A stretch of 32,065 bases of DNA from Ilumatobacteraceae bacterium (GTDB lineage: Bacteria > Actinomycetota > Acidimicrobiia > Acidimicrobiales > Ilumatobacteraceae): positions 11,211 through 43,275 of the forward strand of contig JBBANV010000006.1 in NCBI GenBank assembly GCA_040401775.1. Reading direction: 5' to 3'. The notes beneath the pieces are model-generated. The model was given only the letters and a program-made list of their open reading frames with translations. It was not told where the DNA came from and ran no database searches. This document shows, in pieces, positions 1-32,065 of the stretch. The position numbers were made by a program, and so were the translations under genes. Numbering within the stretch: position 1 is the stretch's first letter; each line of letters begins with the position of its first letter.

Positions 1-111
1 CGCAACGAGATGATGGAACGGTTCAACAAACTCGACCGAAGTCTGTGGTGGAAGCTCTCGGTGGCGGTAGGTGCGGCATCCGCAATCTCCGAACTCTTGA
101 GCCGTATGTAA
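1..111 (+). CDS. 3' end of an unassigned CDS entering from the left edge (partial)
   Basis: Frame 1 is open from base 1 to TAA at 109-111 (...ERFNKLDRSLWWKLSVAVGAASAISELLSRM*). It has a hydrophobic C-terminal stretch. It is too short to assign a family and is below the ORF-track cutoff. Confidence 0.3.
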   Translation, partial: RNEMMERFNKLDRSLWWKLSVAVGAASAISELLSRM

Positions 112-166
112 CCGACGTTCGCCATCCACTTGGCGCCAATCACCAGGAGAGGTCTAGCCTCGGCAC

Positions 167-1864
167 ATGACCTACGATTTCAATCGATTCCTGCGCTATG
201 ACGAAATGACGGCATGGCTTCGCAGCCTCGCGGCGGCACACCCAACACTGCTCACCGTGGAGAGTTACGGCACGTCGCATCAGGGGCGTGACCTGCTCGT
301 TGCCACCATCACCGACACACGACATGGCGAACACCACACCAAGCCTGCCCATTGGATAGATGCCAACATTCATGCAGTCGAGGTCACTGGTGGAGTGGCG
401 GCGTTGTACATCATCCATGATCTGGTCAACAAGTTCGTTGCCGGCGATGCCACCGTGGTGGAAGCGTTACGAACGCGCACGTTCTATGTCGCTCCACGTG
501 TGAACCCCGACGGCGTAGAAGACGCTCTTCGCGATCGTCCGCTGTTCCACCGATCAAGCGTGCGTGCATGGCCGTGGTCGGATGGTCATCGTTGGCCCGG
601 CTTGCATCCACAGGACATCGACGGTGATGGACGCATTCTCACCATGCGAATTGCCGATGTGGACGGCGGCTGGATGCAACATCCACAAGAGCCACGAGTG
701 ATGATTCCCGTCGGACCGCTCGGGGCTCCCGCCGGAGTGCAGCGATACCGTCTGCTTGCCGAGGGTCTCATCGAGAATTTCGACGGCTTCACCATCGACC
801 AACCTCGCGACCCAGCGGGCCTCGACCTCAATCGCAACTTCCCTGCCGGCTGGGGTGTGGATGTCCTGGGGTCGGGCGATCACCCGATGAGCGAACCCGA
901 GGTCCATGCACTCGTGCGCGCGGTGAAGGCACGACCGAACGTCTGTGGGTACAACGCGTTCCACACCGCAGGTGGATTCATGCTTCGACCCAGCAGCAAC
1001 CTCCCCGACTCCCAGCTTCCGCCAGAGGACGTGTTCATCTTCAAGAAATTCGGTGAGCACTCCACCCCGCTGACCACATATCCGGTGCATTCCGTGTACG
1101 AAGATCTCACCTGGGACAAGTCGCGGGTGATGGGTGGAGCCGGCGACGACTGGGCGTACGACCACTTGGGCGTGTACTCATGGACGACGGAATTCTGGGA
1201 CGCGATCTATCGCGCAACTGGCGAGCATTCACCAACGGACGTGTGGTACGTGGGCCCAACCCCGGCACAAGATCTGGCCGTATGTACATGGAGCGATCAA
1301 CATGCTCCTGGTTCGTACGTTGCCTGGTACCCATTCGAGCATCCACAACTCGGCACGGTGGAACTTGGAGGTGTCGATGCATTCCACACGTGGACCAACG
1401 CTCCATCATCGCTCCTCAAGGCCGAAGTTGCAGCGCATACCGAGGTGGCGATCTACCAAGCCATGGCATCACCGCGTTTGGAAATCAAGTTGGCTGATGC
1501 CACACCACTTGGAGGTGACGTGTGGCGAGTGCGTCTCGGTGTAGCGAACACCGGCTGGCTACCCACCGACATAACGCAACACGCTCGACGCAAGAAGATC
1601 GTGCTCCCCGCAGTCGTTGAAATCTCGCTCTCGGGCGCAGCTGCCGGCAAGACGATTGATCTCGTGGAGGGCGAAGCCCGTGTGCGCATCGGCCAACTCG
1701 ATGGACGCTCCAAGTACCTCCTCGATGGTGGGGCGATGTCCGATGGCACCCCGGACCGTCACCTTCACACCTGGCTGGTGCGCGCTCCGAGCGGCACTGA
1801 GCTCATGTTGCGCGCCTCGCACCAACGTGCAGGCACGGTGACCAGTTCGATCACTCTTCGTTAA
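167..1864 (+). CDS. M14-family zinc carboxypeptidase
   Basis: 565-aa ORF with ATG at 167 and purine-rich AGGAGAGG at 145-152. The N-terminus is typical of Peptidase_M14 (FLRYDEMTAWLRSLAAAHP...SHQGRDLL) and carries the HxxE zinc motif (NIHAVEVTG). All overlapping ORFs are shorter antisense or off-frame shadows. Confidence 0.88.
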   Translation: MTYDFNRFLRYDEMTAWLRSLAAAHPTLLTVESYGTSHQGRDLLVATITDTRHGEHHTKPAHWIDANIHAVEVTGGVAALYIIHDLVNKFVAGDATVVEALRTRTFYVAPRVNPDGVEDALRDRPLFHRSSVRAWPWSDGHRWPGLHPQDIDGDGRILTMRIADVDGGWMQHPQEPRVMIPVGPLGAPAGVQRYRLLAEGLIENFDGFTIDQPRDPAGLDLNRNFPAGWGVDVLGSGDHPMSEPEVHALVRAVKARPNVCGYNAFHTAGGFMLRPSSNLPDSQLPPEDVFIFKKFGEHSTPLTTYPVHSVYEDLTWDKSRVMGGAGDDWAYDHLGVYSWTTEFWDAIYRATGEHSPTDVWYVGPTPAQDLAVCTWSDQHAPGSYVAWYPFEHPQLGTVELGGVDAFHTWTNAPSSLLKAEVAAHTEVAIYQAMASPRLEIKLADATPLGGDVWRVRLGVANTGWLPTDITQHARRKKIVLPAVVEISLSGAAAGKTIDLVEGEARVRIGQLDGRSKYLLDGGAMSDGTPDRHLHTWLVRAPSGTELMLRASHQRAGTVTSSITLR

Positions 1865-1867
1865 CGG

Positions 1868-2467
1868 TTACGCGACCGAGTGCATACTCGGCACGCGATG
1901 CGACTGCCAAGCACGCCACGCTATGTACGACGCACTGGGAATCAGGATGAGATTCGGATATGCGACCACCGGATCGTCGATCAGGTAGCCGTGAATGCCC
2001 CACGCACAGCCCATCGACACAAGGAGCAGGTTGGTGCTCGCCGACACTCCGTAGAGACGTTCGGTGCGAATGGCCCGCCACACTTGCGGAAGGATCGATG
2101 GCGTACCAATGATGACACCCGTCAATCCCACCAGGGTCGGGGCGATTTGCCCAACCACGAGGCAGTATGCGACGGATGCAACAACGATGACGATGGGCTT
2201 CCAAAGCGACATCGCGCCCTTGCGCACCATCATCGCTGCAATCGCAATCAGCGCAATCTCGATATTGGCATTCGCCACCACCATCGGCACGCTGTCGATC
2301 ACAAAGCCGTAAGCAAGCCACATCATCGTCCCCGCCAGCGAGATCAGCTGCGCGGCCCCAGAGACACCCTCGACGCTCTTTCGCGCATACACCCGAATCA
2401 CTTGCGGCCAAATGAAGACCGTTCCCAACCCGGCGGCTGCGAACCCTGAAATGTCGGCTGCAGTCAC
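1868..2467 (-). CDS. 7-TM double PQ-loop (SWEET/SemiSWEET-like) membrane transporter, paralog 1
   Basis: 199 aa with a GTG start at 2467. There are two SemiSWEET-like repeats, each with a PQ motif (FIWPQVIRVYARKSVEGVS and ILPQVWRAIRTERLYGVS) and an Asn-containing third helix (ANAN / YPN). I read seven hydrophobic segments by eye, arranged 3+1+3. It is collinear and gap-free with the ORF at 31376..31984. Confidence 0.8.
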   Translation of the reverse strand: MTAADISGFAAAGLGTVFIWPQVIRVYARKSVEGVSGAAQLISLAGTMMWLAYGFVIDSVPMVVANANIEIALIAIAAMMVRKGAMSLWKPIVIVVASVAYCLVVGQIAPTLVGLTGVIIGTPSILPQVWRAIRTERLYGVSASTNLLLVSMGCAWGIHGYLIDDPVVAYPNLILIPSASYIAWRAWQSHRVPSMHSVA

Positions 2468-2559
2468 CGCGCAACAGTAACGGTTGGGGCACTACGCCCG
2501 AGTCCATGACTGGCGCTCGCAGCAACCTGAGGGTGGCTTCACCGGATTGACGAGCCTTA

Positions 2560-2581
2560 CTCAAACATTATAGAGTTTGAG
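2560..2581. promoter_or_regulatory. Dyad site A: 22-bp palindrome CTCAAAC-ATTATAGA-GTTTGAG with core ACATTA|TAGAGT (2565-2576)
   Basis: It lies in the divergent gap between the SWEET-like gene (-) and the aminotransferase (+). 9 of 11 palindromic pairs match. Both halves fit TANNNT when read outward (TAATGT on the minus strand, TAGAGT on the plus strand). The minus strand also reads TATAAT. Confidence 0.6.
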
Positions 2582-2619
2582 ATATCGGCAATGTCGTTGT
2601 TGCCGAAAGGAGCACCATC

Positions 2620-3915
2620 TTGTCGTCGAATGCCGAGAGCACGTCACAGCGCTACACCAAGAGCATCGCCGCTCATGAAAGGCGCTCGCGTGTCATCGCA
2701 GGCGGTGTGAATTCGAACGTGCGACTCATGAGTCGACCCGTACCGCTCACCTTTACTCGTGCTCATGGTGCGATGATTTGGGACATCGATGGCAATGAAT
2801 ACATCGATTACGCAGCGGGTATGGGACCGACGATTCTCGGTCACAATCATCCGCGTGTGCTCGCCGCAGTGCAACAGGCCTTGCAGTCGGGACAATGTTT
2901 TGCTGGTCAGCACGAACTCGAAGCGGAGTTTGCCGAACGCCTCATCGGAGCAGTGCCGTGGATCGAGAACATTCGAATCGGTCTGGCCGGCTCCGACATG
3001 GACCTCCTCGCAGTGCGCATTGCAAAAGCAGTCACTGGTCGCTCGAAGGTTCTCCGTTTTACCGGCCACTACCACGGCTGGATTGATCCACTACTCGTTG
3101 GTCCAGGTGCCGCACCGACACCGTTCGGCACACCCCCCGTTGGACCAGGGCAGTCGGTGGCGGCCGCGAGTGAGATCGTGATGTGCGAATGGAACGATGT
3201 CTCGCTCGTAGAGCAGGTGTTTGCCGCACACCAGATCGCTTGCGTGATCATGGAGCCGATCATGTGCAACACCGGCGTGATCGCGGCGCAGCCCGGATAC
3301 ATCGAGGCAGTGAAGGCGTTGTGCAAGCAGCATGGTGCCGTCCTGGTCATCGACGAGGTGATCACCGGTTTCCGAGTCGGTCTTCAAGGTGCGCAAGGTC
3401 ATCTTGGCATCACCGGCGACATCACGTTGTATGCCAAGGCGATTGCATCGGGCTACCCCATGGCGGCCATCGGGACATCACGTGAACTGATGGCAGGAGT
3501 TGGTCGAGGTGAGGTCAACCACTCGGGCACCTACAATTCGGGATATCTCTCCGTCGCAGCAGCGGTGGAAACCATGAAGATCCTCGTCGAAGAGAACCCA
3601 TACCCGTCCTTGCAGAGGAACACGGTCAGACTCGTCGAAGGCTTGCGCAAGGTTGGCAACAGCAAGGGACTTGCCGTCGATTACGTTGCGGGCTCGCTCT
3701 TCCAAGTGCGTTTCGGTGCACAAGAGCCGATGCAAAACCGCGAGCATTTCGCCAAGAATTCGGACCAACCCAGGCTGATGAAGTTCCTCGACGCACTGCA
3801 GGATCGCGGAGTGCGACCAACCAGTCGTGGACTCTTCTTCGTGTCGGTGGCCCACGATGACCGACTGATCGACCGCACCTTGGAAATCACGGAGTCGGCA
3901 CTCGCCAGTATGTAA
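2620..3915 (+). CDS. Class-III (GSA-aminomutase-like) PLP aminotransferase
   Basis: 431 aa with a TTG start at 2620, 7 nt downstream of GAAAGGAG (2605-2612). Motifs GGVNSNVR, DYAAGMGPTILGHNHP, IDEVITGFR and YAKAIASGYP (candidate PLP lysine) are typical of the aminotransferase class III / HemL-like family. Confidence 0.88.
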   Translation: MSSNAESTSQRYTKSIAAHERRSRVIAGGVNSNVRLMSRPVPLTFTRAHGAMIWDIDGNEYIDYAAGMGPTILGHNHPRVLAAVQQALQSGQCFAGQHELEAEFAERLIGAVPWIENIRIGLAGSDMDLLAVRIAKAVTGRSKVLRFTGHYHGWIDPLLVGPGAAPTPFGTPPVGPGQSVAAASEIVMCEWNDVSLVEQVFAAHQIACVIMEPIMCNTGVIAAQPGYIEAVKALCKQHGAVLVIDEVITGFRVGLQGAQGHLGITGDITLYAKAIASGYPMAAIGTSRELMAGVGRGEVNHSGTYNSGYLSVAAAVETMKILVEENPYPSLQRNTVRLVEGLRKVGNSKGLAVDYVAGSLFQVRFGAQEPMQNREHFAKNSDQPRLMKFLDALQDRGVRPTSRGLFFVSVAHDDRLIDRTLEITESALASM

Positions 3916-3930
3916 CCGGTGATCCGGTTA
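3913..3930. terminator. Short bidirectional hairpin TAACCGG-TGAT-CCGGTTA that contains both convergent stop codons
   Basis: Perfect 7-bp stem with a 4-nt loop. TAA at 3913-3915 ends the aminotransferase. TTA at 3928-3930 is the reverse-complement TAA of the IlvD/Edd gene. There is no U-tract, so terminator function is uncertain. Confidence 0.35.
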
Positions 3931-5658
3931 GTGGCTTTCGCGAGTGACCTGCGAGCCACTCGAGCCCACGAGGAAATCGAGATCGCAACCCGTGTCGGCC
4001 TGCATCACGTGGTCGATGTACAAACGTGACCATCCCCTGGTGGCAACCGGTTCGGGTGCGCGCCACTTCGTGCGGCGAAGTTCCAGCTCTTCATCCGATA
4101 CGTGCAAGGTGAGCGTGCGTGACGGAACATCGAGCGTGATGCGGTCTCCCGTCTCAACAAGGGCGAGCGGTCCACCGAGCGTTGACTCGGGTGCAACATG
4201 CAGCACGGTGGTGCCGAATGCGGTACCACTCATACGTGCATCGCTGATGCGCACCATGTCACGCACACCTGCCTTCAGCATCTTCTCGGGCAGTGGCATG
4301 TTGCCGACCTCGGGCATTCCCGGGTAACCACGTGGACCACACCCGCGCAACACCAACACCGTTTCGGCGGTGACATCGAGCATCGGGTCGTCGACCCGGG
4401 CTTTGAAGTCCTCGATGGAATCGAATACCAGGGCTGGCCCCGTGTGCACGAGGAGCTCGGGAGAGGCTGCAGATGGCTTCACTACCGCACCTTGCGGACA
4501 CAGATTGCCCCGCAACACGGCGATTCCGGCCTCGGCAGTGATCGGATCGTTCAGTGATCGGATCATCGTTGGATCACTGTTCGTTCGACCCTGCCATGAT
4601 TCACGAATCGGACGACCCGTCACTGCAAGTGCGTCACCCTCCAGGATCGAGGAAAGTTCGGCCATGAGCGCCGGAATTCCACCGGCTTCGAAGAAATCCT
4701 CCATCAATCGACTTCCTGCAGGCATGATGTCGACGAGGAGCGGAAGACGCGATCCGATTCGGTCGATGTCATCCAACGTCAGCGGCACACCCACCCGTCC
4801 CGCAATCGCCAACAAGTGAATCACGGCATTGGTGGATCCGCCGATGGCAGACAGCACCTTCACGGCATTCTCGAACGCGTGGCGTGTCATCACCTTGCTT
4901 GGTCGCAGGTCTTCGTGCACCATCTGAACGATTCTTCGACCAGTCAGGTGAGCAAGTTGCTTGCGGCGGGTATCCGGCGCAGGAATCGCCGCGCTTTGCG
5001 GCAATGTCATGCCCAGTACCTCAGCCATTGATGCCATCGTGGACGCAGTGCCCATCGGATTGCAGTGTCCGGCACTGCGTGTCATCGATGATTCAGTGGC
5101 GACGAACTCCTCGGCACTCATCGTTCCCGCTCGCACCTCTTCGCTCATTCGCCACATGTCCGTTGCGGATCCAAGCGGCGCACCTCGATGCCGACCCGTC
5201 AACATCGGACCACCCGTGAGCATGATCGTGGGCAGGTCAACCGATGCAGCACCCATCAACATCGCAGGTGTCGTCTTGTCGCATCCCGAGAGCAGCACCA
5301 CTCCGTCGAGGGGATTGCACCGAATCGACTCCTCGACATCCATCGCCATCAGGTTGCGAAGCAACGCAGCCGTTGGCTGGATCTGGGTTTCACCCAAGGA
5401 AGTGACGGGGAACTCCAACGGCACTCCACCGGCCTCCCACACACCGCGCTTCACGAACTCGGCAAGTTCGTCGAGGTGTTGGTTGCAGGGAGTCAGGTCG
5501 GACGCAGAGTTGCAGATTCCGATCATCGGCTTTCCCGAGAACGCATCGTCGGGGAGTCCGCGCTTCATCCAACTTCGATGGATGTAGTTGTCTCGACTGG
5601 AACCGTCATACCAGTGACGTGTGCGAAGCGAGACGGGGGTTCCGTGTGGGGAGGTCAT
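3928..5658 (-). CDS. IlvD/Edd-family dehydratase (dihydroxy-acid / sugar-acid dehydratase)
   Basis: 576 aa. Family signatures are present: GICNSASDLTPCNQHL, SGCDKTTPAMLMGA and SAGHCNPMGTASTM (Fe-S cysteine positions). The start ATG at 5658 overlaps the upstream stop as ATGA (5655-5658). Confidence 0.9.
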   Translation of the reverse strand: MTSPHGTPVSLRTRHWYDGSSRDNYIHRSWMKRGLPDDAFSGKPMIGICNSASDLTPCNQHLDELAEFVKRGVWEAGGVPLEFPVTSLGETQIQPTAALLRNLMAMDVEESIRCNPLDGVVLLSGCDKTTPAMLMGAASVDLPTIMLTGGPMLTGRHRGAPLGSATDMWRMSEEVRAGTMSAEEFVATESSMTRSAGHCNPMGTASTMASMAEVLGMTLPQSAAIPAPDTRRKQLAHLTGRRIVQMVHEDLRPSKVMTRHAFENAVKVLSAIGGSTNAVIHLLAIAGRVGVPLTLDDIDRIGSRLPLLVDIMPAGSRLMEDFFEAGGIPALMAELSSILEGDALAVTGRPIRESWQGRTNSDPTMIRSLNDPITAEAGIAVLRGNLCPQGAVVKPSAASPELLVHTGPALVFDSIEDFKARVDDPMLDVTAETVLVLRGCGPRGYPGMPEVGNMPLPEKMLKAGVRDMVRISDARMSGTAFGTTVLHVAPESTLGGPLALVETGDRITLDVPSRTLTLHVSDEELELRRTKWRAPEPVATRGWSRLYIDHVMQADTGCDLDFLVGSSGSQVTRESH

Positions 5659-7130
5659 GTCCGCCAGTCTTCCATTGCATCCAACGGGTACATCGGCCGC
5701 GGAATTCTGGTCCAGGGCAACGAATGAACGTCCGATTGCGTTGGTCCGGGCGTTGCAACACGCACGAATTCAGTGGTGATTTCACGCATGTACTGAAAGT
5801 TGGAAGCCGTCTTCATCACGATCATCTTGTAGTCGGCGGGCTCCACGCCGAGATGGCGATAGACGCCTGGGTGAATTCCGCCGACTCCAGATGTTTCGGT
5901 AACGAGCAACGTCACCCGCCCTGCTTCGAGAATCACGGCATCACCCATGTCGACCGAACCCTGCGGAAGACCCTGAAGCGTCACGGCGCCGGAGCGTTTT
6001 GCTCGAAGTACCGCAGTTACCTTCACGGGTTGGTAAAACGAGTTTGCCCAGCCGCCGAGCTCGATCGTCACCGTGGACCCGACTTCGGCCGATGCGAGAC
6101 TCCGAGCCACGGTTGGGTCGGTCAGCGGAACCAACGCGCGATGCCGCAAATCGGTGGAGAGCAACTCGCGAAGAATCACCGTGCTGTCACCGGTGGAGCC
6201 ACCCAACACCGAATCCCCCGTGTCACTGAGGAGAACCACTCCCCGTGCCGCATCATCGGCATACGCAATTGCGCGACCTACTTCGAGATTGTCCAGCTTC
6301 ATGAATCGCTCACGCATCGACCATGCGTGATCGGCCAGCTCGTCGGCCAGTTGCTCTGCAGCGCCGGCATCGCCGTCGGTCACCACGACGATGGACCACC
6401 CGGCTTCTTCCACATCGAGCCATGGCTGCATGGGAAACAGCGAAACGGTGAGCACTCTTCCCTCCGACTCAAGCCGCCGTGCATGATCGAACCATTCCTT
6501 CATCGGGCCGCTCGCCGTGAGGAACTGCTCCTGATGCGTGATCATCGGGAGCTTCCGCCACGCCATCGTTGGTTCAACCTCACCCGAAAACATTTGAATC
6601 GCAATCTTGGTGAGGTCACGACCCGTTTCGAACGGGTCGTGCGGCTGCGTTCGAAACGCCATCAAGACATTCGTGTTCGACATCATCTTGTTGGTGACGT
6701 TCGCATGGTGGTCGAGCATCAATGCCAATGGTGTAACTGATCCAATCTCCTTGCGAATGACGGCAAGCAGTTCTCCTTCAACATCGTCAACACCAGCCGC
6801 CGACGCGGCACCGTGCAAGAACACGATGACTCCGTCGCACCTGCCCGCCTCGCGCAGCCCACGGGTGATGATGTTCGATAGCGCGGCGAGGGTGTCGGCG
6901 CTGAGTCGCCCACCCGACTGAGCATCAGCGCGAACAATCGGAACGATTTCAACGTTCTTGCCGCTCGTCCGCACGGCGTCGAGACAGCCGGCAATTGGCC
7001 CAGCGGGATCCACTCGTTCGAGGACACTCCTGCCCTCCAGCAGTGCCACATTGCGAAAACCGTCCAGCATCGTGGGGACCGGATTGAACGTGTCGGTCTC
7101 CTGCATCACATGAATCAACGCGACTCTCAT
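5655..7130 (-). CDS. MlrC-like M81-family metallopeptidase, paralog 1
   Basis: The ORF is open to 7265. The conserved family N-terminus MRVALIHVMQETDTFNPVP starts at ATG 7130, 31 nt after the SDR stop, with AAGGTGA upstream. The longer 5' extension would overlap the SDR gene. It is about 30% identical by eye to the ORF at 22740..24272. Confidence 0.82.
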   Translation of the reverse strand: MRVALIHVMQETDTFNPVPTMLDGFRNVALLEGRSVLERVDPAGPIAGCLDAVRTSGKNVEIVPIVRADAQSGGRLSADTLAALSNIITRGLREAGRCDGVIVFLHGAASAAGVDDVEGELLAVIRKEIGSVTPLALMLDHHANVTNKMMSNTNVLMAFRTQPHDPFETGRDLTKIAIQMFSGEVEPTMAWRKLPMITHQEQFLTASGPMKEWFDHARRLESEGRVLTVSLFPMQPWLDVEEAGWSIVVVTDGDAGAAEQLADELADHAWSMRERFMKLDNLEVGRAIAYADDAARGVVLLSDTGDSVLGGSTGDSTVILRELLSTDLRHRALVPLTDPTVARSLASAEVGSTVTIELGGWANSFYQPVKVTAVLRAKRSGAVTLQGLPQGSVDMGDAVILEAGRVTLLVTETSGVGGIHPGVYRHLGVEPADYKMIVMKTASNFQYMREITTEFVRVATPGPTQSDVHSLPWTRIPRPMYPLDAMEDWRT

Positions 7131-7161
7131 CGTGCGATTCACCTTGCCGTCGTCAAGCGGC

Positions 7162-7953
7162 TCAGTAGTGGATCCAGCCACCGTCGACGTTGATGACCTG
7201 ACCCGATACGAAGCTGCTGTCGTCGGATGCCAGATAGAGGAACGTTCCGGCAAGGTCATCGGCAAATCCGCGGCGGGGCAGGCATTGGCGTTCGGCGGAC
7301 AGTACCTTCAACTCTTCTTCGTCGAACCCAAGGGCTACTTCCTGCTCGGTACGAATCGCTCCAGGCATGACGGAGTTGACTCTGATGCCATCCTTGCCCA
7401 CCTCACGAGCGAGGGCGCGCGTGAAACCGATGAGTGCAGCCTTGGAGCTCACATAGTCGAGCAACCCGGCCATTCCGAGCTCCACCGTCACGCTGGTCAC
7501 CGTGATGATGTTTCCACTCTTGCGGCGAAGCATCCCGGGGTAGCACGCCTTTGCGCAGAGAAATGCCCCGCGAACGTTGACAGCTTGCGTGTAGTCCCAT
7601 TGCTTCGAGGTGATCTCGTGCCATGGCACGCGCACGCCGTAGGCCGCATTCGTCACCAGAATGTCGACATCGCCGAATTCTCGGTGTGCCGCTGCAACCA
7701 TCTCGGCGACCTGTTCTTCGGACGAAATGTCCGCGGGAACCTTCACTGCCGAACCACCCTCTGCCCGAATCGACGCAACCACGTCGTCGGCAAGTTTGCT
7801 CATCTTGTCGTCCGGATAGGTATTCACCACGACGGATGCACCTTCACGGGCGAACAACTTGGCAACGGCTGCCCCGATTCCCCACGAGGCGCCGGTCACC
7901 AGTGCGACGCGACCGGCCAGCTTCCCGCTGGCCTCACGAGGGGACGATGTCAC
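7162..7953 (-). CDS. SDR-family oxidoreductase (classical short-chain dehydrogenase)
   Basis: Carries TGASWGIG (TGxxxGxG), a NAA motif and YVSSKAA (YxxxK). I chose GTG at 7953 because it forms a GTGA overlap with the upstream SDR stop (7950-7952) and has GGAG 8 nt upstream. The ORF track's TTG at 7965 is an alternative start. Confidence 0.82.
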   Translation of the reverse strand: MTSSPREASGKLAGRVALVTGASWGIGAAVAKLFAREGASVVVNTYPDDKMSKLADDVVASIRAEGGSAVKVPADISSEEQVAEMVAAAHREFGDVDILVTNAAYGVRVPWHEITSKQWDYTQAVNVRGAFLCAKACYPGMLRRKSGNIITVTSVTVELGMAGLLDYVSSKAALIGFTRALAREVGKDGIRVNSVMPGAIRTEQEVALGFDEEELKVLSAERQCLPRRGFADDLAGTFLYLASDDSSFVSGQVINVDGGWIHY

Positions 7954-8720
7954 CAAACGCTCCAACCACCGTCAACGATCAGATTCGTGCCGTGGACGAA
8001 CGAAGAACCCTCCGACGCCAAGAACACGGTGGCGGTCACATAGTCCTCAGGCTGGCTATTGCGACCAACGGGTGTTTGCGATGCCAGGTGCTTCCACAGT
8101 TCTGGCTCGCCATCGGGTGTTTCCATCCAGGTGATCATTCCTGGGCTGAGATTGTTGATCGTGACACCCGTCCGACCAATCTGACAAGCGAGATAATTGG
8201 TGAGACCAATCAAGCCGTGCTTGGCGGCCGTGTACGCACCGGCTCCGGCGTTCTTGCCGGTGTTGTTCGGGTCCTGACCGAGCGTGCCATAGATCGACGC
8301 GATGTTGATGATGCGACCCCACTTCTTGGCAGCCATCTTCGGAATGAACAAACGGCACAAGCGCTCTGACGCGATGACATTGATTTCGTAGGTATCACGC
8401 CACTCCTGGGTTGATTGCTGACCCCACGGCTTGGAGAATGGATCTCCGCCGGCATTGTTGACGAGGATGTCGACGTGTTCGGGCATCTTGTCGAGTTCCT
8501 CGTACAACGAGTCGGAGGTCAGGTCACCAACGATGTAGCGGTGCGGTGCGCCGAGGCTCGAGAACGTCTCGCGCAGTGCTGCCTCGCTTCGCGCAACGCC
8601 GATCACCGTCGCACCGTGGGCAGCAAGCCCATGTACCAAACCTCGGCCGAGTCCGTAGCCACCACCAGTGACCAATGCGGTGTGTCCCGTCAAATCGAAC
8701 AGATTGCCCTTGCTTGCCAT
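7950..8720 (-). CDS. SDR-family oxidoreductase
   Basis: 256 aa with TGGGYGLG, NNAG and YTAAKHG (YxxxK). ATG at 8720 is preceded by GGGAGGA (reverse complement of 8727-8733). Confidence 0.88.
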   Translation of the reverse strand: MASKGNLFDLTGHTALVTGGGYGLGRGLVHGLAAHGATVIGVARSEAALRETFSSLGAPHRYIVGDLTSDSLYEELDKMPEHVDILVNNAGGDPFSKPWGQQSTQEWRDTYEINVIASERLCRLFIPKMAAKKWGRIINIASIYGTLGQDPNNTGKNAGAGAYTAAKHGLIGLTNYLACQIGRTGVTINNLSPGMITWMETPDGEPELWKHLASQTPVGRNSQPEDYVTATVFLASEGSSFVHGTNLIVDGGWSVW

Positions 8721-8834
8721 GAGAAGTCCTCCCTACTCACATTGTGGTCGTTGGACCATGCGGCCATTCCTACTCACCGTGCTTGTGCCTGCCCTCACAT
8801 GTTGTCGAAGTGACATTTGTAACGGTCAAGCTAA

Positions 8835-8846
8835 ATACTATACAGT
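8835..8846. promoter_or_regulatory. Dyad site B: ATACTA|TACAGT
   Basis: It lies in the divergent gap between the SDR operon (-) and the ABC importer operon (+). Both halves fit TANNNT read outward (TAGTAT on the minus strand, TACAGT on the plus strand). The predicted plus-strand TSS is near 8853, which leaves a roughly 23-nt leader carrying the SD AAGGGGGG. Confidence 0.5.
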
Positions 8847-8875
8847 TACGAACGAGTCCTTTCAAAGGGGGGAAC

Positions 8876-10471
8876 ATGAAACCAAACCGAAAAGCCCGTA
8901 CATCGGGGCGACGTCGCGGTATTGCTTTCGCACTTGTTGCAGCACTCGCTGTAGCAGCGTGCGGAGGTAGCGACGACGCAAGTGAATCAGCCGATGATTC
9001 CGCAACTGAGGAAACAACGGCACCTGAAGCAGCTTCAGGGGAAACCAAGACGACACTGACCATCGTGTCGCCACAGGAACCAGCCAGCTGGAACTACTAC
9101 GAAGTTGCTGCAAACGCTCTGCGCGTGCCGACCTTCAAGAACGTCCAGGAAACCGTGGTGGAACTGAACACCGACGGAACCATCACACCGATGTTGGCGG
9201 AATCATGGGAAGTGAGCGCCGACGGTCTTGTCTATACCTTCAAGATTCGTTCGGGTGTCAAGTTCCATGACGGATCCGACCTGGATGCAGCCGACGTGGC
9301 GTACTCGATGGAGATCAACGCCAAGTCGCCGAACAGCAAGCTCAGTGCCCCGCACGTCAACGTGGCGAGTGTCGAGGCCACCGATGCGAGCACCGTCGTC
9401 ATCACGCTGAAGCAGGTCAGCTCGACGTTCCTCAAGGAACTCGGCATGTCGGCCGGATACGTGGTGCCGGAGAACTTCCTCACGGACAACGATCCAAACA
9501 CCACCATGATCGGAACCGGTCCATGGTCGTTCGGTGAGTACTTGCCGGACACCAGCCTGACCCTGAACCGCTTCGCGGACTACTGGGGCGAGGCACCGTT
9601 CTTCGACACCTTGGTGTGGCTCTTCATCGACGACGAAACTGCGTCACTCAACGGCATGCTTGCCGGCGAGTACGACCTGAACGTCGCCGTGTTGGCCGAA
9701 GGAATCGAGCGCGTCGACTCGTTCGAGACAGATCCGAACTTCACCGTCACCCTCCAGGGCTCGACGGAGAACTCGTACATGTGGCTCAACGTCAACGACA
9801 AGCGATTCCAGGACATCCGTGTTCGCCAGGCGATCGCCCACGCGATCAACCGCGAGGAAGCAATCGCCGTGTACAACGGTGATGCGCGACCAACCTGCCT
9901 CATGGTGATGCCGGATTCAGAGCCGTACAACAGCGACTACTGCCCATACACATTCGATCCAGAGAAGTCCAAGGCCCTCTTGAAGGAAGCCGGCTACGAA
10001 GGCATCGAAATCGACTACCCATTCGTGACGGTTGCTTCGCACCCATTCACGATGGAAGTCCTCACGCAGCAGTTGGCTGCCGCTGGTATCACGGTGAAGA
10101 GCCGTGGTGAAGACCTCACCACCTGGCTCGACAAGACGTGGACCAAGGGCAACTACGAGATGAGCGAAATCCGCGACTCCGCAAGCATCCTGCAATTCGG
10201 TTGCAAGGGTGGACGTGAGCCGTTGGGCAAGAGCTCGAGCTTGTGCATCCCAGAGTTCGAGGACAAGTTGGCCAAGGCCGATGCGTTCCTCAACTACGAC
10301 GATCACTTGGCCGCAATGAGCGACCTTGCAAAGACCTTCGCCGACCTGGCCTGGGTGAATGCAATCGCCGCCGTGCAGGTGCCGATGATCTCGAGGGCTG
10401 ACCTGACAGGTGTACCCGCCGTGCGAATCAACGACGGTGTCGACCTGCGCAAGGCCCGTTGGGGTAACTAA
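8876..10471 (+). CDS. ABC transporter substrate-binding lipoprotein, family 5 (peptide/nickel/oligosaccharide type)
   Basis: The ORF is open from 8744, but ATG at 8876 follows AAGGGGGG and yields a lipoprotein signal peptide (MKPNRKARTSGRRRGIAFALVAALAVAACGGSDD, lipobox VAAC). The mature part looks like SBP_bac_5 (ESWEVSADGLVYTFKIRSGVKFHDGS). Confidence 0.88.
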   Translation: MKPNRKARTSGRRRGIAFALVAALAVAACGGSDDASESADDSATEETTAPEAASGETKTTLTIVSPQEPASWNYYEVAANALRVPTFKNVQETVVELNTDGTITPMLAESWEVSADGLVYTFKIRSGVKFHDGSDLDAADVAYSMEINAKSPNSKLSAPHVNVASVEATDASTVVITLKQVSSTFLKELGMSAGYVVPENFLTDNDPNTTMIGTGPWSFGEYLPDTSLTLNRFADYWGEAPFFDTLVWLFIDDETASLNGMLAGEYDLNVAVLAEGIERVDSFETDPNFTVTLQGSTENSYMWLNVNDKRFQDIRVRQAIAHAINREEAIAVYNGDARPTCLMVMPDSEPYNSDYCPYTFDPEKSKALLKEAGYEGIEIDYPFVTVASHPFTMEVLTQQLAAAGITVKSRGEDLTTWLDKTWTKGNYEMSEIRDSASILQFGCKGGREPLGKSSSLCIPEFEDKLAKADAFLNYDDHLAAMSDLAKTFADLAWVNAIAAVQVPMISRADLTGVPAVRINDGVDLRKARWGN

Positions 10472-10478
10472 GTGAATG

Positions 10479-10513
10479 GTGTGGTGGTTCAGCCCAATGC
10501 TGAACCACCACAC
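10479..10513 (+). other. Perfect 14-bp stem-loop (GTGTGGTGGTTCAG-cccaatg-CTGAACCACCACAC) just after the SBP stop
   Basis: I base-paired it by hand: 10479-10492 pairs with 10500-10513, with a 7-nt loop. It starts 8 nt after TAA at 10469-10471. Confidence 0.7.
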
Positions 10514-10519
10514 ACGGTG

Positions 10520-10565
10520 ATGACCGTCCGGCGGTTGCGTACCGTCGGACGGTCATTTACTTTGT
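10520..10565 (+). terminator. Intrinsic-terminator-like hairpin (16-bp stem with one G-U, 5-nt loop) followed by TTACTTTGT
   Basis: 10520-10535 pairs with 10541-10556, and a T-rich tail follows at 10557-10565. It sits inside the ABC operon between the SBP gene and the first permease gene, so it is a candidate partial terminator or mRNA stabiliser. Confidence 0.6.
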
Positions 10566-10589
10566 GGGAATATCTGGAGGGGTAAGAAC

Positions 10590-11549
10590 ATGTTGAAGCA
10601 CATCCTGCGCTCGTTCTTCACACTGGTGTTTACGGCGTTCGTCGGTTCGATTGCCGTCTTCGTTCTTCTGCGACAGCTCGGCGGTGACATCGTCACCGTC
10701 TTCCTCGGTCGCGACGCCGCGCCGATCGACGTTTCGTACATGCGAGAGGAGCTCGGTTTGAACGACCCGCTCATCATGCAGTACCTCAAATGGCTCGGTG
10801 GCATCGTCACCGGCGACCTGGGCAAGTCGTACGGGATGGGGTACGACATCTTTAGTGAAATGGTGCGGCGTCTGGGCCCAACGCTCATGCTCACCCTTGG
10901 TGGACTTCTCGTTTCCGTTCCACTCTCACTCGTTCTTGGCACGTATTCGGCAATCAATGCCAAGAAGCTCCGCAGCAGTTTCGTCGACGTGTTCACCCAA
11001 GTGGGAATCGCAATACCCGCCTTCTGGGGTGGACTGCTCTTCGTTCTCGTCTTTGCCGTGCGACTTGGTTGGCTACCCACCGGTGGATATGTGCCATTCA
11101 CCGAAGATCCAATCCAAGCAATTCGATCCGCGATTCTTCCTGTGTCTGCTCTCAGTCTCGGTGTCACTTCCGTCTTCACTCGATACGTGCGCACTGCCAT
11201 GCTCGACGTCATGAACGAGGACTTCATGCGTTCGGCCATGGCCCGAGGTCGCACTCGTCGCGGTGCAGCGTTGGTGCACGGAGTGCGCAACGCTTCGATT
11301 CCACTCGTTACCGTCGCTGCGTTGCAGTTTGGTCAGCTCATCGCCGGCGCAGTAGTCATCGAAAACGTCTTCGTCCTCCCGGGAATCGGCCGGCTCATCG
11401 TCACGGCCACGCTCGGTCGCGAAGTGGTGGTCGTTCAGTCCTTGGCGCTCGTCATCATGCTCATCATCCTGGTGCTCAACTTCGTCGTTGACATCGCCTA
11501 CGGATTCCTCGATCCACGTATCCGAGACAAGGAGTCGTCCGATGCCTGA
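10590..11549 (+). CDS. ABC transporter permease (DppB/OppB-like)
   Basis: 319 aa, ATG preceded by CTGGAGGGG. The N-terminus MLKHILRSFFTLVFTAFVGSIAVFVLL is typical of the family. Multi-TM protein with an EAA-like loop (MRSAMARGRTRRGAALVHGVRNA). Confidence 0.88.
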   Translation: MLKHILRSFFTLVFTAFVGSIAVFVLLRQLGGDIVTVFLGRDAAPIDVSYMREELGLNDPLIMQYLKWLGGIVTGDLGKSYGMGYDIFSEMVRRLGPTLMLTLGGLLVSVPLSLVLGTYSAINAKKLRSSFVDVFTQVGIAIPAFWGGLLFVLVFAVRLGWLPTGGYVPFTEDPIQAIRSAILPVSALSLGVTSVFTRYVRTAMLDVMNEDFMRSAMARGRTRRGAALVHGVRNASIPLVTVAALQFGQLIAGAVVIENVFVLPGIGRLIVTATLGREVVVVQSLALVIMLIILVLNFVVDIAYGFLDPRIRDKESSDA

Positions 11550-12438
11550 CACCTCTGTAACTTCCACCGTCGACGATGCACGGCCACTCAAGCCGTCGCT
11601 GGGGAAACGACTCCGCAAACTTCCACTCACGCTGTACCTCGGCGGCACCCTCGTGTCGCTCTTCGTGTTGGTGGCAATGGTGTCGTTCGTATGGACTCCG
11701 TACCCGGCCAACAAGCTCAACCTCACCAATCGACTCGCACCACCGGGAACCCCTGGCTTCCTCTTCGGCACCGATCGCGCGGGGCGCGACGTCGTCACCG
11801 AACTCATGCTCGGTGCCCGAAACTCGCTCTACGTAAGCGTGGTATCCACGATCGTCGCGATGTTCCTCGGCGCACTGATCGGACTTTCCATCGCGGGATC
11901 GCGCCGAACATTGCAGGGGCCGTTCACGCGCCTCGTCGATGCTGGTCTGGCCCTACCGGGAATCCTCACCGCCCTCGTGCTGGCGGCCAAACTCGGGCCC
12001 GGCAACACCACGGCCACCCTTGCCATCATCACCTGGCAGGTACCCGTCGCTGCGCGAGTCACCATCGGACCGGCACGACAAATTCTGGCCCTCGACTACG
12101 TGGAGGCTGCCTACGGTTACGGACGCACGAAGGCATACGTCTTGCGACGTCATGTGTTGCCCAACATCAGTCCACTGCTCATCGTGCTCGGCTCGGTGAT
12201 GTTCGCAGCTGCGATCCTGATCGAAGCTGCGCTCGCCTTCTTGAGCGTGGGTGTTCAACCCCCGACTTCGTCATGGGGTCGCTTCCTCAACGAAACACAG
12301 TCGCTGCTCGAAGCAGCGCCGTACCTCATGTTCTTCCCCGGGGTGGCAATCGTGCTGACGGCATTGGGCTTCAACCTGCTGGGTGATGGGCTGCGCACGG
12401 TTCTGGATCCACAACAAGCTCGAACGGGAGTCGCGTGA
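11542..12438 (+). CDS. ABC transporter permease (DppC/OppC-like)
   Basis: I chose ATG at 11542 (MPDTSVTS...), which gives an 8-nt ATGCCTGA overlap with the upstream stop. The ORF-track start at 11488 is an alternative. Multi-TM protein with the conserved YVEAAYGYGRTKAYVLRRHVLPN loop. Confidence 0.85.
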   Translation: MPDTSVTSTVDDARPLKPSLGKRLRKLPLTLYLGGTLVSLFVLVAMVSFVWTPYPANKLNLTNRLAPPGTPGFLFGTDRAGRDVVTELMLGARNSLYVSVVSTIVAMFLGALIGLSIAGSRRTLQGPFTRLVDAGLALPGILTALVLAAKLGPGNTTATLAIITWQVPVAARVTIGPARQILALDYVEAAYGYGRTKAYVLRRHVLPNISPLLIVLGSVMFAAAILIEAALAFLSVGVQPPTSSWGRFLNETQSLLEAAPYLMFFPGVAIVLTALGFNLLGDGLRTVLDPQQARTGVA

Positions 12439-13409
12439 TGTTGCACCTACGGAATCTGCGCGTCACCATCGACGATCACGAGATCATCAACATCGACGAT
12501 CTCGCCCTGCAGCCAGGAGCGCGACTTGGTTTGGTTGGTGAATCCGGTTCTGGCAAGACCATGACCGCCAAGGCCATCGCCGGTCTGCTGCCAAACGAGG
12601 CGAAGGTGTCGGGTGAAGTGAATTTCGACGGACAGAACCTGCTTACGCTCAGCGATCGCGAGCTTGCCAAAGTACGCGGCAAGCGAATCGGATTCGTGTT
12701 CCAGGATCCTGCCCGCTCACTCAATCCGATGATGCGTATCGGCAAACAAGTTTCTGAGGCGATTCGCATCCACACCGACCTGAAGGGGCAGGCGGTGACG
12801 GACAAGGTCGTGGACTTGCTGCGACAGGTACAACTACCGGAACCCGAAACGCTTCTGCGTCGTTACCCGCACCAGCTGTCTGGTGGGCAACAACAACGAG
12901 TGATGATCGCCGCAGCGATCGCTGCCGACCCGGAACTCCTCATTGCCGACGAACCGACGACCGCGCTCGATGTGACGGTGCAGGAAGAAATCCTGCGTCT
13001 TCTCATCTCCCTGAGCGAGCAACGCAAGATGAGCCTGCTCTTCGTCAGCCACGACCTCGGCGTCGTTCGATTCGTCTGTAACAACGTGGCGGTCATCTAC
13101 GGAGGCAACATCGTCGAAGCCGGTGACATTGACAACATCATCAACCACCCCAAGCATCGCTACACGGCGGCACTCCTCGCGGCCAACCCAGGTATGCCCA
13201 AGGACGACAACTTCTCGGCATTCATCGGGCGCCGTCTGCAAACGATTACGGGATCAGTTCCGCCGGTCGGCAGATTCCCGAGTGGCTGCCGATTCCGCAA
13301 CCGTTGTCAGCATGCGTCGGAGCAGTGTGCAACCACTCCGCCAGTCACCACCAGCACGCCCGATCATCGCTATCTCTGCTGGCACCCCGAACAAGGAGGT
13401 CAGTCGTGA
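12435..13409 (+). CDS. ABC transporter ATP-binding protein (DppD/OppD-like)
   Basis: Walker A GESGSGKT, signature LSGGQQQR, Walker B LLIADEPTTALD, and the C-terminal Cys-rich oligopeptide-type tail (GCRFRNRCQHASEQC). GTG at 12435 overlaps the permease stop (GTGA). ATG at 12438 is equally possible. Confidence 0.88.
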   Translation: MMLHLRNLRVTIDDHEIINIDDLALQPGARLGLVGESGSGKTMTAKAIAGLLPNEAKVSGEVNFDGQNLLTLSDRELAKVRGKRIGFVFQDPARSLNPMMRIGKQVSEAIRIHTDLKGQAVTDKVVDLLRQVQLPEPETLLRRYPHQLSGGQQQRVMIAAAIAADPELLIADEPTTALDVTVQEEILRLLISLSEQRKMSLLFVSHDLGVVRFVCNNVAVIYGGNIVEAGDIDNIINHPKHRYTAALLAANPGMPKDDNFSAFIGRRLQTITGSVPPVGRFPSGCRFRNRCQHASEQCATTPPVTTSTPDHRYLCWHPEQGGQS

Positions 13410-14212
13410 CTTCATCACCCACACCGCATTCGCCACTCGTGGCCGTGGAGAAGATGTCCTTCCACTATCCGCGTGCTCGTATCACTGCCGGTGGTGCAGG
13501 CTGGACGCTGCAGGACATTTCCCTAGCAATCAACCTCAAGTCCACGGTAGGAATCGTCGGCGAATCGGGCTCCGGAAAGTCCACCCTCATTCGCGTGATG
13601 TGCGGTCTGCTGCGACATCAGCAAGGCAACGTGCGATTCAACGGTAAGGACATCACTGAATACCAAGGTGACGGCGCCAACGAACTCCGACGCCAGAACC
13701 AGATCGTGTTCCAGAATCCGCGTCGATCCCTCGATCCTCGTATGACCATTCGTCGCTCACTCACCGAACCGATTCGTGCCCTGCAAGATCGCACCCCGGA
13801 CGACGACGAACTCGTCAGCTCCATCAAACGAGTGGGCTTGGGACCAGAAGTGCTCTCTCGTTTCCCACACCAGCTCTCCGGTGGGCAGCTCCAGCGAGTT
13901 GGCATCGCACGATCACTCTCGGTGAACCCAACCATCCTGTACGCCGATGAGCCCGTCAGCGCACTCGATGTTTCGGTACAAGCACAGGTGTTGAACCTGC
14001 TCATGGACCTGCGCGACCAGATGGGTCTCACGCTCGTCATGGTGTCGCACGACCTCGGCGTCGTTAGCCGAATGTGTGAAGACATCGTCGTGATGCGCCA
14101 TGGTCACATCGTCGAAGCTGGTCGCACTTCTGATGTGCTGTCGCGACCATCGTCGGACTACACCGCCACCCTCTTGAAGGCGGCGCGAGCGGCAAGCCTC
14201 GAACGCTCCTAG
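13406..14212 (+). CDS. ABC transporter ATP-binding protein (DppF/OppF-like)
   Basis: Walker A GESGSGKS, signature LSGGQLQR, Walker B ILYADEPVSALD. I chose GTG at 13406, which forms a GTGA overlap with the upstream stop and has AAGGAGG at 13393-13399. The ORF-track start at 13304 would overlap the previous gene by 106 nt. Confidence 0.86.
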   Translation: MTSSPTPHSPLVAVEKMSFHYPRARITAGGAGWTLQDISLAINLKSTVGIVGESGSGKSTLIRVMCGLLRHQQGNVRFNGKDITEYQGDGANELRRQNQIVFQNPRRSLDPRMTIRRSLTEPIRALQDRTPDDDELVSSIKRVGLGPEVLSRFPHQLSGGQLQRVGIARSLSVNPTILYADEPVSALDVSVQAQVLNLLMDLRDQMGLTLVMVSHDLGVVSRMCEDIVVMRHGHIVEAGRTSDVLSRPSSDYTATLLKAARAASLERS

Positions 14213-14225
14213 CCATCGCTGCACC

Positions 14226-14240
14226 GTGCCTTGCAGGCAC
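14226..14240 (+). terminator. Small hairpin GTGCCT-tgc-AGGCAC after the ABC operon
   Basis: 6-bp stem with a 3-nt loop, 14 nt after the stop at 14212. There is no U-tract, so this is a weak candidate. Confidence 0.25.
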
Positions 14241-14247
14241 AAGGCGA

Positions 14248-14259
14248 ACTATATAGACT
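14248..14259. promoter_or_regulatory. Dyad site C: ACTATA|TAGACT, ending 6 nt before the PhyH-like ATG
   Basis: TAGACT (14254-14259) fits TANNNT and lies 6 nt upstream of ATG 14266, with no SD in between. That is leaderless-mRNA geometry. The left half also fits TANNNT on the minus strand (TATAGT), although no divergent gene exists there. Confidence 0.5.
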
Positions 14260-14265
14260 TTTCGC

Positions 14266-15252
14266 ATGAGCAATCGCTCGTCGCTCACCCCCGAGCAGTT
14301 GGATCACTTCCAACGCGAGGGCTACGTAGTCGTTCGTCAGGCGTTCGATCCCGAACGTTGGCTTACGCCGTTGTTGCGTGAATACGAGGACGTGCTCGAC
14401 CGCCTGGCTCACAAGCTCTTCGCTGAAGGTCGCATCTCGAGTCTGTACGACCACCTGCCATTTGGTGAACGATTCGTCGAGGTATGCGCGGAGTCCAACG
14501 ACACGAACCACCAATTCTTCGACTTTTCGTTGCCACAAGGAAACATCAAGCACGACACCCCCATGTGGCACGGTCCAGCGGTGTTCAACATGCTCCGCTG
14601 CCCCGAACTCCTGAATCTGGTCGAGGGTTTCATCGGTCCCGAGATCTACTCCAACCCGGTGCAACATGTGCGCATCAAGATGCCCGAGTCGCGCGAGCCA
14701 CGCGATACCACCACCGGTGCCCTCAAGATGGGCGCCACCAACTGGCACCAAGACAACGGTGTCGTCACGCCGGATGCCGACGACACGCGGATGCTCACCG
14801 TGTGGTTCCCGCTGCGATACGCGGGGCTCGAACACGGATGTTTGCAAGTCGTCCCACGTACTCACGAACGAGGACTGATGCCGCACTGTCCCGCTGGGCC
14901 AGGTGGGCTGCAGGTGCCAGAGAAAGTCGTCTCGCGCGATGGAGCAGTGGCGCTACCGATGCATCCTGGCGACTTGTTGTTCATCGACAAGATGACACTG
15001 CACAACTCGCTGCCCAATACCAGCAAGGAAATCCGTATCAGTTTCGACTTGCGCTACAACCCGGTTGGCCAGCCGACGGGTCGTGGAGCATTTCCCGGTT
15101 TCGTTGCTCGTAGTGCCCAGGCACCGCATACCGAACTGCGTGATGCCGACGAGTGGGCACAGCTGTGGGTGAACGCCCGCCAAGAGTTGGCCGACGCCCC
15201 TGCGTTGAAGCCGTTCAATCGCTGGAGCGCCGACGCTCCTGTCTGCGCATAA
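14266..15252 (+). CDS. Phytanoyl-CoA dioxygenase (PhyH) family Fe(II)/2-oxoglutarate oxygenase
   Basis: 328 aa. The N-terminus LTPEQLDHFQREGYVVVRQAFD is a classic PhyH start. WHQD (HxD facial-triad candidate) and a downstream LHNS histidine are present. Confidence 0.82.
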   Translation: MSNRSSLTPEQLDHFQREGYVVVRQAFDPERWLTPLLREYEDVLDRLAHKLFAEGRISSLYDHLPFGERFVEVCAESNDTNHQFFDFSLPQGNIKHDTPMWHGPAVFNMLRCPELLNLVEGFIGPEIYSNPVQHVRIKMPESREPRDTTTGALKMGATNWHQDNGVVTPDADDTRMLTVWFPLRYAGLEHGCLQVVPRTHERGLMPHCPAGPGGLQVPEKVVSRDGAVALPMHPGDLLFIDKMTLHNSLPNTSKEIRISFDLRYNPVGQPTGRGAFPGFVARSAQAPHTELRDADEWAQLWVNARQELADAPALKPFNRWSADAPVCA

Positions 15253-15271
15253 CGCCGACTCGTCGTAGTGA

Positions 15272-16141
15272 CTAGCCCTGCGGGGTGCCAAAGGGCGTGT
15301 AGCCGCGACCGGCAACTCCAGGTCGACACGCAAACAGCGATCCAGCCGACGGATTGGCGTGTCGACGTGCGTCATCAAGATCAACCGTTGCTGACGTGAT
15401 GTAGAGGGTGCGCAAGTCGACACCGCCAAACGCACAGCTCGTGATCCAACCTCCGGGCACGTCGATACGACAATCGATCTCACCACTCGGGCTCAGTCGA
15501 ACGACGCCGCCTCCGTCCCAGAGTGCGACCCAGATGCCACCTTCCATGTCCACCGACACGCCGTCGGGCAACACATCGAACGTGGCGATGGTGCGCTCGG
15601 AGACGGGGAATCCGTTGTCGTCAAGACTCAGCTCATCAACCGTGCGATGCAACGAATCGACGTGGTAGCACTTGGATCCGTCGGGACTCCAATCGATGCC
15701 GTTCGAAAGTGCGCGGCCCGAACGAACACGCCGCACGAAGCCCGAGTCATCAACGCAGAACACGCCGGCTCGATGTTCGCCGCTGCGGTCGACCGTGCCA
15801 ATCCACAGACGTCCATGCGGATCGCATCGTCCGTCATTGGCTCGGCCGTCCCCATCGGGTGGTAGTTCGGCCAAGACCGATCCAATCGCTCCCGAGGCAT
15901 TCAACGTGCCCACCTCGAGACCGGACACCGCCAACAACTCACCAGTACTCGTCGGTACCACCACGCTGGTCGGCGAACTCACCACTACTTCTTCATGCCG
16001 TCCGTCGCCGTACAAACGATGCAGAAGACGGCCGTCGATATCCAACCACAACAAGGTGGAGGTGGCGGCGTCCCACGTGACCCCCTCACCCAACAGGCTC
16101 CGACACTCCACCACCAGGTCGACCGACATCTCAGCCCCCAT
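15272..16141 (-). CDS. SMP-30/gluconolactonase/LRE-family lactonase
   Basis: 289 aa. It has LGEGVTWD near the N-terminus, repeated beta-propeller-like DG/DP blades, and NGIDWSPDG. ATG at 16129 (MSVDL...) is an alternative start. Confidence 0.85.
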   Translation of the reverse strand: MGAEMSVDLVVECRSLLGEGVTWDAATSTLLWLDIDGRLLHRLYGDGRHEEVVVSSPTSVVVPTSTGELLAVSGLEVGTLNASGAIGSVLAELPPDGDGRANDGRCDPHGRLWIGTVDRSGEHRAGVFCVDDSGFVRRVRSGRALSNGIDWSPDGSKCYHVDSLHRTVDELSLDDNGFPVSERTIATFDVLPDGVSVDMEGGIWVALWDGGGVVRLSPSGEIDCRIDVPGGWITSCAFGGVDLRTLYITSATVDLDDARRHANPSAGSLFACRPGVAGRGYTPFGTPQG

Positions 16142-16193
16142 GCTTACCGCCCCACAGTGGCCCTGGTAATTGGCGATTCATATGTGCTAGAAA

Positions 16194-16205
16194 AGATTAT
16201 AAACT
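16194..16205. promoter_or_regulatory. Dyad site D: AGATTA|TAAACT (inside the exact 13-mer AAAGATTATAAAC, 16192-16204)
   Basis: It lies in the divergent gap between the lactonase (-) and the ADH-UxuA operon (+). The minus strand reads TATAAT/TAATCT and the plus strand reads TAAACT. The 13-mer is identical to the one at 18750-18762. Confidence 0.55.
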
Positions 16206-16226
16206 CGTCACCACAAGGGGGACACC

Positions 16227-17318
16227 ATGTTGATCAACGCACCAGTGCTCATGAAGCCGAAGGAAAAGATGCAAATGCTCGAGCTCGAGCTCGACGAGCC
16301 ACGGTTCGGCGAGGTTCGCGTCAAGATGGTGGCCAGCGGCGTATGCCACAGCTGTCTCCACGCCTACGACGGCTCGCATACCGGCATCCCGATGCCAATC
16401 GTGCTCGGTGACGAGGGTTCGGGCATCGTCGATGCCGTTGGAGCCGGCGTTTCGCACCTCCAAAAGGGCGACCACGTCGTCATCTCTTGGGCACCGTCGT
16501 GCAACAGTTGCAAGTACTGCAACCTCGGGTTCCCTGCACTGTGCCTCAACACGCCAGCGATCGGCAAGACCACCGGTGACGTCACGATGTTCCACCACAA
16601 AGGCGAAGATGTGTACCACTACGGTCCTGCAACCTACGGCTCGTACATCGTGGTGCCGGAGTCCGCAGCAGTGAAGATTCGCAAAGACTTCCCACTCGAG
16701 GCCGCAGCACTCATTGGCTGCTCGGTCGCCACGGGCTTTGGATCCGCAGTCAACAGCGCCGGATTGCGCGCCGGTCAGAGCGTCGCCGTCTTTGGTTGCG
16801 GTGGTGTCGGACTCAACGCCATCCAAGGTGCCGTTGCCACGGGTGCCTATCCGATCATCGGTGTCGACGTACTCGACTCCAAGCTCGACATGGCACGTCA
16901 CTTTGGTGCAACCCACACCATCAACTTGGCAAAGCAAGATCTTGAGGCCGAGGTGAAGAAACTCACCGGCAGTGGTGTCGACGCTTCGATCATCGCGGTC
17001 GGTAGCAGCAAGGCGATGGAACAGGGGCTTACGATTCTCGCCAAGCAAGGCATCGAGGTAATCCTCGGTCTGCCTGGTCAGGGCGAGAAGTTCCCCGTCG
17101 ACCCATGGTTGCTGATGGGTGGCGAGCGCAGAATCGTCGGATCCCGTTACGGCACCAGCAATCCACTCGTGGAATTCCCCAAGCTCGTCGAACTTGCCAT
17201 GTCGGGACGAATCAAGATCGAAGAGCTCGTGACGAAGCGTTACGACCTCGACGAAGCCGATGAGGCGTTCCGATCACTGGCTGCCGGCGAGCAGGCGCGC
17301 GGACTCATCGTCTTTTAG
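16227..17318 (+). CDS. Zinc-type medium-chain alcohol/polyol dehydrogenase (MDR family)
   Basis: 363 aa, ATG after AAGGGGGA. Contains GVCHSCLH (catalytic Cys), the structural-Zn motif CNSCKYCNLGFPALC, and the Rossmann motif VFGCGGVGLNA. The usual GHE motif reads GDE here. Confidence 0.86.
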   Translation: MLINAPVLMKPKEKMQMLELELDEPRFGEVRVKMVASGVCHSCLHAYDGSHTGIPMPIVLGDEGSGIVDAVGAGVSHLQKGDHVVISWAPSCNSCKYCNLGFPALCLNTPAIGKTTGDVTMFHHKGEDVYHYGPATYGSYIVVPESAAVKIRKDFPLEAAALIGCSVATGFGSAVNSAGLRAGQSVAVFGCGGVGLNAIQGAVATGAYPIIGVDVLDSKLDMARHFGATHTINLAKQDLEAEVKKLTGSGVDASIIAVGSSKAMEQGLTILAKQGIEVILGLPGQGEKFPVDPWLLMGGERRIVGSRYGTSNPLVEFPKLVELAMSGRIKIEELVTKRYDLDEADEAFRSLAAGEQARGLIVF

Positions 17319-17320
17319 CC

Positions 17321-18283
17321 ATGAAACTGGCCTCGGTACTCACACCACTCTCCGACGAGAACCTCACGCTGGCTGCGCAGTGCGGCGTCGACCAAATCGT
17401 GGTTCGCTATCCCGGGCCGGATCTCAGTGAGTTCAATCGAATGCAGCAGCGAATCCGCTCGTTCGGCATGGAGATTGGCGTCGTGGAGGGTTACCTACCG
17501 ATCGATCGCATCAAGCTGGGAACCGATGACGGCACCGATCTGAAGGCGATGAAGGCGCTGATCCGACATCTGTCGGATCTCGACATTCGCTTGGTGTGCT
17601 ACAACTTCATGGCCGGAACCGACTGGATTCGCACCTCCGTCGACACGCTCGAACGAGGTGGCTCGAAGGTGACCGCCTTCCGTCTGGCCGATCTCGACAA
17701 AGCACGAATTCCCGGACGTCCGGCGTTTCGAGCCGAACTCGAACCGGGCGCCAAGCGTCCGGAGTTGTGGAAGAACCTGCAGAACTTCCTGGAAGAAATC
17801 ATCCCAGTTGCCGAGGATGCAGGCGTCGTCATGGCCATGCACCCCGACGATCCACCACTACCGCAACTTCTCGGTAACGACCGAATCATGCACGACGTTG
17901 CCGGCTTCGAGCGCCTCGTGGAAATCGTCAAGTCTCCGTCGAACAAGATTGCGTTCTGTCAGGGTTCGTTCTCCGAGATGGGTATCGACATTCCAGCGAC
18001 GATCCGACGAATCGGTTCGCACATTGCCTACGTTCACTATCGCGACGTGGTCGGTACCGCCGACGACTTCCGCGAAAGCTGGCAGGACAACGGGCAAACC
18101 GACATGGCAGAGGCGATGCGCGCATATCGCGAGGTGGGCTTCTCGGGGCCGATGCGTCCCGACCATGTGCCCCAGATGATCGGTGAGGATGACGGCGAGC
18201 CTGGTTACACGATGCTCGGGCGACTCTTTGCCTTCGGTTACATCCGTGGCATGATGCACGCCACCGAAAAGCACTGCTGCTAA
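17321..18283 (+). CDS. uxuA: UxuA-family (mannonate dehydratase-like) sugar-acid dehydratase, short form
   Basis: 320 aa. Blocks match my recollection of E. coli UxuA: VCYNFMAGTDWIRT, IIPVAEDAGVVMAMHPDDPP, PMRPDHVPQM and PGYTMLGRL. It starts 2 nt after the ADH stop. Confidence 0.8.
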   Translation: MKLASVLTPLSDENLTLAAQCGVDQIVVRYPGPDLSEFNRMQQRIRSFGMEIGVVEGYLPIDRIKLGTDDGTDLKAMKALIRHLSDLDIRLVCYNFMAGTDWIRTSVDTLERGGSKVTAFRLADLDKARIPGRPAFRAELEPGAKRPELWKNLQNFLEEIIPVAEDAGVVMAMHPDDPPLPQLLGNDRIMHDVAGFERLVEIVKSPSNKIAFCQGSFSEMGIDIPATIRRIGSHIAYVHYRDVVGTADDFRESWQDNGQTDMAEAMRAYREVGFSGPMRPDHVPQMIGEDDGEPGYTMLGRLFAFGYIRGMMHATEKHCC

Positions 18284-18284
18284 C

Positions 18285-18701
18285 TCACCGTTGCGGTCGC
18301 CTCACTGCGATCACGTCGATCTCGAACTTGAGTGCGACAGAGAGACAACTGGTAATCGTCGTTCGTGCCGGTAGCGGGGAAGAGAAGTACTCCCGGTACA
18401 GCAAGTTGTACTGCGGCAAATGGGCGGGATCGTGGACGTAACTCGTGACTCGTACGACGTCGCCGAGATCGAGCCCGACCGCAGCGAGGATTCGCTGGAC
18501 GTTCGACATCGACCGCCTCATTTCCTGTTCAAAGTCCCCGCTCACAATCACACCCTGGTCGTCCACCGAGGCCTGACCAGAAACGAAAACGAAACCGTTC
18601 GCTTCAACGGCGGCGGAGAAGGGAAGATGGCTCGAGATTGGTGTTTGAAGTGGTGACCAGCCACGGATGACGTTCGTAGTGGTTGGTGGTGTCTCTGACA
18701 T
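18285..18701 (-). CDS. RidA/YjgF/UK114-family reactive-intermediate (enamine/imine) deaminase
   Basis: I chose the start at ATG 18701 (MSETPPTT...), giving about 138 aa. The ORF-track extension to 18821 adds a non-conserved 40 aa that runs through the promoter dyad. Core motifs: FVFVSGQ, VRVTSYV, PARTTI. Confidence 0.82.
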   Translation of the reverse strand: MSETPPTTTNVIRGWSPLQTPISSHLPFSAAVEANGFVFVSGQASVDDQGVIVSGDFEQEMRRSMSNVQRILAAVGLDLGDVVRVTSYVHDPAHLPQYNLLYREYFSSPLPARTTITSCLSVALKFEIDVIAVRRPQR

Positions 18702-18751
18702 CAGCAGTTTCCATTTCTCTTTGCTCGTAGCTGGTTGTTGGGTATCATCAA

Positions 18752-18763
18752 AGATTATAAACA
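18752..18763. promoter_or_regulatory. Dyad site E: AGATTA|TAAACA (inside the 18-bp near-palindrome CAAAGATTATAAACATTG, 18749-18766)
   Basis: It lies in the divergent gap between RidA (-) and the D-aminoacylase (+). The minus strand reads TATAAT/TAATCT. The plus half TAAACA is the only one of 14 half-sites that fails TANNNT. Confidence 0.5.
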
Positions 18764-18856
18764 TTGCAGCCCGCACCACGGCCAACGACATGTGCAACAG
18801 CGCATCCCTCCGTGCCGCCAAACGTCGGTTGATCTTGCAGCCGGAAGGTCGTTCAC

Positions 18857-20458
18857 ATGATGCATGATGTCGTCATCAACGATGTGACCATCGTGGACGG
18901 AACGGGTGCCGCCCCGACACGTGGTCACGTCGCCGTAAAGGACGGGGTCATCACTGCGATCACGACGGATGCCGTGCCGGCGGCACACGACATGCAGGCA
19001 CGCACCGTCATCAGTGGTGCAGGCAAGGTGCTCTGTCCCGGGTTCATCGACATCCACACCCACTCCGATCTCACGTTGATCGAGGATGGTCGTGGCGAAA
19101 GCAAGTTGCGCCAAGGCGTCACCACCGAGGTGGTCGGAAACTGTTCGTTCTCGGCCTTCCCCATCGAACCCCGTCACCTCGACCTTCATGCGGATCACCT
19201 TGCGCGCGCCACCGCACCGATTCGACCCTGGTGGACCGACCTCGATGGGTATGCCGCTGCCCTCCACGACGAGGGAATCGCCCTCAACGTCGCGCCACTG
19301 GCGGGGCATGGCACGCTGCGCGTTGCTGCAATGGGTGTCGACCAACGACGTGCGACGGCATCGGAACTTGCACGGATGGTCTCGGACCTCCACACGGCGT
19401 TGGAGCAAGGCGCCTTCGGTATGAGCACTGGTCTCACCCATGTTCCAAGTGCCTACGGCGACTTCGACGAGGTGATTGCCCTTGCCGAGGTGCTGGCCGA
19501 ACATCGCGCTCTGTACGCAACACACTGTCGCGCGGCCGAGCCTGATGAACGTGCTGCCGTTGCTGAAACCATCGAACTCGGACGCCGAACCGGTGTCACC
19601 GTCGAATTCAGTCATCTCGCCATCAACCGACCGGATCGTTGGGGCACGGGCGACGAACTCCTCCGGATGTTCGATGATGCCCGCAAGGAAGGTATCGACA
19701 TCTTCTTTGACGTGTATCCGTACGACGCGTCGTCATCGTCACTCACGCAGTACTTGCCGCCTTGGTTGCAGGCTGGCGGCACCGAAGCCATGCGAGCACG
19801 CCTCGTGGATGGCGACCAGCGAGCACGAGCGCTCTCCGACATGACTGAGGGTTGGTTCAACGGGATTCCCTGGCTCTGGGATCGATTCCAAATCTCGAGC
19901 ACACCTGATGGTCGTTATGTTGGTGAAACACTCGAATCCGTATCGCAATCGTTGCGGATTGCCCCAGACGAACTCACACTTCGATTGTGCGAGGAGTACG
20001 GCAACGAAATTCAGGTGGTGCTGTTCTACCGAACCGAGGCCGACGTTTCGGCATTCTTACGACACCCGCTGGCCGTCGTTGGATCCGACGGCAACGCGAT
20101 CTCGCTCAATCAACCATGCGCACGTCCGCACCCCCGCAATTTCGGAACCTTTCCGCGTGTGCTGGGTCGTTATGTTCGCGACCGAGGCGTGCTCGAGCTC
20201 GCTGACGCCGTCCGCAAGATGACCTACGAACCGGCACGACGTCTTGGCATCCACGACCGCGGTCGAATCGCCACCGGACTAGCCGGCGACCTCGTGCTCC
20301 TCGATCCACAACAGGTCATCGATCGTGCCGACTTCGGTAAGGCTCCCGAGGGGCCGGTAGGTATATCTCACGTACTCGTCAATGGTCGCGTCGTGCTCAA
20401 CGATGGCATCATTTCCGATGAGCGCCCTGGTCGCGTATTACAACACGCTTCGCGCTAG
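18857..20458 (+). CDS. N-acyl-D-amino-acid deacylase (D-aminoacylase) family amidohydrolase
   Basis: 533 aa. The N-terminus DVVINDVTIVDGTGAAPTRGHVAVKDGVITAI and the metal motif GFIDIHTHSD are typical of the D-aminoacylase family. GGAAGG lies upstream of the ATG. Confidence 0.85.
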   Translation: MMHDVVINDVTIVDGTGAAPTRGHVAVKDGVITAITTDAVPAAHDMQARTVISGAGKVLCPGFIDIHTHSDLTLIEDGRGESKLRQGVTTEVVGNCSFSAFPIEPRHLDLHADHLARATAPIRPWWTDLDGYAAALHDEGIALNVAPLAGHGTLRVAAMGVDQRRATASELARMVSDLHTALEQGAFGMSTGLTHVPSAYGDFDEVIALAEVLAEHRALYATHCRAAEPDERAAVAETIELGRRTGVTVEFSHLAINRPDRWGTGDELLRMFDDARKEGIDIFFDVYPYDASSSSLTQYLPPWLQAGGTEAMRARLVDGDQRARALSDMTEGWFNGIPWLWDRFQISSTPDGRYVGETLESVSQSLRIAPDELTLRLCEEYGNEIQVVLFYRTEADVSAFLRHPLAVVGSDGNAISLNQPCARPHPRNFGTFPRVLGRYVRDRGVLELADAVRKMTYEPARRLGIHDRGRIATGLAGDLVLLDPQQVIDRADFGKAPEGPVGISHVLVNGRVVLNDGIISDERPGRVLQHASR

Positions 20459-21651
20459 CGCGTGCCCGTCAGGCGCACCTCGACACCAGGACGATTCACG
20501 ATGTCGGCCTGAAGTGCCGCACCGATTCCTGCTCGTGTCGGCACATGGTATTCACCGTGATGCAACGGTTGGAGTTCGTCGACGAACTCTGCATACACGG
20601 AATGAAGGTATGCGCGAACGACTTCCTGGTACAACACGTTCGGCGAACTGAAGGAAAGATGAATTCCAGCGAGCAACGTGAACGGTCCGGTGCAATCGTG
20701 GAACGTCACCGGCAGTCGTTTGGCGTCGGCAAGGCTCACGATGCGACGTGACTCGGTGATGCCACCACACCATGTGGGATCGATCATGATGATGTCTGCT
20801 GCCTGCTGATCGATGATCGGTGCGTATTCGAAACGGGTAATGAGGTACTCACTGGCGAGCAGCGGAATGGTGGTGCTTTGCTTCAACTCGAGCAGCGCAG
20901 CGGGATCATCGGCCAGGATGAGGTCTTCTATCCACGCGGGGCGGACGGCCTCCAAGGCGTTGGCAATCGTCTTGGCGGCTTCCACCGACCACAATCCGTG
21001 ACCCTCGGCCATGATCTCGATGCTCGAGCCGACGGCGGAGCGAATCTTCTCGAAAACCTCCACGCCAGCACGAAGTTCGGCAGGATCGATGGAAGTCGCA
21101 CCCGGTACTCGGGCCATCCGATCGAACGGCCAAATCTTCATACCGGCAAACCCTTGCTCCACCAGTTCAGCGGCGAGTTCGCCTGGCCTATGCAGGAATG
21201 CCTCGTAGTCCTCGTACATTCCACGTGCCACCGGCGACGAGCCAATCCGCCAACTCTTTCCGTAACTTGGGCCAGCGCAGGTGTTGTAGGTGGCAACTCG
21301 CTCCTTCGTTGGTCCGCCCAACATCACATGCAACGGCACGTTCGCTGCGAGTGCACATGCATCCCAAACGGCGACATCAATGGCCGAGAGTGCACGCATC
21401 TCGAGCCCGCGGCCACCAAAGCGAGCCGCTGACCGATAGCCGTGCTCCCAGAGGGCTTCCGGTGAACACCCTCCATGAGCAAGGAGTCGCGGTGCCAAGA
21501 ACTCATGGACGTACTCACTCACTGCACGAGGCGTGTAATAGGTCTCGCCGTGACCGACCACTCCCGAATCCGTGTACACGCGGACGAAGACGATCTCGGG
21601 CAACGGTGACTGGTCACCCGGAAGAATCGTTTCGATGCCGACGATGTTCAC
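20455..21651 (-). CDS. Enolase-superfamily (mandelate racemase/muconate lactonizing enzyme family) acid-sugar dehydratase-like protein
   Basis: 398 aa with a GTG start at 21651. The capping-domain N-terminus reads IVGIETILPG...VFVRVYTDSGVVGHGETY. Barrel motifs: KIWPFD, MAEGHG, IEDL. Confidence 0.82.
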   Translation of the reverse strand: MNIVGIETILPGDQSPLPEIVFVRVYTDSGVVGHGETYYTPRAVSEYVHEFLAPRLLAHGGCSPEALWEHGYRSAARFGGRGLEMRALSAIDVAVWDACALAANVPLHVMLGGPTKERVATYNTCAGPSYGKSWRIGSSPVARGMYEDYEAFLHRPGELAAELVEQGFAGMKIWPFDRMARVPGATSIDPAELRAGVEVFEKIRSAVGSSIEIMAEGHGLWSVEAAKTIANALEAVRPAWIEDLILADDPAALLELKQSTTIPLLASEYLITRFEYAPIIDQQAADIIMIDPTWCGGITESRRIVSLADAKRLPVTFHDCTGPFTLLAGIHLSFSSPNVLYQEVVRAYLHSVYAEFVDELQPLHHGEYHVPTRAGIGAALQADIVNRPGVEVRLTGTR

Positions 21652-21693
21652 GTGAGGGTCCGAAGGTTCAACGAGGGCAACGAAGATCCCGAA

Positions 21694-22695
21694 CTACTTG
21701 ACCACATAATGATCGGCGCCCTCGGTACCGGCGGCGCCAGCAAGGATGGAGTCGATCTCCCGAAGATCTGTTGGAGAGAGTGACCAGTCGACACCGGCGA
21801 CATTGTCATCAACTTCGGCCGGAGTAATCATGCCGGCAAGACACGTGCTCACGAAATCGTGCATCGCAACCCAGGCGATTGCCAACTGCGGAAGCGTTCG
21901 CGATCGAGATTCCGCAAACTGCTTCAGACGTTGTGCCATGGCAATGTTCTTGGTCAGATTCTCACCGAGGAAGAGCGGCAATCCGAAGACATCTCCTTTT
22001 GAACGCCAGTCACCGCTGGCGAAGGATGTCTCTGAGTTCCATGTTCCGGAAAACAGACCGTGGCACAGCGAACCATAGGTCATGAATCCGATGTCGTTGG
22101 CCGACACGTAGGGGACCATCGTTGCTTCCGTTCGGCGGTCGAGCATGTTGTATCCAGACTGTTGCACTTGAATGCTGCCGTGTTTGCGATACTCGTCGAG
22201 TTGTTCGGTGGTGAAGTTGGAAACTCCCACCGCACGGACCTTTCCGGAGTCCACGAGTTCGCGAAATGCCGTCATTGATCCGGCTGGCGAGCCGTCTGGA
22301 TCGGGCACATGAATGAGGAGAACGTCGATGAAATCGGTACGTAGACGTTGCAGACTTTGTTCTGCTGATGCAAGGATCGCCTCGCGATTCGATGTCGTCA
22401 CCCACTGTTCCTTCGAATAGTCCCAATGCACTGCACATTTGGTAACGACGACTGCATCCTCACGTCGCGAGCCGAGTGCCGTCCCGAGGATCGATTCGGC
22501 GCGACCGTTGCCGTAGGCAGGGGCCGTGTCGAACAATGTGACTCCCAAATCGAGTGCTCGATGAATCGCAGCAATGGCAGCGTCATCGTCGACCTTGCCG
22601 TAGTCACCTGCATGTTGCGTACCGCCGATCGGCCACATCCCAAAACCCAGAAGTGACACTTCGATTCCCGTGCTTCCGAGCTGTCGATACTTCAT
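21694..22695 (-). CDS. Aldo-keto reductase
   Basis: I chose the start at ATG 22695 (MKYRQLGSTGIEVSLLGFGMW), which is preceded by AAAAGGGG. The family core reads DTAPAYGNG ... the conserved Lys in VVTKCAVHWD. The 7-aa longer ORF-track start is less likely. Confidence 0.86.
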   Translation of the reverse strand: MKYRQLGSTGIEVSLLGFGMWPIGGTQHAGDYGKVDDDAAIAAIHRALDLGVTLFDTAPAYGNGRAESILGTALGSRREDAVVVTKCAVHWDYSKEQWVTTSNREAILASAEQSLQRLRTDFIDVLLIHVPDPDGSPAGSMTAFRELVDSGKVRAVGVSNFTTEQLDEYRKHGSIQVQQSGYNMLDRRTEATMVPYVSANDIGFMTYGSLCHGLFSGTWNSETSFASGDWRSKGDVFGLPLFLGENLTKNIAMAQRLKQFAESRSRTLPQLAIAWVAMHDFVSTCLAGMITPAEVDDNVAGVDWSLSPTDLREIDSILAGAAGTEGADHYVVK

Positions 22696-22720
22696 AAAGC
22701 CCCTTTTTGACGTCATGGCA

Positions 22721-22732
22721 ACTCTATAACAT
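22721..22732. promoter_or_regulatory. Dyad site F: ACTCTA|TAACAT
   Basis: It lies in the divergent gap between the AKR-enolase operon (-) and MlrC paralog 2 (+). The minus half TAGAGT predicts a roughly 19-nt leader with an SD for the AKR. The plus half TAACAT ends 7 nt before in-frame TTG 22740. It shares the 10-mer AACTCTATAA with the reverse complement of site A. Confidence 0.55.
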
Positions 22733-22739
22733 TCATTTT

Positions 22740-24272
22740 TTGCGAAGTCACCCTAGAGTTGCCTGCATTAACGCGTCATCTCGACATCTTCGTGTTGCCC
22801 TCACGGGTTTTCATCACGAGTCCAACACGTTCGCACCTGTACCTGCATCGCTCGAGCGATTCATGGCGGCCGGTCCGGTGGAAGAGGACGCCCTCATTCA
22901 CATGTACGGCGAATCTCAGGCCACCCTCGGTGGTTTTCTCGAGATTCGCTCACTCCCCGACCTGACGGTACGACCCCTCTTTCATGCAGATCTCAATCCC
23001 ATGGGCACGATCACCCGGGAGGCATTCGAAGCTCTCGTTGGGCGGATGCTCGAACGACTTGCGAGTGAGGGACCATGGGACGTCGTTCTGCTCGCGCTCC
23101 ACGGTGCAGCAGTTGCTGAGCACCAGCCTGATGCCGACGGGGAAATCATTGCGCGAGTTCGTCAACTCGTCGGCAAGGACGTGGTGATCGGCGTTGCACT
23201 CGACATGCACGCAAATGTGTCCGAGCGTATGGTGCACAACAGCACGGTGATCAATGCCTACCTCACCAACCCCCACGTCGACCCACGGGCCCGTGCACGT
23301 CAAGTCGCCGACCTCGCCCTCGCTGCGGCACGAAAGGAAGTTCAGCCGACGACGGCCTTCGTTCCGATTCCGGCAGCCATCAACATCCTCCGACAAGGCA
23401 CATCCGACTGGCCGATGTCGCATCTCGTGAGTGTCGCCAACGAAATACAGCAGCGCCAGGGAGTCTTGTCGGTGAGCGTTGTCGAAGGATTCCCGTACGC
23501 GGACGTCAATGAACTCGGAATGTCGTTCATCGTCATCACCGACAACAATCGCCCCCTGGCCGACCAATTGGCGAAGTCGCTTGCCAACGAAGCCTGGAGG
23601 ATGCGCAACGACTTCGTCGGCGACGGAGTCGATCTTGAAACGGCGCTGAATCGAGCGGCTGCCGCGCAACGTGGACCCATCGTCCTCCTCGACGTTGGCG
23701 ACAATGTGGGGGGTGGAAGTCCCGCCGACTCCACTCACGTGCTTGCGGCAGCTCAACGCTTGGGAATCGGAGGTCTGTTTCACTCACTATGCGACCCTGA
23801 AAGTGCCCAGGCATGTCACGCTGCCGGCGCCGGCGCCCGGGTCGACCTTCATGTCGGCGCCAAGACGGATGCGCTCCACGGTTCACCCGTGCACATCACC
23901 GGCGTCGTCAAACACGTCGATGATGGGCGATTCGAGGACACCGGAGTAACGCACGGAGGATTTCGCTTCTTCAACGCAGGTCCACGCGCACTCGTGCACA
24001 CCGACGACGACCACTACGTCCTCCTCAACTCGCGTCCGATGGGCAACACCAGCCGCGCCGAGTTGACGAGCGCTGGTCTCGTTCCAACCGACGTCAAGAT
24101 CATCGTTGCAAAGGGTGTGCACTCGCCGCGTGGCGCGTTCGAGCCGATCGCTGCCGAACTGATTCAACTCAATACACCGGGTTGCACCAGTGCCGACCTG
24201 TCGACGTTGCACTACGACCTTCGACGACGACCGATGTTTCCGTTCGAGCCCGACGCCACTTTCTCGGCGTAG
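22740..24272 (+). CDS. MlrC-like M81-family metallopeptidase, paralog 2 (start codon uncertain)
   Basis: The conserved N-terminus LRVALTGFHHESNTFAPVP aligns with MRVALIHVMQETDTFNPVP of paralog 1, but the equivalent codon is CTT. In-frame candidate starts are TTG 22740, TTG 22707 and ATT 22767. None has an SD. Confidence 0.75.
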   Translation: MRSHPRVACINASSRHLRVALTGFHHESNTFAPVPASLERFMAAGPVEEDALIHMYGESQATLGGFLEIRSLPDLTVRPLFHADLNPMGTITREAFEALVGRMLERLASEGPWDVVLLALHGAAVAEHQPDADGEIIARVRQLVGKDVVIGVALDMHANVSERMVHNSTVINAYLTNPHVDPRARARQVADLALAAARKEVQPTTAFVPIPAAINILRQGTSDWPMSHLVSVANEIQQRQGVLSVSVVEGFPYADVNELGMSFIVITDNNRPLADQLAKSLANEAWRMRNDFVGDGVDLETALNRAAAAQRGPIVLLDVGDNVGGGSPADSTHVLAAAQRLGIGGLFHSLCDPESAQACHAAGAGARVDLHVGAKTDALHGSPVHITGVVKHVDDGRFEDTGVTHGGFRFFNAGPRALVHTDDDHYVLLNSRPMGNTSRAELTSAGLVPTDVKIIVAKGVHSPRGAFEPIAAELIQLNTPGCTSADLSTLHYDLRRRPMFPFEPDATFSA

Positions 24273-24273
24273 T

Positions 24274-24285
24274 TCGTACCGACGA
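24274..24285. other. Palindrome TCGT-ACCG-ACGA in the convergent gap (14-mer TTCGTACCGACGAG)
   Basis: It sits between the MlrC-2 stop (24272) and the PLP-enzyme stop (24295). 12 of 14 positions are identical to CTCGTGCCAACGAG at 26522-26535. It may be a short RNA hairpin or a protein site. Confidence 0.3.
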
Positions 24286-24294
24286 GAAGACCGA

Positions 24295-25536
24295 CTAGAA
24301 GAAGGTTCGAGCCACCTCGACTACGCGGTACTCGTCGTCGACGATGGGAAGTGCCCGCCATTTGTCGAACGTGGTGCAGGGATGCGAGATTCCAAGTCCC
24401 ACGAGGTCACCGACTGCAACGTCGTCCGCAGCATCGACATCCAGGTAGGTGTGCTGATCATCGACTCGTACCGCACGTCCAATTGCCGACCACGCTTCCA
24501 CTCCCGAGCCTCCCCGCCGTCGACGCTTCTTGGCAATGGGGAGCAACCCGTCGGTAGAAACGTCACGTTTACCCACACCCACGACCACTCGCGTGGGTTC
24601 CGGACGCGACAACACCACGCCCCATACCTCAAGAGCAGCCTGAAAGACTTCGCCGAGTTCTCGCGGTGCCGCACCGAGTGGAGAAAGCTCGTGAATCACG
24701 CCGTCGTCATGGCTGATGTAGCACCCACTGCGTACCACGACTCGTTCGGGCATCGTCGTGTTGGCCCGGTACAGCTTTGCGACGACTCGCTCAAAAAAGA
24801 CGCTGCCACCTGCGCTGAGGATGACTTCGTTGCCGTCGGTGACGAGTCGTTGCAGGATCAGTTCGTCCACCAGCCGACGCAATTCGGACAGGAAGTCATC
24901 GACGCGTTCCTCGGCGGATTGCGACTCGGTTGCCGAGATGATTCCTTCGAAGCCCGAAGCCCCAACCAGGCGAAGTGTCGAGCAGGATGCCACCTTCCGC
25001 GCAACCACAAGTGCTTCAGCAACGCTGCGACATCCCGTGCGTCCGTGTGACACACCAAGTTCTACGAGCACGGGAACCTGCACACCCACCGGCAGTGTGT
25101 CGAGACCTTCGTGGAGAAGGTTCACCGCATCCAAGGAATCGACACAGCAGTACACCTCGTGACCTCGTCGAGTGGCCATTGCCAACCACGCGATGTCCCC
25201 TGGTGCAACCACCTCGTTGGCAATGAACACTCGGGGTACTCCGTGATCGACCATCGTCTTTGCTTGAAACGTGGTTGCTGCAGTGATCGCCCATGCCCCA
25301 TCCGCCAGCTGCAGACGAAAAAGCTCGGGGGACATCGTCGTCTTGCCATGAGGTGCGAAGGAAACACTTCGACGGCGACAATAGGCCGCGAAACTGGCAC
25401 TGTTGTTCGCCAGAGCCGAACGCAGGAGCACTGCCGATGGCATGAGTACATCGGCATCGAAAATCGACCAACCGACGGAACGCCTCCGCCGCACGGGAAA
25501 ACCCTTGCGCTCAACTTTTCGGTTCAGCACGTCCAT
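24295..25536 (-). CDS. Fold-type-III PLP enzyme, alanine-racemase-N plus D-serine-dehydratase-like domains (DSD1 / D-threonine aldolase / 'amino acid deaminase' family)
   Basis: I chose ATG at 25536 (MDVLNRK...), which overlaps the upstream stop as ATGA (25535-25538). The 89-aa ORF-track extension lies inside the upstream gene. The PLP-lysine motif is FAPHGKTT and the C-terminal motif is GISHPCTTFDKW. Confidence 0.72.
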   Translation of the reverse strand: MDVLNRKVERKGFPVRRRRSVGWSIFDADVLMPSAVLLRSALANNSASFAAYCRRRSVSFAPHGKTTMSPELFRLQLADGAWAITAATTFQAKTMVDHGVPRVFIANEVVAPGDIAWLAMATRRGHEVYCCVDSLDAVNLLHEGLDTLPVGVQVPVLVELGVSHGRTGCRSVAEALVVARKVASCSTLRLVGASGFEGIISATESQSAEERVDDFLSELRRLVDELILQRLVTDGNEVILSAGGSVFFERVVAKLYRANTTMPERVVVRSGCYISHDDGVIHELSPLGAAPRELGEVFQAALEVWGVVLSRPEPTRVVVGVGKRDVSTDGLLPIAKKRRRRGGSGVEAWSAIGRAVRVDDQHTYLDVDAADDVAVGDLVGLGISHPCTTFDKWRALPIVDDEYRVVEVARTFF

Positions 25537-26465
25537 CAACCAAGTGTGATTCGTCCGTCGATGGTTACCTTCGACACTGGTGCACCAGTTGGCGCGAACG
25601 GTGTGATGGACATCGTCGTGCTGCGCGACTCGCCCGGAGCAAGATCGATGGCTTGACCACGGCGGCGAGCCTCGGCCAAACCGATTCCCGGCCATGTGCA
25701 GGCTGGTTCGATGGCCACCAACGATGCGCGCCCGTAAAACGGGAACCCTGTGCTGCCATTCTCGCGCCACAGCCACACGTGCGGAAAATCTCTCGCCTCC
25801 CATGCCATGGCAACTCCGATGTCCGAACGGCGAAGCGCAGCCCAGCCATGCTCGAGGTCGGTGATGAAGTGCACGCTTTCCTGCGGCGACTGGTCGTCGA
25901 CCACATCAAGACGCGTCGACCCGGCAAGCGGCCAGACTCCCAACGACGTACCTGATGCGTCGGCAACGTTCGTTGCGGGTAGGTCGATGAGATCACCATC
26001 TTGCGTACGGAATGCAGGATGCTCGCCCCAGATGAACGACGTGGATTCCGTCGACTGATTGTGGACCGTCGTGGCGATTTCTACTCGATCAGGATTCGTT
26101 CGAAGTGAAACTTCACGCGTCACGGTGATGGGCAACCGCGTTCCGGCGCGGACTCTGACCATCGACTCGGTTTGCGCCACCACATCCACGTGAGTTCTCG
26201 ACCACTCCCCGTGGAATGGAAGATTCACTCCGTCCACCTCACACTCGGGGCCGGCATTGGGTATCAGAAACTGCCATCCACCCCGATATTCCGAAAGCCA
26301 GTCATGTCGATGATTGCCATAGGCAGTACTCCTTCCAACGGCGACGGGACTGTCCCAGTCGTAATACGCAAGAAGCTCTGTGGCACCCAGAGAAATTTGT
26401 GTGATTTCGGCCCCCAGGTGCTCATTGATTCGAACCGTCAGGTGGTCGTTCTGCAGGGTGATCAC
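25536..26465 (-). CDS. Galactose-mutarotase-fold (aldose 1-epimerase-like) protein
   Basis: I chose the start at GTG 26465 (VITLQNDHLTVRINEHLGAEITQI...), preceded by AAAGG. The family has a beta-sandwich fold, with LPFHGEW and WGEHPAF motifs typical of the aldose-epimerase superfamily. The ORF-track ATG at 26582 would run through the GntR gene start. Confidence 0.7.
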   Translation of the reverse strand: MITLQNDHLTVRINEHLGAEITQISLGATELLAYYDWDSPVAVGRSTAYGNHRHDWLSEYRGGWQFLIPNAGPECEVDGVNLPFHGEWSRTHVDVVAQTESMVRVRAGTRLPITVTREVSLRTNPDRVEIATTVHNQSTESTSFIWGEHPAFRTQDGDLIDLPATNVADASGTSLGVWPLAGSTRLDVVDDQSPQESVHFITDLEHGWAALRRSDIGVAMAWEARDFPHVWLWRENGSTGFPFYGRASLVAIEPACTWPGIGLAEARRRGQAIDLAPGESRSTTMSITPFAPTGAPVSKVTIDGRITLG

Positions 26466-26505
26466 GGCCGAACCTTTACTGTGGCTTTGGAAATTGGATG
26501 GTCGA

Positions 26506-26517
26506 ATCGTATAGCAT
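26506..26517. promoter_or_regulatory. Dyad site G: ATCGTA|TAGCAT
   Basis: It lies between the mutarotase-like gene (-) and the GntR operon (+). The minus half TACGAT predicts a roughly 34-nt leader with an SD. The plus half TAGCAT ends 7 nt before GTG 26525, which is leaderless geometry. Confidence 0.5.
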
Positions 26518-26520
26518 CTG

Positions 26521-26536
26521 CCTCGTGCCAACGAGG
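26521..26536. promoter_or_regulatory. 16-bp palindrome CCTCGT-GCCA-ACGAGG overlapping the GntR start codon (candidate autoregulatory operator)
   Basis: Perfect 6-bp arms. The inner TCGT-N4-ACGA resembles the GntR-family TnGT..ACnA operator rule. It sits immediately downstream of the predicted -10 and covers GTG 26525. Confidence 0.4.
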
Positions 26537-27232
26537 GGTCGTTCAGCAGTAAAAGGAAGTTCCACCCGAACTCCACGATCAAACGACAGTTCCGTCGCCC
26601 ATGTCGTCGAGCACCTTCGCCACGGGATCATCACCGGTCGCTATCGACGCGACTCCAAGATTCTGCCGAAGCAGATTGCAGAACGCTGCGGGACGAGCTT
26701 CATTCCGGTACGAGAGGCACTACGAATTCTCGAGGCCGAGGGCTTCATTCTGTTCCGCCACAATCGTGGCGCATGGGTGACGCCCGTCTCACTTGCCGAC
26801 CTGGAGGATCTCTACGACGTGCGAATCGCCATGGAGGCTGACGCAGTTGCCAAGAGCAAGCCATTCAGCGACGAGGCTCTGCACGACTTGCAGGCCCTCA
26901 TCGAGAAAATGTCTCTTGCGTACACCGACGACGACTCGAGTCGCGTGGTGAAGCTCAATCGCGACTTCCACTTCCGTATCTACGGCAACTGTGGCTCCGA
27001 GCGTCGCATACGAATCATCCGCCAATTGTGGATGCACGCCGAGCGCTACCAGCAGCTCTCACTCGAGGTTCGACATGATGCGGCGGATGACGAGCACAAG
27101 GCAATCGTCAACGCGCTCTCCGCGCGTGATCACGAACTTGCTGCCGAAGCGTTGCGTACTCACCTCATCACTACGGTCAGCCTCTTGAAAGCCGACTGGC
27201 AGAGAGTTGAACCCTCCACCGGTCTCAACTGA
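26525..27232 (+). CDS. GntR-family transcriptional regulator, FadR subfamily (FCD C-terminal domain)
   Basis: The wHTH region reads ILPKQIAERCGTSFIPVREALRILEAEGFI. FCD-like motifs are DFHFRIYGNCGS and EHKAIVNALSARDHELAAEALRTHL. The start is either GTG 26525 (my choice) or ATG 26498 (ORF track). Confidence 0.8.
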   Translation: MPTRGRSAVKGSSTRTPRSNDSSVAHVVEHLRHGIITGRYRRDSKILPKQIAERCGTSFIPVREALRILEAEGFILFRHNRGAWVTPVSLADLEDLYDVRIAMEADAVAKSKPFSDEALHDLQALIEKMSLAYTDDDSSRVVKLNRDFHFRIYGNCGSERRIRIIRQLWMHAERYQQLSLEVRHDAADDEHKAIVNALSARDHELAAEALRTHLITTVSLLKADWQRVEPSTGLN

Positions 27233-27233
27233 C

Positions 27234-28655
27234 GTGTCCACGACAATCAACTCGGGTCCGGGCTCCCGCGAGGACAACGGACAGCGCGAAGCAGGATTGC
27301 TCCGACTCGAGGAGCGGTTTGGCAAGCAAGCAACTCGGGGGCGTGATGTGCTTGCCCAACACTCCCACGACGAGAGCTTTCATCTCCCCGGCGAGCCGGA
27401 CCTCGTCATATTTGCCGAATCAACCGAGGATGTTGCCGACTGTCTGGCAATCTGCTCGAGCCATCTCATTCCTGTCATCCCCTTCGGTGTGGGAACTTCT
27501 CTCGAAGGTCACGTCAACGCGATCCATGGTGGAGTCTCGCTCGATCTTTCCCGAATGAACAAGGTCCTGCGAGTCAGCAGTGACGACCTCGACTGCACGG
27601 TTCAAGCCGGAGTGCTTCGCAAGCAACTCGCCAAGGAACTCGTGCCCTACGGTTTGTTCTTCCCGGTTGATCCGGGTGCTGATGCAACCATCGGAGGGAT
27701 GGCTGCTACCGGTGCATCGGGTACCACGACGGTGAAGTACGGCGCCATGCGCGAATTGGTGCTCTCGATGAAAGTCGTGCTCCCGAACGGTGCCGTCATC
27801 GAAACGGGTCGTCGCGCACGCAAGACCTCTGCCGGCTACGACCTCACCCATCTTTTTCTGGGATCAGAGGGCACCCTCGGCGTCATCACCGAGGTGTCGC
27901 TGCGCTTGTTCGGAATTCCCGAAGCGACCGCAGCGGCAACGGTGCAGTTCGAGGATCTCCAGTCAGCCGTCTCGGCGGTCATCGCCATCATCCAATTGGG
28001 CATCGGGGTAGCGCGAATCGAGCTGCTCGACAAAGCCGCAGTGGCATCGGTAAACGCCTACTCGAAAACCACACTTTCCGAGCAAAACATGCTTCTGTTG
28101 GAATTTCACGGTTCCGATGAAGTCGTCAAACACGAGGCCAAGCTGGCTGGCGAGATCCTCGCAGACCACGGCGGAACGGGATTCACCTTCAGCACCGATC
28201 AAGCCGAGAGAACGGTGCTCTGGCAGGCGCGTCACGATGCGGCGTGGGCGATCCGTGCACAACGCCCTGGTGCCCAAATCTTCGTCACGGATGTGTGTGT
28301 TCCAATCTCACGCCTTGCGGATTGCATCACCCAAACCCATGCCGATATCGCGGCGTCCGGAATCTTCGGACCGATCATCGGTCATGTCGGCGATGGCAAC
28401 TTCCACGTCATCGTCGTCGTCACACCCGACGACGCCGAAGAGATGCACCGAGTCGAGTCGTTCAACGAACGCCTCATCTCACGTGCTCTGGAGATGGGCG
28501 GTACCTGCACCGGTGAACACGGAATCGGCGTAGGAAAGATTCCTTACCTCGTTCGTGAGCTTGGCAACGACGCAGTATCACTCATGCGCTCGATCAAGAA
28601 GGCGGTCGATCCACTCGGACTCATGAACCCCGGGAAAGTAGTCGCCGAAGCATGA
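27234..28655 (+). CDS. FAD-linked oxidase (GlcD / D-lactate dehydrogenase family)
   Basis: The FAD_binding_4-type N-domain reads PDLVIFAESTEDVADCLAICSSHLIPVIPFGVGTSLEGH. The C-terminal motif is GTCTGEHGIGVGK. The start is uncertain: GTG 27234 (1 nt after the GntR stop) or TTG 27207 (ORF track). Confidence 0.84.
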   Translation: MSTTINSGPGSREDNGQREAGLLRLEERFGKQATRGRDVLAQHSHDESFHLPGEPDLVIFAESTEDVADCLAICSSHLIPVIPFGVGTSLEGHVNAIHGGVSLDLSRMNKVLRVSSDDLDCTVQAGVLRKQLAKELVPYGLFFPVDPGADATIGGMAATGASGTTTVKYGAMRELVLSMKVVLPNGAVIETGRRARKTSAGYDLTHLFLGSEGTLGVITEVSLRLFGIPEATAAATVQFEDLQSAVSAVIAIIQLGIGVARIELLDKAAVASVNAYSKTTLSEQNMLLLEFHGSDEVVKHEAKLAGEILADHGGTGFTFSTDQAERTVLWQARHDAAWAIRAQRPGAQIFVTDVCVPISRLADCITQTHADIAASGIFGPIIGHVGDGNFHVIVVVTPDDAEEMHRVESFNERLISRALEMGGTCTGEHGIGVGKIPYLVRELGNDAVSLMRSIKKAVDPLGLMNPGKVVAEA

Positions 28656-29509
28656 GATTGGTTCGATTGGGTGAACGTGGCAGTGAAATTCCTGGCGTGC
28701 AATTGTCGAATTCATCGAGCGTGCTCGATGCCCGACCGGTTACCGCCGACTTCGATTCAGAGTTCTTCGCCAGCAATGGAATCGAGCGACTCCGTGCCGC
28801 AGTGAAGAATGGTGAACTCGCGCCGCTTCGTGACGCCGGAATGCGAATTGGTGCACCAATTGCCAAGCCCGAAAAAATCGTGTGCATCGGTCTCAATTAT
28901 CGCAATCACGCACTTGAGTCGAACATGGAGGTGCCCAAGGAGCCAATCATCTTCATGAAGGCACCCAACACGATCGTTGGTCCTCACGATGACGTTTGGA
29001 TCCCACGGCAGTCACAGAAGACCGACTGGGAGATTGAACTTGCCGTGGTCATGGGGTCGGTGGCGTCGTATCTCCCGAGTCCGGATGATGCACTGGCTTG
29101 TGTTGCTGGATATGCGATATCGAACGACGTGTCGGAACGAGAGTTCCAGCTCGAACGCGGTGGCCAATGGGACAAGGGGAAGTCCTGCGCCACGTTCAAT
29201 CCCCTTGGTCCATGGCTCGTCACTGCAGACGAAATTCCCGATCCTCAGCAACTCGACATGTTCCTCGAGGTCAATGGCCAACGCGTGCAAAAGGAAAGTA
29301 CTTCCGACATGATCTTTTCGGTACGTCACCTCATTTGGTACGTCAGCCAGTTCATGGTTCTTGAACCCGGCGATGTGATCAACACGGGCACGCCTGCCGG
29401 AGTCGGGCTCGGCTTGCGTCCACCCCGGTATCTCTCGGCAGGAGACGAAATGCGACTTGGAATCGACGGTCTTGGCGAACAACGTTCGCGCGCCATTGCC
29501 ACTCCTTAG
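28652..29509 (+). CDS. Fumarylacetoacetate hydrolase (FAH) family protein (2-keto-acid hydratase / diketo-acid hydrolase type)
   Basis: 285 aa. The ATG overlaps the upstream stop as ATGA. Motifs: KIVCIGLNY, EIELAVV, ISNDVSERE, PGDVINTGTPAGVG. Confidence 0.86.
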   Translation: MRLVRLGERGSEIPGVQLSNSSSVLDARPVTADFDSEFFASNGIERLRAAVKNGELAPLRDAGMRIGAPIAKPEKIVCIGLNYRNHALESNMEVPKEPIIFMKAPNTIVGPHDDVWIPRQSQKTDWEIELAVVMGSVASYLPSPDDALACVAGYAISNDVSEREFQLERGGQWDKGKSCATFNPLGPWLVTADEIPDPQQLDMFLEVNGQRVQKESTSDMIFSVRHLIWYVSQFMVLEPGDVINTGTPAGVGLGLRPPRYLSAGDEMRLGIDGLGEQRSRAIATP

Positions 29510-29518
29510 CAGTCGCTG

Positions 29519-30418
29519 ATGCCAGCTGACTCACCACAGGTGGAGACGATCTCTGCGCCGTCCCCCGGGCCGACGGTTGCGATCCTCGGCGGTGTACATG
29601 GGGATGAGTACGAGGGTGTGATCGCCGCACGATGGCTGCTCGCGCATCTGCGTTCAAGGCTCATCAAGGGAACGATTCGGGTGGCTGCCCCGGCACACCG
29701 GGCGGCATGGGAGACCACTACCCGCGAGAGTCCGATTGACGGAAAGAATCTTGCTCGCGTGTTTCCTGGATCTCCCGACGGCACCGCAACCGACATCGTT
29801 GCATACGAACTCACCGAGCGGGTCATCGCAGGTGCGGACCTGCTCATCGACCTTCATTCGGCTGGCACCAACTACGAAATGCCGTTTCTCTGTGGATTCC
29901 AGGACGACGGTGGGACCACCTCCAAGAAGTCTCAATACTTCGCCCAACTCTTTGGAGCAGACTTCACGTGGCGACATTCGGGACAACCGGCACCTGGGCG
30001 TTCCCTTTCGGTTGCCTACGACCTGAACATTCCTGCCATCTACACCGAAGGTGGGGGCGGGCGATCGGTGCGACATCGTGAATTGTTGGGCTACACGGAT
30101 GGGGTGCAGCGAGTACTGCAGTCACTGTCCATGGTGGAAACTGCGCCACCCGGCATCAACGTGAGCAGGCACGTGATCGGCGACGGGAACACCGACGCTG
30201 GCATCACGGCTCCAACTACGGGGTACCTGGTGATGCACGTGGAGACGGGTGAACGATGCGAGCAGAATCAAGTCCTTGCCGACATCATCGATCAGAACGG
30301 TGCACTGCTTTGTCGGATTGCTGCTCCGAACGACGGCTACCTCATGATGCGACGACGTGAAGCACGGGTCCTCGCCGGCGATACCGTGTTGATATTCGCA
30401 GCCAAAGACGAACGGTAA
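29519..30418 (+). CDS. AstE/AspA-family (succinylglutamate desuccinylase / aspartoacylase-like) zinc deacylase
   Basis: 299 aa. The Zn motif is GGVHGDEYEG, with DLHS downstream, as in the AstE_AspA family. Confidence 0.8.
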   Translation: MPADSPQVETISAPSPGPTVAILGGVHGDEYEGVIAARWLLAHLRSRLIKGTIRVAAPAHRAAWETTTRESPIDGKNLARVFPGSPDGTATDIVAYELTERVIAGADLLIDLHSAGTNYEMPFLCGFQDDGGTTSKKSQYFAQLFGADFTWRHSGQPAPGRSLSVAYDLNIPAIYTEGGGGRSVRHRELLGYTDGVQRVLQSLSMVETAPPGINVSRHVIGDGNTDAGITAPTTGYLVMHVETGERCEQNQVLADIIDQNGALLCRIAAPNDGYLMMRRREARVLAGDTVLIFAAKDER

Positions 30419-30420
30419 CG

Positions 30421-31443
30421 ATGCCGATGGTGTCGCTCGGCGAGGGGAACACCCCGCTTCTTTCGCTCACCTCCGTTGCCCGGTCACTCGGTCTCAACGA
30501 GGTGTTCGGCAAGGCGGAATGGATGAATCCCACGGGTTCCTACAAGGACCGTATCGCTGCAGCAACCATCAACGATGCGATTCGTCGTTCGCGACGTGGC
30601 TGGATCGGCACCTCTTCGGGCAATGGTGGTGCGTCGATGTCGGCCTACGGGGCCAAGGCAGGACTTCCCGGTTACCTGTGCATCGCTGCTGATGCGCCCG
30701 CCGAAAAGATTCGTTCCATCATTCCCTACGGCGCAACTCTCCTACCGATGTCCCAGCTCGGCATCACGGAGATGGATGCCATCGGTCAATTGGCTGATGA
30801 ATTCGAATTGAAACTCTCCGTCACTGCATATCGCTACAACCCGGAGGGAATGTTGGGGGCCGAAGCCATTGGTGCGGAACTCCGCGCCCAGGGGGATTTC
30901 ACGCACGTCTATGTTCCAACTGGTGGCGGTGGACTGCTCGTGGCCGTGGCGCGCGGTATAGGACCTGCATCGTCGGCACGTGTCATCTGCGCACAGCCTG
31001 CGGGTTGCAACCCGATCGTTCGTTTCTTGGACCACGAAATCGGAGCACCACGCATCGAGTCGTGCTCGTCGACGATTTCAGGATTGCAACTTCCCACGCC
31101 TCCCGACGGCGACATTGCTGCAGCGGCCGTAGTCGAGTCGAAGGGCTGGGGGTGCTCGGTGAGCGACGAAGATGCCTGGTCAATGCAGGACTTCCTCGCC
31201 ACAAATGAAGGGGTCTTCGTCGAACCGGCGTCAGCACTGGCAGTTGCGGCCTTGGCGAATGACGTTCGGAGCGGGCGCTTGCCTGCGTCGGCTCGTCCGA
31301 TTGTCATTCTGACTGGAAGCGGACTGAAGGACCTACGTCGATTCTCCTCGAGCGGACCACTCTCGGATCGAACGTTCACGATTGCCGATCTTCGGCGGCG
31401 GCTGGAAACGAGCGGCGTGAACGTACCACCCTCCATGCAATGA
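30421..31443 (+). CDS. Threonine-synthase-like fold-type-II PLP enzyme
   Basis: 340 aa. LGEGNTPLL and NPTGSYKDR (PLP lysine) plus SSGNGGAS resemble ThrC/TrpB-fold enzymes. It starts 2 nt after the deacylase stop. Its last 68 nt overlap the convergent SWEET-like gene. Confidence 0.78.
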   Translation: MPMVSLGEGNTPLLSLTSVARSLGLNEVFGKAEWMNPTGSYKDRIAAATINDAIRRSRRGWIGTSSGNGGASMSAYGAKAGLPGYLCIAADAPAEKIRSIIPYGATLLPMSQLGITEMDAIGQLADEFELKLSVTAYRYNPEGMLGAEAIGAELRAQGDFTHVYVPTGGGGLLVAVARGIGPASSARVICAQPAGCNPIVRFLDHEIGAPRIESCSSTISGLQLPTPPDGDIAAAAVVESKGWGCSVSDEDAWSMQDFLATNEGVFVEPASALAVAALANDVRSGRLPASARPIVILTGSGLKDLRRFSSSGPLSDRTFTIADLRRRLETSGVNVPPSMQ

Positions 31444-31984
31444 TGACACCACACGGCAACAGGATTGCATTGGGGTAGATGTAGAGCCACTCCTCCACCT
31501 CGATGCCGTACACCACCCAGAAGCCACATTGAACGGAGAAGAGGAGGTTCGACCACACCGATACGCCGTACAACTCTTGAGTTCGAATCGCCTTCCAGAG
31601 CTGCGGTAGGAACATCGGGGTTGAAACCACGAGTCCGGTGACTCCCACAACGTATGGCGAGATGTAGTTCATGACGATGCAATAAGCGACCGTGGCTGCG
31701 AACATCGACACTGCGATGTAGGGGTTCACCGCCTTCATCCGCGCCATCCGAATTGCAATCAAGATGAATGCGAATCCGACATTGGTGTTTGCAAACACCG
31801 CAAGGGTCCTACCGGTCGAGTACCCGAACACCGTCCAAAACACGGGGTTGATCAAACCAATCAGCACCGTAGTTGCAGAAAGCCCTTCGACAGAGTGGCG
31901 GCGATAGATCCGGAATACCTGTGGCCAAATGAATGCCATTCCACATGCGGTGGCTATCAGTCCAGAGATTGACTCGAGGGTCAC
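31376..31984 (-). CDS. 7-TM double PQ-loop (SWEET/SemiSWEET-like) membrane transporter, paralog 2
   Basis: 202 aa with a GTG start at 31984. The motifs FIWPQVFRIYRRHSVEGLS and FLPQLWKAIRTQELYGVS are present. It aligns gap-free with the ORF at 1868..2467, at about 40% identity by eye. Confidence 0.8.
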   Translation of the reverse strand: MTLESISGLIATACGMAFIWPQVFRIYRRHSVEGLSATTVLIGLINPVFWTVFGYSTGRTLAVFANTNVGFAFILIAIRMARMKAVNPYIAVSMFAATVAYCIVMNYISPYVVGVTGLVVSTPMFLPQLWKAIRTQELYGVSVWSNLLFSVQCGFWVVYGIEVEEWLYIYPNAILLPCGVIIAWRVVRSRRSFPAAAEDRQS

Positions 31985-32065
31985 TGAGCAACAGTAATTG
32001 CCTCACCTCGAATGTTGCAGCAAGGCAGACGAAGCTCGACTCCAATAGCGTGATCGTTATGTCGC

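Follow-up and report, generated by a model that had tools for sequence, protein, structure and literature searches.

A 12-bp dyad, ANNNTA/TANNNT (the slash marks its axis), occurs seven times in a nutrient-breakdown gene island in the DNA analysed here, a stretch of 32,065 nucleotides (the window) from a freshwater lineage of Ilumatobacteraceae (Acidimicrobiia). The sites are real: their positions and key bases are conserved among relatives, they are confined to the island, and they are distinct from the generic promoters of the clade. We consider it somewhat probable (roughly 0.55) that each dyad is a single operator laid over two abutting -10 elements, and that the seven copies make one regulon of the approximately 13 transcription units that lie under dyad sites, gntR among them. 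The locus yields a directly testable candidate regulon of seven sites and one regulator.

Freshwater Ilumatobacteraceae, abundant but essentially uncultured, have to our knowledge had no earlier account of their transcriptional control. The generic promoters reported below are the first to be described for this group.

Dyad Sites and Gene Context

With start codons refined and genes called by Pfam, all seven sites fall in gene-start gaps. Six gaps are divergent and the remaining site, C, lies 6 nt upstream of the phyH ATG, which agrees with the placement given in an earlier note made from the sequence (six sites in divergent gaps and one before a PhyH-like gene). Every coordinate and sequence of the seven 12-mers in that note was reproduced. 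The sites, the regulator gene and a control promoter are as follows (dyads are given without strand).

Site A, 2565..2576: ACATTA/TAGAGT, in the gap between a SWEET-like gene (1868-2467, minus) and a class-III aminotransferase gene (2620-3915, plus)
Site B, 8835..8846: ATACTA/TACAGT, in the gap that separates the SDR-SDR-M81-ILVD operon (minus strand, start codon 8720) from the operon of the ABC transporter (SBP ATG 8876)
Site C, 14248..14259: ACTATA/TAGACT, with TAGACT followed by 6 nt and the leaderless phyH ATG 14266
Site D, 16194..16205: AGATTA/TAAACT, in the gap that separates the SGL gene (gluconolactonase-like; 15272-16141, minus) from the ADH-UxuA operon (ATG 16227)
Site E, 18752..18763: AGATTA/TAAACA, in the gap between the RidA gene (18285-18701, minus) and the amidohydrolase gene (18857-20458, plus)
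Site F, 22721..22732: ACTCTA/TAACAT, in the gap between the AKR-MR_MLE operon (ATG 22695, minus) and a second M81/MlrC-like peptidase gene (~22794-24272, plus)
Site G, 26506..26517: ATCGTA/TAGCAT, in the gap between the DUF4432-DSD operon (GTG 26465, minus) and gntR
gntR, 26525..27232, plus strand: GntR-family regulator of the FadR/FCD subfamily, candidate repressor (Pfam PF00392 and PF07729)
Control outside the regulon, 31985..31996, minus strand: TACTGT (31996..31991) separated by 6 nt from GTG 31984, promoter of the second SWEET-like gene

As had been claimed, 13 of the 14 half-sites in the window fit TANNNT; the plus-strand half of site E (TAAACA) lacks the final T, and by this base alone site E misses the strict dyad ANNNTATANNNT. 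The earlier estimate of about ten TATA tetramers, seven of them in sites, needs a small revision: 11 were counted (2569, 8839, 9233, 14250, 14252, 16198, 18756, 20362, 22725, 26510, and 30957), and eight lie in sites because site C holds two overlapping copies. The remaining three, inside coding sequences (9233, 20362, and 30957), fail the dyad pattern, as was said of them. The reported resemblances beyond the hexamers also hold: sites D and E share the 13-mer AAAGATTATAAAC (16192-16204 and 18750-18762), site F and the reverse complement of site A share the 10-mer AACTCTATAA (22720-22729; 2568-2577 reverse-complemented), site A falls inside a 22-bp palindrome at 2560-2581, and site E is a 14/18 palindrome.

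The earlier note had described the second SWEET-like gene (31376-31984, minus) as not covered by a dyad. Its promoter is leaderless and generic, built like the 38 generic -10 elements collected from the clade, and serves as an example in the window of a promoter without a dyad. No RNA family was matched in an Rfam search of the whole window. A hairpin at the 5′ end of gntR (26521-26536) is without conservation in three related loci (L004, L017, and L169) and would be partly untranscribed if gntR is leaderless.

Conservation and Confinement of the Dyad

More than 20 Ilumatobacteraceae genomes and contigs, ranging from 51 to 70% GC, retain the pattern A-N3-TATA-N3-T in the orthologous gaps, with drift in the flanks and at the N positions. 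The orthologous dyads comprise 32 distinct 12-mers, and the pattern can be written as AANNNTATANNNTT for genome scans. T and A at ±2 are invariant, positions ±3 are unconserved (A 22, C 10, G 17, T 15; n = 64), and A/T is found at ±7 in 60 of 80 half-sites. The N positions show preferences for W at position 4 and R at position 5, which resemble the universal TATAAT consensus. The A/T-rich form persists in genomes of 68-70% GC, and in L012 and L164 (68% GC), 11-18 kb contain no TATA tetramers besides the two in the site E and G dyads.

Individual sites vary in how they are preserved. Site B has the orthologues ATAGTATACGAT, ATGCTATACGAT, and ATGTTATAAGGT in L006, L007, and L020. Site D is asymmetric in more distant relatives, where the variant CTGYTATAWAGT is conserved in L007-L011, L020, L171, and L172. 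The defect of site E recurs throughout the W sub-clade; its orthologues in L006-L012, L020, L164, and L171 are full dyads, among them the perfect palindromes ACTTTATAAAGT and ACATTATAATGT. The site F 12-mer is identical in L005 and L169, the flanks being no longer alignable in L169. A 20-mer around site G is common to the window and L169, with flanking proteins just 50-54% identical, and a site G dyad precedes gntR in every island-context locus.

Site C, where the upstream gene is co-directional in the window, had been offered as evidence for an operator on the ground that no divergent gene exists there. That argument must be corrected, since the counterparts in L003 and L005 (ACTATATATACT and ACTATATACACT) lie in a divergent gap adjoining a second ABC transporter, so that site C alone could be a relic. 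The conclusion nevertheless holds without site C, because full symmetry is also present in co-directional gaps of L104 (2718), L172 (5652), and L173 (4370), making four such gaps with the window. In L172, the -10 that fits the leaderless gntR is in another register (TACTAT), and the dyad is nonetheless intact.

Related loci were covered to ±10 kb around each, with intergenic and coding DNA assigned by a simple codon-usage gene caller. Neither a dyad nor TATANNNT was found in 107 non-island intergenic gaps of close relatives (22.5 kb; 49 divergent), which came from a metagenome scan with an M14 peptidase, and the 15 intergenic dyads in 383 kb are all at site A and B positions. Control loci from Planctomycetota and other phyla gave one dyad among 66 intergenic TATA tetramers, and distant Acidimicrobiia loci with island-like genes and without the GntR regulator gave none. 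The earlier note had posed a choice between a generic -10 element and a regulon signal; on related DNA the dyad is island-confined and compositionally distinct, an outcome that favours a shared operator.

Gene-Facing Hexamers as -10 Elements

In actinobacterial leaderless promoters, TANNNT precedes the start codon by about 7 nt. Approximately 30% of the other genes of the clade obey this rule, and the generic promoters are leaderless, with TANNNT followed by G and no visible -35 element. Their spacings of 6, 7, and 8 nt were counted 19, 36, and 3 times (n = 58), other spacings giving 0-5. Among 20 orthologous cases, 19 have the gntR or phyH start codon (in L173, that of the first gene of the gntR operon) 6-9 nt past the right hexamer; at site G, TAGCAT is followed by 7 nt and GTG 26525 of the leaderless gntR. 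The gene-facing right hexamers are at -10 distance from leaderless start codons and match the generic peak, which bears out the -10 reading for these halves. Leaderless starts lend support to initiation on the gntR and phyH side only.

The gntR and phyH promoters obey the actinobacterial rule exactly, but the island hexamers differ from it in being A/T-rich, preceded by TA, followed by T and not G, and mirrored on the opposite strand. The 38 generic -10s of the clade are G/C-rich, have G at -6 and are never TATANNNT, whereas A/T-richness and T at -6 mark the island hexamers. The difference is seen for A/T at -9 (island 47/64 vs generic 10/38, p = 4e-6), A at -8 (31/64 vs 1/38, p = 4e-7), T at -6 (35/64 vs 4/38, p = 6e-6), and G at -6 (2/64 vs 27/38, p = 1e-13).

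Three other interpretations were tried and rejected. A generic actinobacterial -10 and nothing more conflicts with the island confinement and with the base composition relative to the 38 generic -10s. Taking the central TATANN as the true -10 would place leaderless start codons at +3 to +6, and this register was rejected because they are expected at +1. An archaeal TATA-box promoter (TATA centre; 29 nt to the ADH start) was dismissed in view of Shine-Dalgarno sites (GGGGGA for the ADH-UxuA operon), bacterial regulators and the Acidimicrobiia lineage.

Symmetric bidirectional sigma-70 promoters, described by Warman, Grainger and colleagues, are similar to the island sites in having opposite-strand -10s in a fixed symmetric register between divergent genes, and two RNA polymerase binding modes would exclude each other in both. 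Known symmetric forms consist of overlapping TANNNTA with a spacing of 18, the commonest, or of a shared TA with a spacing of 23, and the spacings tied to increased divergent transcription are 18, 29, 23, 12, 10, and 7 (bioRxiv 10.1101/2020.01.31.928960; PMC12825309). Different from these, the island hexamers abut (ANNNTA/TANNNT), the geometry predicts a transcription start site (TSS) spacing of 25, and the arrangement is confined to one gene island with no genome-wide tendency (0/49 divergent non-island gaps).

The GntR Regulator and Its Closest Relatives

The GntR/FCD protein is the sole regulator in the window, as the earlier note held, and the Pfam calls there include no second regulator or sigma gene. 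Its PDB matches are 3c7j, 4p9f, 7xp0, and 6z74, the last being Atu1419 (E = 8e-12). NCBIfam gives only sub-threshold PhnR and CsiR hits, so no effector can be proposed. The recognition helix CGTSFIPVREAL (SFIPVREAL) is unusual, and 111 of 120 homologues have it unchanged, at overall identities as low as 50%; in the alignment to Atu1419, it has Phe at the position of Arg45 and Ile at that of Thr46. Dyads are present in 17 of 20 regulator-encoding loci, a co-occurrence that is confounded by phylogeny. In L165-L167, a non-island homologue with the same recognition helix has just TATATT, a plain -10, ahead of its leaderless start; the ±10 kb around it contain no dyad, and its divergent partner is a non-island gene.

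The closest known systems are FadR/FCD operators with 2-nt GT..AC spacing (B. subtilis GntR, UxuR, and HypR) and that of Atu1419 from Agrobacterium fabrum (PDB 6z74, 6za0-6zab). At this 2-nt spacing the core of FadR-subfamily operators is GTATAC, and single sites are typically mid-divergon and regulate both operons (PMC4494728). The family signature is a pair of TKGT/ACMA boxes with the G read by a recognition-helix Arg (PMC4494728; PMC7797058); in the case of Atu1419, the operator ATGTATACAT is a palindrome centred on TATA that overlaps -10 boxes, and its essential G is read by Arg45 (PMC7797058). Similar to these operators, including that of Atu1419, the island dyads are short A/T-rich palindromes centred on TA/TA and overlapping -10 boxes, and A-N3-TATA-N3-T is complete in six of the seven window sites. 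They also share a location before the regulator's own gene and mid-divergon in a local catabolic cluster, and a nearby regulator with a GntR wHTH and an FCD domain.

In contrast to the known operators, the G/C at ±3 (TKGT/ACMA) is not conserved in the island dyads, whose conserved bases lie at ±6 and ±7 instead, giving a predicted site of 12-14 bp vs 10 bp, and the G-reading Arg is Phe in the island orthologous group. Phe in place of the guanine-reading Arg fits an operator without the canonical GT/AC, and the loss of Arg matches the missing conserved G/C at ±3. BioR, a FadR-subfamily GntR regulator, has the operator TTATMKATAA, grouped with direct-repeat motifs that depart from the GT/AC palindrome (PMC4494728). 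By the description of its operator, it is likewise a FadR-type regulator with an all-A/T palindromic operator lacking the GT/AC core, but its operator is unlike the island dyad in sequence and length.

Proposed Operator and Alternative Explanations

In the reading that we prefer, the outward hexamers would be sigma-A -10 elements (TANNNT) driving the flanking transcription units, with some transcripts leaderless (gntR, phyH) and others carrying short Shine-Dalgarno-bearing leaders. A dyad-symmetric operator of about 14 bp, AA-N3-TATA-N3-TT, would be superimposed on the hexamer pair and read by a dimer of the island FCD-type GntR. The bound repressor would cover the -10s of both divergent promoters together and might be released by some catabolic intermediate, so that one protein and one effector could switch about 13 transcription units including gntR. 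Binding by the island GntR, repression and the firing of both halves are what we infer from the sequence. The support for the operator (confinement, co-directional symmetry, positions ±7 and composition) is indirect, because A, TATA, and T are exactly what a pair of -10s needs. Several observations count against this reading: the conserved asymmetric variants at site D and, in the W sub-clade, at site E, the absence of the canonical GntR GT/AC signature from the dyads, and the L165-L167 homologue, which has an identical helix and a plain -10 only.

A narrower version, to which we give a little less than even odds, is that a GntR/FCD repressor without the Arg-guanine contact reads a dyad in which T-12, A-11, and T-7 of either strand, six bases in all, are invariant and are also those required by sigma-A at the abutting -10s. 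If so, one 12-14 bp element would be two promoters and an operator, the repressor would vie with polymerase for the very same bases, and through its seven copies about 13 transcription units of a flexible catabolic island would come under a single switch. Such dual use would be a compact design for the co-regulation of divergent operons from a single element. A GntR-family operator off the GT/AC rule, paired with a substituted base-reading Arg, would also be a natural example useful for models of the specificity code of the family.

The alternative that survives best, although we regard it as rather unlikely, is that the sites are bidirectional core promoters only, in which abutting sigma-A -10s direct divergent transcription from TSSs some 25 bp apart, no protein reads the dyad, and any regulation lies elsewhere. 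The 13 fitting half-sites, the leaderless spacing and the TATAAT-like preferences at positions 4 and 5 all suit it, symmetric bidirectional promoters are common in bacteria including actinobacteria (bioRxiv 10.1101/2020.01.31.928960; PMC12825309), and the L165-L167 homologue, whose divergent partner is a non-island gene, retains the -10 half only. It is opposed by the 49 divergent non-island gaps without the arrangement, by generic -10s that are G/C-rich with G at -6, by a predicted spacing of 25 that is outside the listed values, by the symmetry kept in four co-directional gaps, and by the A/T-rich form kept at 68-70% GC, where it is the sole source of TATA tetramers. It also leaves T at -6 and TA at -14/-13 without a role, as we know of none for either in sigma-A recognition.

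Slightly less probable still is that another factor reads the dyad, either a regulator encoded elsewhere or an alternative sigma factor preferring A/T-rich -10s, and that the GntR operator is a different, unrecognised one. A dyad without the GT/AC signature that an operator of the GntR family should carry (PMC4494728; PMC7797058) and the homologue without a dyad in L165-L167 speak for this, as does the ±10 kb range of inspection around each locus. Against it, the window has no other regulator or sigma gene, the dyad stands before gntR in every island-context locus, the Arg-to-Phe change predicts a non-canonical operator, and an alternative sigma factor would leave the dyad symmetry unexplained. 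Moreover, when the dyads were masked and the seven regions searched for exact 7-mers, 8-mers with one mismatch and 10-mers with two mismatches, no other motif was common to more than five of the seven regions and none was palindromic.

Chance occurrence of TATA in A/T-rich intergenic DNA is already refuted: although the window total of TATA is ordinary (11 vs 9.0 ± 3.1 in dinucleotide shuffles), six strict dyads were observed vs 0.37 expected with 0/100 shuffles reaching six, the position is conserved across many genomes, TATA is nearly absent from the clade's non-island intergenic DNA (60% GC), and one of 120 coding TATA fits the dyad.

Of the seven sites, a scan for E. coli-type sigma-70 promoters hit only two, A on its plus strand (TTGACG and TAGAGT, 18 nt apart) and B on its minus strand (TTGAAA and TATAGT, 17 nt apart); the scan is uninformative for this lineage because promoter-like matches are not above shuffles. 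The -35-like TTGACG at 2547-2552, 18 nt 5′ of TAGAGT, is kept together with the site A 12-mer in L083-L090, L101, and L117, with a variable spacer between them.

Dyads in the catabolic island

The earlier note had described seven copies of a 12-bp dyad, ANNNTA|TANNNT, formed by two abutting, outward-facing TANNNT hexamers, and all seven 12-mers (A–G) were recovered at their positions. The window (32,065 bp, 59% GC) contains 11 TATA tetramers, an ordinary number compared with 9.0 ± 3.1 in dinucleotide-preserving shuffles. The dyad pattern ANNNTATANNNT was matched six times against 0.37 expected, none of 100 shuffles reached six, and site E misses it by the last T only. The dyad pattern is real and strongly non-random, and an origin by chance can practically be dismissed. 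A sequence check likewise confirmed the 13-mer common to D and E, the 10-mer that F has in common with A (reverse-complemented), and the palindromes around A (22 bp) and at E (14/18).

Order of genes and dyads along the window, from Pfam annotation and start-codon inspection
M14 peptidase, plus strand; followed by a SWEET-like gene, minus strand, before site A
Site A, 2565–2576: between the SWEET-like gene (minus) and aminotransferase (plus)
ILVD, M81, SDR and SDR, minus strand: between aminotransferase and site B
Site B, 8835–8846: between ILVD-M81-SDR-SDR (minus) and five ABC transporter genes (plus)
Site C, 14248–14259: between the ABC transporter genes (plus) and PhyH (plus)
Site D, 16194–16205: between SGL (minus) and ADH and UxuA (plus)
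Site E, 18752–18763: between RidA (minus) and amidohydrolase (plus)
Site F, 22721–22732: between MR_MLE and AKR (minus) and M81 (plus)
Site G, 26506–26517: between DSD and DUF4432 (minus) and GntR, FAD oxidase, FAH, AstE and PALP (plus)
Second SWEET-like gene, minus strand: last, past PALP

This layout agrees with the earlier placement of six sites in divergent gaps and one directly upstream of phyH, and Pfam annotation likewise identified the GntR/FCD protein as the sole regulator in the window.

Conservation among relatives

With the UxuA-like protein as query, a scan of a genome collection assigned the window to freshwater Ilumatobacteraceae (Acidimicrobiia, Actinomycetota), with MAG matches 96–71% identical, and the island was found whole or in large parts in related loci L003–L012, L017 and L020. 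Searching metagenomes with the M14 peptidase yielded 80 further loci and, with them, non-island sequence of this clade amounting to several hundred kilobases. The M14/SWEET pair forms a conserved core. Some genomes continue from it into the island and many relatives (L091–L100, L102 and L105–L113) into unrelated genes, and thus the aminotransferase-to-PALP block behaves as a flexible inserted island.

Across orthologous gaps A-N3-TATA-N3-T is kept, and the N positions and flanks drift.

Orthologous variants of two dyads
Site E: AGATTATAAACA, ACTTTATAAAGT, ACATTATAATGT, ATCTTATAGGAT, AATTTATAGAGT
Site G: ATCGTATAGCAT, ATAGTATATGAT, ATCGTATAGTAT, ATAATATACCAT, AGAATATATAAT

In loci L012 and L164 (68% GC), TATA occurs only twice in 11–18 kb, in the dyads of sites E and G. 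Related locus L169 matches the window fully or almost fully over a 20-mer at site G and the site F 12-mer; the adjoining proteins are 50–54% (G) and 73–74% (F) identical, and the remainder of both gaps is no longer alignable.

Island identity between L169 and the window is a mosaic, high in ADH (95%), UxuA (92%) and RidA (86%) and low in DSD (58%), DUF4432 (50%), GntR (54%) and AstE (55%), which suggests that recombination or allelic replacement may have occurred within the island between lineages. Three non-homologous positions share the 13-mer AAAGATTATAAAC: window D (16192–16205), window E (18750–18762) and the M14/aminotransferase gap of L104 (2714–2729), with the 14-mer AAAGATTATAAACT as a longer form common to site D and L104; this recurrence may reflect gene conversion between sites or a favoured form of high affinity. 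The SGL/ADH gap of the more distant relatives L021, L023 and L027 lacks the dyad and carries a different inverted repeat, TATGCTA...AGCATA (e.g., ctcaTATGCTActttcgactcAGCATAcgag), probably the operator of another regulator.

Gene-facing hexamers and generic promoters

Counted from the end of the right hexamer, the start codon of gntR or phyH (in L173, that of the gntR operon's first gene) begins at nucleotide 6–9, most often 7 or 8, in 19 of 20 orthologous cases; the one deviation is L164, whose long-read assembly is prone to indels. Among 187 non-island genes from the non-island parts of L084–L117, TANNNT lies 6, 7 and 8 nt upstream of an in-frame start 19, 36 and 3 times, and 0–5 times at each other spacing. 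Given this peak, approximately 30% of the clade's non-island genes appear to be leaderless, which provides a first view of generic leaderless promoters in this uncultured but abundant lineage. Because generic genes share this spacing with gntR and phyH, the halves that face genes are very likely genuine −10 elements. For Shine–Dalgarno-led genes, predicted leaders of 20–110 nt are plausible.

A non-redundant set of 38 −10s from generic leaderless promoters follows the form TA-(G/C-rich)-T then G, with G at −6 in 27 and TANNNT mostly ending 6–7 nt upstream of the start; none of them has TA directly upstream, and no −35 signal is visible. The second SWEET-like gene, previously noted as the only unit without a dyad, has a promoter of this generic form (31985–31996; TACTGT, 6 nt, GTG) and serves as an in-window control.

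Coding and intergenic TATA in related loci were assigned by a simple codon-usage model. In 383 kb from close relatives, 15 of 20 intergenic TATA are full dyads, all at site A or B positions, and one dyad was found among 120 coding TATA. Before unrelated genes, where the earlier note had proposed looking, neither the dyad nor TATANNNT occurs in 107 non-redundant non-island gaps of close relatives (22.5 kb, 49 divergent). Non-Acidimicrobiia loci from the UxuA-like scan, mostly Planctomycetota, contain one dyad among 66 intergenic TATA. Compared with the 38 generic −10s, the 64 half-sites of 32 distinct island 12-mers differ at every free position, and the dyad is not the clade's generic promoter.

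Base composition of island half-sites and generic −10s
A or T at −9: island 47/64, generic 10/38, p = 4e-6
A at −8: island 31/64, generic 1/38, p = 4e-7
T at −6: island 35/64, generic 4/38, p = 6e-6
G at −6: island 2/64, generic 27/38, p = 1e-13

A candidate operator of the island regulator

Both readings offered earlier, back-to-back −10s and a shared operator, are supported. We consider the dyad to be additionally a candidate operator of the island GntR regulator (probability about 0.55). The 26525–27232 protein has GntR and FCD domains (Pfam) and matches solved FCD regulators including Atu1419 (6z74, E = 8e-12), whose operator ATGTATACAT is a TATA-centred palindrome overlapping −10 boxes and whose Arg45 reads an essential guanine, a contact considered by the authors typical of the family (PMC7797058). 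S44-R45-T46-P-V-R49 of Atu1419 aligns with S-F-I-P-V-R in the island regulator. Of 120 homologues, 111 share its helix CGTSFIPVREAL (or ...REAM), with identity as low as 50%, so specificity should be constant across these genomes.

FadR-subfamily operators are A/T-rich palindromes with TKGT/ACMA boxes, including a class with 2-nt spacing and a GTATAC core, and single mid-divergon sites usually control both operons (PMC4494728). This GTATAC-core class and the Atu1419 site are the closest operator kinds. The island dyad keeps the frame N-T-A|T-A-N but fails the GT/AC criterion; ±3, which the missing Arg would contact, is no longer conserved, and conservation has been gained at ±6 and ±7. The dyad would thus combine two −10 elements with a signal, non-canonical in sequence, for a local GntR-type regulon and depart instructively from the operator rule of GntR regulators; the candidate regulon is clean and testable in an uncultured but abundant lineage.

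A pure bidirectional promoter without a dedicated protein is rather unlikely, even though the invariant bases of the dyad are exactly those that two −10 hexamers require and the argument for a dedicated protein is therefore indirect. Symmetric −10 bidirectional promoters are well described, most commonly with a TSS spacing of 18 bp from overlapping hexamers (TANNNTA), further spacings of 29, 23, 12, 10 and 7, and 18–19 in actinobacteria (bioRxiv 10.1101/2020.01.31.928960; PMC12825309). In contrast, the abutting hexamers of the island predict 25 bp, outside the spacings reported as enriched, and their arrangement is not genome-wide. Against an operator, besides the invariant bases, count an asymmetric version of site D, CTGYTATAWAGT, that is conserved within one sub-clade, and the TAAACA of site E in the window's sub-clade. 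The homologue of L165–L167, whose helix is identical but whose neighbouring genes are unrelated, has a plain TATATT upstream of a leaderless start, with no mirrored half there and no dyad within ±10 kb.

Independent −10 elements, however, give no reason for the persistence of an unused half. The earlier argument on this point used site C, symmetric without a divergent gene; site C by itself could be a relic, because in L003 and L005 it lies in a divergent gap adjoining a minus-strand second ABC transporter, whose absence from the window leaves it without a partner. The argument stands on three other co-directional full dyads: L104 2718, between M14 and aminotransferase, with the same 12-mer as site D; L172 5652, between ADH and gntR; and L173 4370, flanked by two minus-strand genes. 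The L172 hexamer at leaderless distance from gntR is in another register (TACTAT), and the dyad is still intact. The second ABC transporter of L003 and L005 separates phyH from the ABC ATPase gene; it is 35–41% identical to the first, with additional TATA elements close to its own start.

That a factor other than the island GntR reads the dyad is quite improbable. In favour of the island GntR, dyads occur in 17 of 20 loci encoding it, a co-occurrence confounded by shared ancestry, and more distant Acidimicrobiia loci having island-like genes without the regulator have none. A search for another motif common to the seven regions found none.

Other elements and gene models

A CCTCG-N6-CGAGG palindrome spans the gntR start codon (26521–26536). 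It is doubly compensated in L005 (TTTCG-N6-CGAAA), reads CTCGCCATGGCGAG centred on ATG in L011 and L165–L167, and is not conserved in L004, L017 and L169; it may be coincidental or serve as a second operator element. A CGGCAA-N8-TTGCCG inverted repeat in the aminotransferase 5′ leader (2586–2605), just upstream of the Shine–Dalgarno site, is conserved in L083–L101. In the ABC operon, a strong 17-bp stem-loop between the solute-binding-protein and first permease genes (10519–10557) probably serves as an attenuator or intercistronic stabiliser.

The mechanical minus-strand ORFs 24295–25803 (D-Ser-dehydratase-like) and 25536–26582 (DUF4432) overlap by ~265 nt, with orthologues alignable in both frames. 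Start-codon inspection and the L001 and L169 gene calls indicate N-terminal over-extension, the real genes being DSD 24295–25539 and DUF4432 25536–26465, with a 4-nt overlap. The convergent PALP and second SWEET-like genes overlap at their 3′ ends by 68 nt (31376–31443).

Follow-up and report, generated by a model that had tools for sequence, protein, structure and literature searches.

The ong cluster of Pseudoalteromonas is the closest described counterpart of the locus presented here. In its pathway, OngB is a D-aminoacylase-type deacetylase, OngC is a fold-III PLP deaminase that yields 2-keto-3-deoxy-gluconate (KDG), and OngD is a RidA protein (PMC9537276). The role of OngC was established by enzyme assay and that of OngD by gene deletion, and OngC also deaminates D-Ser and D-Thr (PMC9537276). 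The preliminary description of the present DNA had pointed to such a GlcNAc1A route, with a deacetylase followed by a deaminase to KDG, and this account of it is accurate (PMC9537276). A second relevant enzyme is the microcystinase MlrC of peptidase family M81, which hydrolyses an amide bond of the acyl-(D-)Glu type (PMC4810221).

The whole stretch of DNA analysed, referred to as the window, comprises 32,065 nt of an uncultured freshwater Ilumatobacteraceae (Acidimicrobiia) bacterium (GCA_040401775.1, contig JBBANV010000006.1, 11,211 to 43,275 forward), and three independent metagenome assemblies contain the contig in identical or nearly identical form. It holds an island of about 30 kb in which peptide-type importers and amidases stand alongside a triad of RidA, a fold-III PLP enzyme and a D-aminoacylase-family amidohydrolase, labelled DAM. 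These three genes, like all others named in the preliminary description, lie where they had first been placed, amid sugar-acid-type genes, and the DAM gene is indeed divergent from that of RidA. By Pfam, the surroundings include an SBP_bac_5/Dpp-type ABC importer, M14, a second M81, AstE-like and ThrC-like PALP enzymes, the sugar-acid-type IlvD/EDD, UxuA-like, SMP30 and FAH proteins, and a GntR/FCD regulator. Annotated genes tile the whole window, and none of them encodes a kinase, an aldolase or a glycoside hydrolase. The features are as follows.

2620..3915, plus strand: HemL-like class-III aminotransferase or aminomutase (PF00202)
3928..8720, minus strand: operon SDR2-SDR1-M81#1-IlvD/EDD (Pfam)
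5655..7265, minus strand: M81 (MlrC-type) metallo-amidase #1 (Pfam)
8876..14212, plus strand: Dpp/Gsi-type ABC importer with lipoprotein SBP, two permeases and two ATPases (Pfam)
14266..15252, plus strand: PhyH-family Fe(II)/2-oxoglutarate dioxygenase (PF05721)
15272..16141, minus strand: SMP30/gluconolactonase-family lactonase (PF08450, 3.1e-62)
16227..17318, plus strand: MDR Zn-dependent dehydrogenase (ADH_N, ADH_zinc_N, Glu_dehyd_C)
17321..18283, plus strand: short UxuA-like aldonate dehydratase, 320 aa (PF03786, 9.1e-69)
18285..18701, minus strand: RidA imine/enamine deaminase (PF01042, 4.5e-25)
18749..18766, no strand: 18-bp palindromic operator-like site between RidA and DAM (motif pattern)
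18857..20458, plus strand: DAM, divergent long-form D-aminoacylase-family amidohydrolase, 533 aa (Pfam Amidohydro_3, 4e-21)
20455..21651, minus strand: enolase-superfamily acid-sugar dehydratase (Pfam and NCBIfam)
21694..22716, minus strand: AKR (Pfam and NCBIfam)
22863..24272, plus strand: M81 (MlrC-type) metallo-amidase #2 (PF07364 and PF07171)
24295..25536, minus strand: predicted OngC/3gwq-type fold-III PLP D-amino-acid ammonia-lyase, 413 aa (D-ser_dehydrat domain)
25536..26465, minus strand: DUF4432 protein (PF14486)
26498..31443, plus strand: operon of GntR/FCD, GlcD-like FAD oxidase, FAH-family hydrolase, AstE/DoeB-like deacylase and ThrC-like PALP (Pfam, NCBIfam)
2562-2579, 8832-8849, 14245-14262, 16191-16208, 22718-22735 and 26503-26520: six more operator-like sites

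The triad was compared pairwise with OngB, OngC and OngD of the canonical ong cluster (locus L009), and identities are 31-34%. The cluster of Pseudoalteromonas prydzensis ACAM 620 (OngB, OngC, OngD, KdgK; PMC9537276, PMC12017989) draws on the three families of the triad, acting in the same logical order. The PLP enzyme, with 34% identity to the OngC homologue over its full length (E 1e-80), has 3gwq as its best PDB match (1.5e-72) and keeps both the APHGK PLP-lysine motif and the SHPC (HxC) motif. It is assigned by sequence to the OngC/3gwq subfamily, where it forms a separate branch of the tree. Its D-ser_dehydrat domain agrees with the earlier placement in the D-serine dehydratase/D-threonine aldolase family, and the enzyme is nearer to OngC/3gwq than to any D-Thr aldolase or to the D-hydroxyaspartate enzymes. 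RidA is 33% identical to the OngD homologue and its PAR(T) arginine motif is visible; its start codon is uncertain and could be at 18701 or lie upstream of it, as far as 18821.

DAM is 31% identical to OngB and follows a different line. Its best PDB matches are the Bordetella N-acyl-D-Glu deacylase Bb3285 (3gip, 7.8e-77), AfDam (1m7j, 5.9e-63) and PpOngB (9kb1, 7.4e-62), and in this comparison it is equidistant from BbDam, AfDam and OngB. With AfDam and Bb3285 it shares the fold, the metal ligands HxH, Cys, His and His, the catalytic Asp, and Tyr285, Ser291 and Arg379. Unlike them, it contains an insertion of 44 aa, as long-form homologues typically do, has lost Glu226, has Lys254 replaced by Ala (A254) and Tyr194 by His (H194), and bears Asn at 256 and Ser, not Thr, at 292. 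Residue 193 is Thr and four consecutive serines occupy 290-293, of which Ser292 is common with OngB. The OngB determinants Ala193, Glu226, Ala256, Gln298 and Gly348 are missing, and both acetyl-methyl-contacting leucines are apparently polar, the alignment being ambiguous at these two positions. Lys254, Glu226 and Tyr194 are all present in OngB, AfDam, BbDam and most long-form relatives, and the OngB structure paper describes Tyr194 and Lys254 as strictly conserved across OngB-like enzymes and D-aminoacylases. In the subfamily of DAM, Lys254 and Glu226 are lost and Tyr194 mostly so; about 12 clusters at 50% identity carry this signature, and among the 150 best representatives about 100 keep the canonical residue at all three positions. 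Orthology of DAM with OngB was rejected because of its equidistance from the D-aminoacylases, its insertion and the missing determinants. The loss of Lys254 and Tyr194 makes even the substrate class, N-acyl-D-alpha-amino acid, uncertain.

M81#2 matches PDB 7ylq (1.6e-43, 153 bits) and shares with MlrC the two-domain architecture and the D-x-H...H metal site, whose catalytic residues align; the similarity is modest, however, and mlrA, mlrB and mlrD are absent here. Microcystin is not a likely substrate, since genomes from soil and of sponge symbionts carry these genes as well. Our literature search found no paper characterising an M81 enzyme outside microcystin degradation. M81#1, whose true start is probably downstream of 7265, is kept in sponge-symbiont and soil loci.

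Oxidative mannose, rhamnose and fucose routes employ a dehydrogenase, a lactonase, an aldonate dehydratase, a KD-acid 4-dehydrogenase and an FAH-type hydrolase. Like these non-phosphorylative routes, the window has an MDR dehydrogenase, SMP30, UxuA-like, IlvD/EDD and enolase-type dehydratases, SDRs, an FAH-family hydrolase and a GlcD-like oxidase; unlike them, its sugar-acid genes are interleaved and co-regulated with amidases and PLP enzymes. The IlvD/EDD protein resembles L-arabinonate dehydratase (NCBIfam NF004784, 887 bits) and the FAH-family protein resembles 2,4-didehydro-3-deoxy-L-rhamnonate hydrolase, with no sugar-acid gene of the window reaching an NCBIfam equivalog cutoff. The PDB matches of the UxuA-like protein are mannonate dehydratases (best 2.6e-39), and its nearest plasmid homologues lie in haloarchaeal sugar loci. 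The SBP, with a lipobox start at 8876, best matches GsiB/YliB, HbpA, DppA and AgaA in the PDB, and the aminotransferase is GSA-aminomutase-like in NCBIfam at a score under the cutoff.

About 25 Acidimicrobiia loci from freshwater, soil and sponge symbionts show this synteny, and the core is kept at 63-94% DAM identity. The near-constant neighbours of DAM are the short UxuA-like dehydratase, RidA and two M81 amidases; frequent partners are the Dpp-type importer, the SMP30 lactonase (kept also in sponge symbionts) and the class-III aminotransferase, which stays near DAM in many loci. The UxuA-like gene adjoins DAM upstream in most loci, with a gap of only 2 bp in L020, and shares an operon with the MDR dehydrogenase gene, which is kept in Ilumatobacteraceae loci. 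An M81 gene lies immediately 3' of DAM in most loci that reach past DAM. The cassette at 20455..22716 on the minus strand, AKR then enolase-superfamily dehydratase, occurs only in the window, L012, L014, L030 and L031, with M81 directly after DAM elsewhere, and is clearly a recent insertion. Gene content differs between lineages. A PhyH gene also adjoins AT3 in L004 and L020, the 26498..31443 operon is syntenic in L011, L012, L014, L017 and L030, and the DUF4432 gene is found in L011, L012, L014-L017 and L030. The stop codon of the DUF4432 gene and the start of the PLP gene overlap at 25536, so that the two are predicted to be translationally coupled; no PDB relative of the DUF4432 protein was found by sequence. 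A gamma-glutamyltranspeptidase is near DAM in five loci, adjacent in L023, L024 and L029. In the L023-L029 group no PLP gene lies near DAM, hence the triad is not universal.

Seven promoter regions of the window carry the 18-bp operator-like site. The IUPAC pattern AANNNTATANANT has 6 matches, at 5 distinct sites, where 0.02 would be expected, and leave-one-out scoring ranks every site among the top 8 of about 32,000 positions. The sites are kept at orthologous intergenic positions in seven other genomes, all GntR-encoding, and are absent from six related genomes without GntR, which argues that the island is a single regulon with a predicted operator under GntR/FCD control. Sharing one operator proves co-regulation, not one pathway. 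A functional tie between the sugar-acid genes and the triad, as proposed in the preliminary description, is nevertheless supported by the UxuA-like gene beside DAM in most loci and by the one operator over both sets. The three independent assemblies, the synteny of about 25 loci and the operator motif linking the promoters establish that this arrangement is not due to chance.

From these gene identities, the synteny and the shared operator, we infer a substrate and a series of catalytic steps. The reading that we tentatively prefer, as plausible though far from secure, is that the triad is the core of one GntR/FCD-controlled catabolic island, performing Ong-like three-step chemistry on a substrate that is not LPMO-oxidised chitin. 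The Dpp/Gsi-type system would import a small, peptide-like, amide-linked conjugate. Cytoplasmic amidases, namely the two M81 enzymes, the remodelled DAM and possibly the M14 and AstE-like proteins, would cut its amide bonds to release a D-configured 2-amino-3-hydroxy acid, as suggested by family stereochemistry and the partner enzyme. This acid could be D-Ser-like, D-Thr-like or an amino-aldonate; an amino-aldonate may be an intermediate. By homology with OngC and OngD, the PLP enzyme would remove water and ammonia by elimination between the alpha and beta carbons, and RidA would hydrolyse the enamine/imine to a 2-oxo(-3-deoxy) acid. The carbon skeletons, maybe with an aldonate-type moiety, would pass to the co-regulated non-phosphorylative enzymes: MDR dehydrogenase, SMP30 and UxuA-like protein could turn an aldose, by way of its lactone and aldonate, into a 2-keto-3-deoxy acid, SDR and FAH-type hydrolase could yield pyruvate and a hydroxy acid, and the GlcD-like oxidase could then oxidise the latter.

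Several lines argue for this proposal: homology to the verified ong cluster, the kept PLP subfamily and motifs, the intact DAM metal ligands and catalytic Asp, the intact MlrC residues D-x-H...H of M81#2, an SBP nearest to binders of glutathione, dipeptides and agropinic acid, the UxuA-like/RidA/DAM/M81 core of about 25 loci, and seven operator sites joining amidase, PLP and sugar-acid genes. Contexts elsewhere agree. In Haladaptatus, the genes around long-form DAM homologues encode an M81 protein, a Ser/Thr dehydratase and a peptide ABC system, and in Azospirillum a Dpp operon includes such a homologue along with RidA and a fold-III PLP enzyme; the gamma-glutamyltranspeptidase of five loci fits as well. 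Against it, Dpp-type importers also carry non-peptides, DAM is without Lys254 and Tyr194, and the PLP gene is missing in L023-L029. As OngC-type enzymes occur in free-amino-acid and sugar contexts alike, context cannot fix their specificity. We know of no natural substrate that combines these parts.

Somewhat unlikely, in our judgement, is salvage only of D-amino-acid peptides or N-acyl-D-amino acids, with D-Ser and D-Thr converted to pyruvate and 2-oxobutyrate and the sugar-acid genes a separate pathway under the same regulator. Such material could come from peptidoglycan fragments, from non-ribosomal peptides of cyanobacteria or sponges, or from gamma-glutamyl peptides. The recurrence of M81 amidases, the Dpp/Gsi importer and gamma-glutamyltranspeptidase does favour, for the front end, the peptide-like or N-acyl substrates of the alternative first raised, and the M14 and AstE-like proteins fit it. 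In haloarchaea, the neighbours of long-form DAM genes encode dipeptide epimerases, an M81 protein and a peptide ABC system; the Azospirillum operon is similar, a Pantoea OngC-type enzyme accompanies an amino-acid ABC system and RidA, OngC itself accepts D-Ser and D-Thr, and Bb3285-type enzymes reportedly hydrolyse L-Xaa-D-Glu dipeptides. However, the most tightly linked neighbour of DAM is the UxuA-like gene, operon-fused in L020, SMP30 is also core-conserved, the same operator precedes sugar-acid and amidase operons, and DAM is without the Lys that holds a C-terminal D-residue by its free alpha-carboxylate.

The route from oxidised chitin is unlikely. Here DAM would deacetylate N-acetyl-D-glucosaminate or another 2-acetamido-aldonate, the PLP enzyme and RidA would form 2-keto-3-deoxy-gluconate, and SDR, FAH and other sugar-acid enzymes would consume it with no KDG kinase. 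What stands of this earlier proposal is the homology of the triad to OngB/C/D and the OngC subfamily of the PLP enzyme. The polar DAM pocket (T193, N256, Ser290-293) is compatible with it, as are the possible aldose-to-aldonate-to-KDG route of SMP30, MDR dehydrogenase and the UxuA-like enzyme tightly linked to DAM, and the SWEET-like genes flanking the island. The PLP subfamily has sugar-context precedents: Novosphingobium groups SMP30, SDR, RidA, an OngC-subfamily deaminase and an HpcH aldolase, and a B. pseudomallei PL8/GH88 locus holds deaminase, D-aminoacylase, RidA, KDGal kinase and aldolase. DAM, however, lies outside the OngB clade, without the OngB determinants or the carboxylate-binding Lys254 and apparently without the acetyl-contacting leucines. 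The island has no GH20 (OngA), LPMO, TonB receptor, SSS transporter, KdgK or RpiR, and instead has a GntR/FCD regulator and a Dpp/Gsi-type importer; none of GH20, GH18, LPMO, SSS transporter, KdgK and RpiR occurs in any related locus, which counts against GlcNAc1A utilisation. Its conserved core also includes the UxuA-like dehydratase and two M81 amidases; these amidases and the gamma-glutamyltranspeptidase would have no role in this route. The missing OngB determinants, the absent ong partners and the amidase and importer partners together make N-acetyl-D-glucosaminate from oxidised chitin an unlikely substrate.

Coincidence, by which unrelated catabolic genes were gathered in one island without a functional link, is disfavoured and highly improbable: the recent enolase-AKR insertion and the varying gene content speak for it, but the core synteny across freshwater, soil and sponge-associated genomes and the operator conserved in orthologous promoters speak against it.

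Distant relatives of three marine oxidised-chitin enzymes are here part of a co-regulated island with peptide-type importers and amidases, and this points to another substrate.

About 27 genes tile the window, and the three on which the preliminary description was built, a RidA protein, a D-aminoacylase-family amidohydrolase (DAM) and a fold-type-III PLP enzyme, are borne out where it had placed them, among sugar-acid genes.

Principal genes of the island (coordinates, strand where noted, identity)
8876-10471, lipoprotein SBP of a Dpp-type ABC importer
18285-18701, minus, RidA, divergent from DAM
18857-20458, plus, DAM, D-aminoacylase-family amidohydrolase of 533 aa
20455-21651, minus, enolase-superfamily dehydratase
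21694-22716, minus, AKR
22863-24272, plus, M81/MlrC amidase (M81#2)
24295-25536, minus, fold-type-III PLP enzyme with a D-ser_dehydrat domain
25536-26465, minus, DUF4432 gene, its stop overlapping the start of the PLP gene
26498-27232, GntR/FCD regulator

Around this triad lie genes for the Dpp-type ABC importer, a PhyH dioxygenase, an SMP30 lactonase, an MDR dehydrogenase, a short UxuA-like dehydratase, a GlcD-like oxidase, a FAH-family hydrolase, an AstE/DoeB-like deacylase, a ThrC-like PALP enzyme, a second M81 protein, IlvD/EDD, two SDRs, a HemL-like aminotransferase and an M14 peptidase. The last, a carboxypeptidase of 565 aa (167-1864), has no signal peptide and is probably cytoplasmic; no operator was found upstream of its gene within the window. 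At the island edges are two PQ-loop/SWEET-like (MtN3_slv) membrane proteins of about 200 aa each, with 42% mutual identity. The gene of the first (1868-2467, minus) and that of the aminotransferase have a common promoter region with an operator, while that of the second (31376-31984, minus) is convergent with the PALP gene, overlaps its 3' end by 68 bp and has an orthologue in the related locus L011. The DUF4432 protein, which may have a mutarotase-like fold, has no sequence relative in the PDB. Three metagenome assemblies, one with a freshwater label, contain the same contig, which its named homologues assign to Ilumatobacteraceae/Acidimicrobiia, and a megablast of 18285-26465 against plasmids gave no match.

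The genes are connected by an 18-bp palindromic motif, approximately cAAAnnTTATAnnnTTTg and exemplified by the site CAAAGATTATAAACATTG, which is found in seven promoter regions of the window.

Predicted operator sites (start, promoter region)
2562, SWEET-like gene / aminotransferase
8832, SDR operon / SBP
14245, 5' of PhyH
16191, SMP30 / ADH-UxuA
18749, RidA / DAM
22718, AKR-enolase / M81
26503, DUF4432-PLP / GntR operon

A PWM search of the window returned these seven sites only, against about one in simulated sequence, and the pattern AANNNTATANANT gave 6 matches where 0.02 were expected. With leave-one-out scoring, each of the seven ranks eighth or better among about 32,000 positions. The motif recurs at orthologous intergenic positions in the related loci L011, L012, L013, L014, L015, L017 and L030, and is absent in six genomes without the GntR gene, at least one of which (L020) carries an IclR regulator instead. 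The longest ORF of the SBP is over-extended (8744-8875); translation probably begins with the Met at 8876, just ahead of a lipoprotein signal (…AVAACGG), and the 8832 operator then lies 5' of the SBP gene. The shared and conserved predicted operator argues that the amidase, PLP and sugar-acid genes are co-regulated, and the embedding of the triad among sugar-acid genes, noticed earlier from position, is with this operator common to both gene sets a real functional association.

The route named earlier for a Pseudoalteromonas, in which a D-aminoacylase-type deacetylase is followed by a deaminase yielding 2-keto-3-deoxy-gluconate (KDG), is confirmed by the literature (PMC9537276). In P. prydzensis, OngB has a D-aminoacylase fold and deacetylates N-acetyl-D-glucosaminate (GlcNAc1A), OngC is a fold-III PLP enzyme converting GlcN1A to KDG with D-Ser and D-Thr as further substrates, and OngD is a RidA protein; the rest of the ong cluster comprises KdgK, a GH20 enzyme, an SSS transporter and an RpiR repressor (PMC9537276). 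A canonical cluster was recovered from a P. shioyasakiensis megaplasmid (L009); the OngB encoded there matches the PpOngB structure 9kb1 with 823 bits. Compared with this reference, DAM has 31% identity to OngB, the window RidA 33% to OngD, and the PLP enzyme 34% to OngC over its full length (E 1e-80). As expected of an ong-type arrangement, the RidA gene adjoins that of the deacylase, from which it diverges. Whereas L009 has the GH20, SSS transporter, KdgK and RpiR genes, the fully tiled window is without all four (OngA, OngIT, KdgK and OngR), and they recur in none of the related loci. Kinase, aldolase and glycoside hydrolase are all missing among the genes of the window.

The top PDB match of the PLP enzyme is 3gwq (1.5e-72), with D-Thr aldolases far behind (about 1e-18), and the OngC homologue likewise matches 3gwq best (398 bits), which assigns the window enzyme to the OngC/3gwq subfamily. 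The PLP-binding Lys65 lies within APHGKTT of the N-terminal barrel, and a C-terminal SHPC motif (residues 384-387) is conserved with OngC homologues. In structures of D-serine dehydratase and D-threonine aldolase, His-x-Cys marks the eliminating enzymes and His-x-Asp the aldolases; both the lysine and the His-x-Cys metal motif of a Zn-dependent D-serine-dehydratase-type enzyme are present here. The predicted reaction type, as distinct from the substrate, is well supported. In a small neighbour-joining tree of sampled subfamily members, the enzyme forms its own Acidimicrobiia branch with 34-41% identity to every other member, alike for those from amino-acid, glycosaminoglycan-locus, SMP30/aldolase and ong contexts, and tree and contexts give no preference among these. 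The contexts include an amino-acid ABC system with RidA in Pantoea. On a B. pseudomallei plasmid (L042, NZ_CP009155.1), a PL8/GH88/KduD locus encloses an operon (7908-12742) for OngC-type deaminase, D-aminoacylase, RidA, 2-dehydro-3-deoxygalactonokinase and KDPGal aldolase; this operon resembles a galacto-configured counterpart of the ong module tied to glycosaminoglycan use, although its deacylase residues are AfDam-like (Phe193, Thr292, Leu298). A Novosphingobium capsulatum plasmid (L043, 4984-10014) carries SMP30 lactonase, SDR, VOC protein, RidA, OngC-type deaminase and HpcH-type aldolase with no deacylase, and could serve to degrade a free amino sugar oxidatively, in a non-phosphorylative way.

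The deacylase is where the likeness weakens. The D-aminoacylase metal ligands (HxH, Cys96, His220, His250) and the catalytic Asp366 are all present in DAM, and its motifs DIHTH, GNCS, ATHCR, FSHLA and GSDG align with those of AfDam (1m7j) and BbDam (3gip). In OngB, the polyol of GlcNAc1A is bound by Glu226, Ser290, Ser292 and Gln298 between pocket walls of Ala193, Ala256 and Gly348, while the binders of the alpha-carboxylate and acyl carbonyl (Tyr194, Lys254, Tyr285, Ser291, Arg379) are described as strictly conserved (PMC12017989). In our alignments, DAM retains Asp368, Tyr285, Ser291 and Arg379 and has Thr193, His194, Ala226, Ala254, Asn256 and Ser290-293, with no equivalents of Glu226 and Gln298. 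From the OngB set of Ala193, Tyr194, Glu226, Lys254, Ala256, Ser290-292 and Gln298, only Ser290-292 is common to DAM, and the carboxylate and carbonyl set is incomplete across the DAM clade, where Tyr194 is replaced by His and Lys254 by Ala. DAM also carries a 2-aa insertion at Leu370 and a 44-aa insertion in the insertion domain, the latter common to haloarchaeal, Azospirillum, Clostridia and Dehalococcoidia long-form homologues, with which it groups, apart from the PpOngB, Psh and Vibrio OngB enzymes. Among the 150 best 50%-identity representatives, 81 have the Tyr194/Glu226/Lys254/Thr292 signature and about 20 more retain Tyr/Glu/Lys with another residue at 292; Ala254, mostly with Asn256 and Ser292, occurs in about a dozen clusters, those nearest the window enzyme. 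DAM belongs to a separate, remodelled subfamily and is no orthologue of OngB, and canonical binding by it of an N-acetyl group and a free alpha-carboxylate is unlikely. The apparent change at the acetyl-methyl contacts Leu116/Leu370, where two alignments disagree (370 as N or I, 116 as L or H), is weak evidence. Ser292 as a rule marking beta-hydroxy or aldonate substrates was considered and rejected, because the B. pseudomallei D-aminoacylase, with Thr292 and Leu298, sits between ong-like neighbours, an OngC-type deaminase and RidA/KDGal genes. Separately, PDB entries 9g5m and 9gv8, deposited as an amidohydrolase family protein, score 551 bits to OngB, much nearer than AfDam, with a common SASSSTLD loop, and may represent an uncredited OngB-type enzyme.

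A scan of GTDB genomes, with gene maps by tblastn, gave about 25 Acidimicrobiia loci from lakes, rivers, soils and sponge symbionts, with DAM identities of 63-94%. The near-constant neighbours of DAM are the UxuA-like gene, upstream in most loci and separated by only 2 bp on a Ca. Poriferisodalis chromosome, RidA in most loci, and an M81 gene directly downstream with a second M81 nearby. An OngC-type enzyme is found in 13 of these loci, other frequent neighbours are the aminotransferase, SMP30, PhyH and the Dpp-type ABC system, and no chitin-related family recurs across the set. The AKR and enolase-superfamily pair between DAM and the M81 gene (20455-22716) is shared only with the closest relatives L012, L014, L030 and L031, unlike L011, and is an inserted two-gene cassette; it retains its own operator copy. 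A gamma-glutamyltranspeptidase (PF01019, 8e-113) is close to DAM in five loci that have no nearby OngC-type enzyme, adjoining it in L023, L024 and L029 and separated from it by an M81 gene in L025 and L026. In L026 and L029 there is, besides DAM, a further D-aminoacylase paralogue with the canonical Tyr194, Glu226 and Lys254. Outside the class, a Haladaptatus long-form locus combines Ser/Thr dehydratase, DAM, M81 and a peptide ABC system, with a second DAM copy adjoining dipeptide epimerases. A Dpp-type ABC operon on Azospirillum brasilense plasmid p3 (L008, 8385-17196) is interrupted, between its permease and ATPase genes, by those for a long-form D-aminoacylase, RidA and a fold-III PLP enzyme of 352 aa.

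M81#2 has the Pfam domains DUF1485 (6.2e-90) and MlrC_C (3.6e-46), and its DMH...NPH aligns with DLH...YPH of 7ylq, the equivalents of MlrC Asp167, His169 and His191; MlrC itself cuts the Adda-(D-)Glu bond (PMC4810221). The UxuA-like protein (320 aa) scores 232 bits to Pfam UxuA, 206 to NF003027 (cutoff 191) and 150 to the equivalog TIGR00695, below its 199.6. Its nearest plasmid relatives are haloarchaeal and have as neighbours either GH2/GH5 genes or SMP30 with an oxidoreductase, settings that support a genuine role as aldonate dehydratase. The SBP is closest to GsiB, HbpA, DppA and AgaA; the corresponding proteins from Haladaptatus, Azospirillum and Haloterrigena loci share at most 27% identity with it, too little to tell a peptide ligand from a sugar ligand.

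Taken together, the best-supported reading, which we hold tentatively, is a series of Ong-like reactions on a compound taken up by the Dpp-type system. We infer all its catalytic steps from sequence. An amide-linked, peptide-like compound would be imported, its amide hydrolysed, the resulting D-2-amino-3-hydroxy acid subjected to PLP-dependent beta-elimination and the imine hydrolysed with the help of RidA; the carbon skeletons would pass to the non-phosphorylative sugar-acid enzymes of the same regulon. That the island serves peptides only is rather improbable, as it leaves unexplained both the coupling of UxuA-like and DAM genes and the shared operator. Any version with a 2-acylamino-aldonate substrate is unlikely; this includes the GlcNAc1A from oxidised chitin first proposed, against which stand the loss of the OngB pocket residues and the absence of the ong accessory genes. 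Chance adjacency is essentially excluded. Two known pathways were also rejected. Ectoine or hydroxyectoine catabolism was considered because DoeB-like, EutB-like, class-III aminotransferase and PhyH genes are present, but there is no DoeA or EutC, the transporter is of the wrong type and all scores are below cutoffs. Against murein-peptide recycling (MppA, MpaA, YcjG) stand the type of the enolase-superfamily member, an acid-sugar dehydratase rather than a dipeptide epimerase, and its place in an accessory cassette.

A broader proposal, rather doubtful at present, is that uncultured Acidimicrobiia of lakes, soils and sponges use the conserved core to degrade dissolved organic compounds of a class not recognised until now. 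The core would comprise the Dpp-type importer, two M81 amidases, DAM, the UxuA-like dehydratase, SMP30 lactonase, HemL-like aminotransferase, PhyH dioxygenase, OngC-type lyase and RidA, and the compounds would be amide conjugates of a sugar-acid or hydroxy-acid moiety with a D-configured amino(-hydroxy) acid. If true, it would give new substrate specificities to the A254/N256 amidohydrolase subfamily and to non-microcystin M81 enzymes.

Our literature search returned no paper on M81 enzymes with a role other than microcystin degradation, on acidimicrobial D-aminoacylases, on the DAM subfamily or on the island. The sole characterised relative of the M81 amidases is a microcystin degrader. The logic of deacylase, D-amino-acid lyase and RidA, a recent discovery from the breakdown of oxidised chitin, appears to be reused here with a remodelled deacylase and M81 amidases. 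Although abundant, the Acidimicrobiia, among them the acIV/Ilumatobacteraceae lineages and sponge symbionts such as Ca. Poriferisodalis, are mostly uncultured, and their diet is poorly known. As the island is conserved in freshwater, soil and sponge members under one regulator, its target is probably a common environmental compound. Identification of the SBP ligand or the GntR effector would define a new catabolic route and would give functions to three little-understood groups, the non-mlr M81 proteins, the long-form A254/N256 D-aminoacylase-like proteins and the short UxuA-like enzymes.
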